Shown here: positions 1 through 64,000 of the stretch, in pieces
Position numbering within the stretch: the first letter of the stretch is position 1
Layout: each line of letters opens with the position of its first letter
DNA from: Octopus sinensis
Lineage: Eukaryota
NCBI RefSeq assembly: GCF_006345805.1
Contig: NC_043005.1
Span: 77,686,001 to 77,750,000 of the forward strand
Length of the DNA: 64,000 nt
Reading direction: 5' to 3'
Made by a program: the position numbers and the translations under genes
Notes under the pieces: model-generated
The model's database searches: none
The model's input: only the letters and a program-made list of their open reading frames with translations
Told to the model about the DNA's origin: nothing

Positions 1-222
1 ACAGGATTGTAAACATAGGGGGCCAAAGAAGGACAGACAAAAGGATTAAGTCGATTACATCGAGCCCAGTGCGTAACTGGTACATATTTAATTGATTTAA
101 TTGACCACCGAAAGGATGAAGGGCTAAGTCGACCTCCGTGAATTTGAACTCAGAATGTAACGCCAGGTGAAATACTATTAAGCATTTTGCCTGGAGTGCT
201 AACGATTCTGCCAGCTCGCCAC
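1..222 (-). mobile_element. tRNA-headed SINE, family B (about 240 bp), older copy at the window edge
   Basis: Reverse complement matches the younger copies at 52332 and 62103 (gagctggcagaatcgttagcac...gagttcaaatt...gtcgac...cctttc...gtaccagttacgcactggg). Confidence 0.8.
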
Positions 223-250
223 TCTAATATATATATGTACACACATACAT

Positions 251-285
<35 letters not shown>

Positions 286-1853
286 ATGTGCTTGTTTCAG
301 TTTCTGTCTGCCAAATCCACTCAAGGATTTGGTCAGCTTGAGTCTATTGTAGAAGACATTTTCCCAAGGTGCCATACGGTGAGATTGAACCTAAAAACAT
401 GTTGTTGGAAAACAAACTTCTTACCACAAAGCCATGGCGGAGTAGTTATCTATTTTCCATGAGAATTTTTTTTTTTGCTATTTTTTTATATTTTTACAGA
501 GAAAATATTTTTGTTCTATCTCCTCCTTGTTTCAGTAAATGAACTGCAGCCATGCTGGAGCACCACCTTCAACAGATCAGTTGAATGAATTAATCCCAGT
601 TCAGACTTACCAATTTCATGTTTGAAACTTATTCTGAGAGTCTATTTAACTGATCTGCTAAGCTATGGGGATGTAAACAACACAACAAAGGTTATCAAGC
701 AATAGGTGAACAATCACACATACACACACCCCTCACACACACAAACCCACGTATGCACATACATACATACACTTATACAATGGGCTTCCACACAATTTCC
801 ATCTACCAAATTCACTCACAAGGAATTCAAGCAACCTGAGACTATAGTGGAAGACCCCTGCCCAACATCCATGCAGTGGGACTGAACCTGAAACTATGTA
901 ATTGCATTTTATGATATTGTCCTTGAAAACAACACAAATAAAAACTCAAGTCAATTTTGATCAGGTTTAAAATCAGAATATAGAGGAATATAAAGAAAAG
1001 AAAGTGAATTTAGTCAGGCAAACTAAATGACTAAACATGGGTGTTTGCATACAGTGAGTCAACAAGATTAAAATAGCAGATAAATCTCCCTCAAATAAAG
1101 AAAACGACAACTTGGAAAACTCAGTTTAAAGTATGTAAACAATATAAGATGGGGTACGTCAACCAATGGAAATTAATTTAAGCATATCATATAGACTCCA
1201 CTTGAGAACCAATGTTGTATATTATTAGCAATATATTCAACCTTGATTTGGTGTTGTTTATGTTGTGTTGTTGGTTAATAGTTAAACAGACAAGCATGTT
1301 TTGATTGAAAAGCAGAACAACTAGGGGAGGATTGGTTGTGTGATGTCACAGAGGTAACAATAATAGTCACTGACATTATATCCTGTTCAATATGAATTTA
1401 GTAAGAATTAGCTAACCAAGAATACATATGGCACTCTCCTGACTTCTCTCTACACTAAATGTTGCCACAGGAAATTTTAGGTTCTTTCTTGTTCCATGAT
1501 AAAATTATGCCAAAATTAAAATATATCCCTTGTGTGGATCCCTGAAAATTTTATATGGATCCTAGTTGAGATCAACTGTTCTAAATAAGCCACATGCAGT
1601 TTTAGGTTCTTTCTTTTTCCATGATAAAATTATGCCAAAATTAATTTTGCTTCTTGTTCCTCTCTTAGTCAACCACATAAAATTATCAGTCAGGTATGTG
1701 TCAAAAAAATACAATGATATCTTGGAAAACAATTTAAAATATGCAAAAAGATAGGAGAATCATTACTGCAGTGATTCATTCATAGATGTTTATTATCAGG
1801 ACTGGTGTTGTATCTAAACAATAACAACAGGAATCTAAGTGCAATCTGTTTAA

Positions 1854-2650
1854 AATAATAATAATAATAATAATAATAATAATTGTGTACAGTGCTCAGG
1901 TGCACTACAACTCATCTAAAGTGTATATATAATCAGGTGTAGTTTCGGCGGATTTCGGAAAGCATGAAGGCCTTAAAGGATGCAGTGTCATGGCAGTCAA
2001 CAACTGACGCAGGCAGTTTATTCCATGCTTCAGCAACTCTGAGCGTGAAAAAATGTTTCCGAAAGTCATGGGAGCTGTGTTGTTTTCTGACTTTGTAGGC
2101 ATGTCCACGTGTGTTAGACACATGGAGATCAAAAAGGTGTTCAGTGTTGTTGTTGGTGAGGTGGTTGATAACCTTGTGGGTGTTTACCAAGTCCGTCGCC
2201 AGACGCCAGAGCTTCAGTGAATCCATGCCCAGGGAAACAAGGCGCTCAGAATATGGTAGGTGTCTGATGGAGGGTATGCGTTTGGTTGCACGTCTCTGGA
2301 CAGATTCCAGGAGGTCAATGTTCTGAGCAAGATAGGGATTCCAAACTGATGATGCGAATTCCAAGTGTGGTCGTACCATAGCTGTATACAGTTTTAAATA
2401 GATGGCTGGAGAGCGGCTAACAAAAGTCTTGCTGAGTGATGCCAAGACACCCTCGGCCTTCTTGGCAATTTTAGAGATATGCTTTGTCCAACGCAAATCA
2501 CTGCTGACAGTGATGCCTAGGTCACGCTCGCAAGAGGATTTCTTGATATCAGTGTTGTGGAGGGAGTATATGGACGCAGGGTTTTTTCTCCCAAAATGCA
2601 TGGTGGTACACTTGTCCACAGCCAGTTTCAGTTGCCAGTCTGTAATCCAT
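1854..2650 (-). mobile_element. 5'-truncated CR1/L2-group LINE 3' end with (TTA)n tail
   Basis: ORF 1933-2727 has ERDLGI, LYTAMVRPHLEFASSVWNPY, LESVQRRATK, TRGH and FFTLRVAEAWNKLP, typical of the C-terminus of CR1-group RTs. The (aat)n tail is at 1854-1881. Confidence 0.9.
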
Positions 2651-2810
2651 AATCCTAATCCTTTTTCAACTGACTTTCCAAAAAAATAACCAATGAAAAC
2701 TAATCTATGCATATCAGGGGTACTCAACCATTTTTTGCTTGTGAACCTCTTTGATTCCCATGTTATCTGGATGTATCCTCATAACCATTCCATGTCTAAA
2801 ACGTCCTATT

Positions 2811-3159
2811 ATCTCTCTATATATAAAACTGAAGTTGTCTGTGTATGGCAGGTTTGGTAACCTTCAACTAACACTATCTCCTCCGAGACCCTGCAGCACA
2901 AGTTGACCAAAATTGAGAGTATGGTAGAAGAAAAGATTCAAATGGGACCATGTTAACACCAAATATTATTTACATCAAAATGTGCTCTTTTTCTATGAAA
3001 ATCCCTATTTTTACAATTTTTTTACTGCTGTGTCGCCATTTTTCGGTGAATTTCAACCAGAAAAATATTCACTTGAAGAGAATAACAAGCTACATAATGC
3101 AAAATTCCAATACTAAAGGATTGAAACAAACCTAAGAAACGCTGGGCGATAATGCTAGT
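2811..3159 (-). mobile_element. Non-autonomous Helitron/Helentron-like element
   Basis: Reverse complement of the 38175-38567 element: actagc..atcgccc start and cagacaacttcag.tttatatata end. Confidence 0.7.
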
Positions 3160-4069
3160 ATTCTTATAATTACATATTATTAGGAATAGTATTTAAAAAA
3201 ATGTGTATTGTTGAAGCATAACTGGTTTATTGCATATAAACCTTAACTATAAAATCTTATAGGGACCTCCAAGGATCATATAGACCCCATTTAAGAAAAT
3301 CTGATGTATATTATTAGCAAATATTTTAAACACTGATTTACTGTTAAGTTGTGTTGGTTAAATAGATTTATGAATAAACAGAAACATGGTTGGTTAAACA
3401 GTTAAGTGCATTTTGATTGAAGAGCAAGACAACAAGGAAAGGATGGGTCATGTTAGCCCACAGAGGTGGAAACCAAAGTACATTGACATTATTTCCTGTT
3501 TCATATGAATTTATTAGGAATTACTTAATCAAGAATTCCATATGACCCTCTCTCCTGACTTCTCTCTTCACCAAATATTACGACAGGAAATTTTAGAGTC
3601 TTTTATGTTCTGTGATAAAGTTATGCCAAACTTAATTTTGCTTCTTCTTCCTCTGCCAGTCAGCCAGCTAAAAATAGCAGTTAAATCTTCCTCAAAAACA
3701 GAAAAATGACAGCCTGGAAAACTCAGTTTAAAATGTGCTGAAATATAGCATGATTATTACTGCAGTGACTGATTTTTTAAACACCAACCTATGAAAACTA
3801 ATTTTTTTATAATATATTCTTATAATTACATATTATTAGGAATAGTATTTTTAAAAATATGTATTGTAGAAGCGTATCTGGTTTATTGCATATAAACCTT
3901 AACTACAAAATCTTATATGGACCTCCAAGGATCTTATAGACCCCATTTGAGAACTTACAGGTAAGTGTATTTTGATTGAAGAGCAAAACAACTAGGAAAG
4001 GATGGGTCATGTTAGCTCGCAGGGGTGGCAACCAAAGTACATTGACATTATTTCCTGTTTAATATGAAT

Positions 4070-4880
4070 TCAATAGGTCGTCAGGTATGAAATTTGTAGT
4101 AAGGTATATGGTAAAGTTTAACAGCTGCTCACTTTGCGCCATTATTATATTTTGACAAACTTTATTTTTTGTTAGAAAGCTAACACATCTATTTCTTTAT
4201 TCTAACTCATTTTGTGCTTTATAAAGTATTTATGAATCGTTCTTTGCTATTTTTGTTTAGAGATAGTTAAGTTGGAAATTCGTACAGTTTTCATATATGA
4301 GTTCTTTCTTGAAAATACAGCATCACAGACAGCTCGGAATATTAATGGAGTATTTTATTCTAATTTTATTACACAGCAGACAGTATCAAATTGGTTTGCA
4401 AAATTTTTTCCTGGTAACTTTGACCTCACAAATGAGCAATGCGGTCAAGCAAAAACAATGGTAGATAACAAGGAACTGAATGCCACCATTGAGTCAGAAC
4501 CATCTCAAAGTGCCCGTGAATTATCGTTGTTGTTTGGTGTTAGCAAGAAACAATATTGACTCACCTAGTTCAAATTGGTAAAGTGAAAAAGTTGGATAAG
4601 TGGGTTCCACAAGAACTCAATGAAAATCAGAGACAGCAACGTTTGGAAGCCTGCATTATGCTAATTTCTCGTCACAAAAATTAATCATTTGTTAATCAAA
4701 TTGTAACGTGGTGAGAAATGGATCCAATACAACAACCATAAATGTTCAGCACAATGGCTGGACAAAGATAAGCCACCAAAGTGCAGTCCAAAAAACAAAA
4801 TTCATCAAAAGAAGCTGATGGTGTGTGTTTGGTGACCTGGCAAAGGTGTGATCCATTATGATTTCCTTAAACCTGGCTCA
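4070..4880 (+). mobile_element. Degenerate mariner transposase remnant
   Basis: HTH-like ORF 4272-4559 (TASQTARNIN...TVSNWFAKF...SARELS). Frameshifted downstream pieces read KKLDKWVPQEL, YNNHKCSAQWLDK and KKLMVCVW...IHYDFLKPG, matching mariner WVPHEL and YDN..QW motifs. Confidence 0.85.
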
Positions 4881-4906
4881 TCAAATAAAAGAATATACAT
4901 ATACAT

Positions 4907-4959
<53 letters not shown>

Positions 4960-4969
4960 TTCTTTTATG

Positions 4970-5343
4970 CTTTTACTTGTTTGAGTCATTTGACTGTGGC
5001 CATGTTGGAGTGCCGCCTTTACTTGAGCAAATCGACCCCAGGACTTATTCTTTGTAAGCGTAGTACTTATTCTATCAGTTTCTCTTGCTGAACCATTAAG
5101 TGACAGGGACATAAACACACTAGCATCGGTTGTAAAACAATGTTGGGGGAACAAACACATACATACATACATACATACATACACACGACGGGCTTCTTTC
5201 AGTCTACCAAATCCACTCACAAGGCTTTGGTCGGCCCGAGGCTATAATAGAAGACACTTGCCCAAAGTGTCACGCAGTGGGACTGAACCCGGAACCATGT
5301 GGTTCGTTAGCAAGCTACTTACCACACAGCCACTCCTGTGCCT
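4970..5343 (-). mobile_element. SINE family A (composite, CORE-like 5' half + internal microsatellite + 3' half)
   Basis: Matches many copies: gtggctgtgtggtaag...gggttcagtccc...ccttgggcaagtgtctt...(TA/TG)n...ggtgctccagcatggccgcagtcaaatgactgaaacaagtaaaa. Confidence 0.85.
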
Positions 5344-5879
5344 AGCTAACAATAAAACTATATGACCTTCTTCTATCCCCTCTCTAAAGTAAATGTTGTC
5401 TCAGACAGTTTTAGATTTTTTCATGTTCTAATTTAACTATTTCAATTCTAAATGAATTGAGGTCCTGTGTATACCTGAGGAAAACTTTTATTTCTATTCA
5501 ATAATAAAAAACGAAGTGGTTCTCTGTCAATTGTGACAATGCGGGTTCCAGCTGATCCAATCAACGGAACAGCTTGCAAGTGGCTGAGCACTCCACAGAC
5601 ACGCGTTCCCTGTATGAGTTTAATCCCCTACAGTAAGAGGGCAGTGGCAGGGGAAACAATTTGAGAGAAAATGCAGTGTGCTAAAAGTTGAATACAGTAA
5701 AATGAATAGGGCCTTAGCCTTGCAAGTTATGAGGTGATCATTATAAGCACTAGTACCATGAAAGAAATGGATCCATACACTCTGTAAGATGTTTGGTATC
5801 ATAGGGAAGGCATCCATATGTAGACAGTGTGTCAAGGAAGACGTTAGTGCAGGATAAAGTCCTCCAATTCCTCAGGACC

Positions 5880-6430
5880 TGTCAAACCATCCAACCTATG
5901 CTATCATGCAAGCAAATACAAGTTGAATGATTATGATGAAGATCATGATGATGAGAAAGAGGAGGAGGTGGAGAATGAAGACAATGATAGTGACAAAAGT
6001 GATGATGATAGTGATGAAGCTGATGGTGATGAAGCTGATGGTGATGATGACGATGACAGTGATAATGATGATGACGATGATGATAATAGTGATGATGGAG
6101 ATGATGACGATGATGCTGATGATGGTGACGATGCTGATGATGATGACAATGACGATGATGATGATAATGAAAATGATAATGGTGATGTTGATGATGACAA
6201 TGACGACGACAACAATGAAGGTGATGACTGTAATGATGATGATGATGATGATGAAGAAGATTATGATGATGGTGAAAATAATGATGATGATGATGAAGAT
6301 GATGATGAAGATGATGATGAAGATGATGATGAAGATGATGATGATGATGATGACGATGATGATGATGATGATAATGATGGTCTCATATTGATGATGATGA
6401 TGATGATGATAACGATGGTCTCATATTGAT
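5880..6430 (+). repeat. Expanded degenerate (GAT)n tract attached to the 3' end of a family-D SINE
   Basis: ctgtcaaaccatccaacc.atgc precedes the tract, as in the SINE end at 14210-14270 that runs into (gat)n. Confidence 0.75.
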
Positions 6431-6684
6431 GACGATGAATGCTTCTATCGCATACAGCAGTCGGTTGTATTCACTGACCACATCCGAATATATTGATGAC
6501 TATAAAAGGTGAGAAGTGTTCCAGCTGATGACACAATCTAAGTGCAAGTGGAAAGGATACGGAGCTGCACCTCCTCAGTTCATCAAATTTCCTGGAAAAG
6601 AAGTTCCTTGTAAGGCTTGTCGCACCAAATACACTACAAACATTCTTTTAACACTTCCTGTTCTTTCAGGCAAATTAACACGAA

Positions 6685-7430
6685 GGGAAAAGTGGTAGTG
6701 GTGGCAGTGGTGGTGGTGGTGGTGGTGGTGGTGGCGATAGCAGTGATGGTGACAGTGGAGGCGGTGGTGGTGGGAGTGGTAATGATGACAGTGGTGGTAA
6801 TGGTGGTGGTGGTGGTGCTGGTGATAGCAGTGATGGTGACAGTGGAGGCGGTGGTGGTGGGAGTGGTGATGATGACAGTGGTGGTAATGGTGGTGGTGGT
6901 GGTGCTGGTGATAGCAGTGATGGTGACAGTGGAGGCGGTGGTGGTGGGAGTGGTGATGATGACAGTGGTGGTAATGGTGGTGGTGGTGGTGCTGGTGATA
7001 GCAGTGATGGTGACAGTGGAGGCGGTGGTGGTGGGAGTGGTGATGATGACAGTGGTGGTAATGGTGGTGGTGATGGTGCTGGTGATAGCAGTGATGGTGA
7101 CAGTGGAGGTGGTGGTGGTGGTGGTGATGGTGGTAGTGGTGATGATGACAGTGGTGGTAATGGTGGTGGTGGTGGTGGTAGTGGTGGTGGTGGCAATAGC
7201 AGTGATGGTGACAGTGGAGGCGGCGGTGGCAGTGGTGATGGCGGCAACAGCAGCAACGGTGGTGGCGATGGTGGTATTGGCAGTAATAGTGGTAATGGTG
7301 GTGGTGGCAGTGGTGGTGGTGGTGGAGGTGGTGGTGGTGGTGGCGATGGTGGCGATGGTGGTAATGGTGGTGGTGGTGGTGGTGGTGGTGGTGGTGGTGG
7401 AGGTGGTGGTGATGATGATGATGGTGGAAA
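6685..7430 (+). repeat. Compound (GGT)n tract with an 87-bp higher-order repeat
   Basis: Unit gtgatagcagtgatggtgacagtggaggcggtggtggtgggagtggtgatgatgacagtggtggtaatggtggtggtggtggtgctg recurs at least four times. Confidence 0.85.
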
Positions 7431-7943
7431 TTGTAGTAGGATTGTGTATGAATTCTTTCTACCCATTTAACACAAAATGCAATATTATCCGCCCACGAAA
7501 TTATACCCATTCACCTCTAATTGTCTGGTGAAAATCTCTCATTTTCTCTTTGTCACTAACTCACACTCTCTCTCTCTCTCACCCCCTGATTTTTAATCTT
7601 TACAGCACCAATCCTAAACCTCCTCTGGTTTTACCATACAATACTTCCCTTTCTAAATTGTCCATAACTAAACAAACCTTCCGTCATAATTTTACATAAG
7701 AACCTTTTGTAAGTTATGTTCCAGTCACCAGTTTTAATAACAAACTCTTTCACTCTTTTTACTCTTTTGCTTGTTTCAGTCATTTGACTGCAGCCATGCT
7801 AGAGCACCGCCTTTAGTCGAGCAAATCGACCCGAGGACTTATGCTCTGTAATCTATTTTGACGAACCACTTAGTTATGGGGATGTAAACACACCACCATT
7901 GGTTATCAAGAGATGTTAGGGGGACAAACACAGACACACAAAC

Positions 7944-7984
<41 letters not shown>

Positions 7985-8004
<20 letters not shown>

Positions 8005-8790
8005 TTTATATTAAATTAGAGATAAAACCGCTATTAGGCAAATCAAATATTATTATTATATATATATATATATATATATACTAAGCAATAAAGGGTTTAG
8101 CAACGAATTGCCTTACCACATACCGAATTTAGAAATAGCAGTCAAAGAGTTATAGCTATTTCTTCTACTAAAAAGGGAGATCTCAGTAAAAACAGCAATT
8201 GGAAGGCAGACACAAACAGGTAAGAGAGAATGAATTGACGGCAATCTATCATACAATTTTAAGTTATCTACGGACGTACGTTTCGAAATCAAGTTTTTAG
8301 GAAAGCATAAGAATTAAATATTAAATAATTCTATCTTACCAAAAACTTCTTTTCTCTTCAGCGTAGAATACTATAATCATAAATGATTATATATTGAATT
8401 TTGAGATACTAGAAGGCACCAACTCAACTCAGTATCAGAGCGCGCTAGAATCCGCAACTAGTATCACCAAATTCAATGTGTGAATGAAAAGATTGTGTCA
8501 CCAGCCCCTTCCCACCCGCGTGTAGCCAAAACAAGATGCTGTGGTCATCCACTGAGATAAAATATGGTTATCCGTAATAATGAAGGGTGAAATTAATTAA
8601 TTTGGAATAATTATCAATTACACCAAGTAGTCTTCGGCATGTAAAAGCCTCATTCGAGGAAAATTTAAGTAATACTAAGCAATAAAGGGTTTAGCAACGA
8701 ATTGCCTTACCAAATACCGAATTTAGAAATAGCAGTCAAAGAGTTATAGCTATTTCTTCTACTAAAAAGGGAGATCTCAGTAAAAACAGC
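7985..8790. mobile_element. Penelope-like non-coding remnant with a 118-bp direct repeat (pseudo-LTR-like)
   Basis: 8079-8196 and 8673-8790 are identical except for one base. The Penelope assignment is an inference from the architecture. Confidence 0.5.
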
Positions 8791-8814
8791 ATATATATAT
8801 ATATATATATCTTT

Positions 8815-9222
8815 TTTCTCTTTTCTCTTTTACTTGTTTCAGTCATTTGACTGCAGCCATGCTGGAGCACCACCTTTAATTGAGCAACTCGACCCCGGGA
8901 CTTATTCTTTTGTAAGCCCAGTACTTATTCTATCGGTCTCTTTTGCCGAACCGCTAAGTAACGGGGACATAAACACACCAGCATCAATTGTCAAGCAATG
9001 CTAGGGGGACAAACACAGACACACACACGCATATATATATATATATATATACATATATACGAGGGGCTTCTTTCAGTTTCCGTCTACCAAATCCACTCCC
9101 AAGGCGTTGGTCGGTCCGAGGCTATAGTAGAAGACACTTGTCCAAGGTGCCACGCAGTGGGACTGAACCCGGAACCATGTGGTTGGTAAGCAAGCTACTT
9201 ACCACACAGCCACTCCTGCACC
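8815..9222 (-). mobile_element. SINE family A, full length
   Basis: Both halves plus internal (TA)n; high similarity to the other copies. Confidence 0.9.
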
Positions 9223-9227
9223 TATAT

Positions 9228-9269
<42 letters not shown>

Positions 9270-9273
<4 letters not shown>

Positions 9274-9479
9274 GTGAGCTTGTGTGTACCGTTGGCGATT
9301 TTTTTTTCCTCTGTCTTCCCTTCTCTGGATCTTTCCTTTTCCTATGTTTCCAACGAAGATATCTGCCCAAAACGTTAAACCCTCCTTCTTTCTTTCTTTC
9401 CTGAGCGTCCAATAATACTATATTTGTTCCACGTCCTCGCGTTGTTGTGTTTTTTTTTTGTGCTTTCTTTTTTGGATTA

Positions 9480-9483
<4 letters not shown>
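9270..9483 (+). mobile_element. Penelope-like terminal fragment (same family as 18661-18870), hammerhead motif decayed
   Basis: Aligns by eye with 18661-18870 over about 200 bp. Confidence 0.6.
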
Positions 9484-9518
<35 letters not shown>

Positions 9519-9519
9519 T

Positions 9520-9985
9520 CATCATCATCATCATTTAACGTCCGCTTTCCATGCTAGCATGGGTTGGACGGTTCAACTGGGGTCTGGGGAGCCCGAAGGC
9601 TGCACCAGGCCAGTCAGATCTGGCAGTGTTTCTACAGCTGGATGCCCTTCCTAACGCCAACCACTCCGAGAGTGTAGTGGGTGATTTTATGTGCCACCAA
9701 CACAGGTGCCAGACGAGGCTGGCGAACGGCCACGCTCGGATGGTGTTTTTATGTGCCACCGACACAGGTGCCAGACGAGGCTGGCGAATGGCCACGCTCG
9801 GATGGTGTTTTTATGTGCCACCGACACAGGTGCCAGACGAGGCTGACGAACGGCCACGATCGGATGGTGTTTCTTACGTGCCCACAGCACGGAGGCCAGT
9901 CGATGCGGTACTGGCTACGGCCACGTTCGGATGGTTTTCTTGTGTGCCACCGGCACTGGTACCACAAAGATACAAATTCCATTGA
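9520..9985 (-). mobile_element. SINE family D ((GAT)n tail) with an internal minisatellite of about 62 bp
   Basis: catcatcatttaacgtccgctttccatgctagcatggg...ggatgcccttcctaacgccaacc is shared with 16305, 22470, 63925 and (opposite strand) 14050. Confidence 0.8.
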
Positions 9986-10329
9986 TGTTCATCTATTTTG
10001 ATTTGATTTGATTTGATTTGATCACTTGTCTCAACAGGTCTTCACAAGTGTCACAAGAAGGAAGGTATGCACAGGTGGACTGACTACGTCCCAAGTAGAG
10101 GCCACGGGTTATGGCCTGACTAGTCTTGCCGGGTCTTCGGATGGTGTTTTTATGTGCCACCGACACAGGTGCCAGATGAGGCTGGCGAACGGCCACGATT
10201 GGATGGTGTTTGTTATGAGCCCACAGCACAGAGGCCAGTCGATGCGGTACTGGCTACGGCCATGTTCGGATGGTTATCTTGTGTGCCACCGGCCCTGGTA
10301 CCACAAAGATACAAATTCCATTGATGTTC

Positions 10330-12046
10330 ATCTATTTTGATTTGTTTTGATTTGATCACTTGCCTCAACAGGTCTTCACAAGTGTCACAAGAAGGAAGGT
10401 ATGCACAGGTGGACTGACTACGTCCCAGGTAGGGGCCACGGGTTATGGCCTGACTACTCTTGCCGGGTCTTCTCACGCACAGCATACTTCCATAGGTCTC
10501 GGTCTCTAGTCATTTCCTTGGTGAGACCTAAAGTTCAAAGGTCGTGCTTCACCACCTCGTCCCAGGTTTTCCTGGGTCTACCTCTTCCACAGGTTCCCTC
10601 AACTGCTAGGGTGTAGCACTTTTGCACACAACTATCTACAGCCATTCTCGTCACATGACCATACCAGCGCAGCCGTCTCTCTTGCACACCACAATTGATG
10701 CTTCTTAGGTTCAACTTTTCTCTCAAGGTACTTACACTCTGACGATTATGAACACTGACATTACACATCCATCGGAGCATACTGGCTTCATTTCTTGCAA
10801 GCTTACGCATATCCTCAGCAGTCACGGCCCATGTTTCACTACCATGTAGCATGGCTGTACGTACACATGCATCATACAGTCTGCCTTTTACTCTGAGCGA
10901 GAGGCCTTTTGTCACCAGCAGGGGTAAGAGCTCTCTAAACTTTGCCCAAGCTATTCTTACTCTAGCAGTTACACTTTCAGCACACCCACCCCCGCTACTG
11001 ACTTGGTCACCTAGGTAGCGGAAGCTATCAACTACTTCTAGTTTGTCTCCCTGGAATGTGGTAGAAGTTGGTCTCTGCACATTTCCAGTGTTTATTGCTC
11101 CTGAGCATCTGCCACAGACAAAAACTATTTTCCTAGTTAGCCTTCCTTTGACATTGCTGCACCTCTTATGTGTCCATAGCTTACACTTGGTGCACCTTAT
11201 AGAGTTTCTACATACACCTTTTTTACAGATCGAGCAGGGCCATCTACCTGAAGTCGTTTGTGATTGGTCCACCTTCCTACTTATTAGGACTTTGGTTTTG
11301 GCTAGGTTGATTCTAAGGCCCTTCGATTCTAATCCTTGTTTCCACACCTGAAACTTCTCCTCCAGTTCTGATAGTGACTCAGCAATTAGAGCAAGGTCGT
11401 CAGCATAGAGGAGCTCCCAGGGGCATCCTGTCTTGAATTCCTCCGTTATTGCCTGGAGGACTATGATAAATAGGAGGGGACTGAGGACTGAACCTTGGTG
11501 GACCCCAACCTCTACCCGGAATTCTTCACTGTACTCGTTGCTAACCCTCACCTTACTAGCAGCGTCTCTGTACATGGCTTGCACAGCTCTCACTAACCAT
11601 TCATCTATCCCTAGTTTCCTCATTGACCACCAGATAAGGGATCAGGGGACCCTGTCAAAGGCTTTCTCCAAGTCAACAAAAGCCAGGTACAAGGGCTTGT
11701 CTTTGGCTAGGTATTTCTCCTGCAGCTGTCTTACCAGGAATATAGCATCAGTAGTACTTTTCCCTGGCACGAACCCAAACTGCATATCATCTAAGCTAAC
11801 ACTCTCTCTAATTAGTTGGGCTATAACCCTCTCCGTAACCTTTATTACCTGATCCAGCAGCTTGATGCCTCTGTAGTTATTTGTATCTAGGGCGTCGCCT
11901 TTACCTTTGTAGCAGTTGACTATTATGCTGCTACACCAGTCATTGGGTATGACTCCCTCGTGTATCACCTGGTTAACTATACGGGTGACTAAGCTATAGC
12001 CGACACCACCAGATATTTTGAGCATCTCTGCAGTAATTCCTGATGA
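10330..12046 (-). mobile_element. 5'-truncated RTE-clade LINE (RT with two in-frame stops, (TCAAA)n tail)
   Basis: ORFs 11642-12073 and 10535-11623 are in one frame: YRGIKLLD, FVDLEKAFDRVP, GVHQGSVLSPLLF, LLYADD, ERRLRWYGHV, GRGRPRKTW. Confidence 0.93.
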
Positions 12047-12074
12047 TATATATATATATATATATACACACATA

Positions 12075-12300
12075 TTTAGGGTGGCGAGCTGGCAGAATCA
12101 TTAGTACGCCGGGCAAAATGTTTAGTGGTATTTCATCTGCTATTACATTCTGAGTTCAAATTCCACCGAGGTCAACTTTGCCTTTCATCCTTTCAGGGTT
12201 GATTAAATAAGTATCAGTTACGTACTGGGGTCAATATATTCGACTTAATCCCTTTGTTTGTCCCCTCTATGTGTAGCTCCCTGTGGGCAATGAAGAAATA
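12075..12300 (+). mobile_element. SINE family B
   Basis: A-box-like tggcagaatcattag, B-box-like gagttcaaatt, and the family body. Confidence 0.85.
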
Positions 12301-12889
12301 TATATGCATATATACGATGGCCTTCTTTCAGTTTCCGTCTACCAAATCCACTCACAAGGCCTGAGGCTATATAGAAGACACTTGCCCAAGGTACACGCAG
12401 TGGGAATGAACCTGGAACCATGTGGTTGGTAAGCAAGCTACTTACCACACAGCCACTCCTGCACCATAAAAAACAAAAAATATTTATTTGATTAATTCCA
12501 TCCAAATTCTTGATTATTTTCTTAACTAGTAGAGACTTGTGGATTTGCAGCGTGTAAAAGAATAAACCTAACATTTCTTCTGTGTGTCATAGAAGGTAAC
12601 TGCAAGAGGTTCAGGTAGGATTTGGACTCTGACCTTGTAAAACCCTCACCACCAATGAATACTCAAACAGACCCATGGATTGGAGGGTCATTTGCTGAGT
12701 GGTGCAAAGATGTCATCCACTGGGAGCAGGGAATCACCAACAGACGGTGGATGTAGCAATGCACTGTTACAGTGCAATTCCCCCATACTACTACTACTAC
12801 TACTACTACTGCTGCTGCTACTGCTACTGCTGCTGCTGCTGCTGCTTCTGTTGCTGCTGCTTCTGCTGCTGTTGTTGTTGAAAGCAAGT

Positions 12890-13085
12890 TCTTGTTAAGC
12901 AACAAGACGGGTAAGGGTGATTAGGTGATGGTCTAGGGTTTAGGGGTAGGAGACCCCAGAACTTGGAAAAAAAAAAACTTCGGTCATCTTTAGTTGAGGG
13001 CTCTTCATTGACACCCAACACCAGTGGGGGGTGGCCCTCGAAGTTGCTGGAAAGGGAGATCGCCAGGTCCAAATTCTTGAATGGC
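12890..13085. repeat. Dispersed repeat of about 200 bp, inverted relative to the copy at 63598-63795
   Basis: Reverse complement aligns with 63598-63795 (cagccattcaagaatttggacctgg...ttgttgcttaacaa). Class unknown. Confidence 0.7.
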
Positions 13086-13678
13086 TGCTGCTGCTGTCAC
13101 CACCACCACCACCACCACCGTAACCACCACCACCACCTCTACCACTACTAATAATAATATTTCAGGGACATACTTGCCAGGTAAGTGGTTTCATCTGAGA
13201 CCACGAGTTAAGACTAAAGCAATTACAACATGGAAAATAAAGACTGTTAACTTCAGTTAAACATTTATAATTTCGAAAGATACAAATAACATGATAATTT
13301 ATTTCCAAATAAAGAAATGCCGTTAGAACAGCAAAAATATTGGGTAAGTTACCCTTACAAAGTGGAGAAGTTGACAAATTTTTCCACTTTGTGAGGGTAA
13401 TTTATCCAATATTTCTGTGGTTCTAATGGCATTTCTGTGTTTGGAAATAAATTATCATCTTACAAGACACATTTCAACACTTATAAAAAACAAATGTTGG
13501 TTTGTTTATATTTATAGGTGTAGGGGTAGGTGTATGGTAAGAAGCTTGCTTCCCAGCTACATGATTCCGGGTTCAGTCCCACTGTGTGGCACCATGGGCA
13601 AGTGTCTTCTATTACAGCCTAGGGCTGACCAAATCCCTGTGAGTGGATTTGGCCAACAGAAACTGAAAAAAGCCTGTC

Positions 13679-13699
<21 letters not shown>

Positions 13700-13709
<10 letters not shown>

Positions 13710-14000
13710 TAAATAAAATAAAACATATGCATATATATAAACATATATGTACGTACCTACCTCTACATGTACATATACACGCATATATGTGTACAGGACA
13801 CCAAAGGGACGTCGAACACAATGAGAAACGAAAACATAGACACAAACCAAAGGAACTGGACATTTTTTTAAAAACAGCAAAAAAATAGAGTACAGGACAA
13901 TTAACACAAAGAAAAAACCCCTTCTTCAGTTGCTAAAGGTTTCATCTACTCTACATTTCGAAGGATAAAAGCGAGACGTATCTTCAACAAGCAACTTCCT
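13700..14000 (-). mobile_element. Penelope-like terminal fragment, same family as 37238-37640
   Basis: Shared gtcctgtacac...catgtaga.gtaggtacgtacatatatgttt and ctga.gaagggg.tttt motifs. Confidence 0.5.
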
Positions 14001-14261
14001 TCCTGCGAAAAGCAAATCAAATATATATATTGTGTGTGTGCGTGTATTGGCATCTGTACCGGTGGCATGTAAATGCACCCCAGTATCACACAAATGGCAT
14101 CCATGCCATCACACTCTTAGAGTGGTTGGCGTTAGGAAGGGCATCCAGCCATAGAAAACCATGCCAAATCAGACTGGAGGTTCGTACAGCCTTCCAGTGT
14201 GCCAGCCCAGTCAAACCATCCAACTCATGCCAACATGGACAATACACATTAAATGATGATA

Positions 14262-14293
<32 letters not shown>

Positions 14294-14838
14294 GATGATG
14301 ATGGTGATGGTGATGACGATAATGATGATGTGTGTGTGTGTGTGTGTGTGTGTATGTATTTGTGGGTCTGTGATTGCCTCCCAAACCATCGCTTGACAAC
14401 TGATGCTGGTGTGCTTACGTTCCCCGTAACTTAACGGTTCAGCAAAAGAGACCAAAAGAATAAGTACTAAGTTTACAAAGAATATGTCCTGGGGGGTTGA
14501 TTTGTTCGACCAAAGATGGTACTCCAGACACATCAACAAAAAGGGAAAAGAGGTAGTGGTAACAGTGGTGATGATAACAGTCATGGGAATGGTGGTGACA
14601 GTGGTGATAGCGGTGATGGTGACAGTGGAGGAGGTGGTGGTGGTAGTGGTGACGGCAGCAACAGCAGCAGCAATGGTGGTGGTGGCAATAGTGGTGATGG
14701 TGGTGGTGGGAACAGTGGTGATGGTGGTGGTGGCGACGGTAGTATTGGCGGTAATAGTGGTGGTGGTGGTGGTGATGGTAGAAATTGTAGAAGAAGGATC
14801 ATGTATGAATTGTTTCTACCCATTTAACACAAAATGCA

Positions 14839-15360
14839 ACTTTGAGTATTGCTCTCAGCTATGGTCACCATCCAGTGTCAAGTTAATCACAGAACTTGAG
14901 GCGATCCAACGAAGCTACACGAAGAAGATAGCCCCTGTGCAGCATATAAACTACTGGGAAAGACTCAAGAGATTAAGACTCTATTCCTTAGAGCGTAGGC
15001 AAGAAAGATATGCCATAATATACATCTGGAAGATCCTAGAAGGACTTGTCCCAAACTTTGGCATCGAGAGTTACACAAATGCCAGAACTGGGCGCCATTG
15101 CATAGTGCCAAGGACTCCAAATTTGCCATCAAGATGTAGGACAAGATACTGTGATAGCCTGGGCTTCAGAGATCAATAGCTCTTCAATATCCTCCCGAAG
15201 AACCTGAGAGACCTGCATGGGGTGGATGCAGATGTCTTTAAAATAAAACTGGATCTCTTCTTGTCAGGTGTCCCAGATGAACCAACTTTATGGCAGGAGG
15301 TGCAGATGAGGGCAGCTGCATCGAACTCTCTCATACACCAAATGGCAATTGCTAAAAAGC
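14839..15360 (+). mobile_element. CR1-group LINE 3' fragment (second family)
   Basis: FEYCSQLWSP, LEAIQRSYTKKI, YWERLKRLRLYSLERR.ERY.IIYIWKILEGLVPN, then LFNILPKNLRDL..VFKIKLD.FL..VPDEP. Confidence 0.85.
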
Positions 15361-15775
15361 ATTTGTGAAGTAAAATCATGTAGCAACACTGGATGGCGGT
15401 GCCCCAGCATGGCCACAGCTCGTGAGCTGAAACTAGATAAAGAAGATTATCCGCCCACGAAATTATTCCCATTCATTTGTTACCAGCAGAACAGAACTAA
15501 CGAAATGGCAAAGATATCTCTGACTGTTAGAGAACAGGTATAGCTAATCAGATCAACCCTACTACCCCACCAAACATTTATTAGAGTCACGTGGTGTGGA
15601 TTACAATGTTAACTTTGGAAAAGTAGTCTCACTGTCTATCAATAAAGCCTTGGTTGTAAAGTGAGATTCTAAACCTCACCCATCTGCTTGTAATGAACCA
15701 TGGTGGCTGATTGCTGTTACACAAAATATCATAGGCAGAAATGCTTGTTTCACATCCTGTATGGCACTTCTCTTG

Positions 15776-15929
15776 AACGTGGTTGTGTGGTAAGTAGCTT
15801 GCTTACCAAGCACATGGTTTCAGGTTCAGTCCCACTGCGTGGCACCTTGGGCAAGTGTATTCTACTATAGCCTCAGGCCGACCAAAGCCTTGTGAGTAGA
15901 TTTAGTAGACGGAAACTGAAAGAAGCCCT

Positions 15930-15965
<36 letters not shown>

Positions 15966-16188
15966 TATATATATGAGTGTGTGCATGCCTTTGTGTCTGT
16001 GTTTGTCTTCCCACCATCGCTTGACAACCAATGCCAGTGTGTTTACATCCCTGTAACTTAGCAGTTCAGCAAAAGGGCCCAATAAAATAGGTACTAGGTT
16101 TACAAAGTGTAAGTCCTGGGGTCAATTTGCTCGACTAAAGGTGGTGCTCCACCATGGCCACAGTTAAATGACTGAAATAAATAAAAGA
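15776..16188 (+). mobile_element. SINE family A, full length
   Basis: Both halves plus internal (TA)n. Confidence 0.88.
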
Positions 16189-16514
16189 ACTCTACAGTAT
16201 CTAAAAGAAGCTAATGCTGATTTCAAATTTTTGCACAAGGCCAGCAATTTCGGTGGATTAAGTAAGTCAATTACATCAACTCCTGTGCTCAACAGGCGTC
16301 GTCGTCGTTTAAACGTCCGCTTTCCATGCTAGCATGGGTTAGACGGTTTGACTGTGGGCTGGCAAACCAGATGGTTGCACCAGGCTCCAGTCTTGACCTG
16401 GACAGAGTTTCTACAGCTGGATGCCCTTCCTAACGCCAACCACTCCGAGAGTGTAGTGGGTGCTTTTACATACCACCGGCACGGGGCCAGTCAGGCGGTA
16501 CTGACAACGACCTC

Positions 16515-17805
16515 ATTGTGTACAGTACTCAGGTGCACTACAACTCATCTAAAGTGTATGTATAGTACATAGGGTAATGTACAAGTGTCAGGAAAAGAAC
16601 AGTGCATGAGTCATGACATACACATATGTGTATGAGTATGTAAGGGGGACAATCAGGTGTAGTTTCGGCGGATTTCGGAAAGCATGAGGGCCTTAAAGGA
16701 TGCAGTGTTATGGCAGTCAACAACTGACGCAGGCAGTTTGTTCCATGCTTCAGCAACTCTGAGCGTGAAAAAATGTTTCTGAAAGTCATGGGAGCTGTGC
16801 TGTTTTCTGACTTTGTAGGCATGTCCACGTGTGTTGGACACATGGAGATCAAAAAGGTATTCAGTGTTGTTGTTGGTGAGGTGGTTGATAACTTTGTGGG
16901 TGTTTACCAAGTCCATCGCCAGACGCCGGAGCTTCAGTGAATCCATGCCCAGGGAAACAAGGCGCTCAGAGTATAGTAGGTGTCTGATGGAGGGTATGCG
17001 TTTGGTTGCACGTCTCTGAACAGATTCCAGGAGGTCAATGTTCTGAGCAAGATAGGGGTTCCAAACTGATGATGTGAATTACAAGTGTGGTCGTACCATA
17101 GCTGTATACAGCTTTAAATAGATGGCTGGAGAGCGGCTAACAAAAGTCTTGCTGAGTGATGCCAAGACTCCCTCGGCCTTCTTGACAATTTTAGAGATAT
17201 GCTTTGTCCAACGGAAATCACTGCTGACAGTGATGCCTAGGTCACGCTCGCAAGAGGATTTCTTGATATCAGTGTTGTGGAGGGAGTATGTGGACGCAGG
17301 GTTTTTTCTCCCAAAATGCATGGTGGTACACTTGTCCCCAGCCAGTTTCATTTACCAGTCTGTGATCCATTGCTGCATTGTGTCCAGGTTTGATTGCAGG
17401 AAAGAGTTGTAGACATCAGGATCTGTCCTCTTGATTTCAAGGTACAGCTTGATGTCGTCTGCATATTTCAATACTGTGGCATTCTTTAAATTGGCATCTA
17501 TGTCATTAATGTATGCCACAAACAAGAGGGTACCAAGAACAGATCCCTGTGGTACACCCGATGACATCTCATATGGTGTAGAATGCTGTCCTAGAACTGT
17601 GACTACCTCCTTTCGGCTGAGAATGAAGGATTTCAACCAGTTAAAAAGATCATCCCTCACACCCATATCAGAGAGTTTCACCATAAGCCTTTTGTGTGGC
17701 ACAGAATTAAAAGCCTTAGCAAAGTTAAGGTAGACAACATCCACCCATGAGCCACTGTCAGTGATCTGAGTAATGTCCTCAAGGAACTCGACAAGCTGAT
17801 CACTG
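16515..17805 (-). mobile_element. 5'-truncated CR1/L2-group LINE, same family as 1854-2650, with frameshifted RT core
   Basis: QLVEFLEDIT..VDVVYLNFAKAFNSVPH, SGVPQGSVLGTLLF, LKYADDIKLY. The 3' part aligns closely with 1900-2650. It is inserted into a family-D SINE. Confidence 0.92.
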
Positions 17806-18039
17806 CAGCATAGTGGTTACGAGTGTGGGCTACTAACCCCAAGATTCCAAGTTCGATTTCAAGCAGTGACCTGAACAACAACAACAGCAAGAACATCGAA
17901 AAATACCTTAGGAATGAGAACCTAGGTTTGAAATTTCCCTAAGACACCTCTTGAAGGCTGGAGGGTATATCAGCCAAAACATGTTAACAACAAACAAGAT
18001 GAGGACAAATATTCGTCAAATGTAAATAATTTATTCTTA

Positions 18040-18340
18040 TTCTAGCAGCTACACTTTCAGAACATCCACCCCCGCTACTGACTTGGTCACCTAGGTAGTG
18101 GAAGCTATTAACTACTTGTAGTTTTTCCCCTTGGAATGTGATGGAAGCTGTTCTCTGCACATTTTCAGTGTTTATTGTTCCTGAGCATTTGCCACACACA
18201 AAAACTATCTTCCCAGTTAGCCTTCCTTTCATATTGCTGCACCATAGATCTGGTCAGTGGCCCTCAACAGGATGTCCCATAGAAACCTCCTGTTGTCTTC
18301 CACATCATGTGATGCTATATCCCCCTCTATTTTGTTAAAA
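18040..18340 (-). mobile_element. Internal fragment of the RTE family seen at 10330-12046
   Basis: GRLTGKIVFVCGKCSG..FQGEKLQVVNSFHYLGDQVSSGGGCSESV is nearly collinear with the 10.9-11.2 kb segment. Confidence 0.85.
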
Positions 18341-18576
18341 GCTACCAGTAATCTCTAAATCTGTGTCTATTTGCAGAATCCTTAAGCTTCCAGACCCTTA
18401 TCCACCATGCTGGTGATCTTCTGGGCATCCATTTAGCCCTGATCCTGAAGTTGCTAACCACAACATAGATTAGTTGTGGAGTGCATTCTTCATGTGGGAA
18501 GGTTTTGGCATTTATAAGTAGCCATCTTTCCCATTTCCTGGTGAAGATGTAGTTAATTTAACTAGTGCACCTGCCA

Positions 18577-18660
<84 letters not shown>

Positions 18661-18870
18661 TCAAAATGTGACCGCGTGTGTACCATTGGCGATTTTTTTC
18701 CTCTGTCTTCCCTTCCTTGGATCTTTCCTTTTCCTGTTTCTGACGAAGAGCTCCGCTTGAAACGTTAAATCCTCCTCCTTTCTTTCCTTTCCTGAGCATC
18801 CAATAACACTATACTTGTTCCACATCCTCGCATTGTTGTGTTTTCTCTTTGTGTTAGCATGTTTGGATTA
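18661..18870 (+). mobile_element. Penelope-like terminal fragment containing a minimal hammerhead-like motif
   Basis: gtttCTGACGA-A-GAGC-tcc-GCTT-GAAA-CGTT-aaa at 18736-18769. Confidence 0.65.
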
Positions 18871-18877
18871 ACTATAT

Positions 18878-18932
<55 letters not shown>

Positions 18933-18944
18933 TATATATATATG

Positions 18945-19007
<63 letters not shown>

Positions 19008-19099
19008 CTGTATGTTTCATATATATGTATATGTATATAGTCAATCAAATCCACTGCCAGGGACATGGGAGTGTCTGAGTTTCTTATCAGGCAGATAGT

Positions 19100-19745
19100 G
19101 CATGAAGGCATTCAGTATTCCTCATACAAAATGAAAAAAAGGGCAACTGTTTATCCCAAGCCATCAAGGACAAGAGGAAAGATTGAGCTACGAATCTTTT
19201 GAACAAACTCAAGTATCCCCTCCAACTGAACATGCTCTTTGGTTTTTCTCAGATGGGAAAAATTTCTGCCAGGATCAGATGGTGAACACACAGAAGAACT
19301 GTTGGCTTGCCATGTCCCCAAAACATGTACCGAGAGTGAGAAAAATCAAACATCTAGTCACAGTGCTTGTAGTGATCACTAGTGATGGTAACATTATGCT
19401 TCGATTCATCTTCCCACATGGCTTAAGACTCAACATGGAGGTCTACATCAAGTACCTGGCAACAAGATTCTTGACACACAAGCAGGAGAAACCAGCCATG
19501 ACTGTGAGACAATTTCTGCAACCACATCACCCCTCACATCTGGCCACATTACTCTCTAGACAGCAACCCACTTCATTATTATGTATGGAGCACAGTTGAA
19601 CAAGAGACCATCAAAACTCCTTGTAACACCAAAGATGAACTGAAGCATTCACCAGCTTAAACAAGGAGACCATCCAGAAGAGCTGCAAAAGATTCAAAAG
19701 TCGTCCAGAGGCCATGGTTGAAGCCAATAGCAATTTTACTGAATA
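19100..19745 (+). mobile_element. Tc1/mariner-superfamily (maT/DD37D-like) transposase remnant
   Basis: WFFSDGKNFCQDQMVNTQKNCWLA, VVITSDGNIM..IFPHGLRLN..VY, and a C-terminal piece SCKRFKSRPEAMVEANSNFTE. Confidence 0.7.
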
Positions 19746-20063
19746 AATTCACTCTTTAGTATTTCAAGATATTTTTATGCAATTTTGGTAAATATATCTG
19801 GTAAAATGAGATGTCAATGTTATTATAAAACTGACAGAGGTAATTGAGTTTAATGCTAGATGTTAAGAGGATTAAGATGGTTTACATCAAAATCGAAAAT
19901 TGCGATCCAGCTATGTACACTTGGGACTTACCTCCCTTTTGAGTTATTTTAACTGTTATCTTTAACAAAAGCAGTACTAGTCAGTATCCTCTATCGCTAA
20001 GCCCCATTTTTTAATTTTAATTAAATTTATTTTAATTTTTAATTGTGGTATATATATATATAT

Positions 20064-21501
20064 ACTAGCAGTATCGCCCGGCGTTGCTCGGGTTTGTTTT
20101 GACCCGCTGGAATTGTAATTTTGAAAAGTAAAAATTTTGTGAACATTTTTCTGGTCGAAATACACTGAAAAGTGGCGACACAGCAGTGAAAAAATCGTAA
20201 AAAATAGGGATTTTCATAGAAAAAAGCATCTTTTTGATGTAAATAATTTTTGGTGTTAACATGGTCCGATTTGAATTTTATGTTCTACGGAAGGAAGAGC
20301 AACCCTTCTTCTACCATACTCTCAATTTTGGTCAACTTGCGCCGCAGGGTCTCAGAGGAGATAGTGTTAGTTGAAGGTTACCATTCTAGGTGCCTGAGTA
20401 AAAACCTCGCGGATTTACAGATAAATGAATTAATTACTATTTTACAGAATAAAATTAAATAATTCTTGAAAATTAATTAATATTAATATTTTTTGAACAA
20501 AGTAAATAATTTTTAAAACTTATATAATAATTTTTTTTACACAAACGCGAATGGGGAAAAGGGGGTGGCGAATTCGATTTACATACCTAAATTTTTTCTT
20601 TTTCATGACATTGTAGCAAAATAGTAGTGAATTATATAAATACCAGCAGTACATTTTTTTTTCTGGGGTATTTTTTTTCAACCTCGTCACATATTTGCCC
20701 CTTTCAATTTAAACAAAGTCTTAATTAAGCAATTACGGCAGCTTAGCAATGGTTTCATAACAGGCGTGACATCTGTATCTCAATTGTTCAAAACCCTTCA
20801 AATTTTTTCGCACGTGATATCATAGTGAAAACTTCAGTTATTTCTGTCTTTCACTCTGTCTGTCTCTTTACACACACTAACAAAAGCACTTCACTTACAC
20901 ACCACACTTTCTGTGTCGCACAACCCATCAAACACACACACACACACACTCACGCACGCACACATGTACATCAATGCTTTCGGAGTGAAATGTTAAAATA
21001 TTGAGTTTTCTCGAATTTTGTCTTAATTGGGGGTGAAATTGAAAGAAATATATTATGGCATGAGCGAATGGAGTACTTTGAAAAATCTTAGGTAAATTCT
21101 AATTGAAGAAATTGTGTGAGGAGTAAATCGTTATCTATTTATTTGTTTCTGTTTGGTGTGTTTTTTTATTTTTTGAGTAGTGGTTTAAATACTTTCAGTT
21201 TAGTCTTCCTCAAATCACTCTGTCGCTATTTACTTTCATTTTATTCGTTGCACACTGTGTGTGTGCGTTTGCGTGTGGTGTAAACCAGACTAAGAAAAGC
21301 ATTTGACATACACACCAGAATGTGAGTTTTCTGTAAATTTTGCTTAATTGGAGTTTAAATTTTAAAAACTGGACCTGGCATGACCCGATGCATTCTACTC
21401 TTAAAAATGCTAGGTAAATTGTAATTGAAGAAATCCTATATTGTAGATTTCTATAACTTACAAAGGGAGGCAGATAAAATCTGCCTTTTATAATAAGAGA
21501 T
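20064..21501 (+). mobile_element. Long non-autonomous Helitron/Helentron-like element with a composite interior
   Basis: 5' actagcagtatcgcccggcgttgctcggg; 3' hairpin aggcagataaaatctgcct followed by tttataataagagat; no TSD. Confidence 0.65.
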
Positions 21502-21551
21502 ACATACCACAATTAAAACATGTATATATATAGATACATACCACAATTAAA

Positions 21552-21583
<32 letters not shown>

Positions 21584-21983
21584 TTTAATTGTGGTATGTA
21601 TCTATATATATATACATGTTTTAATTGTGGTATGTATATATATATATACACACACACATGCACACACACAGACACACACATATATCCTGATCTTGGCATT
21701 TTACATCCACTTACAATGAAAAAACAATGATGCGCTCAAACATGTAATTTTGGGACTGGTCTTTATAGCTGGATATATCCATCTTGTCCTTCCTACCACT
21801 AAACATTTTATAGACTGTACAAGCTGTTCATTATTATATCATAAGTATTAAGAGACAAACCGTCATTTCCTTCACATGATCAAAGCATTCTTCATTGCTT
21901 CCACCTGTTCACTGACCACTGTAAAGGAAGTAGTGGGTGCCTTTGACTGTGACATCAGCAGTGAATGAATGTTTGTGGGTGTG

Positions 21984-22016
<33 letters not shown>

Positions 22017-22127
22017 TATGTATGTATGGGGGTGGAGGTGTCAGTATCAGATTAAGACCCATAGAGGCCTTAAGTGCTTAAAAGATTTTGGTGCCCCATA
22101 TATATGTAATTCAAAATATTAACAATA

Positions 22128-22160
<33 letters not shown>

Positions 22161-22469
22161 TATGCATGTATGTATCTATATAAACAAAAATAAATTAATA
22201 AAGCAATAATACAATAATACACAAAAATGACAAAAAAATATAAAAAATCCAGCTTGCCAAAAATGAAAAAAAAAAGCAGGTTGATAAATTTACCAATGCA
22301 AAAATTATAAGGAAACACTAAAAATATTTCACACTAAATTAGGTTATTTTGTGTAATAGCTTTAAGCAGTTTTTCTAGTACACTATTAAAAAAATTGGGA
22401 TTATTCGAAATAAAGTGAAACTAACAGTTAAGATGGAAAATGATGTTTATTTTTATATATGTCCACTTC

Positions 22470-22785
22470 ATCATCATCATCATCGTTTAATATCTGCTTT
22501 CAATGCTAGCATGGGTTGGACGATTTGACTGAGGTCTGGTGAACCAGATGGCTGCACCAGGCTCCAATCTGATCTGGCAGAGTTTCTACAGTTGGATGCC
22601 CTTCCTAATGCCAACCACTCCAAGAGTGTAATGGGTGCTTTTACGTACCACCGGCACGAGGGCCAGTCAGGCAGTACTGGCAAGGGCCATGCTCAAATGG
22701 TGCTTTTTATATGCCACCTGCACAGGAGCCAGTCCAGTGGCACTGGCAACGACCTCGCTCGAATGTTTTTTCATGTGCCAGTATA
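22470..22785 (-). mobile_element. SINE family D
   Basis: (cat)n tail and ggatgcccttcctaatgccaacc body. Confidence 0.8.
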
Positions 22786-23052
22786 TTTCAAAAGTTTGCT
22801 CCCATTTTTTTTTAATTGCAATGTCTTTGATTAGATCCTCATTATTCTTTAATGTAAGACATCTGCTTCTATACTTAATAAAGATAAGCATCAAAACATC
22901 CCAAATATTATTTTAGCAAGTTTGAAGTGATTTCTTTTGAGCCATTTACCATTTCTGTAATGCCCCTACTACCCTTGATGTCCTAAGCACCTTCTTATTT
23001 TACTTAATCGTTGATCCAGTGCTGTGCACACACACACGTAAAACTGGATTAA

Positions 23053-23274
23053 CCCTTTCGTTACCAACCCGGCTGAAACCGGCTCTGGCTCACGAGTACA
23101 AATGTCTTGTTTTCATAAGTTTTGAATTAAAATCTTCCACCAAACCTTAGTCACAATTTATGTTCCTAACAGTGGCTTAATGATAACTAAGTTATTTTAC
23201 TAAATTCTTTGTTATATTTAAAATTAATTGAAAGAAATACAAAGCATCTCAAAATAAATACGGTAACGAAAGGG
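23053..23274. mobile_element. piggyBac-like MITE
   Basis: TIR ccctttcgttacc / ggtaacgaaaggg, with TTAA on both sides (23049-23052, 23275-23278). Confidence 0.85.
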
Positions 23275-23523
23275 TTAAGAACCATAGAGGCCCTAAACAC
23301 TTTAAAAATTTTGGTGCTTCTACATATGTGCAATCCAAAATATAAACAAGAATAAACTATATAAATAAATATACACACACACACAGCTGGATTAAGAACC
23401 GTAGAAGCCCTAAACACTTAAAAGATTTTGGTGCTCCTGTTGTGTCGTGCCTGTATCAAAAGAGAGTCGCTCATCTACTATCCATTGAAAAGTGAAGGAA
23501 ATTAGAATACGATGATTACTTAA

Positions 23524-23970
23524 TCCTTTCGTTACTGTATTTGTTTTGAGATGCTCCATGTTTCTTTCAATTCATTTAAAATTTAACAAAGGATTTAGTA
23601 AAATAACTTAGTTATTATTAACCCTTTAGCATTTAAGCCGGCCATATCCGGCCAAAAGTATTCTGCTTGTTTTATGTTCAGCATGGCCAGATCTGGTCTT
23701 TCACACCAACCCTACAATATCATTTGAAAAATTAACAGCTACCTCATCAAAATCTCATAGTTACAAGATAATGCCTGATTAGTTCAAAACAATATGGATA
23801 AAAAAGGATTAATTTTGGCAGAATAATGTGAACACTAAAGGGTTAAGCTAGTGTTAGGAACATAAATAGCGATTAAGGTTTGGTGGAAGATTTTAATTCA
23901 AAACTTATGAAAACTAGGCATTTGTACTACAGAGCCAGAGCCAGTTTCAGCCGGGTTGGTAATGAAAGGG
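23524..23970. mobile_element. piggyBac-like MITE (inverted copy of 23053-23274) hosting a nested MITE
   Basis: TTAA flanks at 23520-23523 and 23971-23974; the interior is the reverse complement of the first copy. Confidence 0.85.
23622..23842. mobile_element. Second piggyBac-like MITE nested at a TTAA site
   Basis: ccctttag ... ctaaaggg ends, with TTAA at 23618-23621 and 23843-23846. Confidence 0.8.
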
Positions 23971-24024
23971 TTAATGCACTTTACATATACACATTATATA
24001 CTTTATGCACAATCTTATAGATGC

Positions 24025-24430
24025 AGGAATAGCTGTGTGGTATCTTGCTTCCGAACCACATTGTTCCGGGTTCAGTCCCACTGTGTCGAATCTTGGGCAA
24101 GTGTCTTCTACTATAGCCTCAGGCCGACCAAAGCCTTGTGAGTGGATTTGGTAGACTGAAACTGAAAGAAGCCCATCGTATATATGTATGTATGTATGTA
24201 TATATATATATATTTATATATATATACATATGTGTGTTTTTGTCCCCCTAACATTGCTTGACGACTGATGCTGGTGTGTTTACATCCCCATAACTTAGCA
24301 GTTCGGTAAAAAGAGACTGATAGAATAAGTACTAGGCTTACAAAGAATAAGTCCTGGGGTCGATTTGCTTGACTAAAGGCGGTGCTCCAGCATGGCCACA
24401 GTCAAATGACTGAAACAAGTAAAAGAGTAA
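24025..24430 (+). mobile_element. SINE family A, full length
   Basis: Both halves plus internal microsatellite. Confidence 0.88.
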
Positions 24431-24778
24431 TCTTATAGACTAAATACACAGCACTCGTCCTCTTTCTTTCTCACTCTTTGCCTTACTCTCTTTTTCTCTC
24501 TCCTTTCCCTTCAACAAATCACATGAAAGTGTTACAGATGAGCTAAGTAATAGAGGAAGAAAATTTGGTTGAAGAAAATTACATATTTCTCTCACCACCT
24601 CTTTCCCTTTCAACTAACCATGTGGAAGCATTACAGATGGGCTAAGAAACAGAGGAACAAGCAGAATTATTATAAGATTATTATCATAATTTTTTTTTTA
24701 TTATTGAGTGTGAGAGCAGTGCATGCCATCAGAGTAACACTGGGGTACAATATACAAAGCCTAGTATACCTATCATAA

Positions 24779-25081
24779 TAATAATAATAATGTTCGTCCT
24801 TCGGGTCGAAGATGACCAACTGACATCATCTGATGGAACTGCCGCCATGAGACCTGAGGTGGCTGGTGAGGCCAATCCGGGCAAGGAAGCCCCTCCCACA
24901 GGTGGGGCAGAAGTGGGTAGGGGCCGTGCTACTGGTGCAGGCGGCTCTGGCTTTACGCATCTGACGTTTCTGCTCCGCTGACCGAATCCGTCCCTCCTCG
25001 GCTGTCCCTGCTCCCACGGTGATTGCGCTGCGCCAGGATGAGCGGTTGGCAGCAAGTGGTTCCCAGGTCTTACCACCCTAC
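24779..25081 (-). mobile_element. Short 3' stub of an RTE/BovB-like LINE with a 14-bp TSD
   Basis: Encodes ..HFCPTCGRGFLARIGLTSHLRSH (RTE-type C-terminal C2H2); (TTA)n tail; TSD tatacctatcataa at 24765-24778 and 25082-25095. Confidence 0.88.
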
Positions 25082-26510
25082 TATACCTATCATAACTACC
25101 TGTCTGATAACAGTACACTTGGCAGAATTTGAACTCATATAAGGAAAATCATCAGGTGGTGCAGGGGACAGTAAGAATTACATTAAGATACATTTGGAAT
25201 ATACAGAATATATAAACATGTTTACTGCACACATAGTAAACGTGTTTAAATATTCTATATTGTGAAAGTGTCTTAATGTAATTCTTATTGCCCTCTGCAC
25301 ACCTTGATGATTTATAATGCAAAATTATATATTTATGTATGTTATGTAATTTTAATCTTATTTGAGAAATGAAACAATTGTTGGTGAATGTGTTGATTAA
25401 TTAATAAAATAATTTCTATCCATTAGATCTGTTTTCTAACTTGATAAAAATGTTTGATATCTTACGATATTCTATATAATATATTCATTGAAGAATCATC
25501 TCTTCAAAATTTAAAATATTAAACCAGTGTATCTTGGATAAATACCTCTATAAGATATTCTCTGATACAGTTTCAGGCTGTGGCTCTCATGGCGACTGAT
25601 TGGAAGTGTTATGTAGGAAGGAATTACAACCGTGTTTCATGGTCTGCTACCACAATAGCTCCTTTATAGGATTCAGTTAGCTCAAGACATCATCAGGAGG
25701 AACCACGTCCGGTTTCGGCCCCTACTCCTCTACCGTTTTGACGTGGTGGAGCCCCCTCTTTCGGAGGTGTCTTCAGCTCTGGTGTTGGGTGAATGTCTTC
25801 TTTCTTCTGTTCCCTGGCCTCTTCGATGTATCGTGAGTGAGTGTCAGCCGGTGACTAACTGACTTGTCAAATTTTCCCTTTTGGTGTAAAAGATGGGCTA
25901 CAGTAAATATTCTGCTCAATACCACAGATTTGTTTGTCATAGCTATGTGATGAGAGGAATTCTTTTGGGGTTTGAATAATTCACCTCTGGAAACATGGGT
26001 GTTTCATTCAACACCCATTCAGGGACCTTTTGAGTGGGACTACTCGACCTAAAGAAAATTCTAACTGGGGGCCCCACCTTGAAGGTCATGCACTGTTTGT
26101 CTTGATATGAAATCACCATGTTATTCTCGTCTCTCTCTCACATACACAGACACCAGCACCATTGCTCTTTCTGTCTTGCACACCCCATCAAACACACACA
26201 CATGTCACACCAACTTCGAAAGAACTTCCCTGATCCATTCGCGCTTTCTGTCACTTTTACGCCGACTTCAAAAGATCCTCTTCGCCACCCCATATGTAAA
26301 AAAATTAAGCAAACCGACGATCTTCTTCAGAAATGTAAATAAACCCACGTGGTTTATAAGTGACAGTCTTGTTACTAATACCGTAAGATCGCCTTGAACC
26401 ATCTGGTTACTGTACCTTCACCTTTCGCACGATAAATATTTTTAGTTGCTTCCCACGGTGTTTATGACCCAGATCGAACGAGTAAAACATAAGTTCTCGA
26501 ACCAGACTAC

Positions 26511-26772
26511 AGTACTATTTAAGAACAATGGTCCCGGTGCGCGCACTCGTGCATCCGCGCTAGCTAGTCGTGACTAGTCGATCCTACAACGACTACCAAG
26601 CAAAGTAAATAATTTTTTTGAACAAAGTGGTGCCCCAGCATTCGGACTGAAACATTTTAAAGGATTTAAGGAAAGTAAATAAAACACAAAAACACAAAGG
26701 ATCGACTAGTCGTGTCTAGCTAGCGCGGATGCGCGACTACGCGCACCAGGACCACTGTTCTTAAGTAGTACC
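26511..26772. mobile_element. MITE family M1 (GGTAC termini, long TIRs, 8-bp TSD; Merlin-like)
   Basis: TIRs of about 65-80 bp (.gtacta.ttaagaaca.tggtcc.ggtgcgcg...gactagtcgatcc); TSD cagactac. Confidence 0.8.
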
Positions 26773-27184
26773 CAGACTACGTTGCACGTTCTTATGTGCG
26801 GCTTTCAAATCCAAACAGAGTGAAACAAAGCACAATGTGTCCGAGAACCCATAACCACGATACCACCAACTTCAGACAGTACCTTCCTCAGCTTTCAGCT
26901 GTTTCGCTCATATATAAACGTCGCAAACTTGCACTTGCGCAGATGTTACAAAACTTTAAATACCGCCGTGGTACAAAACGAAAGTACTAGTTACATAGTA
27001 GTAGGCTAGTTATTTGTAGTTTCATTACTAAATGCTTTCATCGTCTATTTCATAAAAGGATAATTAAATGTAAAACTAAACGCCAGGGCAATACTTTCTT
27101 ATTGAAAAATAACTTGTTACGGCAGTTTTTCGTTAATGAATTTACCAAACAAAAGTTAATTGTGCAACTTCTGGCTAAATATAT

Positions 27185-27333
27185 ATATATATCAAAATAT
27201 TGTTAGAGATAGAAACACCCACAACCTCATCAACTCCAAACGTTATTAACTCAACCAAATAATATACTATTTATATTCATAATCCAAAATGAAGTTGTGA
27301 GTGTTTCTATCTCTAATATTTTGATATATATAT
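27185..27333. mobile_element. Small MITE/fold-back element in a (TA)n context
   Basis: Imperfect inverted arms of about 45 bp: atcaaaatatt.ttagagatagaaacac / gtgtttctatctctaatattttgat. Confidence 0.6.
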
Positions 27334-27858
27334 GAATTAATTATTGAGAGTAATTCAATTTAATATTTTTAATTTGAATATCTGATTCCTCTGGCACTGG
27401 AAATGATATTCCCTAATAATAATAATATATATATGAGTACTATTTTTTCCACTTCTTTCTCTTTCGCGCGCTCTCTCTCTCTCTCTCTCACGCGAATACA
27501 GTACCGATTATAAAGTGGGGGATTACTCACAATTTGTAAATAAACACATGAACTTTAAAAATTCAAATTTACATAGCAATAAAACTAAATGCCGACAATC
27601 TTCCTTAAATACATGCCTTGCTTACAAAGTGGAGATTCGCAAATGTTTAATTTCTTTTAGTAGAAAGTAGATAGCTAAGGATTATCTTTCTCTTAAATGT
27701 ACAACCGATCCGTTATATTTAAATTTTTAAAAATACATGAAATTAAAGCACTATATATATTTATAAATAAGGATAATATCGATATTTAAATATCGATCTT
27801 ATCAAGTGCCAGCATGGGAATAAATACCATACAAAGGTACTAATTATTTAAAACTTTT

Positions 27859-28024
27859 AATTAGGGTATCTGAGAGATACCACCATGCTGAAATAGCAGT
27901 CAAAACCCTGACCCTAAAGCCACCTTAAATGTTCATATAGCGCTATATGAACATTTAAGGTGGCTTTAGGGTCAGGGTTTTGACTGCTATTTCAGCATGG
28001 TGGTATCTCTCAGATACCCTAATT
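27859..28024. repeat. Perfect 166-bp palindrome with no spacer
   Basis: 83-bp arms centred on atagc|gctat (27941/27942); I found no mismatch. Confidence 0.95.
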
Positions 28025-28155
28025 TATAGTTTTATATATAAATATATATAATCAAAATAAACAAGGATAATCACCCCATTTTGAATTATATGGATAATAC
28101 CATACCAAATTCTGGTGCCTTTAACTTAAGTACCATATTCAACTGAATCTATCTA

Positions 28156-28194
<39 letters not shown>

Positions 28195-28736
28195 CGTTGC
28201 GTTTGGAAGCGCTCAAAGAGATGTGTAGAAATAAACAAAATTTCAAAATTATTGCAAGCATATAAACAAGGAAAAGCCAAGATACATCGATCAACAATAT
28301 AAACATCCAATTAGTAAATGCGAAATTGTCAATGATTATAAGGTCTTCAGTTGCTGTAATTATTTGTCATATGATATATAACATGTGCGGCGTTATAAAA
28401 TAACCTGGTGCTGGAAGTTTAAGAAAACAAGTTGTTAAATTAAGAGGATAATTAACAATCAAAGGTACATTTCAAAAAGATAATAAAACACGATATTGTT
28501 TGAAAATAAATATATTTCTCTTAATTTTTTTTTTGTTCAATTAAAAAATTTTTTGCAGTGTTTATCAAGGCAGTGATATCTGGATATCGACAATGTTTTT
28601 AATTTATATCTGTCTTTAAATTTTTTTATATTGAACAGAGATCATATTGAGAAACATGAATAATGAAGTGTAAAAGTTTGAGAAATGATAGCACGACCTG
28701 AAATATATACTTTAAATAGCGCGGGTATAAACTTTT

Positions 28737-29813
28737 TTATGTGTGTGTTAGTGTATTACAGGCACAATTGAAGTTTTTGATTTCCTCGTAAATAAGTCCT
28801 AACCATTCTATTTTGTTTAATTCCATAGTGGCATATCTGTCACAAAAACGTGGTGCATGCATAAAATCAGTCTGTTGGAAATGGTCTTCGAAGAAACAAT
28901 GTTTCATTGCATCGTCCACAGAGATTCGGTTATCTACGTCTAAATTAAATATTTGATCCAAAAGATTAAGTGTATCTTCATCTTTGGTATTAAAAAAAGT
29001 TGAGAAATCCTGCTTTACAAAAGTACCGTATTGTTTTATCATAGCAACAGCTTCTTCACAAGTAAATTTCTTTAGCATTTCATAATCCGGTGTTCCGACA
29101 AGACATAAGATCTGCTTCATTTGGTCAGAGAAATTATGCCCCCGTATCACAGCTCGTTTTGTTAACATTTCACCCAGGATACAACCCACAGACCACACAT
29201 CGGCTGTCTGATTGTATTTTTCCCAGTTAAGGATTATTTCTGGAGCTCGGTACCATCGGGTTTGCACATAACCCGTCATTTTAAGACTGACCTGTCGGGC
29301 CAGGCCAAAATCCATAATTTTGATGCAGTTATCAGCAGTAACCCCGATGTTGCTGGGTTTCAAATCACGGTGGATGACCCCGGCTGAATGAATATAATAA
29401 AGTCCACAGAACATTTGGTAGACCAGGGACTTGATGAGGGGTAACCCCATCTCCTCGCTGTCCAACATCATTTTTAAATCTCTCGGATAGAATGTGGAAA
29501 CAAGGTAGAGATTATCCAAATCATTTTTACATATTGCTGTTGTAAATGTATCGAGCAGATCGATAACATTTTTGTGTTTCATGTGCTTTAGCAAACATAT
29601 TTCGCGGTATGTACGTTTAGTGTCCATTAACGTGACAAACGGCCGCGACAGTTTTTTGATGGCCACTGTGGAGTTCGTAAGTTTGTTATGAGCCATTGAC
29701 ACATGGCTGAAACTGCCTCCTCCTATATATTCCAAACAACTGTAATAGTTTGGATGCATCCATTTAATACCGAATTCCTCGGTGACTTCGAAGGACGCTG
29801 GGATGTTATCCAT
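28737..29813 (-). CDS. Intronless divergent p38-family MAP kinase, copy A (358 aa)
   Basis: Uninterrupted ORF with VAIK, RE (alphaC Glu), HRDLKPSN, DFGLAR-x6-TGY-V-Q-TRWYRAPE, DVWSVGCI and the C-terminal EW..LIYEEI helix, collinear with p38. Orthology to a named p38 gene is not established. Confidence 0.93.
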   Translation of the reverse strand: MDNIPASFEVTEEFGIKWMHPNYYSCLEYIGGGSFSHVSMAHNKLTNSTVAIKKLSRPFVTLMDTKRTYREICLLKHMKHKNVIDLLDTFTTAICKNDLDNLYLVSTFYPRDLKMMLDSEEMGLPLIKSLVYQMFCGLYYIHSAGVIHRDLKPSNIGVTADNCIKIMDFGLARQVSLKMTGYVQTRWYRAPEIILNWEKYNQTADVWSVGCILGEMLTKRAVIRGHNFSDQMKQILCLVGTPDYEMLKKFTCEEAVAMIKQYGTFVKQDFSTFFNTKDEDTLNLLDQIFNLDVDNRISVDDAMKHCFFEDHFQQTDFMHAPRFCDRYATMELNKIEWLGLIYEEIKNFNCACNTLTHT

Positions 29814-30849
29814 TGGATCTGTTTCTCTTCTCAGCGCCTTTATAATTAGTTACAAATCCGAGAAAGTATTACGCGATGTCTCCTCTCTCCAGCTTTCATA
29901 ACAATTATGAGCAGAGGCGAACGAGATGACAATATTTATAACGTTAGCCTCGAAGATAACGGGAAAAACTATATTTCCCCGAGAATTATTGATGTTCTAT
30001 AAATAGCTGAATTCGAAGAAAGCATGTTAGTTTTCATGTTAACACGTGTTTTCTTATTTAGATGTATATTTACTAACCACGAAATATATTTCGCTGATTA
30101 TAAAATATTCTATTAAATATAAAAAGAAAAAAAAATCGTTCAAAGTTTGCGTACTTCATTTATAATGACCTAGATATTCAATTTCGTTAATTTAAATATT
30201 ATATATTGTTATATCATATTATATTATGTTATACTATAGAAGAAAGTTCTTTATTACAATTCATTTAATTTTTTGTAGGCTCTAAGTGTGCAAGCTATGA
30301 CCTTAAGGGAGATGTGATTACTATTTTTAGCAAGTCAAGCACACACGTAGAGGCCTCCATCTCGGTTCAAGAATGAAAAAACGCATTAAGTTCTGTAAAA
30401 CAATTATGTGCATAATATAAAACAACCGAGTGTGCATTAAATGAGGTAGTGCTGCTATTTCTAGCAAGTAAAGCAGCCACGTAGAGATTACAAGTTTTCT
30501 ATATTGAATGAATAATAACGTGGGAGAGCTTTACATATTTTATTTTGTTAGAAATAGCAGTAAAATTTTACCACAATTGACATTTTTTTTTTATTAACGC
30601 AAAAGAGAAAGAGAAAAAAGATATTAGACAATGTTGTTCCCGATGGAATGGACACGACTGGACTCTGATCACAAATTTAGACATAAATATGCAAAACAAC
30701 TCACAAATTTTATGCCTAAATCCGGGTCCAGTTTCATCCGCAATTTAGGGGTCGGGAAACCAGAATAAAATATTTACAAAATTCAAAAGAACGTGTCCGA
30801 TTTTTTTTTACACATGCGCGCGCCGATGCACAAAAGCAACCTTTTATCT

Positions 30850-30972
30850 AGAGGGCTCCAACCATGACTATCCTGATTTTTTAAAAGCGTTCCAACTGTG
30901 ACCATCCAGTCTTTTCCTAAAGCCTTAAAACTGTAACTAGTCTTTTTTTAAGCGCTCCGACTGTGACCATCA
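30850..30972 (+). repeat. Short fragment of the ccaactgtgaccatcc minisatellite followed by TTAGGG-like repeats
   Basis: Three motif copies, then agggttagggttagg at about 30976-30990. Confidence 0.7.
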
Positions 30973-31782
30973 CCAGGGTTAGGGTTAGGTTTAGCGTTAC
31001 TATTATTGCAATGCACTTAATTATAGCAGCTGGATTGAGATCGCCAAGAAGTTAAATAACAAGACGGTTACTGGATATGCTAGAAATAACAGCCAAATCA
31101 TTACTGAAATGCCTTTGATCATAGGGGTCAGTCGAGTTAAGGGCATGTCATTAGTTATTTGTTGTTTAGCCTCGGATCAAGTCAGGTCAAGTCGGGTAGG
31201 GTCTGATACTGCTAACCAATGATCAAACGAACCCCATGAGATTTCTAGTTTTTTTTTCCTTTTTCTTTCTTTAATTTTTGTTTCTTTTGAGGAAATGGTG
31301 TATTATATTAAAACTAGAATACGCGTGTCGGCAAAATTACCGGCCTTTTCGTTCAATGTTAGAAAATGGCACATGAACGCAATGGGGAAAACACATTAAT
31401 AGATGTCAGTTATCTAGTAAATTTGTGTTCATTCTCAGAATTGAAGCACCTGCTCAATCAGATACGATTGCAACGGCTCGGTTGAAAATATCACCCACAT
31501 AATGCATGTTTGTGTATACACACACACACACACGTACGCGCGCGCACGCATGTACACAGACATATATATATACATATGTGTACATATAAACATGCATACA
31601 CACACACACGCACGCATATGTACACAAGTAAACACACACATATATATATATACACACAGACATATAATATATACATATATGTGTACATATAACTACATAT
31701 AAACATACATACATATACACACACGCATATTTTTTTTTTCAAACTTACTTGTTTCAGTAACTTGAATGCGGCCATGCTGGAG

Positions 31783-31834
<52 letters not shown>

Positions 31835-31842
31835 AAATATGT

Positions 31843-32100
31843 GGAGGCGCAATGGCCTAGTGGTTAGGGTCGCAGGATCGCGGTTTCGATTCCCAGACCG
31901 GGCGTTGTGTGTGTTTATTGAGCGAAAACACCTAAAAGCTCCACAAGGCTCCGGCTGTACTCTTTCACCACTCTTTCTTCTGTTGGCCTGCTCGCTTAGC
32001 CAGCGGGGTGGCGTCATTCGAAGGCTAAAACAATGCGAACGCATTGTGACCAGCCATGTGTAACAACATCTGATGGTCTGGTCGGTCACGTGATCACGTG
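31843..32100 (+). mobile_element. tRNA-headed SINE family C (short variant)
   Basis: ggaggcgcaatggcctagtggttaggg (A box), ggtttcgattccc (B box); the head is shared with 35098-35480. Confidence 0.8.
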
Positions 32101-32269
32101 ATATATATATATATATATATGTGTGTGTACATATAAATACATATGAACATACATATATGCACACACACACACACACACACATTCTCTTATATGTATTAGT
32201 CCAATGACTGTGGCCATGCTGGAGCACCGCCATTGTAATCATCTTTCCACTTTCCACCTTTGGTGAAGG

Positions 32270-32590
32270 ATGGAGTTCGATGGAGTTCCACCTTCTGGTG
32301 AAGGATGGAGTTCGATGCTACTGCCCTATCTTGCTTAGATATTGGCTCATCCAGGATCTCGGCGAGCCAGTTCACGTTTGAAAACGTCTACATCCACTCC
32401 ATGGAGGCAGGCTCCTGAGATGCTTCGACAGACAGTTGAACAGCTGTGGGCCCTTGAAACCCAAGCTATTGCAGTACATCGTCCTTGCCCAAGATGAAGT
32501 AGTCGGCACAATGGAGACAGCACAGTGACGTCCTGTTCGTGGTCTGGTATAGCTCTTTATTCCAAAGTTCGGTACCAGTATTTTCCATAT
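32270..32590 (-). mobile_element. CR1-group LINE 3' fragment (family of 14839-15360)
   Basis: IWKILVPNFGIKSYTRPRTGRHC...YCNSLGFKGPQLFNCL. Confidence 0.8.
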
Positions 32591-32734
32591 ATACATATAT
32601 GTGTGTGTGTGTATGTGTGAGAGAGAGAGAGCAAAGGACGTCACGAAAAATGTACAGCAAATATGTACACAATATGTACACAATGTACAATGTACATCTT
32701 ATATTAAAGTTTTTAATACTTTTTGATAGTTTTT

Positions 32735-33138
32735 ATCTTTTACTTGTTTCAGTCATTTGACTGCGGCCATGCTGGAGCACCGCCTTTAGTCGAGCAAATC
32801 GACCCCGGGACTTATTCTTTGTAAGCTCAATACTTATTCTATCGGGGACTTTTGCCGAACCGCTAAGTGACGGGGACGTAAACACACCAGCATCGGTTGT
32901 CAAGCAATGCTAGGGGGACAAACACAGACACACAAACATATACACACATACTTACATATATATATACATATATACGACAGGCTTCTTTCAGTTTCCGTCT
33001 ACCAAATCCACTCACAAGGTATTGGTCGGCCCGGGGCTATAGCAGAAGACACTTGCCCAAGATGCCACGCAGTGGGACTGAACCCGGAACCATGTGGTTG
33101 GTTAGCAAGCTACTTACCACAAAGCCACTCCTGCGCCT
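32735..33138 (-). mobile_element. SINE family A, young subfamily
   Basis: Shares variants (ggggctatagcagaag, aagatgcc) with the copies at 41050, 43486 and 44795. Confidence 0.9.
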
Positions 33139-33223
33139 AAAATAAAAAAAATAAATAAAAAATAAATATATAATTGAATAAATAAATAAAAAAATTTTAA
33201 AATAAAAAATAAAAAATTTTAAA

Positions 33224-33259
<36 letters not shown>

Positions 33260-33438
33260 TTATAAGTATAAATTAATAATTTAAAATTTTTTTTTAAATT
33301 TTAACTTTAAATTTAAATAATTTAAATTTTGAATTTTATATTTTATATATTTTGTATATTATATTAATTAATTTTATTTCTATGTTTTGGTTTATGTTTT
33401 TCACTGTTTGATTTGCCTAATAGTGGTTTTATCTCTAA

Positions 33439-33494
<56 letters not shown>

Positions 33495-33699
33495 ATAAAT
33501 GTGTACATATAAATACATATAAACATATTTATACACACATACACACACACGTATGTGTACATATATAGGCCACCACGAAGTACAGTGTCTGAGGAGAGTC
33601 ATTCTGTTTTAATGCATTATCAATTAACACACGCACCGGTTCGATTTCCACTCATTTATTTTTTGCTCAAACTTTTGTTGCTGTTTGCACTCTCTTCAA

Positions 33700-33990
33700 T
33701 AGTAATTGAAATGTCAGTGAGAAGAATGATTGCACATGCAATAGGGGCTAGCATAAAAACCACCTTGAAGAACCACATAGTAAAGTTTAACAGGAAACTA
33801 TAGATGCTGGTTCAAGGTGTAGCCATTGGTGTCGGTGTGGTTGGAGAAGTGTGGCCGGCCTCTTCATGACCTGGCGGGGCAGAAAACTTAAACAATCCTA
33901 GCTGAAGAATCCACAACTGTTTTGCTTTACTGTAGGTATGTAGATGACATTAATATTCTAGTTAGGACAGACTCTAGTAACTGTAGTGTA
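33700..33990 (+). pseudogene. Penelope-like RT remnant
   Basis: TLKNHIVKFNRKL*MLVQGVAIG (cf. F.FNG..Y.Q..G.AMG) and YCRYVDDI; deleted between the two motifs. Confidence 0.6.
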
Positions 33991-34295
33991 GACAGAGAGG
34001 AGAATAATGGAGAGCATCCAGCTCATAAAAACGAGAGTCAACGACTATTGAAGAGGCTGCAAGAAGCAAAGAAACTTTTAGAAAATATGAGTGGAAATCG
34101 AACCGGTGGGTGTGTTAATTAATAAGACATTCAAACAGAATGACTCTCCCCAGACACAATAAAATATGCTTCAATACACGAATTCACAAAGAGAATTTGC
34201 AAACTAATTACAAAAACGATATATATATATATATATATATACGTTTAAATATTTGTTGTGCAAGATTTTTTATGTGAAGTCGTGTGTTGAAACAG

Positions 34296-34730
34296 ATATT
34301 GTTGTATTTAGGAATGGTCATTTTGCCAGTTTAGCCAATAAAAACACACGCACTATATATTTGGTGTTACTTTGCTTCAGTGTTATTTATTTTTTACATT
34401 AATCTTAATCTTATTTCGGCCAGAGTTCTTTCGTCACACTCCTGTGACCGCATCAGTGGTCCTTTGTTTTCTTCTTACTTATTTGTGTCTCTCCTTACTA
34501 ACCGTCAGCCATTTTCAGAAAATGGTTAGTAAGGAGAGACACAAATAAGAAAGAAGAAAAGAAAGGACCACTGATGCGGTCACAGGAGTGTGACGAAAGA
34601 ACTCTGGCCGAAATAAGATTAAGATTAATGTAAAAAATAAATTACACTGAAGCAAAGTAACACCAAATATATAGTGCGTGTGTTTTTATTGGCTAAACTG
34701 GCAAAATGACCATTCCTAAATACAACATAT
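34296..34730. repeat. Near-perfect palindrome of about 430 bp from an inverted Penelope-like terminal repeat
   Basis: Arms of about 205 bp with about 3 mismatches; each arm carries a hammerhead-like motif (34565-34609 plus, 34418-34462 minus). Confidence 0.85.
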
Positions 34731-34742
34731 ATATATATATAT

Positions 34743-34813
<71 letters not shown>

Positions 34814-35097
34814 TTGTATTTCGGGATGGTATATATTATTCGGGGGAGCAACTTTTTTTTATCGAAAGTGTATAAGTTATTAAATGATCGAAATACAAAA
34901 CTAGAAAAACAGTCAACAACTGATAAAGGGTCGTTCTTTATGTTGTTTGTTTTGTTTTCCATTTGTGTCTTTCGTTGTTCGAAAGAATAGTTTATGTTCC
35001 ATGTATTTGTGCTTCGCACATTTTTGCTGTACATTTTTCGTGGCGTCATTTGCTCTTTCTCTCTCACACATACACACACACACATATATGATGGATG

Positions 35098-35480
35098 GAA
35101 GCACTCCGTCGGTTCCGACGACGAGGGTTCCGGTTGATCCGAATCAACGGAACAGCCTGCTCGTGGAATTAACGTGCAAGTAGCTGAGCACTCCACAGAC
35201 ACGTGTACCCTTAACGTAGTTCTCGGGGATATTCAGCGTGACACAGAGAGTGACAAGACTGGCCCTTTGAAATACAGGTACAACAGAAACAGGAAGAAAG
35301 CGTGAGAGAAAGTTGTAGTGAAAGAGAGTACAGCAGGGATCACCACCATCCCTGCCGGAGCCTCCTGGAGCTTTAGGTGTCTTCGCTCAATAAACACTCA
35401 CAATGCCCGGTCTGGGAATCGAAACCGCGATCCTACGACCGCGAGTCCGCTGCCCTAACCACTGGGCCATTGCGCCTCCA
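35098..35480 (-). mobile_element. tRNA-headed SINE family C, full length
   Basis: Reverse complement starts ggaggcgcaatggcccagtggttagggcagcggactcgcggtcgtaggatcgcggtttcgattccc. Confidence 0.85.
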
Positions 35481-35696
35481 CACACACACATATATATATG
35501 GAAAAAAAAGTCAAGATAGAAAATGGTAAAATAATTTTATAAAAAACATTTCAGTACCGATTTCAGTCATTGAGACTTTTTCAACTGTAAGTATGGAAGA
35601 CAATTAAATTTTGGAAAAATTAGAAGAAAAGTTTTTTTAAAGAATATTTGCGCAGTGCTCAAATACAAGTGGTATTTTCTTTGTTTCTGCCTCCCC

Positions 35697-35774
<78 letters not shown>

Positions 35775-35849
35775 GGGGGAGATAGATAGATATTATATTT
35801 CGGGATGGTATATATATACACACACACACACATATTTCCTATCCTTCGC

Positions 35850-36030
35850 CAGACTGGACCGCTGAAATCTACAACTGTTTTTCATTCTCTCTCTGTTTAT
35901 TTTCTCTTATTGCTTTCTGTTTAAGAGCGTAGGCTCGAAACGTAAAGGAATTTTTCATTTTCCCAAGCGTCAACCTAATACGCTTGCTTGTTGTTCATAC
36001 ACCTGTCTTCGTCTTTTGTTTTTCTATAAA
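35850..36030 (+). mobile_element. Penelope-like terminal fragment with a decayed hammerhead-like motif
   Basis: tttCTGTTTA-A-GAGC-gtag-GCTC-GAAA-CGTA-aag at 35914-35947; the core has substitutions. Confidence 0.5.
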
Positions 36031-36398
36031 TTTCAACTATGTGTGTATGTGTGTTATATTTATACATATGCATACCTGTGTATGTACAATCTATACATGT
36101 AAATACAAATGCGTTTGTGAGTGCATGAATGTGTCTGTGTGTGCCCGTATGTTTGTTTACATTTTTAGATCAATAAAATCATTTTATTGTAACATATATG
36201 CCTCTTTTTGTGTGTGTGTGCATGTGAGAAATTCATAAACATAATCTTTCCTTAGCGTATTCAGAGCAAAGCCTTTAAATATTATCCACCTTCTTTAGTG
36301 CCTCTCACTGTCACCCACTCCCATTTTGTCTTGTTTTACGCTTCATTGCCCACAGCGTGACCGACGGGAACATAATATGCGTTATATTATATTAAAAG

Positions 36399-36798
36399 AC
36401 TAGCAGTATCGCCCGGCGTTGCTCGGGTTTGTAAGGGAAATAACTAAATAAGCATTTTTAGAGAGTTATAGCCAAAAAATAGCAAAAAAAAAATGCATTA
36501 AAAATGGAAGAAAAAATATGATAAATTTTTTTTTAAATCGCTGACTCATCGTAGACATTTTTAGAGTTACTTCCCTTATATAATAGCGAAAAAATGCATC
36601 AAAATGGAAAAAATGATGGTAAATTATTTTTAAAATCGTAGACTCATCGTAGACGCGCGCTAATACCCAGAAGGGCTCGATATGAATCACGACTATAAGA
36701 TACCCGCTTTTGGTTACACTGCACCGCAAAATGTGGGAGTAGTTAGGAATCTAAATCGTAGGAGACAGACACACAACTTCACTTTTATATATAAAGAT
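36399..36798 (+). mobile_element. Non-autonomous Helitron/Helentron-like element
   Basis: Same 5' 33 bp as 20064 and 38175; ends cacaacttcacttttatatataaagat. Confidence 0.7.
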
Positions 36799-37186
36799 TA
36801 GAAGATATAGCTTTGAAGGTGCATGGCTTAGTGGTTAGCGTGTTCGGCTCACGATTGTAAGGTCGTCAGTTCGATTCCTGGAGTTGTGTTTTAGTTCTTA
36901 GGCAAAACATTTTATTTCACGTTGCTCCAGTCCGCTCAGCTAGCAAAAATTAGTTGTAACTCTAATTCAAAAAGCCATCCTAGTAACATTCGGTGTCGTG
37001 TTGAATCTACCTGAGAGCTGCGTTAAGGGTTCACGCGTCTGCAGGGTGCTCAGTCACTTACATGTTAATTTCACGAGCAGGATGTTCTGTCGGTCGGCTC
37101 AACTAGAACACTCGTTGTTGTACGGGTGCTCGCCTGGAATGCCTTGAGAAATTGTGAATAGCCTCATTTGGAAACCAGAAGGTGTA

Positions 37187-37244
<58 letters not shown>

Positions 37245-37713
37245 GTTTTTGTCACATTTTTTTCCCTTGTTTTTACCCCTCTGCAAAGGAATTTTATTTA
37301 ATTCCTTCGCAGAAAGGACTAGTTCGACGAGACGTGTTCTGTCCTCACCTTCGAAACACGCTGGAGTTGAACTAGGGACGGCTGATGAAGGGGATTTTTC
37401 CTTGTGTAGTTGTCTGGTACTCTGTTTTTTCGTTGTTAAAGGAATGGTCCGTTCCATGCTGTTTTTACGTTTTCGTTTCTCGTTGAGTTCTACGTCTATT
37501 TGTGGTGTCCTGTACACACGTATATATATTTATATATGCATGTATATATACATGTAGATGTAGGTACGTACATATATGTTTGTATGTATGCATATATTTT
37601 ATTTATTACACTATTGTATGACTGAGCGCCTTCGCGTCGATTCGATTCGTTTGGTTTCGTTTCGTTTCTTCTTCTTCTCTAAGCTGGTTTATATATATAT
37701 ATATATATATATA

Positions 37714-37748
<35 letters not shown>

Positions 37749-38174
37749 GAAAATGGAAACAAACCCTCCAGTTGTTATCTAAATCATTTATATCACCATA
37801 TCACCGACATATGTTTCAACAGATGCATTAAAATAAATCGGAGAAGAATAATGATATGAAAAAATGCATCTCTTATCTGGGAGGATATAAATAACACTGC
37901 TCATCAATAAGTCATTTTCAGATAAAAAAAAATTATCAACTTTTATTATATTCATTATATATATTGTTTCTGGTATAAATTAATATTACTAAGAAATATT
38001 ACAGGTCCCTGACGTATTAGAAAGAAGAAAAAAACTGCCAGTACGCCACATCAGATAGTTTGAGAAGCGCTGACATACGCCATTCAGCTGAAAAAGAAAT
38101 CTAAGAAACGTAATCTTTTACGGAAATTGCCGAAGAAATAATTCCAGTTTTCAAATATAAGCCCTTTATTATTT

Positions 38175-38567
38175 ACTAGCAGTATCGCCCGGCGTTGCTC
38201 GGGTTTGTTTCGACCCTTTAGAATTGGAATTTTTTAAAAGTAAAAATGTTGCATTATGTAGCTTGTTATTCTCTTTAAGTGAACATTTTTCTGGTTGAAA
38301 TACACCGAAAAATGGCGACACAGCAGTCAAAAAATCGTAAAATATAGGGATTATCATAGAAAAAAAGCACCTTTTTGATGTAAATAATTTTGGTGTTAAC
38401 ATGGTCCGATTTGAATTTTTTCTTCTACGGAATGAAGAGCAAGCCTTCTTCTATAATACTCTCAATTTTGGTCAACTTGCGCCGCAGGGTCTCGGAGGAG
38501 ATAGAGTTAGTAGAAGGCTACCAAACCTGCCATACACAGACAACTTCAGCTTTATATATATAATGAT
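38175..38567 (+). mobile_element. Non-autonomous Helitron/Helentron-like element
   Basis: 5' actagcagtatcgcccggcgttgctcggg; 3' gacaacttcagctttatatatataatgat. Confidence 0.7.
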
Positions 38568-39770
38568 TACATTGTATTTCAGATTACCTTTAAAAAAATC
38601 TAATTGCATTAATTTACCCAAGAATTTCATAGAAAAAGGGCGTAATGCTCTATTGAGAAAGTGAAACAACTTCACTTAGACTACATGAAATGAGTGTAAG
38701 GCAGGAAAACACATTAGAGGCCATGGCAAAATATCTCCAGTGTGTAGGCTCAACCATGGTTGACACATTTCCTCAATATTCCGTTGTTGATATAGGCGTG
38801 GCTGTGTGGTAAGAAGCTTGCTTCCTAACTACACGATTCAGGGTTCAGTCCCACTGCGCAGTACCTTGGGCAAGTGTCTTTTAATATAGCCCCGGGCCGA
38901 CCAAAGCCTTGTGGATGAATGTGGTAGACGGAAACTGGGAGAAGCCCGTTGTATGTATGTATGTATTTATGTATGTATGTATGTATGTATGCATGCATGC
39001 AATATATATATATATATCTTTTACTTGTTTCATCCATTTGACTGCGGCCATGCTGGGGCACCGCCTCGAAGGGTTTTTAGTCGAACAAATGGACACCAGG
39101 AGTTATTTTTTTAAAGCCAACTACTTATTCTATCTGTTCTCTTTGCCGAACCGCTACGTTATGTATGTCTTTGTGTCTGCAAAAGAGACCCACAGAATAA
39201 GTACTAGGCTGAAAAAAAAAAGTCCTGGGGTCGATTGGTTCGACTAAAACTCTTTAAGGCGGGTGCTTCGGCATGGCCACAGTCAAACGACTGAAACAGG
39301 TAAGAGAGTAAAAGAGTAAACAGAAAGAAAAAAGTTCTAGAAGTTACAAGAAAAGAAGGCCGAGGCAGAGGCAAAGTTGTGAAGGCGAACAGAGAAAATA
39401 ATACATATGTATTAGATGACAACATATGATTATGTTATTCATTAAAAAGCGGAACTTGTTTAATTAAAGCAAGCCTGGTTTTACATCTTTTCGAATGAGT
39501 CAAGACAGTCTGGATCTAAAGAAGAAAAAAATAATAAAAAATTGGGCAAAACTGCTTATGGCGCCCACAATAGGTGATGATGAAACGAAGAGGCATGATA
39601 TCACATGGTAAAAACTGGAATTTCCAGCGAAATACGTAAACAAATAATGAAGGTTGGAAATACTAAGAAAATGCACAGATGTTTGCTCTTTTTACAAGGT
39701 CTCATGGGAAAACTAGCGAACTGACAACATCAGTAACACGTCAGACAAAATGCTTAACGGTATTTCTTTC

Positions 39771-40625
39771 TGCGTAGGCGTATTTCGTCTGTCGTTACGT
39801 TGTGAGTTCAAATTCCGCCGAGGTCGACTTTGCCTTTCATCCTTTCGGGGTCGATAAATTAAGTACCAGTTACGCACTGGGGTCGATGTAATCGACTTAA
39901 TACCTATGTCTGTCCTTGTTTGTCCCCTCTATGTTTAGCCCCTTGTGGGTAATAAAGAAATAGGTATTTCTTTCTGCGTAGGCGTATTTCGTCTGTCGTT
40001 ACGTTGTGAGTTCAAATTCCGCCGAGGTCGACTTTGCCTTTTATCCTTTCGGGGTCGATAAATTAAGTACCAGTTACGCACTGGGGACGATGTAATCGAC
40101 TTAATACCTATGTCTGTCCTTGTTTGTCCTCTCTATGTTTAGCCCCTTGTGGGTAATAAAGAAATAGGTATTTCTTTCTGCGTAGGCGTATTTCGTCTGT
40201 CGTTACGTTGTGAGTTCAAATTCCGCCGAGGTCGATTTTGCCTTTCATCCTTTCGGGGTCGATAAATTAAGTACCAGTTACGCACTGGGGGCGATGTAAT
40301 CGACTTAATACCTATGTCTGTCTTTGTTTGTCCCTTCTTGTTTAGCCCCTTGTGGGTAATAAAGAAATAGGTATTTCTTTCTTAAGACGGTGAGCTGGCA
40401 GAAACGTTAGCACGCCGGGCGAAATGCGTAGGCGTATTTCGTCTGTCGTTACGTTGAGAGTTCAAATTCCGCCGAGGTCGGCTTTGCCTTTCATCCTTTC
40501 GGGGTCGATAAATTAAGTACCAGTTACGCACTGGGGACGATGTAATCGACTTAATACCTATGTCTGTCTTTGTTTGTCCCTTCTATGTTTAGCCCCTTGT
40601 GGGTAATAAAGAAATAGGCATTTCT
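39771..40625 (+). mobile_element. Tandem array of family-B SINEs: three 5'-truncated 204-bp units plus one full-length copy
   Basis: Units start at 39771, 39975 and 40179; the full head is at about 40385; every junction reads ggtatttctttc. Confidence 0.9.
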
Positions 40626-41049
40626 TTCGACTCTTTAAGTCGTGAGTTCAAATCTCGCTGAGGTTGACCTTGCGTATTATGCTTTCAGGGTTGATAAACT
40701 GAAATACGTACGGGTCTTTACAGATTTTAATTTTAAAATTAAGGGAAATTTTGCAAATTTGGTATAAAGGTGTAACTTTTCACTCTGAATCCAATTTTGT
40801 TACTCATTTATATGTTTTAGAAAAATGTTACAGAGGTTTAAAGTTTGATCATTTTTACCCACTCACAAAACAGGATTTAGATGCTAGCATTTTCTGCATG
40901 AGAGCTGTTTCACTAATTTAAAGCAAAAATATTACGACGACGGAGAATTAATTAACTAAATGAAAGCGAAATATTACGACCACGAAAGTTGTAATAAGTT
41001 TTGATATTTTAATGAATAAATTCTTGTGAAACGGCTGGAAAGGTATATA

Positions 41050-41463
41050 CTCTTACTCTTTACTCTTTTACTTGTTTCAGTCATTTGACTGCGGCCATGC
41101 TGGAGCACCGCCTTTAGTCGAGCAAATCGACCCCGGGACTTATTCTTTGTAAGCCCAGTACTTATTCTATCGGTCTCTTTTGCCGAACCGCTAAGTGACG
41201 GGGACGTAAATATACCAGCCAGCATCGGTTGTCAAGCAATGTTAGGGGGACAAACACAGACACACAAACACATACACACACTTACATATATATATATATA
41301 CATATATACGACAGGCTTCTTTCAGTTTCCGTCTACCAAATCCACTCACAAGGCATTGGTCGGCCCGGGGCTATAGCAGAAGACACTTGCCCAAGATGCC
41401 ACGCAGTGGGACTGAACCCGGAACCATGTGTTTGGTTAGCACACAGCCACAGCCACTCCTGCG
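41050..41463 (-). mobile_element. SINE family A, young subfamily
   Basis: Both halves, high identity to the other copies. Confidence 0.9.
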
Positions 41464-41759
41464 CCTATAAATATTTATTTTTTAAAAAAAACCTTCAATG
41501 TAATTTGTTTGTGAAAATTTACACCTTTTATATTAGTGTTCAGGGAACAGGTTAGGATTAAGGTTTGGGTTAAGGCTATGGTTTAGGGTTTAGGGTTAAG
41601 TAAAAAAACTTACTTAGGCTAAAAATCACACGCGTTATGGGGGGTTAGGTTCAGGCAGAAGACTACAAGTTCACTTGTATGTAAGTCTTAATGAATTTTA
41701 AAGAATGAAGTCATGTGAAACGGTCAATCAGGCATGTAAATGATTTAAAAAGAAAATGC

Positions 41760-42003
41760 GGATCTTTTCACTTTGACCGGTAGATTTAAAAAATAACTTT
41801 TTGTAACTAAACACTTTTAAACTCCGTTGAAATTGCCGAAATAAGAGAAATTTAACAAATAGCTTACAAACTACAGAATTTTCTTAAGAACGCCAAGAGA
41901 AAAAGATGTTTTATGTGACACATTCTGCCTGTATACGAAGTTTTAAAGTGTTTAGTTACAAAAAATTACTTTTTTAAATCTGCCGGTCAAAGTGAAAAGA
42001 TCT
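41760..42003. mobile_element. MITE (GGATC terminus, TIR of about 60 bp, 8-bp TSD gaaaatgc)
   Basis: TSD at 41752-41759 and 42004-42011; the paralogous empty site at about 46370 reads aagaaaatgtacctgtagag. Confidence 0.85.
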
Positions 42004-42219
42004 GAAAATGCACCTGTAGAGAAAATACACATTACGGTGGTTTAAACAGACAACTTCGCTTGTTACTATGGACACAGGCACCAATGTGTCTGTGAGTTTT
42101 GATTAATTAAAATCACCTCCAAAATTTGCAAACTTTAAAAGCTATTAACTTTTTATTTATTAATTTATAGAAAAAATGAATTTCATTTTCATAATTAACA
42201 TACAAAACTAAATCAGTAC

Positions 42220-42892
42220 GGTACTACTTGAGAACAGTGGTCCCGGTGCGTGCACTCGCGTACTCACGCATCCGCGCTAGCTAGTCATGACTAGTCGATC
42301 CTTACTTTGTGTTTTTGTGTTATTTACTTTGTTTAAAAAATTATTTACTTTACTCTTTTACTTGTTTCAGTCATTTGACTGCGGCCATGCTGGAGCACCG
42401 CCTTTAGTCGAGCAAATCGACCCCGGAACTTATTCTTTGTAAGCCCAGTACTTATTCTATCAGTCTCTTTTGTCGAACCGCTAAGTGACGGGGACGTAAA
42501 CAACCAGCATCGGTTGTCAAGCAATGCTAGGGGGACAAACACAGACAACAAACATATACACACACATACATATATATATACATATATACGACGGGCTTCT
42601 TTCAGTTTCCGTCTACCAAATCCACTCACAAGGCTTTGGTCGGCCCGAGGCTATAGTAGAAGACACTTGCCCAAGGTGCCACGCAGTGGAAATGAACACG
42701 GAACCATGTGGTTGGTAAACAAGCTACTTACCACACAGCCACTCCTGCACTTTGTGTTAAAAAAAAAGATTTATTTTGTGTTTTATTTACTTTGCTACGT
42801 AGTCGTTGTAGGATCAACTAGTCACGACTAGCTAGCGCGGATGCGCGAGTACGCGAGTGCGCGCACCGGGACCACTGTTCTCAAGTAGTACC
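42220..42892. mobile_element. MITE family M1 with a family-A SINE (about 42350-42749, minus) inside
   Basis: ggtactacttgagaacagtggtcc / ggaccactgttctcaagtagtacc TIRs; flanking duplication ctaaatca(gtac); empty paralogous site at about 46575. Confidence 0.85.
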
Positions 42893-43485
42893 CTAAATCA
42901 GTACTCCAAATTTGTAAAACAATGGGAACGAAATTAATAATAGAAAACTTTGAGAACAACAGAACAGACCCTAAAGTAGTAGTTAGCACTGGTGTCAATG
43001 CAATCGACTTGTTCCCTTCTCTCTAAATTACTGGCCTACAACGAACCTGCAACCCTATTCGGCGTGTTGTGATTTCGGTCACTTTTACGTCATTGAAACT
43101 AGGAAACAACGCCTTATGAATTTTAGAGCTCAAAAATAGAAGAAAAAAAGTTCTGGAAGTTACAAGAAAAGAAGGCCGAGCCTAGGCAAAGTTGTGAAGG
43201 CGAACAGAGAAAGCAATACTATGTATTAGATGACAACATATGATTAGTTTATTCATTAAAAAGCGGAACTTGTTTAATTAAAAGCAAGCCTGGTTTTACA
43301 TCTTTTCGAATGAGTCAAGATAGTGTGAAAAAGAAAATAGATAATTTGAATCGTGCGATACTGCTTATAACGCCCCACAAAAAATGCTGAAACGAAGAAA
43401 CATGATACATGATGGAAACTGGAATTCCCAGTGAAATATGTAAACAAATAATGAATGTTGGTAAAAATTTTTTAGAACAATGTTA

Positions 43486-43900
43486 CAGGCGCAGGAGTGG
43501 CTGTGTGGTAAGTAGCTTGCTAACCAACCACATGGTTCCGGGTTCAGTCCCACTGCGTGGCATCTTGGGCAAGTGTCTTCTGCTATAGCCCCGGGCCGAC
43601 CAATGCCTTGTGAGTGGATTTGGTAGACGGAAACTGAAAGAAGCCTGTCGTATATATGTATGTATATATATATATATGTAAGTGTGTGTCTGTGTTTGTC
43701 CCCCTAGCATTGCTTGACAACCGATGCTGGTGTGTTTACGTCCACGTCACTTAGCGGTTCGGCAAAAGAGACCGATAGAATAAGTACTAGGCTTACAAAG
43801 AATAAGTCCCTGGGTCGATTTGCTCGACTAAAGGCGGTGCTCCAGCATGGCCGAAGTCAAAATGACTGAAACAAGTAAAAAAGAGAAAAAGAGAAAGAGG
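43486..43900 (+). mobile_element. SINE family A, young subfamily
   Basis: Both halves, high identity to the other copies. Confidence 0.9.
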
Positions 43901-44129
43901 TTTAGAGTTTGCTTATTTTTACCCACTCACAAAACAGGATTTAGAAGCTAGCTGTTTCAACTAATTTAAAGCCCTTTACGGCGGATGCTTCGGCATGGCC
44001 GCAGTCAATCGCTAAAACAAGTAAGAGAGTAAAAGAGTAAACAGAAAAAAAAAGAAAAATTCTAAAGGCAGAGGCACAGTTGTGAAGGCGAAGTGAGAAA
44101 TGTATTAGATGACAATATATTAGTTATAT

Positions 44130-44541
44130 GGCAATCTTTCGTCTCTAGTAGACCTTTCCGTCGATTTCCGTAAAAAACTTCTTTTTTTTTTACATATGGA
44201 CTTGCGGGAACTTTTGAAGTAATGAGAGCGAAAGAGACTAAGAGAAAGCGATTGTATGACGAGGGAAGTTCTTTTGAAGTTACCGTGCATGGCAAGCATT
44301 GTGTGTGTGTGTTTGATGGGGTGTGGGAGACAGACAGTATGTTGTGTAAGTAAAGTGCTTCTGTTAGTGTGTGTGAAGAGACAGAGTAATGTGTGAAAGA
44401 AAGAGATAACTGAAATTTTTTACTCGGTGTATGTGTATATGTATGTATATTACTTCAAAAGTTCCCGCAAGCCCATATGTAAAAAAAAAATATTTTTTTA
44501 CGGAAATCGACGGAAAGGTCTACTAGAGACAAAAGATCGCC
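44130..44541. mobile_element. MITE family M2 (GGC(A/G)ATC termini, TIR of about 85 bp, 8-bp TSD)
   Basis: TSD agttatat/agttattt; a near-identical copy is at 57910-58349; empty paralogous sites at about 39430 and 43250. Confidence 0.85.
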
Positions 44542-44794
44542 AGTTATTTATTAAAAAGAGGAGCTTGTTTAATTAAAGCAAGCCTGGTTGAGTGAGTCAA
44601 GCAGAGGCCTGGCCCACTCAAATTACATTACCGGCCACTTTAATAAAATATAGTTTTTTGAGTGCCACTTGTATACTGACACAATCGAAAGCATGCTATT
44701 ATTATTCTAGTAATAACATGCTTTCTCATGCTATTACTACAACAATAATGAATAAATGATCGTAGATTTAACATGAAATATTATCGTTGTATTC

Positions 44795-44995
44795 TCTCTT
44801 TTTACTTGTTTCAGTCATTTGACTGCGGCCATGCTGGAGCACCGCCTTTAGTCGAGCAAATCGACCCCGGGACTTATTCTTTGTAAGCCCAGTACTTATT
44901 CTATCGGGGACTTTTGCCGAACCGCTAAGTGACGGGGACGTAAACACACCAGCATCGGTTGTCAAGCAATGCTAGGGGGACAAACACAGACACAC

Positions 44996-45078
<83 letters not shown>

Positions 45079-45241
45079 CATATATACGACAGGCTTCTTT
45101 CAGTTTCCGTCTACCAAATCCACTCACAAGGCTTTGGTCGGCTCGGGGCTATAGCAGAAGACACTTGCCCAAGATGCCACGCAGTGGGACTGAACCCGGA
45201 ACTATGTGGCTGGTTAGCAAGCTACTTACCACACAGCCACT
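44795..45241 (-). mobile_element. SINE family A, young subfamily
   Basis: Both halves plus (CA)n(TA)n. Confidence 0.9.
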
Positions 45242-45302
45242 CTTTTTATTACCATCTTTAATTTGTGATGAAATTTTTGTTTGTTTAAATAAACCCATTT
45301 CA

Positions 45303-45570
45303 GGTACTACTTAGGAAGAGTAGTCCCGGTGCGCGCACTCGCGTAGTCGCGCATCTGCGCTAGCTAGTCGTGACTAGTCGATCCTACAATGACTACCTAG
45401 CAAAGTAAATAAAACACAAAATAAATATTTTTGTATACAAAGTAAATAATCTTTTTTAAACAAAGTAAATAAAACATAAAAACACAAAGGATCGACTAGT
45501 CACGACTAGCTAGCGCGGATGCGCGAGTACGCAAGTGCGCGCACCGGGACCACTCTTCTTAAGTAGTACC
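45303..45570. mobile_element. MITE family M1
   Basis: GGTAC...GTACC termini; 9-bp TSD cccatttca/cccatttga. Confidence 0.85.
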
Positions 45571-45812
45571 CCCATTTGAAGAAAGTATCAAACGGGACGC
45601 AAGCCAGTCTACATAAAATAAAAGGAAAACAACTTTAAAATTGTCGATACTGCTTATAGCGCTCCACAAAAGAAAATGATGAAATATGGTAAAAACTGGA
45701 ATTTCCAGCGAAATATATATAAGCAAATAATGAATGTTGGAAATTCTAAGAAAATGCACAAAAGTTTGACATGCCGGCTCTTGCTTCAGTATCATATCGG
45801 AGACCTGGCAAC

Positions 45813-45847
<35 letters not shown>

Positions 45848-48069
45848 TTATATATGTGTGTGTGTGTGTATGTCTGTGTTTGTCCCCCTCCCCAACATCA
45901 CCTGACAACCTATGCTGGTGTGCATACGTCTCGGTAACTTAGTGGCTCGGCAAAACAGACTGATAGAATAAGTACTAAGCTTACAAAGAATAAGTCCTGG
46001 GGTCGATTTGCTCGACTAAAGGCGGTGCTCCAGCATGGCCGCAGTCAAATGACTGAAACAAGTAAAAGTACTTTATTTGCGAAAATTTACACACACCCCC
46101 TGTACATTGATGTTCAGGGTAGAGGTAAAGGTTAGTATTAAAGTTTGGGTTTAGGGTTAAGGGTTAGTTTCTGGGTCAGGGCTAAGGCTAGGGTTTATTG
46201 TTATAGTTAAGGTTTAGGTTTAGAGTTTGACTCGTCGTCAAAAAACTTACATAAGCTAAAACACACGCGTGGTTCAGGCAGCAGACTACAAGTTCACTTG
46301 TAAGTCTTAATGAATTTTAAAGAATGAAGTCATGTGAAACGGTTGATCAAGTATGTAAACGATTTAAAAAGAAAATGTACCTGTAGAGAAAATACACACG
46401 ACGGTGGTTTAAACAGACTACAACTTCGCTTGTTACTATGGATACAGGCACTAAAGTGTCTGTGAGTTTTGATTAACTAAAATTACCCAAAATTTGCAAA
46501 CTTTAAAAGCTATTAACTATTTATTTATTGATTTACAGCAAAAATGAATTTCATTTTCATAATTAGCATACAAAACTAAATCAGTTCACCAAATTTGTAA
46601 AACAATGGGAACGAAATTTTAAAAAAATCAAGAAAACCTCGACAGCAACAGAAAAGACCTAGGTGTTGATGTAATCGATTTGCCCCTTCCCTCAAAATTA
46701 CTGGCCTACTATAGACTGGCCTCACTTTTCAGGGTCAGTGTTGTGATTTCGGTCACTTTTACATCATGGAAACCAGAAAACAAGGGATTTTTTTTCCTTT
46801 GAACGGCAGTTTTCAACACAATTTCTAGTTAACTAAACACTTTTAAACTTCGTATACTGGTAGAATTTGTCAAAATAAAACATTTTTTTCTCTTGGCTTT
46901 CTTGAGAAAATTGTAATTTGTAAGTTTAACGTAGTTTAATTTTTCGAATTTTAACCAGTCGATTGCCTCTATTTAGCTAAAATCATTTGCTGCATCTAAA
47001 ACTGAGACAACATCCTGTCACTAACCCTTACCTTCACCCTAACCCTAAATTTTAGCCTTTCGTCTTTTTTCTTAATTGTTAAATTAATTGAATTGTTACG
47101 CGTGTGTCTAAAATTATTCGTTTTGTTTTTGTTTTGAGTTTTAGCCTTTCGTTTTTTTTTTCTTAATTGTTAAATTAATTTAAGGATAACAATTAAGAAA
47201 AAAAAACGAAAGGCTAAAATGAAAGCAATGGAAAATAATTTTAATTTAACAATTAAGAAAAAAAAACGAAAGCAAAAACTCAAAACAAAACGAATAATTT
47301 TAGACACACGTGTAACAATTTAAATAATTCTATAATTTTATACACACGCTATACACACGCTTTCCGTATATTCTGAATAAATAGCTGTTTACGTAAACGT
47401 AAGTGACAGGATGTTGTCTCAGTTTTAGACGGAGCAAATGATTTTAGCTCAATAGAGGCAATCGACTGGTTAAAATTCGAAAAATTAAACTACATTAAAC
47501 AAACAAATTACAATTTTCTCAAGAAAGCCAAAACAAAAAAATGGGATCTTTTCCTTTGAACGGCACTTTGTAACATAATTTCTAGGTAACTAAAAAGTTT
47601 TAAACTTCGTATACTGGTAGAATGTGTTTATAAAACATCATTTTCTCTTGGCTTTATTAAGAAAATTCTATAGTTTGTAAGATATTTCGTCTTTAATTTC
47701 GAGCATTTCGGCAATTTTAACCAATCGCTGACGTCCATTTAGGTAAATAACATTCTGTGCATAATGAATATGTCCCTCCTTTAAGAAACAGATTAGGTTT
47801 ATTTACATTTGTGAAGAAAAAAGATACCCTTCCCCAACCCCTAACCCTAAATCTAAAATAGATTGAAATGCAATAGATCGATACTAGGGCCATAATTATG
47901 GGTGACATTTTCATTTGACACCGCTAAAAAAAAAATCCCATTTTCCGTAGCGGTGTCGTATGAAATTGTCACACATAATTATAACCTTAGTATCGATCTA
48001 TTGCATTTCAATCTATCTTCTTAACTAGTATTAACTATTGTCACCTTGCAGCTTACATAACCGTCGTTT

Positions 48070-49340
48070 TTATAAACCGCTCCAACTGTGACCGCCATTC
48101 TTTTCAAAGCCTTACAACTGTGGCTATGAACACTTTTAAAAGTTTTATAAATGTAATCATACGTTTTTTAAAAAGCGCTTTAAATGTGACCATGTCGACT
48201 TTTTTAAAAGGCGGCTCCAACTATGACCATCCACTCTTTTTACAAACTTACAACTGACAATGCTATCTTCTAAAAAAAAGCGCCCCAACAGTGACCATCC
48301 ATTAAAAAAATATTATAACCATAACTAAACTTTATTATTTAAACGCAGTCCATCTATGACCGTCCACACTTTTTAAAACCCGATAACCGTAACAATAAAG
48401 TCTGGCTATGTTTGGAATGTGAGATGGTTGGTTATAGTTAGAATGATGTTAAAAAAATATCCAGGTGAGATCAGTTGGTATACTTTAAAACGAATGGATG
48501 GTCACAGATGGACCACTTTTTAAAAACTCTGACCATACACTTTTTAAAATCTTATGACTGTGTGCACGTATCTTTAAACGTGAGGATATGAATGCCGAGA
48601 GGGTGTCTAGCGCCAACTACATAACGCAACTACATAAAAATCGAATGTGTATTCGTGCGATATACTACTTGCTATGCAGTCATGCGTGACGAGTGTTGTA
48701 TTTTTAATACAACATTATAAGCAACAAATAAACTGATAATGCCATGTTTTTTTAATAGCGCTCCAACTGTGTCTATCCGCTCTAAAACCTCGTAGCCGTA
48801 ACAATAAAGTATTTTTTAAAAGCGCTCCAACTCTGATTTCCACAGTTTTTGAAAGCTTATAATCGTGACTACCGTTTCTACAAAAGGCAATCCAACTATG
48901 CCCACCAACTCATTTAAATGTCCTTTAAAAGAGACCACACCGTCCTTTTTAAACGCTCTCCTACTGTGACCATATTGTCTCCTGTAAAAGGCGCCCCAAC
49001 AATGACCATCAACTCTTAAAACCTGTAATGGTTGAAGTTTCGTTTCGTCTTTCAAAAGACGCTCTATATGTGACCATCCACTCCTTTTAAGAACTTACAA
49101 CTAACAAATGGCATCCACACTTATTGAAATCTTATAACCGTTACCGTCCGTCTTAACACTTCTGTCTCTTTTAAACGCGCTCCAATTGTGACTGTCTCCT
49201 CGTATTCAAGCATTATAATAGTGTCTATACCGTTTTTAAAACTTTATAACTGAGAAAATAATACTTGTTTTTAAAAAGTGGTCCAACTGTGACCATCCAT
49301 TCTTTTTAAAGCATACCAACTGATCACCTGGATATTTTTT
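48070..49340 (+). repeat. Degenerate minisatellite array (core gcgctccaactgtgaccatcca), interrupted at about 48400-48790
   Basis: The core motif recurs every 40-100 bp, alternating with ccttataaccgtaacaat-like motifs. Confidence 0.85.
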
Positions 49341-49456
49341 TACAGCTTTGTAACCATGACCATCTCGCATTCCAAACATAGCCATCTCGTCTTTTTTAAA
49401 CCAAACACACACACACACACACGCACACGCACACGCACACACACACACACACACGC

Positions 49457-49487
<31 letters not shown>

Positions 49488-49970
49488 GTCCCGTTTTTTT
49501 CTCCTTTTGTTAATTATAAGGTAATATATAGTCGAGAGTATACTTTACCTTTAAAGTAAAGATGGCATGGCATGGATGGAATACTTTTGATCATAAGTCT
49601 CAGTTGGATTCAAAACCAACCTGTCTATAAATTATAGGCTTAACTACACAACTGCAAATCCCCATCGCGATTTTCGTTTATTTATTTTTTTAAAAATTTC
49701 ACTTGTATCAGTCATTGGACTGCGGTCATGCTGGAGTCCTGCCCTGAAGGGTTTTAACTGAATGAAGCAACTCCGATAAGTGTGGGTTTTTTTTTTTTTT
49801 TCGTATTTTTTCTCTTAAGTTTGGTGCTTAATCTATCGGTAAGTCTTTGCCGAACCGCTAAGTTACAGGTGACGTAAACAGACCAGCACTAGTTGTCAAG
49901 CGGTGTTGGCGGGCAAACACGCATATATATACATATATATATATATATAGTGTGTGTGTGTATATATATA

Positions 49971-50098
<128 letters not shown>

Positions 50099-50823
50099 TT
50101 GGTGGAGCTCCAGCATGGCCATAGCCTTAGGGCTGAACCGTATAAATGAATAATAGAATATAGGTGTGTGTGTGTATAAGATGTGTTCCTTTTAGTTTCT
50201 CATCCAAACCAATTTTCAAGGCTTTCTTCGGCCCGGGACCGTAGTAGAAAACACTTACCTAAGGTGCCATGCAGTAGGAGTGAACACAGAAACATGTTGT
50301 TGGGAAGGAAATTTATTAACACATATCCATGCCCACGCATGATTATATCAAGAAAATTTTGTTCAGAAAATCAACAAAGAACCATGCCTTGAATTCAGCC
50401 GGAATCTATATTTAATTGTATATTTAATTATATAATTGAGAGTATATTTTTTCTCTCACATCCGTTCCGTGTTATGAGACTGATGTGAAAGGAATCGTAA
50501 AAATATAATGAGAAAGAGCTCGGAGTTTGGGGTGGGTGGCAGTAAATTGTAAAGCAATTCTTTCGCAGAGAGACACGACCACCAAATTCCTTTGACCCTT
50601 TCCTTCTTCATGAGGTAATAGGTGTAATAGTAAAAATTTACCTGAGTGACTGTTTATAGTTGTTTATCTTTGTCGTGGAATACTTATAATTTAATGGAAT
50701 TCGTGAGAAAGTACGAAAGCCTAGTAATTTGGTTGTTGAGTTTCATGAACAGAATGGAGGGGGTCTCATTCCTGCACATGTGAAGATGTGAGGACCGAGA
50801 GAGTGTTTAGCGCCTACTACATA

Positions 50824-51078
50824 AAAATAAATAAATGCGCCCTTTAAAACCCAGCTAAGCTCATGGGCCCGGTTTCCCGGTTTCATTGGGGTATGTGTTC
50901 CCTAGCTGGACGCCAGTCCATCGCAGCGTCACTCATTTTTGCCAGCTGAGTGGCCTGGAGCAACGTGAAATGAAGTGTTTTGCTCAAGAACACAACGCAT
51001 CGCCCGGTCCAAGAATCGAAACCACAATCTTACGATCATGATACTGACACCCTAACCACTAAGCCACGCGTCTCCACA
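50824..51078 (-). mobile_element. tRNA-headed SINE with a clean 16-bp TSD
   Basis: TSD tagcgcctactacata at 50808-50823 and 51079-51094; A box tggcttagtggttagg, B box gtttcgattct; empty site at about 58830. Confidence 0.92.
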
Positions 51079-51239
51079 TAGCGCCTACTACATACGCGCC
51101 TAAAACAAGTGAATGTTTGTTGATGTGATACACTGCTTGCTATGCAGTCATGCGTGGCGAGCAGTGTATTTTAAATGAAATATGGAATTGTAGATTATAA
51201 GCAACAGGTAAACTCAATGCCATCTTTTTTATTAAAAAA

Positions 51240-52135
51240 AAGTGCTCCAGCCGTGGCCATCCATTTTGAAACCTTACAACTATGACCATATAATCTTTTA
51301 TAAAAAGCGCAGTACTGTGACCATTCTTTCCTTTTTATATTATAACCATCACCAAAACTGTTTTTTAAACGCTGTCCAACTGAGACAATCCATGCTTTTT
51401 AAAATCTTATAACCATAACAATAGTCTTTTGAAACAGATGTTCCAGCCGTGACCATCCACACATTTAAAAAACCTTATAACCGTGACAGAGTCTTTTTAA
51501 AAGACGCTCTACGACCAACCACCCTTTTAAATCATACCGTCGTTTGTAAAAGGCGCGCCAGTAGTGACCAGCTACTCATTGAAGACCTTATGACCGTAAC
51601 CATAGTATATTTTAAAAGACTGTAACCATCCACTCCTTTTGAAAACTTAACTGACAAATGGCAGCTTAAAAAAAAAACGCTCCAATTCTGACCATCCATT
51701 CTGTTTTATATCATAAACATAAACGGTTTTTTAAACGCGGTCTGTGACCATTTACACTTACTGAAACCTTATAACCGTGACAATAGTCTTTTATAAAGGC
51801 GCTCCAACTGTGACTATCCATTTTTTCAAATCGGATAACCGTCGTCATAAAAAGCGCTCCAACTGTGGCCATCCACTGTTAATAGTGACTACACCGTGCG
51901 ATCATGCACTCTTTTAAAAGTCTTGTAATTGTGATCATACTTTTTAAAGCCTTACAACTAACCATTGTCTCTTTTAAATGTGCTCCAACTGTGACCATCC
52001 ACTCGTATTCAAGTTTTATAAATCTGATCATACCGTCTTTTATAACGTTTTAACTGTGAACATATTGTTTTTAAAAAGCGCTACAACTGTGACCATCTAA
52101 TCTTTTTAAAGCATACCTACTGATTACCTGGTTAT
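51240..52135 (+). repeat. Second array of the ccaactgtgaccatcc minisatellite
   Basis: Same motif set as 48070-49340. Confidence 0.85.
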
Positions 52136-52331
52136 TTTTGTATAGCTTTCCAACCATGACCGTCCCACATTCCAAACATAGCGATCTTGTCTTTTTTAAA
52201 GCCAAACACGCAGTCTCGTTTTTACCTTTTGTTAATTATTACGTAATATATAGTCGAAAGTATACTTTGCCTGTAAAGTAAAGATGGAATGGCATGGATG
52301 GAATACTTTCGAACATAGGTCTCCGTTGGAT

Positions 52332-52569
52332 GAAGGCGGCGAGCTGGCAGAAACGTTAGCACGTCGGGCAAAATGCTTAGCAGTAATACGTCTGCCGTTA
52401 CGTTCCGAGTTCAAATTCCGCCGAGGTCGACTTTGCCTTTCATCCTTTCGGGGTCGATTAAATAAGTACCAGTTACGCACTGGGGTCGATATAATCGACT
52501 TAATCCGTTTGTCTGTCCTTGTTTGTTCCCTCTGGGTTTAGCCCCTTGTGGGTAGTAAAGAAATAGGTA
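52332..52569 (+). mobile_element. Young family-B SINE with a 10-bp TSD
   Basis: tccgttggat / tcagttggat flanks; empty site at about 49600. Confidence 0.9.
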
Positions 52570-53059
52570 TCAGTTGGATTCAGAACTAACCTGTCTTTAA
52601 ATAAATGTCTTGACTACAACACTGTGCAAATCCCCTTTTCGACGTTGATTTTTTTTTTTTTTTCAAATTTTGCTAGTATTACTCATTGGACTGCGGTCAT
52701 ACTGGAGCACCGGGTCGAAGGGTTTAACCGAACAAATCGACTTCGGATATTGTTTGTTTTTCGTTGTTTTTCTTTTCTCTGAAGTTTGGTGCTTTTTCTG
52801 TCGGAAGCTTTTTGGCGAACCACTAAATTACGGTTCGCACTGGTTTTCAAGCGGTTGTGGGGGCAAAAAAACCATAAATATGTTTCCTTGTTTATGTGTG
52901 TGTGTGCGTGTTGGAGAAATTTAATCATAACCAATTCTGACTGAGGGTGCTGAATCGCATCTATATTGCTAGAAATAAGAGTTAAAACCCTTCAAACTGC
53001 ATAAACGCACATTTATATACACTGACAGGGGGAGATAACCACCATATGAGCAAAGATGG

Positions 53060-53109
53060 AAACAGCTGACTAGTTTCGCCTGTTAATCGCAGGCTCCTCA
53101 GCAGTGTTT
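53060..53109 (-). ncRNA. Minimal type I hammerhead ribozyme candidate (Penelope-type)
   Basis: CUGAGGA-GCCUG-cgauuaa-CAGGC-GAAA-C-ua-GUC: complete catalytic core, 5-bp stem II and palindromic stem III (ACUAGU). Only the outer 5 bp of stem I pair. Confidence 0.55.
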
Positions 53110-53307
53110 ACCCCCGTTGCTCGGATCGTTCAGCTAAAACCACTGACAGTCTTTATGTTTACCATATAAAATTTACGGCTGATTTAGCGAAATACTTATG
53201 TGTATACTAAAAGTTAAGGCGATCCTTCGGTATAAATACACATGCGACTTTGTTTACATTTCTGAAGAAAACAGAAACCCTTTTCTCCCACCCCTAACGC
53301 TAAACCC

Positions 53308-53342
<35 letters not shown>

Positions 53343-53411
53343 CAAACACTTTCTTGAAATGTATCCGGTACTTATACCGAAGTTACGCCAAAATTAATAT
53401 AAGCAGCTAAG

Positions 53412-53758
53412 CGCAAACTCTGAGCACCTCTTCAAACTCCACCCATCTAACACCCGTGGACATATTTACAAAGTAAGAAAACAGCACAGCTCCCATGACT
53501 TCAGGAAACATTTTTTCACGCTGAGAGTTGCTGAAGCGTGGAACAAACTGCCGGCATCGGTTGTTAGTTGTCGGAGCACTGCATCCTTCAAAACTTCCAT
53601 GCTTCCTGAGATTCGCCAACACTACACTTGATACACACACAAGCATGTTCACTTTCCAGACATTTCTACATTACTGCATGTACTTTATATGCACTTTCTG
53701 ACAAGTTGTGGTGCACCTGAGCACTGTATACAATAATTTCATTATTATTATTATTATA
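53412..53758 (+). mobile_element. CR1/L2-group LINE 3' stub (family of 1854-2650) with (ATT)n tail
   Basis: Aligns with the reverse complement of 1880-2170. Confidence 0.85.
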
Positions 53759-54104
53759 AATTCATAACGGAAAAATTTAATCTTCACTAATTGTGCCTGA
53801 GGGTTCTGAATCGCACCTATATTACTAGAAATAGAAGTGAAAGCCCAGAAGCTGCATTAACGCACATTTGGTTTGGTCGGTCTGGGGCTATAGAAGAAGA
53901 CTTGCAAAGGTACCTATCGGTGGGACTGAACTCGGAGCCATGTGGTTGTGAAACAAATTTCTTACTACACAGCCATGCCTGTGTGCATGATGCCAACAGA
54001 ATTTAGAAAAGAAAAATAACAAAAGCTCGTGGTATGAATTCAGAGCTAGTGTCAAAATAAATAAATGGGTATTTTATTTTTCTGTTACACTTATCATATG
54101 AGAT

Positions 54105-57100
54105 AGGGGAACCCTAGCCTCAAGGGTCTACTAGAGAGCTTTGATCTAGTGGACCGTTACCGACTGGATGAGCCGAGCGTTCCACAGTGGACGTGGAGTA
54201 ACAACGACGGCTCACACAGATCGTATCTAGATAGGATATTTATTAAGAAAAGAGATAAGGATACGTTTAGTTGTCCACAATTTCATATTGTACCTTACTC
54301 GGATCACAAATTTGTGACGTGTAGGATGCAATTAGACAAGTGTCATAGACAGGGACCCGGGTACTGGAAGCTGAACAAGGCTATTTTGAATTGTGAAGAC
54401 TTCCGTACCCGGATTAAGGTGTTAGTTCAGAGGGCATTGTGTGGCACCATCATTAACAATAGATGGTGGCACGCCCTCAAAAGAGCCATTCGTTCAGAGT
54501 CCGTTAGATTTAGCAATCAGCTAAGGATAGATAGGGCTAGTCTAGAGGGCGATTTAGTTAAGAATCTAGACGAGGCAATGGAAGCTGGCTCTGCATCCGG
54601 AGTGTTGGCGGCAAGGACGGTATTGTACCGTCACCTTAACTCCAAACACGAAGGTTGCAGAGTCAGAGCTAAGCTACGCGCCGGGAAACGAGAAGGTATT
54701 AACGTGGCCGGATGGGCCCGTCGTGTGGAGAGTCAGAGAGGCAACAGAGCCTCAATCAAATCTTTGACTGACGAACAGGGACAAAAGATCTATGGACAGG
54801 AGGAGATGCAAAAGTTTCTTCACCAGCATTTCGCCCGCGTGTTCGGGGGTGGTGGTTCGCTGGATCGGGGGAGAGCCTTAAAGGACTTCCTAGCCGGCGG
54901 ACCGCGGCTCGCGGGGCGTGAGGTGGAGTGCTGTGAAGGAGCGATCACTCCCGCGGAGATAAAGGAGATACTGGCCGGATGCGCCGGGGAGAAGTCGCCG
55001 GGGTTGGATAGTCTGCCCTACGAGTTTTACCAAAGTATGCCGGACTTGTTCGGGGGAATACTGGCGGGCGTCTACACGAATTGGCAGCAGAATGGGAGAA
55101 TTCCCAGTTCTGTAAGCCGGGGAGTGGTGACGCTAATCCAGAAAGACCCGAGCAAGGGGGATAACATCAGTAACTACAGGCCCATAACTCTACTTAATGT
55201 AGAGTTAAAGATTTTGGCCAAGGTGTTGGCAAAAAGGTTGACGGTTGTCGTGGAGAAACTTGTAGGGAGAGCACAGACATGTGCAATTCCAGGCAGGTCG
55301 ATCCAGGACAACCTTCACCTTATACGCTACACCTTAGATAGGGTGGGTAAATTAGCCGGCAAAGGCGGGGTAATGGTCCATTTAGACCAAAGTAAAGCCT
55401 TCGATAGGGTAGACCATGGGTACCTGGCGACGGTCCTCGAAGCGGCTGGGCTGGGCCCTGAATTTCGCGGGTGGATCTCCGCTATGTATAGCGGCATCAA
55501 GTCCACCGTCCAGATAAACGGTTACCTAACGGAACCGTTTTCGATCGAGTGTTCAGTGCGTCAGGGGTGCCCCTTGTCACCACTTTTGTACGTATTGGCT
55601 CTTGAGCCATTGCTGCGAAAGTTGGAGAGGCTGGGGAGTAACTCGGATGAAATCGGAGGTGGGAGGACGGTTACTGCTTATGCGGATGACGTCACCCTCA
55701 TCGTGTCCAAAGAGGCCCAACTACCTTGTGTAGAGGAGGCTATCAGAGGATACGAGGCGGTGGCAGGAGCAAAGGTTAACAAGGACAAATCGGTTGGCTT
55801 GCGCCTCGAAACCTGGAGGAGCAAGTCGATATCGTCCAGTGTCGTGGGACACTGGACGGATGGCCCTGTTAAGTTGCTGGGAGTTTGGTTTGGGCCAGAC
55901 TCCCAAACGGAGAAGAACTGGAGTGAGGTGACAAGCAAGGTGGAAGCCATAGTACGGACCTGGTCCAGAAGGTTTCTGTCCTTGAAAGGAAAGGCGGAGG
56001 TGGTGCAGATGTTCATTGCATCTGTAATCACCTACCGCCTGACCGTTGTCCCTTGCCCCGATTCATGGCTTAACAAGTTGGAGCGAATCCTTTTCCGCTT
56101 TTTGTGGAAAGGAGGAAAGCCACTTGTGAGGCGCTCCGTTTGCTGCCAGGAACCGTTAAAGGGTGGGTTAGGAATGCCTTGGTTGATGATGCGCAGACAT
56201 GCGTTGAGGCTAAGGCATCTCTGGCACCACCTGGAAGGTGATAAGGTGTGGAGTCCGCTGGCAGGGGGATTTTTCCGAGACCGGCCTCCTTAGTGAATTT
56301 TAAACCCGGTTACATCAAAAGATGGAAACTGACTCCATGGCAAAAGGAGTGCCGACAGGCACTCACGCTGATCCACAAGGCGGGCAAGGCCGGCTGCGGA
56401 AATACCACCTCGGTATTTTATAGAGGGCTGGTAGAGGCAAAAAACGACGACGTCCTAGGAGGGGCTCTGGGGTTTGATGAAGACCAGCTTGCCAACCTGT
56501 TTAAAAAAACTTTCAGGTCGGGGTATTTGGATAATTTCCAAGATCCCTGGCCTGGCAGTGTTATAGGAATGCTTTACCTGTTCGCGAGAAGTTATCACGG
56601 CACGGAGTTTCAGTGCCACCGACGTGTCCAAGGTGCGAGTTGGACGATGAAACCGTCCAGCACGCTTTTGTTCACTGTCGGAAGTTGTCCGACTTGATAA
56701 GTTACGCAGAACACGTGTTATCGCATCTGGGACGAGTACAGCTGTCGGCTGAGTCTATGATTAAGATGATACCGTCAACTGGACTCTCGAAGGAAGGTGA
56801 GGCATGTTTTCACTGCACGGTTGCAGTAGTAAAGGAATGCGTGTGGAGAACGAGAATGGAAGGAGCCGCGATAGGATCCTTTGTCTCCGGCCCCAGCTTG
56901 CTCACTTACTTCAGATATCATCTGAAGAGCAAAATGGGGCTGGAAAAGAGGATCTTACCGCGGCGTGTGTATGAGAAAAGATGGAAGGAAGTGGAAAAAA
57001 AGGTGGGTGTCAGAAACCCAGCTTGACCATGGAGGAGAGAGAGGAAGTGGAAGCTGCAGGGCCTCATAAATTGCCGGGGTGTAGAGGCTCCAGTGAGATC

Positions 57101-57285
57101 ATAAGTCATGTACTGTGGTTTGTTCTACTAGGTCATGTAAAAGACATTTATTTTTATTTTTATAAATGAATAATTCAAATGTAAACGAAAATTTTTAAAA
57201 CGAATCTCTTAACTGTTTTTTTTTTTGCATGTATGTCCTGTATTTGTCCTTCTATGTGTGATTATATAATCATAATAAAGAAATA
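54105..57285 (+). mobile_element. 5'-truncated Tx1-like (L1 group) LINE, 3181 bp, with a 16-bp TSD
   Basis: Endonuclease end (SYLDRIF, SDHKFV, GYWKLN), RT (KSPGLD, YRPITLLN, LDQSKAFDRVDH, RQGCPLSPLLY, AYADD) and C-terminal CPRC..ETVQHAFVHC. Two frameshifts near 56260 and 56540. TSD acttatcatatgagat at 54089-54104 and 57286-57301. Confidence 0.93.
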
Positions 57286-57479
57286 ACTTATCATATGAGA
57301 TGGGTGTAGAAGAAATTGTAAAAAACTAACCGAAAATGAGCACGGAATTCGGGGTGGGTGAAACTTTATGTCAAAAAAAAAAAAAAATTCTTTCAGAGAG
57401 GGGAACAACCACCTAATTTCTTGCGCTTTTCCTTCTCCATGAAGTAGGGATAGCAGTTCCCGAAGTCCGTCGACAAGAG

Positions 57480-58626
57480 GGCATACCTATACAATTGTGC
57501 CCCGCCGCTTTTGTTTTCTTACAACTTCTAGGAAAATGAATATTTTTTCTCTTTTTAATGAAATTGTTTACAAATACGTTTCAGATGGGGGAAGATTGCT
57601 ATTATATCGGTATTTAATGTGAAATTTTTTTCGCAGGGTAACGCGGGGAGTTTCGGAAATTTCACAAAAATCAGTTTTGTTGCCTCATATCTTTTAGAAA
57701 AAATGGGTAATTTTTAAATGACATTTTCTTCAAAAACTTTTCAGAGTGTGTCAATTACAATTATATAAGAATTTAATATGAAAAAGAAAACTGGTGCACT
57801 CGTTCGTACCCATACATTTGATACATCACAATATTTTGTTTTTCCGAAATTTTAAGTTTCATTTTGTAGACATATTTTATATGTGTCGCTATATATGTGT
57901 ACTTTTTTGGGCAATCTTTCGTCTCTAGTAGACCTTTCCGTCGATTTCCGTAAAAAAAATTTTTTTTTTACATATGGGCTTGCGGGAACTTTTGAAGTAA
58001 TGAGAACGAAAGAGACTAAGAGAAAGCGATTGTATGACGAAGGAAGTTCTTTTGAAGTTACCGTGCATGTGAAGCATTGATGTACATGTGTGTGTGTGTG
58101 TGCGTGTGTGTGTGTGTGTGTTTGATGGGGTGTGGGAGACAGACAGTATGTTGTGTAAGTGAAGTGCTTCTGTTAGTGTGTGTGAAGAGACAGAGTAATG
58201 TGTGAAAGAAAGAGATAACTGAAATTTTTTACTCGCTGTATGTGTATATGTATGTATATTACTTCAAAAGTTCCCGCAAGCCCATATGTAAAAAAAAAAA
58301 AAAATTTACGGAAATCGACGGAAAGGTCTACTAGAGACGAAAGATCGCCCTTTTTTTTTTTCATATTTAATTCCGATATAATCGTAATCTACATATTTTG
58401 AAAGGTATTTGTTAAAGATTTCATCAAAATTATCCGCTTCTTTGAAAGTTGACAAAGCAAAGTCGATTCATTTTCTGTAGTTCTATCAACACAAATTCCA
58501 ATATAATCAGAATTTGCATCATCTGAAGCGTATTTGTAGAAAAATTCGTTAAGAAATATCCATTTTTCCGGAATTTATGAGGAAACAAAGTTGAAGCGGC
58601 GGAGAGCACAATTGTGTAGGTATGCC
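57480..58626. mobile_element. Older non-autonomous DNA transposon (GGCATACC termini) hosting a MITE
   Basis: Imperfect TIRs of about 70 bp (ggcatacctatacaattgtgc.ccgccgctt / aagcggcggagagcacaattgtgtaggtatgcc); candidate TSD gacaagag/gatcagag. Confidence 0.65.
57910..58349. mobile_element. MITE family M2
   Basis: Long TIRs; TSD cttttttg/cttttttt; matches 44130-44541. Confidence 0.85.
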
Positions 58627-59217
58627 GATCAGAGTTTGGTGACAGGTGTAAATAGTAAAAATTAACCTGAGTAGGTGTTTATAACAGGTTTTCTTTGTCA
58701 TGAAGTATTTATATTTTAATAGAATTAGTGAGAAAATACGTAACCTAGTAATTTGGTTGTTGAGTGGATGAACACAATGGAGGGTCCCATTCCTGCACAT
58801 GTGAAGATGTGAGGACCGAGAGGGTGTCTAGCGCCTACTACATACGCACCTAAAACAAGCGAATGTTTGTTGGTGATATCCTGCTTACTATATAGTCACA
58901 CCTTACGTCTGTTATATTTTAAATCAAATCTGAAATTGTTGGTCACATGGCAGGTAGACAATTTTCTTTTGTATATTTCCTGGTGACTTACAAGTTTCTT
59001 TCTGAATTACGTAATTTCTTTGATGTTTTGGGTTTTCTAATAGTTTGGGGAAATACTATTTCTCATGTTATCTTCTCAGCCTGAGTGAGTTATCGTTACG
59101 TCACTGCTTTGACAGTAGTAACTACCTTGACACCTGGACTATTTAAACACATCGCCCAGTACTTTTTTAGTGTGAACAACTAATTGTAAAAGTGCTGGAA
59201 AGAGAGAAACAGATACG

Positions 59218-60288
59218 ATGGCCGTTATCCCATCGTGCTTCCAACTCACTGAAGAATTCGGTATTAAATGGATTCACCCAGACTATTACAGTTGTTTGGA
59301 ATATATAGGAGGAGGCAGTTTCAGTAACGTGTCATTTGCTCATAACAAACTTACTGAATCGAAGGTGGCCATTAAGCAACTGTATCGGCCTTTCTCTTCG
59401 TTGACTACAACTAAACGTACATACCGCGAGGTCTGCTTGCTAAAACACATGAAACACAAAAATGTTATCGATCTGGTCGATATATTTACAACAGCAATAT
59501 GTAAAAATGACTTGGATAATCTCTACCTCGTTTCCACATTCTATCCGAAAGATTTGAAAACGATGTTGAAAAGCGAGGAGATGGGGTTACCCCTCATCAA
59601 GTCCCTGGTCTACCAAATATTCTGTGGACTCTATTATATTCATTCAGCCGGGGTCATCCACCGTGACTTAAAACCCAACAACATCGGTGTTACGTCTGAT
59701 AATTGCATCAAAATTATGGATTTTGGCCTGGCACGACAGGTCAGTCTTAAAATGACGGGTTATGTGCAAACCCGATGGTACCGAGCTCCAGAAATAATCC
59801 TTAACTGGGAAAAATACAATCAGACAGCCGATGTGTGGTCTGTGGGTTGTATCCTGGGTGAAATGTTAACAAAACAAGCTGTGATTCGAGGGCATAATTT
59901 CAACGACCAGGTAAAGCAGATATTATGTCTAGTCGGAACACCGGATTATGAAATGCTAAAGAAATTTACCAGTGAAGATGCTATGGATAGGATTAAACAA
60001 TTCGGAACCTTTGTAAAACAAGATTTCTCAACTTTTTTTAATACCACAGATGAAGATACACTTAATCTTTTGGATCAAATATTTAATTTAGATGTAGATA
60101 ACCGAATCTCTGTGGACGATGCAATGAAACATCGTTTCTTCGAGGACCATTTCCAAAAGACTGACTGTAAGCATGCGCCAAATTTTTGTGACAGATTTTG
60201 CGATATTGAATTGAACCAAATGGAATGGTTAGGACTTATTTACGAGGAAATCAAAGACTTCAACTCTAATACACAAACACACACATAA
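59218..60288 (+). CDS. Intronless divergent p38-family MAP kinase, copy B (356 aa)
   Basis: Intact ORF with all catalytic motifs (VAIK, HRDLKPNN, DFG, TGY, APE); about 51 substitutions and one 2-aa indel versus copy A by manual alignment. Confidence 0.93.
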   Translation: MAVIPSCFQLTEEFGIKWIHPDYYSCLEYIGGGSFSNVSFAHNKLTESKVAIKQLYRPFSSLTTTKRTYREVCLLKHMKHKNVIDLVDIFTTAICKNDLDNLYLVSTFYPKDLKTMLKSEEMGLPLIKSLVYQIFCGLYYIHSAGVIHRDLKPNNIGVTSDNCIKIMDFGLARQVSLKMTGYVQTRWYRAPEIILNWEKYNQTADVWSVGCILGEMLTKQAVIRGHNFNDQVKQILCLVGTPDYEMLKKFTSEDAMDRIKQFGTFVKQDFSTFFNTTDEDTLNLLDQIFNLDVDNRISVDDAMKHRFFEDHFQKTDCKHAPNFCDRFCDIELNQMEWLGLIYEEIKDFNSNTQTHT

Positions 60289-60459
60289 TATAAACTTCCA
60301 TTTCTGCGCTATTTAAAAACAAATGTTTTCAGATTATTTACGGATCTCTTTTTTTAAAAAAATGACTTTTATTTCAATTCCACATTTGTCACAAATACCT
60401 TAAATTATAGACATTTAGGAATCTAAAAAAAAAAATATTTCTCAACCTGATCTAAGTCC

Positions 60460-60465
60460 AATAAA
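60460..60465 (+). promoter_or_regulatory. Candidate polyadenylation signal of kinase copy B
   Basis: AATAAA about 170 nt after the stop, within a 3' motif that is also recognisable downstream of copy A. Confidence 0.4.
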
Positions 60466-61134
60466 GTTTAAATACAGATGTAAATAGCTCTCATATACCG
60501 CTATATCGCCAAAGAAAGCCCCAATATTTTCTTTCTGTTTTGTTCAACATGATTTAATCTTTTAATTTAAGAAAGAAATACATTCATTTTAAATTAACAT
60601 TGTTTTTTTATAATTGTTCAGAAATTAATTGTTAATTATGCCAAAGTATTTTTACAACTTTTTTTCCCCCAGTGTGTGTATGATTGTCGTTTTGTTGACC
60701 TACAAACTTAATTACTCAATTATTAAAGTACATGTGAGCGAGTTACTATCGTAGGTGATAAATGTTGATATGGAATTAGGGCCTTATTTAATGAATCATT
60801 TGTTATTCCATTTCTAAATTAATTATTACAAGTTTATGTCATTGTTCAGTCATTGCATTTTTATTTTTTTACATTTCTAAAATAAATTTTAATAAATTCT
60901 AGTCGGAATTGACATACATGCATCTCTATTCGAATATTTTTGTTTTCTTTTCGAGGTGAGTTGATAGTTTGCAATTACTTTGACATATATTGCTATTTAT
61001 TTTTAAGGTGTATCTACACCAGTGTGTGTGATTCCTTATAATTTCCAGATGCCTTTCCGGCATTCTTCCCATTTGACTCGCAGAAACGTCAAACTCGATC
61101 ATATGGGTTGTTCATTAATTTTCGTAAAAATTTT

Positions 61135-61350
61135 TTTTATTACATCCGCCTTTGAAGATAGAGGTGTTGTTTTCAGTCGCGTTTGCTTTTTAGGGTGCTT
61201 TTTAGTTTGTTTGTCCGTGGGCAAGATATCTCAAGAACAGCTAATGGATTCGGATGAAACTTTCAGAGATGCTTGGCCTCGTGACTGGCACGAACTGATT
61301 AGATTTTGGGATCGATCCGGTACCGGACAAGGATTCTGGATTATTTTTCC

Positions 61351-61382
<32 letters not shown>

Positions 61383-61940
61383 GCATTCCTTCGATATAAC
61401 TCGACAAAATCAAAACATTTCACTTCGGGTATTTCCGTGGGTTGTGGAGTATAGATATAATGTCTCTTTTTAAACTTGAAGAAAAAAAGCCTTGCATATT
61501 TGTTCTTACCTGTTTCATGTGTGTAGGTAAAATCTGCAAATTTCCAAGCAAAAAACAGCATCGAACTGTCATTTCACCCGAAGTGAAATGTTTTGATTTT
61601 GTCGAGTTATATCGAAGGAATGCCTTTTTTTTTTTTTTTTACTTAATTTTTGAGATCGATCGGGTTCATTTCTTGTGAGAGCTGTCGAGGTGCGCGCGCG
61701 TGTCGTATTCAGCTCTGTATTTGTACTCAGTCACACTCGCACACACACACACACGTACACCGATTATCTTTCATATACACGTACATACATAAATACATAT
61801 GCATACCTGTTTTTGGCGAAAGTAAAGAGTACGTACACCCGGTGTTTAGGGTTTAGTGTTAGGATTAAGGTTAGGGTTTTTGTTACGCCGAAAACGGGTG
61901 GTGTCCATATTCCTTACCTCCGCCATGGAGGTAATAAATA
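61135..61940 (+). mobile_element. HINE/Helentron-associated-like non-autonomous element
   Basis: 5' ttattacatccgcc, internal tgtttgtcc and gatgaaacttt motifs, 3' hairpin ttacctccgccatggaggtaataa. Confidence 0.55.
61382..61624. mobile_element. MITE with perfect 49-bp TIRs (GGCATTCC terminus) inserted in a poly-T run
   Basis: 61382-61430 is the exact reverse complement of 61576-61624. Confidence 0.85.
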
Positions 61941-62102
61941 ATTTAGACAAATGCGTATAATTCGATTAGTGTGTTTAGATGTTGAGCAGAGAACCGGCAC
62001 AGTTTAAGCTACCTGTTGTCATCCTCAGCTGTGGTACATTTCCGCTGGATCTACTTCAGGGACTCCGCAGTGGCAGTTAGGGCAATAGTATTACTTAATA
62101 GT

Positions 62103-62500
62103 AAGGCGGCGAGCTGGCAGAAACGTTAGCACGCTGGGCGAAATGCTTAGCAGTATTTCGTCTGCCGCTACATTCTGAGTTCAAATTCCGCCGAGGTCGA
62201 CTTTGCCTTTCATCCTTTCGGGGTCGATTAAATAAGTACCAGTTACGCACTGGGGTCGATATAATCGACTTAATCCGTTTGTCTGTCCTTTGTCCTCTCT
62301 GTGTTTAGCCCCTTGTGGGTAGTAAAGAAATAGGTATTTCGTCTGTTTTTACATTCTGAGTTCAAATTCCACCGAGGTCGACTTTACCTTTCATCCTTTG
62401 AGGGTAGATAAATTAAGTACCAGTTGCATACTGAGGTAGATCTAATCGACTGATCCCCTCCCCCAAAATTTTGGGCCTTGTGCCTAGAGTAGAAAAGAGT
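62103..62500 (+). mobile_element. Full family-B SINE followed directly by a 5'-truncated family-B-like copy
   Basis: The tail aaagaaataggtatttc runs straight into gtctg...gagttcaaattcc of the second copy. Confidence 0.85.
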
Positions 62501-62794
62501 ATTAATAAGTAGTAGGAGACACTTGCCCAAGGTGCCACGCAGTGGAATTGAACCCAGAACCATGTGGCTGGTAAGCAAGCTACTTACCACACTGCCACTC
62601 CTGTGCCTAGTGAAGCATTTAGTAAAATAACTTTGTCTTTATTAAGTTTGTATGTAAGCTGGTGAGCTGGCAGAATTGTTAGCTCCACGGACAAAATGTT
62701 CAGTGGCATTTCTTCTGGGTTTTTACCTTTCAATTCTGGTGGGGTCGACTTTGCCTTTCATTCTTTCAGGGTTGATAAAAAAGATGCCAGTGAA

Positions 62795-62961
62795 TGAGTG
62801 GCTGTGCTGTAAGTAGCTTGCTTACCAACCACATGGTTACGGGTTCAGTCCCACTACATGGCACCTTGGGTAAGTGTCTTCTACTATATAGCCTTGGGCC
62901 GACCAAAGCCTTTTGAGTGGATTTGGCAGACCGAAACTGAAAGAAGCCCATTGTAGATATG

Positions 62962-63002
<41 letters not shown>

Positions 63003-63210
63003 TTGTGTGTCTATGTTGGTTCCCCCAACATCACTTGACAACTGATGCTGGTGTGTTTACATCCCCGTAACTTAGAGGTCCGCCAAAAGAGAAGGATAGA
63101 ATAAGTACTAGGCTTACAAAGAATAAGTCCTGGGGTTGATTTGCTTGACTAAAGGTGGTGCTCCAGCATGGCTACAGTCAAATGACTGAAACAAGTAAAA
63201 GGGTAAAGGA
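62795..63210 (+). mobile_element. SINE family A, full length
   Basis: Both halves plus internal microsatellite. Confidence 0.85.
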
Positions 63211-63924
63211 GTTGCAGTAATTGACTTACCCTCTTCCATAAAATTGCTGGCCTTGTGCCAAAATTTGAAATCTTTATTTAAACTGGTATTTGGGACATAA
63301 TATGAAAAATGAAAATTTAATGGAAAGTTTTTATTTAAATCAGTTTTAAAACATAAAGTTTGTATCATAGTAACCTGGATCAGTCTGAGTTGGAATAGTA
63401 TGGAAGGGGTTGAGAAAGAAGTTAACCCAATATCATTTAGAGAGACCATATCCAGCCTAAATATTCAACCTGTTTTATGTTTAGATCAATCAGTCTTAGC
63501 CTTTGACATTGAACTTCTAAGTTATGGGTTCATAAACACACCAGCACGGGTTGTCAAGCAATGGTGGGAGACAAACACTGACATAAAAACACACACACAG
63601 CCATTCAAGAATTTGGACCTGGAGATCTCCATTTCCAGCGACTTCGAGGGCCACCTCCCAGTGGTGTCGGGCGTCAACGAAGAGCCCTCGACTACAACAA
63701 AACGACCAAAGTTTTTTTTTTTTCCAAGGTCTGGGGTCTCCCACCCCTAAGCCCTAGGCCATCACTAAATCACGCTTACCCCTCTTGTTGCTTAACAACA
63801 ACAACATACACACACACTATATCAAAATCTGAAGGCCATGAGATATGTGTGTGTATACATATGTATGTATATATATATATATATATATATATTTATGTGT
63901 GTGTGTGTGTGTATATATGTATAT

Positions 63925-64000
63925 ATCATCATCATCATCATCATCATCATCGTTTAACGTCCGTTTTCCGCGCTAGCATGGGTTGGACGGTTTCGACCGG
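63925..64000 (-). mobile_element. SINE family D 3' end, cut by the window edge
   Basis: (cat)n cgtttaacgtccgttttcc..gctagcatgggttggacgg. Confidence 0.8.

What the first reader, a model, noticed from the sequence alone, without database searches (positions are those of the whole stretch)
28737..60288. Head-to-head pair of intact, intronless, highly derived p38-like MAP kinases: a candidate lineage-specific signalling subfamily
Seen: two full-length single-ORF kinases, about 85% identical, with all catalytic residues and a TGY loop of p38 length, surviving intact in DNA where every transposon ORF is broken. Established: canonical animal p38 genes are multi-exon and strongly conserved (e.g. GSGAYG loop, HDPDDEP C-terminal motif); these proteins depart from that pattern throughout. 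Inference: a retrocopy of p38 diverged rapidly, was kept by selection and then duplicated at DNA level, giving a p38 subfamily that may be specific to octopods or coleoids. This is the best candidate here for an undescribed system.
Basis: partly seen in the sequence, partly recalled or inferred. Interest (0 to 1): 0.8.

Follow-up and report, generated by a model that had tools for sequence, protein, structure and literature searches.

The report
Octopus intronless p38-like kinase gene pair
Two intact, intron-free genes in this octopus DNA encode stress-kinase (p38-type) enzymes from a fast-evolving subfamily found so far only in octopuses, argonauts and cuttlefish; it has been kept by natural selection, but the proteins' partner-docking surfaces have changed.

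Summary
The window is Octopus sinensis chromosome CM016867.1:77,686,001-77,750,000. It holds two complete single-ORF kinase genes, A (28737-29813, minus) and B (59218-60288, plus). They are divergently oriented, 29.4 kb apart and 85% identical in protein.

Both genes are p38-type MAP kinases:
- PDB best hits are p38 beta/alpha, E about 1e-89.
- The AlphaFold model matches p38 alpha at TM 0.90.
- All catalytic and phospho-binding residues and the TGY loop are present.

They belong to a monophyletic family (100% bootstrap) seen only in coleoid cephalopods. The family has two old subclades, I and II, each with octopod and cuttlefish members. All twelve coding sequences examined are single uninterrupted ORFs.

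A third member, of subclade II, lies 54 kb from A, outside the window. This II-I pairing is also found in Argonauta.

Selection is purifying:
- A versus B: dN/dS 0.27.
- A or B versus Argonauta: 0.07-0.12.
- Subclade II: 0.03-0.05.

Sepia esculenta transcribes both subclades as unspliced mRNA.

Three things remain unshown: expression of A and B themselves, the parental multi-exon p38 gene, and the retroposition event. The genes already carry automatic annotations (MAPK14, HOG1-like), but no paper found describes the subfamily. Interest is moderate.

The parts
28737..29813 (-). Gene A: complete intronless CDS (358 aa plus stop) of a subclade-I coleoid p38-like MAP kinase. It is the positional orthologue of the Argonauta subclade-I gene that lies tail-to-tail with the subclade-II gene.
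   Evidence: ORF. Pkinase match. p38 beta/alpha at E 1e-89. Model pLDDT 89 and TM 0.90 to phospho-p38 alpha. Exact match to O. sinensis CM016867.1:77,714,737-77,715,813. Synteny.
59218..60288 (+). Gene B: complete intronless CDS (356 aa plus stop), an inverted duplicate of A. Its protein is identical in O. vulgaris and O. sinensis.
   Evidence: ORF. 85% identity to A. Pkinase match. dN/dS 0.27. P0002 is found on two genome contigs. B-like partial models exist in O. bimaculoides.
29814..29980 (-). About 167 nt upstream of A that still aligns with the upstream flank of B. Probably the 5' UTR and/or core promoter of the duplicated unit. It contains a short block that also aligns with the Argonauta orthologues.
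   Evidence: The gapped blastn block 28711-29980 versus 59047-60317 has 84.9% identity over 1284 columns.
59047..59217 (+). About 171 nt upstream of B, homologous to the upstream flank of A.
28423..28736 (-). Downstream flank of A with patchy homology to the downstream flank of B. It aligns well for about 25 nt, then at about 62% between 28423 and 28657. A candidate poly(A) signal lies 134 nt after the stop.
60289..60666 (+). Downstream flank of B with patchy homology to the downstream flank of A. A candidate poly(A) signal lies 172 nt after the stop.
29981..59046 (.). 29-kb spacer between the two genes. It contains no further kinase sequence and is filled with SINE-like repeats, a 204-nt palindrome and a reverse-transcriptase ORF (54149-56293).
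   Evidence: tblastn. Repeats. RVT_1 match.

Best explanation
A and B are functional genes, maintained by selection. They encode catalytically competent MAP kinases of a coleoid-cephalopod-specific, intronless, fast-evolving offshoot of the p38 lineage.

Likely history (inferred):
- One intronless founder, most simply a retrocopy of the ancestral multi-exon p38 gene, arose before octopods and decapods split.
- It diverged quickly and duplicated locally into subclades I and II. These are still neighbours in Octopus and Argonauta.
- In the Octopus lineage the subclade-I gene was copied again as a short inverted unit of about 1.3-1.65 kb. This happened after the split from Argonauta and before O. 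sinensis and O. bimaculoides diverged. The result is the head-to-head pair A/B.

Likely mechanism (inferred from sequence):
- The proteins are switched on by dual phosphorylation of the TGY loop by a MAP2K.
- They phosphorylate Ser/Thr-Pro substrates like p38.
- Their common-docking acidic patch, ED site, docking-groove helix, hinge and gatekeeper are remodelled. They therefore probably use a different set of activators, phosphatases and substrates from canonical p38. In effect this would be a rewired stress/immune MAPK branch.
For: Shown directly:
- Complete ORFs with all catalytic, phospho-threonine-binding and phospho-tyrosine-binding residues, and a TGY loop of p38 length.
- Best sequence and fold matches are p38. 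The nearest representatives in 1.84 billion proteins all carry the p38-type TGY loop.
- The family is monophyletic at 100% bootstrap, with subclades I (82%) and II (84%). Each subclade contains an octopod group and a decapod group.
- All twelve coding sequences examined (eleven in genomic DNA, one in mRNA contigs) are single uninterrupted ORFs, from O. sinensis, O. bimaculoides, Argonauta hians, Sepia esculenta and an unnamed decapod assembly.
- Purifying selection: A-B dN/dS 0.27 at dS 0.29; A or B versus Argonauta 0.07-0.12; subclade II 0.03-0.05.
- Amino-acid changes fall on both branches, 14 on A and 23 on B. The probability of staying stop-free under neutrality is 0.002.
- Conserved linkage. 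In O. sinensis gene II (plus strand) lies 53.8 kb from A (minus strand). In Argonauta the same convergent II/I pair lies 5.1 kb apart.
- Relatives are transcribed. S. esculenta larval RNA-seq runs carry full-length subclade-I mRNA (125 runs) and subclade-II mRNA (136 runs). The runs were matched to the species through PMC10141105, PMC10466719 and PMC10571815. The subclade-II RNA contigs are colinear with a contig assembled from short reads that the Sepia officinalis preprint (10.1101/2025.04.22.649952) used for genome depth-of-coverage analysis, taken here to be genomic DNA. In-frame stops lie 12-24 nt upstream of the ATG. One subclade-I transcript ends in a poly(A) tail.
- Family-invariant substitutions: G36S, G85D, T106S, hinge HLMG to T(F/Y)Y(P/S/T), and A184Q. 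In subclade I, D313 and D315 are lost and E160 is not conserved; D316 is invariant throughout the family.
Against: - There is no direct evidence that A or B is transcribed. The 90% clusters of A, B and the Argonauta subclade-I proteins contain no member from read-archive (Logan) assemblies, while the decapod I, decapod II and octopus II clusters do. A search designed to find short transcript fragments returned nothing usable.
- The retroposition origin is inferred only from intron absence. No poly(A) tract or target-site duplication survives. No canonical multi-exon cephalopod p38 was recovered to serve as the parent.
- The neighbour-joining trees do not place the family inside molluscan p38. 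It sits on a long stem beside all animal p38, with 50-58% support.
- dS against Argonauta is saturated (1.5-2.3), so those dN/dS values are approximate.
- The altered docking specificity is read from residues recalled from p38 alpha structural work. It was not measured.
Confidence: 0.7

Rival explanations
1. Retrogene replacement. The intronless family is not an extra subfamily but the only p38 that coleoids have. The ancestral multi-exon p38 was lost, and subclade II, the slower one, carries the canonical p38 role.
For: A search with Haliotis p38 listed 120 canonical p38 proteins from molluscs, annelids, brachiopods and arthropods at 73-78% identity. None was named as a cephalopod. No canonical cephalopod p38 appeared among the named hits to A either. 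Subclade II is under very strong constraint, dN/dS 0.03-0.05, and is widely transcribed in Sepia larvae.
Against: Both lists are capped at 120 rows out of about 2,000 qualifying hits, and many rows are unnamed read-archive proteins. Absence from the list is therefore weak evidence. Even subclade II is only about 46% identical to canonical p38, which is otherwise 70-76% conserved across protostomes. Loss of the CD and ED docking residues would be hard to reconcile with keeping all canonical p38 partners.
Confidence: 0.15
2. A and/or B are silent or decaying processed copies, that is young pseudogenes that merely look intact.
For: No read-archive transcript contig encodes A or B. dN/dS between A and B (0.27) is higher than in subclade II. 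The surroundings are repeat-rich.
Against: dS between the copies is 0.29, yet both keep 356-358 codons without a stop or frameshift. The simulated neutral probability is 0.002 per copy, counting substitutions only. dN/dS is well below 1, and is 0.14 in the catalytic third. Changes are spread over both branches, 14 versus 23, rather than concentrated on one. A differs by only two residues between O. sinensis and O. vulgaris, and B is identical. A-like and B-like copies also persist in O. bimaculoides.
Confidence: 0.05
3. The family is an ancient stress-kinase paralogue, older than molluscs, that was lost everywhere except in coleoids and lost its introns secondarily. On this view it is not a derivative of the molluscan p38 gene.
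For: In both trees the family branches outside the canonical animal p38 group rather than inside Mollusca.
Against: Support for that placement is only 50-58%, and the stem is very long, which is the classic setting for long-branch artefacts. The exhaustive representative search found no related cluster in any other organism. The family shares the p38-specific TGY motif, loop length and RWYRAPE segment, not the RYYRAPE of JNK and Hog1. This history also needs many independent losses plus complete intron loss.
Confidence: 0.07

Closest known systems
Canonical animal p38 MAP kinases (MAPK14/11/12/13; invertebrate p38a/b)
   Same: Same length and same fold (TM 0.90 to phospho-p38 alpha). The alignment is colinear over residues 17-349. 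The TGY dual-phosphorylation motif sits in a loop of identical length. All catalytic and phospho-residue-binding positions are conserved, as are W197 and the C-terminal L16 helix.
   Different: Only 41-46% identical to canonical p38, whereas canonical p38 proteins are 70-76% identical across protostomes. The coding sequence is intronless; animal p38 genes are multi-exon (human MAPK14 from background knowledge; scallop p38 has at least 8 exons, PMC8356821). Glycine-loop G36S. Gatekeeper T106S. Hinge HLMG replaced by T(F/Y)Y(P/S/T). A184Q after the TGY. The CD acidic patch is reduced to D316 in subclade I. E160 of the ED site is not conserved. The alpha-D/alpha-E docking-groove residues are changed.
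Functional retrogenes and retrogene replacement (for example amphioxus SYCP1, PMC5803294; mammalian and Drosophila kinase retrogenes)
   Same: A single-exon copy of a normally multi-exon gene that evolved faster than the parental type, stayed under purifying selection, and was then duplicated locally.
   Different: No hallmark of retroposition (poly(A) tail, target-site duplication) is preserved, and the parent gene was not identified here. The event is very old, pre-dating the octopod-decapod split, and it produced a multi-member family rather than a single copy.
Lineage-specific p38 duplicates in other invertebrates (Drosophila p38a/b/c; C. elegans pmk-1/2/3; the second Aplysia p38 seen here, P0021)
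   Same: Extra p38 paralogues that arise within one lineage, often sit close together on the chromosome, and include a faster-evolving member. Aplysia P0021 and P0054 share one 586-kb contig, and P0021 is only 59% identical to Haliotis p38.
   Different: The coleoid family is more divergent (41-46%), is entirely intronless, and has lost most of the docking acidic patch. The comparison with the fly and worm genes rests on background knowledge and was not tested here.

Membership tests
p38 MAP kinase subfamily | Eukaryotic protein-kinase fold with the MAPK insert and the C-terminal L16 extension | tested here: met
   Pkinase matches profile positions 2-263 of 263. The AlphaFold model has pLDDT 89.2 and pTM 0.89, with helices at 244-273 (insert) and 334-356 (L16). 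Foldseek top 48 hits are all p38 alpha, TM 0.83-0.90.
p38 MAP kinase subfamily | Thr-Gly-Tyr dual-phosphorylation motif in an activation loop of p38 length | tested here: met
   MTGYVQTRWYRAPE aligns without a gap to canonical MTGYVATRWYRAPE in A, B and 9 of the 11 family rows in the alignment. The two Argonauta proteins at the II-I locus (P0004, P0125) have a one-residue insert.
p38 MAP kinase subfamily | Catalytic and phospho-site-binding residues (K53, E71, HRD, N155, DFG, R67, R70, R149, R173, R186, R189) | tested here: met
   R70, E71, K53, H148-R149-D150, N155, D168-F169-G170, R173, R186 and R189 are invariant across 27 family and canonical sequences. R67 is conserved in at least 90% of them and is present in A and B.
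p38 MAP kinase subfamily | Closest known relatives are p38 rather than JNK, ERK or Hog1 | tested here: met
   All 60 PDB sequences shown are p38 beta or alpha, E 1e-89 to 7e-87. The nearest representatives in the exhaustive search carry AR(H/Q)xxxEMTGYV(A/V)TRWYRAPE. TEY, TPY and Hog1-type loops appear only further down the list.
p38 MAP kinase subfamily | Common-docking (CD) acidic patch D313/D315/D316 and ED site E160/D161 | tested here: not met
   In subclade I the segment HDPDDEP is HFQQTDF (A) or HFQKTDC (B), so only D316 remains. E160 is A, S, V, E or H across the family. The identity of the defining residues comes from background knowledge of p38 alpha.
p38 MAP kinase subfamily | Phylogenetic position inside the animal p38 clade | tested here: inconclusive
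   The family groups with p38, JNK and Hog1 (86%) and sits next to animal p38. It lies on a long stem outside the canonical group, with 50-58% support in neighbour-joining trees. No maximum-likelihood program was available.
p38 MAP kinase subfamily | Activation by MKK3/6-type kinases and stress-responsive phosphorylation of Ser/Thr-Pro substrates | not testable with these tools
   Needs biochemistry.
Functional retrogene | Intronless coding sequence while the parental gene type is multi-exon | tested here: met
   All twelve family coding sequences examined are single ORFs of 1071-1098 nt including the stop codon. Scallop p38 has at least 8 exons (PMC8356821). The multi-exon structure of human MAPK14 is background knowledge.
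Functional retrogene | Identifiable parental gene elsewhere in the same genome | tested here: inconclusive
   No canonical cephalopod p38 appeared in the 120 rows shown by either search. The genome itself could not be searched.
Functional retrogene | Poly(A) remnant and target-site duplications at the insertion | tested here: not met
   None is recognisable downstream of A, B or the Argonauta genes. This is expected for an event of this age, so it is uninformative.
Functional retrogene | Purifying selection and transcription | tested here: inconclusive
   Selection is met (dN/dS 0.03-0.27). Transcription is shown for the Sepia esculenta subclade-I and -II genes and for another decapod subclade-I gene. 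It is not shown for A or B.
Processed pseudogene | Disabling mutations (stops, frameshifts) and dN/dS near 1 | tested here: not met
   There are no stops or frameshifts in A or B. dN/dS is 0.27. The neutral survival probability is 0.002.

The most novel reading that the evidence does not exclude
Coleoid cephalopods evolved their own branch of stress-kinase signalling. An intronless p38-derived family kept the TGY on-switch but lost the canonical docking patch. On this reading it is wired to different activators, phosphatases and substrates from p38 in all other animals. It may even have replaced the canonical p38 gene in this lineage. Within it, the octopod subclade-I copies A and B would be a rapidly evolving, tissue-restricted arm, for example immune or germline.
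Probability: 0.2. Interest if true: 0.55.

Novelty: new variant of a known kind. Interest (0 to 1): 0.38.

Why it matters
p38 is among the most conserved signalling kinases in animals. Here canonical copies are 70-76% identical from snails to insects. A whole cephalopod-specific family has dropped to about 42-46% identity. It keeps every catalytic residue but remodels the surfaces that choose partners. That makes it a natural experiment in how a MAPK module is rewired.

It also adds a signalling-kinase example to the short list of gene-family innovations specific to coleoids.

There is a practical consequence as well. Cephalopod transcriptome studies that report 'MAPK14', 'p38' or 'HOG1-like' by best BLAST hit may be measuring these paralogues rather than canonical p38.

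The finding is not a new kind of system. The genes are already present, under generic names, in public annotations.

Tried and rejected
1. Looking for the parental canonical cephalopod p38. I searched with Haliotis p38. None of the 120 rows shown was named as a cephalopod, so the question stays open.

2. Looking for short transcript fragments of A or B. I searched the protein database with the C-terminal 134 residues. The tool reported 4 candidates and no scores, although full-length A finds itself.

3. Identifying the species behind read-archive runs by searching papers for run-accession prefixes. This worked for Sepia esculenta. It failed for the runs carrying P0005 and for the ENA assembly ERZ21867824.

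4. Synteny beyond the kinases. tblastx of the Argonauta locus against the window and the O. sinensis subclade-II locus matched only the kinases and shared retroelements.

5. NCBIfam scan. It gave only sub-threshold bacterial kinase models and was uninformative.

6. Upstream footprinting between Octopus and Argonauta. One short block aligns about 150 nt upstream of the ATG. The alignment of such divergent AT-rich DNA is too weak to call it a promoter element.

7. ENA protein P0207. I considered it as a possible cephalopod canonical p38, but it comes from a different, unidentified assembly.

8. Literature searches for a description of the family or for its accession numbers found nothing.

Full report
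**Where the window comes from**

A 21,077-nt locus fetched for protein A from the Octopus sinensis assembly GCA_006345805.1 is base-for-base identical to the window. The window is therefore chromosome CM016867.1:77,686,001-77,750,000.

**Check of the observation**

The mechanical ORF list gives two long kinase ORFs: A at 28737..29813 on the minus strand (358 aa) and B at 59218..60288 on the plus strand (356 aa).
- They transcribe away from each other, with 29.4 kb between their start codons.
- The proteins are 85% identical with a single two-residue gap.
- The DNA forms a 1061-nt inverted repeat at 89% identity.
- tblastn finds no other copy or fragment in the window.
- Both match Pfam Pkinase over the whole profile.
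- Both align colinearly, residues 17-349, with human p38 beta and alpha at E about 1e-89. All 60 PDB sequences listed are p38.
- In-frame stops lie 39 and 45 nt upstream of the two ATGs. The N-termini align with those of all relatives. No upstream coding exon is therefore expected.

The only quibble is that one transposon ORF in the window (54149-56293, 714 aa) still has a complete reverse-transcriptase domain.

**What the proteins are**

I aligned A and B with canonical p38 from vertebrates, molluscs, a brachiopod and a crustacean, and separately in a 27-sequence alignment. The following positions are conserved (p38 alpha numbering):
- K53 and E71;
- the HRD motif, N155 and the DFG motif;
- the T180-G181-Y182 motif in a loop of unchanged length;
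- R67, R70, R149 and R173, which bind phospho-threonine;
- R186 and R189, which bind phospho-tyrosine;
- the APE motif and W197.

R67 is conserved in at least 90% of the 27 sequences and is present in A and B. The others are invariant.

An AlphaFold model built on that alignment has mean pLDDT 89 and pTM 0.89. Its best structural matches are phosphorylated p38 alpha, at TM 0.90 and 43% identity. The proteins therefore have everything a MAP kinase needs to be activated by dual phosphorylation and to catalyse phosphotransfer.

The whole family differs from every canonical p38 at these positions:
- G36S in the glycine loop, and G85D;
- gatekeeper T106S;
- the hinge H107-L108-M109-G110, replaced by T-(F/Y)-Y-(P/S/T);
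- I146V;
- A184Q, just after the TGY motif;
- the FPG motif, lost;
- residues 124-129 of the alpha-D/alpha-E docking groove, changed;
- E160 of the ED site, not conserved;
- in subclade I, the common-docking patch, reduced from D313/D315/D316 to D316 alone.

That these positions form the docking and inhibitor-binding surfaces is background knowledge of p38 alpha, not something tested here. The inference is that catalysis and the on-switch are kept while partner choice has changed.

**The family**

A database search with A returned the following hits:

| Hit | Identity to A |
|---|---|
| O. vulgaris orthologue, annotated 'MAPK14' | 99% |
| B | 85% |
| two listed Argonauta hians 'HOG1-like' proteins (P0003, P0004; a third, P0125, is a cluster member) | 75% |
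| four unnamed groups from read-archive and ENA assemblies | 53-59% |
| a 364-aa protein of O. bimaculoides, O. sinensis, O. vulgaris and Argonauta ('HOG1-like', 'p38b-like') | 51-52% |
| canonical p38 of all animal phyla | 38-46% |

There is nothing intermediate between the last two groups. Canonical p38 proteins are 70-76% identical to each other across protostomes, whereas family members are 41-47% identical to them.

An exhaustive HMMER scan of 1.84 billion cluster representatives found a single full-length representative for the family. The next full-length hits were canonical TGY p38 at 43-46%.

Neighbour-joining trees give the family 100% bootstrap support and split it into two subclades:
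- subclade I: A, B, the Argonauta copies and a decapod group (82%);
- subclade II: the 364-aa octopod proteins and a second decapod group (84%).

I identified the decapod sequences through run accessions. Runs carrying the subclade-II protein P0134 and the subclade-I protein P0128 include SRR19578109, SRR20545812 and SRR23936181. These accessions fall within series that published papers list as Sepia esculenta larval RNA-seq (PMC10141105, PMC10466719, PMC10571815). One unnamed ENA assembly also contains a gene of each subclade.

The I/II split therefore predates the divergence of octopods and decapods, and the family is coleoid-wide. Nautilus could not be examined.

**Gene structure**

All twelve family coding sequences I could examine are single uninterrupted ORFs of 1071-1098 nt including the stop codon. 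Eleven are in genomic DNA and one is in mRNA contigs. They cover A and B, O. sinensis and O. bimaculoides subclade II, three subclade-I genes and one subclade-II gene of Argonauta, S. esculenta subclade II, two genes of the ENA decapod assembly, and the decapod subclade-I gene P0005.

In S. esculenta the RNA-seq contigs comprise a 105-200 nt 5' UTR, the CDS and 2.6 kb of 3' UTR. They are colinear at 99.7-99.9% with a contig assembled from run ERR12945500. The Sepia officinalis genome preprint (10.1101/2025.04.22.649952) used that run for genome depth-of-coverage analysis of this species, so I take it to be genomic DNA. If so, the mRNA is unspliced over that span.

Decapod transcripts have in-frame stops 12-24 nt before the ATG. 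One subclade-I transcript ends in a poly(A) tail 27 nt after the stop, preceded by ATTAAA.

Animal p38 genes are multi-exon (scallop has at least 8 exons, PMC8356821; the human genes from background knowledge). Intron absence across both subclades therefore points to a single intronless founder, and retroposition is the simplest explanation. No poly(A) remnant, target-site duplication or parental gene was found, so this step remains inference.

**Genomic arrangement**

In O. sinensis the subclade-II gene lies at 77,659,873-77,660,967 on the plus strand. That is 53.8 kb from A, which is on the minus strand, and about 26 kb outside the window.

In Argonauta hians the subclade-II gene (plus) and a subclade-I gene (minus) lie 5.1 kb apart in the same convergent arrangement. 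The Argonauta locus occurs on two contigs that differ by dS 0.005, so they are probably haplotigs.

A is therefore the positional orthologue of that Argonauta gene, and B is an additional inverted copy on its far side.

Homology between A and B runs from about 170 nt upstream of the ATG to about 25-30 nt past the stop, with patchy similarity to about +315 to +380. The duplicated unit was therefore only about 1.3-1.65 kb. That size fits either a small DNA duplication or a second RNA-mediated copy, and I cannot tell which.

Timing of the A/B duplication:
- dS between A and B is 0.29.
- dS between O. sinensis and O. bimaculoides is 0.17 (subclade II).
- dS between Octopus and Argonauta is about 1.5-2.3.
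- O. bimaculoides has both A-like and B-like partial gene models.

The duplication therefore falls after the Argonauta split and before the O. sinensis/O. bimaculoides split. Argonauta made its own extra subclade-I copy independently (dS 0.21, dN/dS 0.27).

**Selection**

Nei-Gojobori estimates:

| Comparison | dN/dS |
|---|---|
| A vs B, whole gene (dN 0.078, dS 0.286) | 0.27 |
| A vs B, N-terminal third | 0.26 |
| A vs B, middle (catalytic) third | 0.14 |
| A vs B, C-terminal third | 0.39 |
| A or B vs Argonauta subclade I (dS saturated) | 0.07-0.12 |
| decapod subclade I | 0.11 |
| subclade II | 0.03-0.08 |

Polarising the A/B differences with Argonauta assigns 14 changes to A, 23 to B and 14 as ambiguous. 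Neither copy is drifting freely.

When substitutions were simulated at half the observed dS, only 0.2% of copies stayed free of stop codons.

A differs by two residues between O. sinensis and O. vulgaris, and B by none.

**What is missing**

- I could not show transcription of A or B. The 90%-identity clusters of A, B and the Argonauta subclade-I proteins have no member from read-archive assemblies, whereas the decapod I, decapod II and octopus subclade-II clusters do. This hints at low or tissue-restricted expression of octopod subclade I, but absence from such assemblies is weak evidence. The search meant to catch short fragments failed.
- I could not find the canonical cephalopod p38. I therefore cannot exclude that the family replaced it.
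- The trees are distance-based with a long stem, so the exact origin within the p38 lineage is unresolved.

**Comparison with what is known, and novelty**

The proteins work like p38. They pass the fold, motif and nearest-relative tests. They fail the docking-patch test, and their phylogenetic nesting is unresolved. The gene history resembles that of functional retrogenes and of lineage-specific p38 duplicates in other invertebrates. Aplysia, for instance, has a derived second p38 on the same contig as its canonical one.

Public annotation already contains these genes under generic names. Four literature searches, including searches by accession number, found no description of a coleoid-specific intronless p38-like family.

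I rate the finding a new variant of a known kind, of moderate interest. It is a clean case of a highly conserved signalling kinase being copied, stripped of introns and rewired in one animal lineage. It is not a new type of system.

Noticed in passing
outside the window: O. sinensis CM016867.1:77,659,873-77,660,967 (locus L020 10001-11095): A third intronless p38-like gene (subclade II, 364 aa, annotated 'HOG1-like') lies 53.8 kb from gene A in convergent orientation. The same II/I pair is 5.1 kb apart in Argonauta hians (L022, L023).
   Followed up: yes
window 34300-34727: A near-perfect palindrome: two 204-nt arms at 99% complementarity, separated by a 20-nt spacer. It lies in the spacer between the two kinase genes. 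Its origin is unknown.
   Followed up: partly
window 24040-24237, 32737-33138, 38794-38991, 41058-41441, 42348-42748, 43487-43861, 44800-45242, 45833-46068, 62964-63208: Many copies, in both orientations and 81-97% alike, of a repeat about 150-240 nt long. It behaves like a SINE and fills much of the DNA around and between the kinase genes.
   Followed up: no
window 5923-7531: A long trinucleotide-repeat tract produces spurious 150-311 aa ORFs in several frames on both strands (runs rich in His, Asp, Val and Pro). They are not genes.
   Followed up: no
window 54149-56293 (+) and 10535-11623 (-): Reverse-transcriptase ORFs. The first is 714 aa with a complete RVT_1 domain. The second is a partial RVT_1. 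An element related to the second (64% aa over 489 residues) lies next to the Argonauta kinase locus (L023 7607-9073).
   Followed up: partly
L019 6001-7140 (ENA ERZ25072999, contig of 580,736 nt): A canonical-type p38 (379 aa, 72-74% identical to Haliotis p38) encoded as one uninterrupted ORF in an unidentified eukaryote. It looks like an independent case of an intronless p38 gene.
   Followed up: partly
window 29950-29980 and 59050-59085; L024 and L002 about 150 nt upstream of the ATG: A short upstream block (GGnnAAAT...TTTTCCCnCGTTA) aligns between A, B and two Argonauta subclade-I genes, even though synonymous sites are saturated. It could be a promoter or 5' UTR element, but the alignment is weak.
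   Followed up: partly
proteins P0021 and P0054 (Aplysia californica, same 586,220-nt contig): Aplysia carries two p38 genes on one contig, one of them derived (59% identical to Haliotis p38). Lineage-specific p38 duplication with one fast copy therefore also occurs in gastropods.
   Followed up: no
protein clusters of A, B and the Argonauta subclade-I proteins: No read-archive (Logan) contig encodes octopod subclade-I proteins. The cuttlefish subclade-I and subclade-II proteins are each found in more than 120 runs, and an Octopus subclade-II variant (P0143) is found on 4 contigs. This suggests low or restricted expression of A and B.
   Followed up: partly
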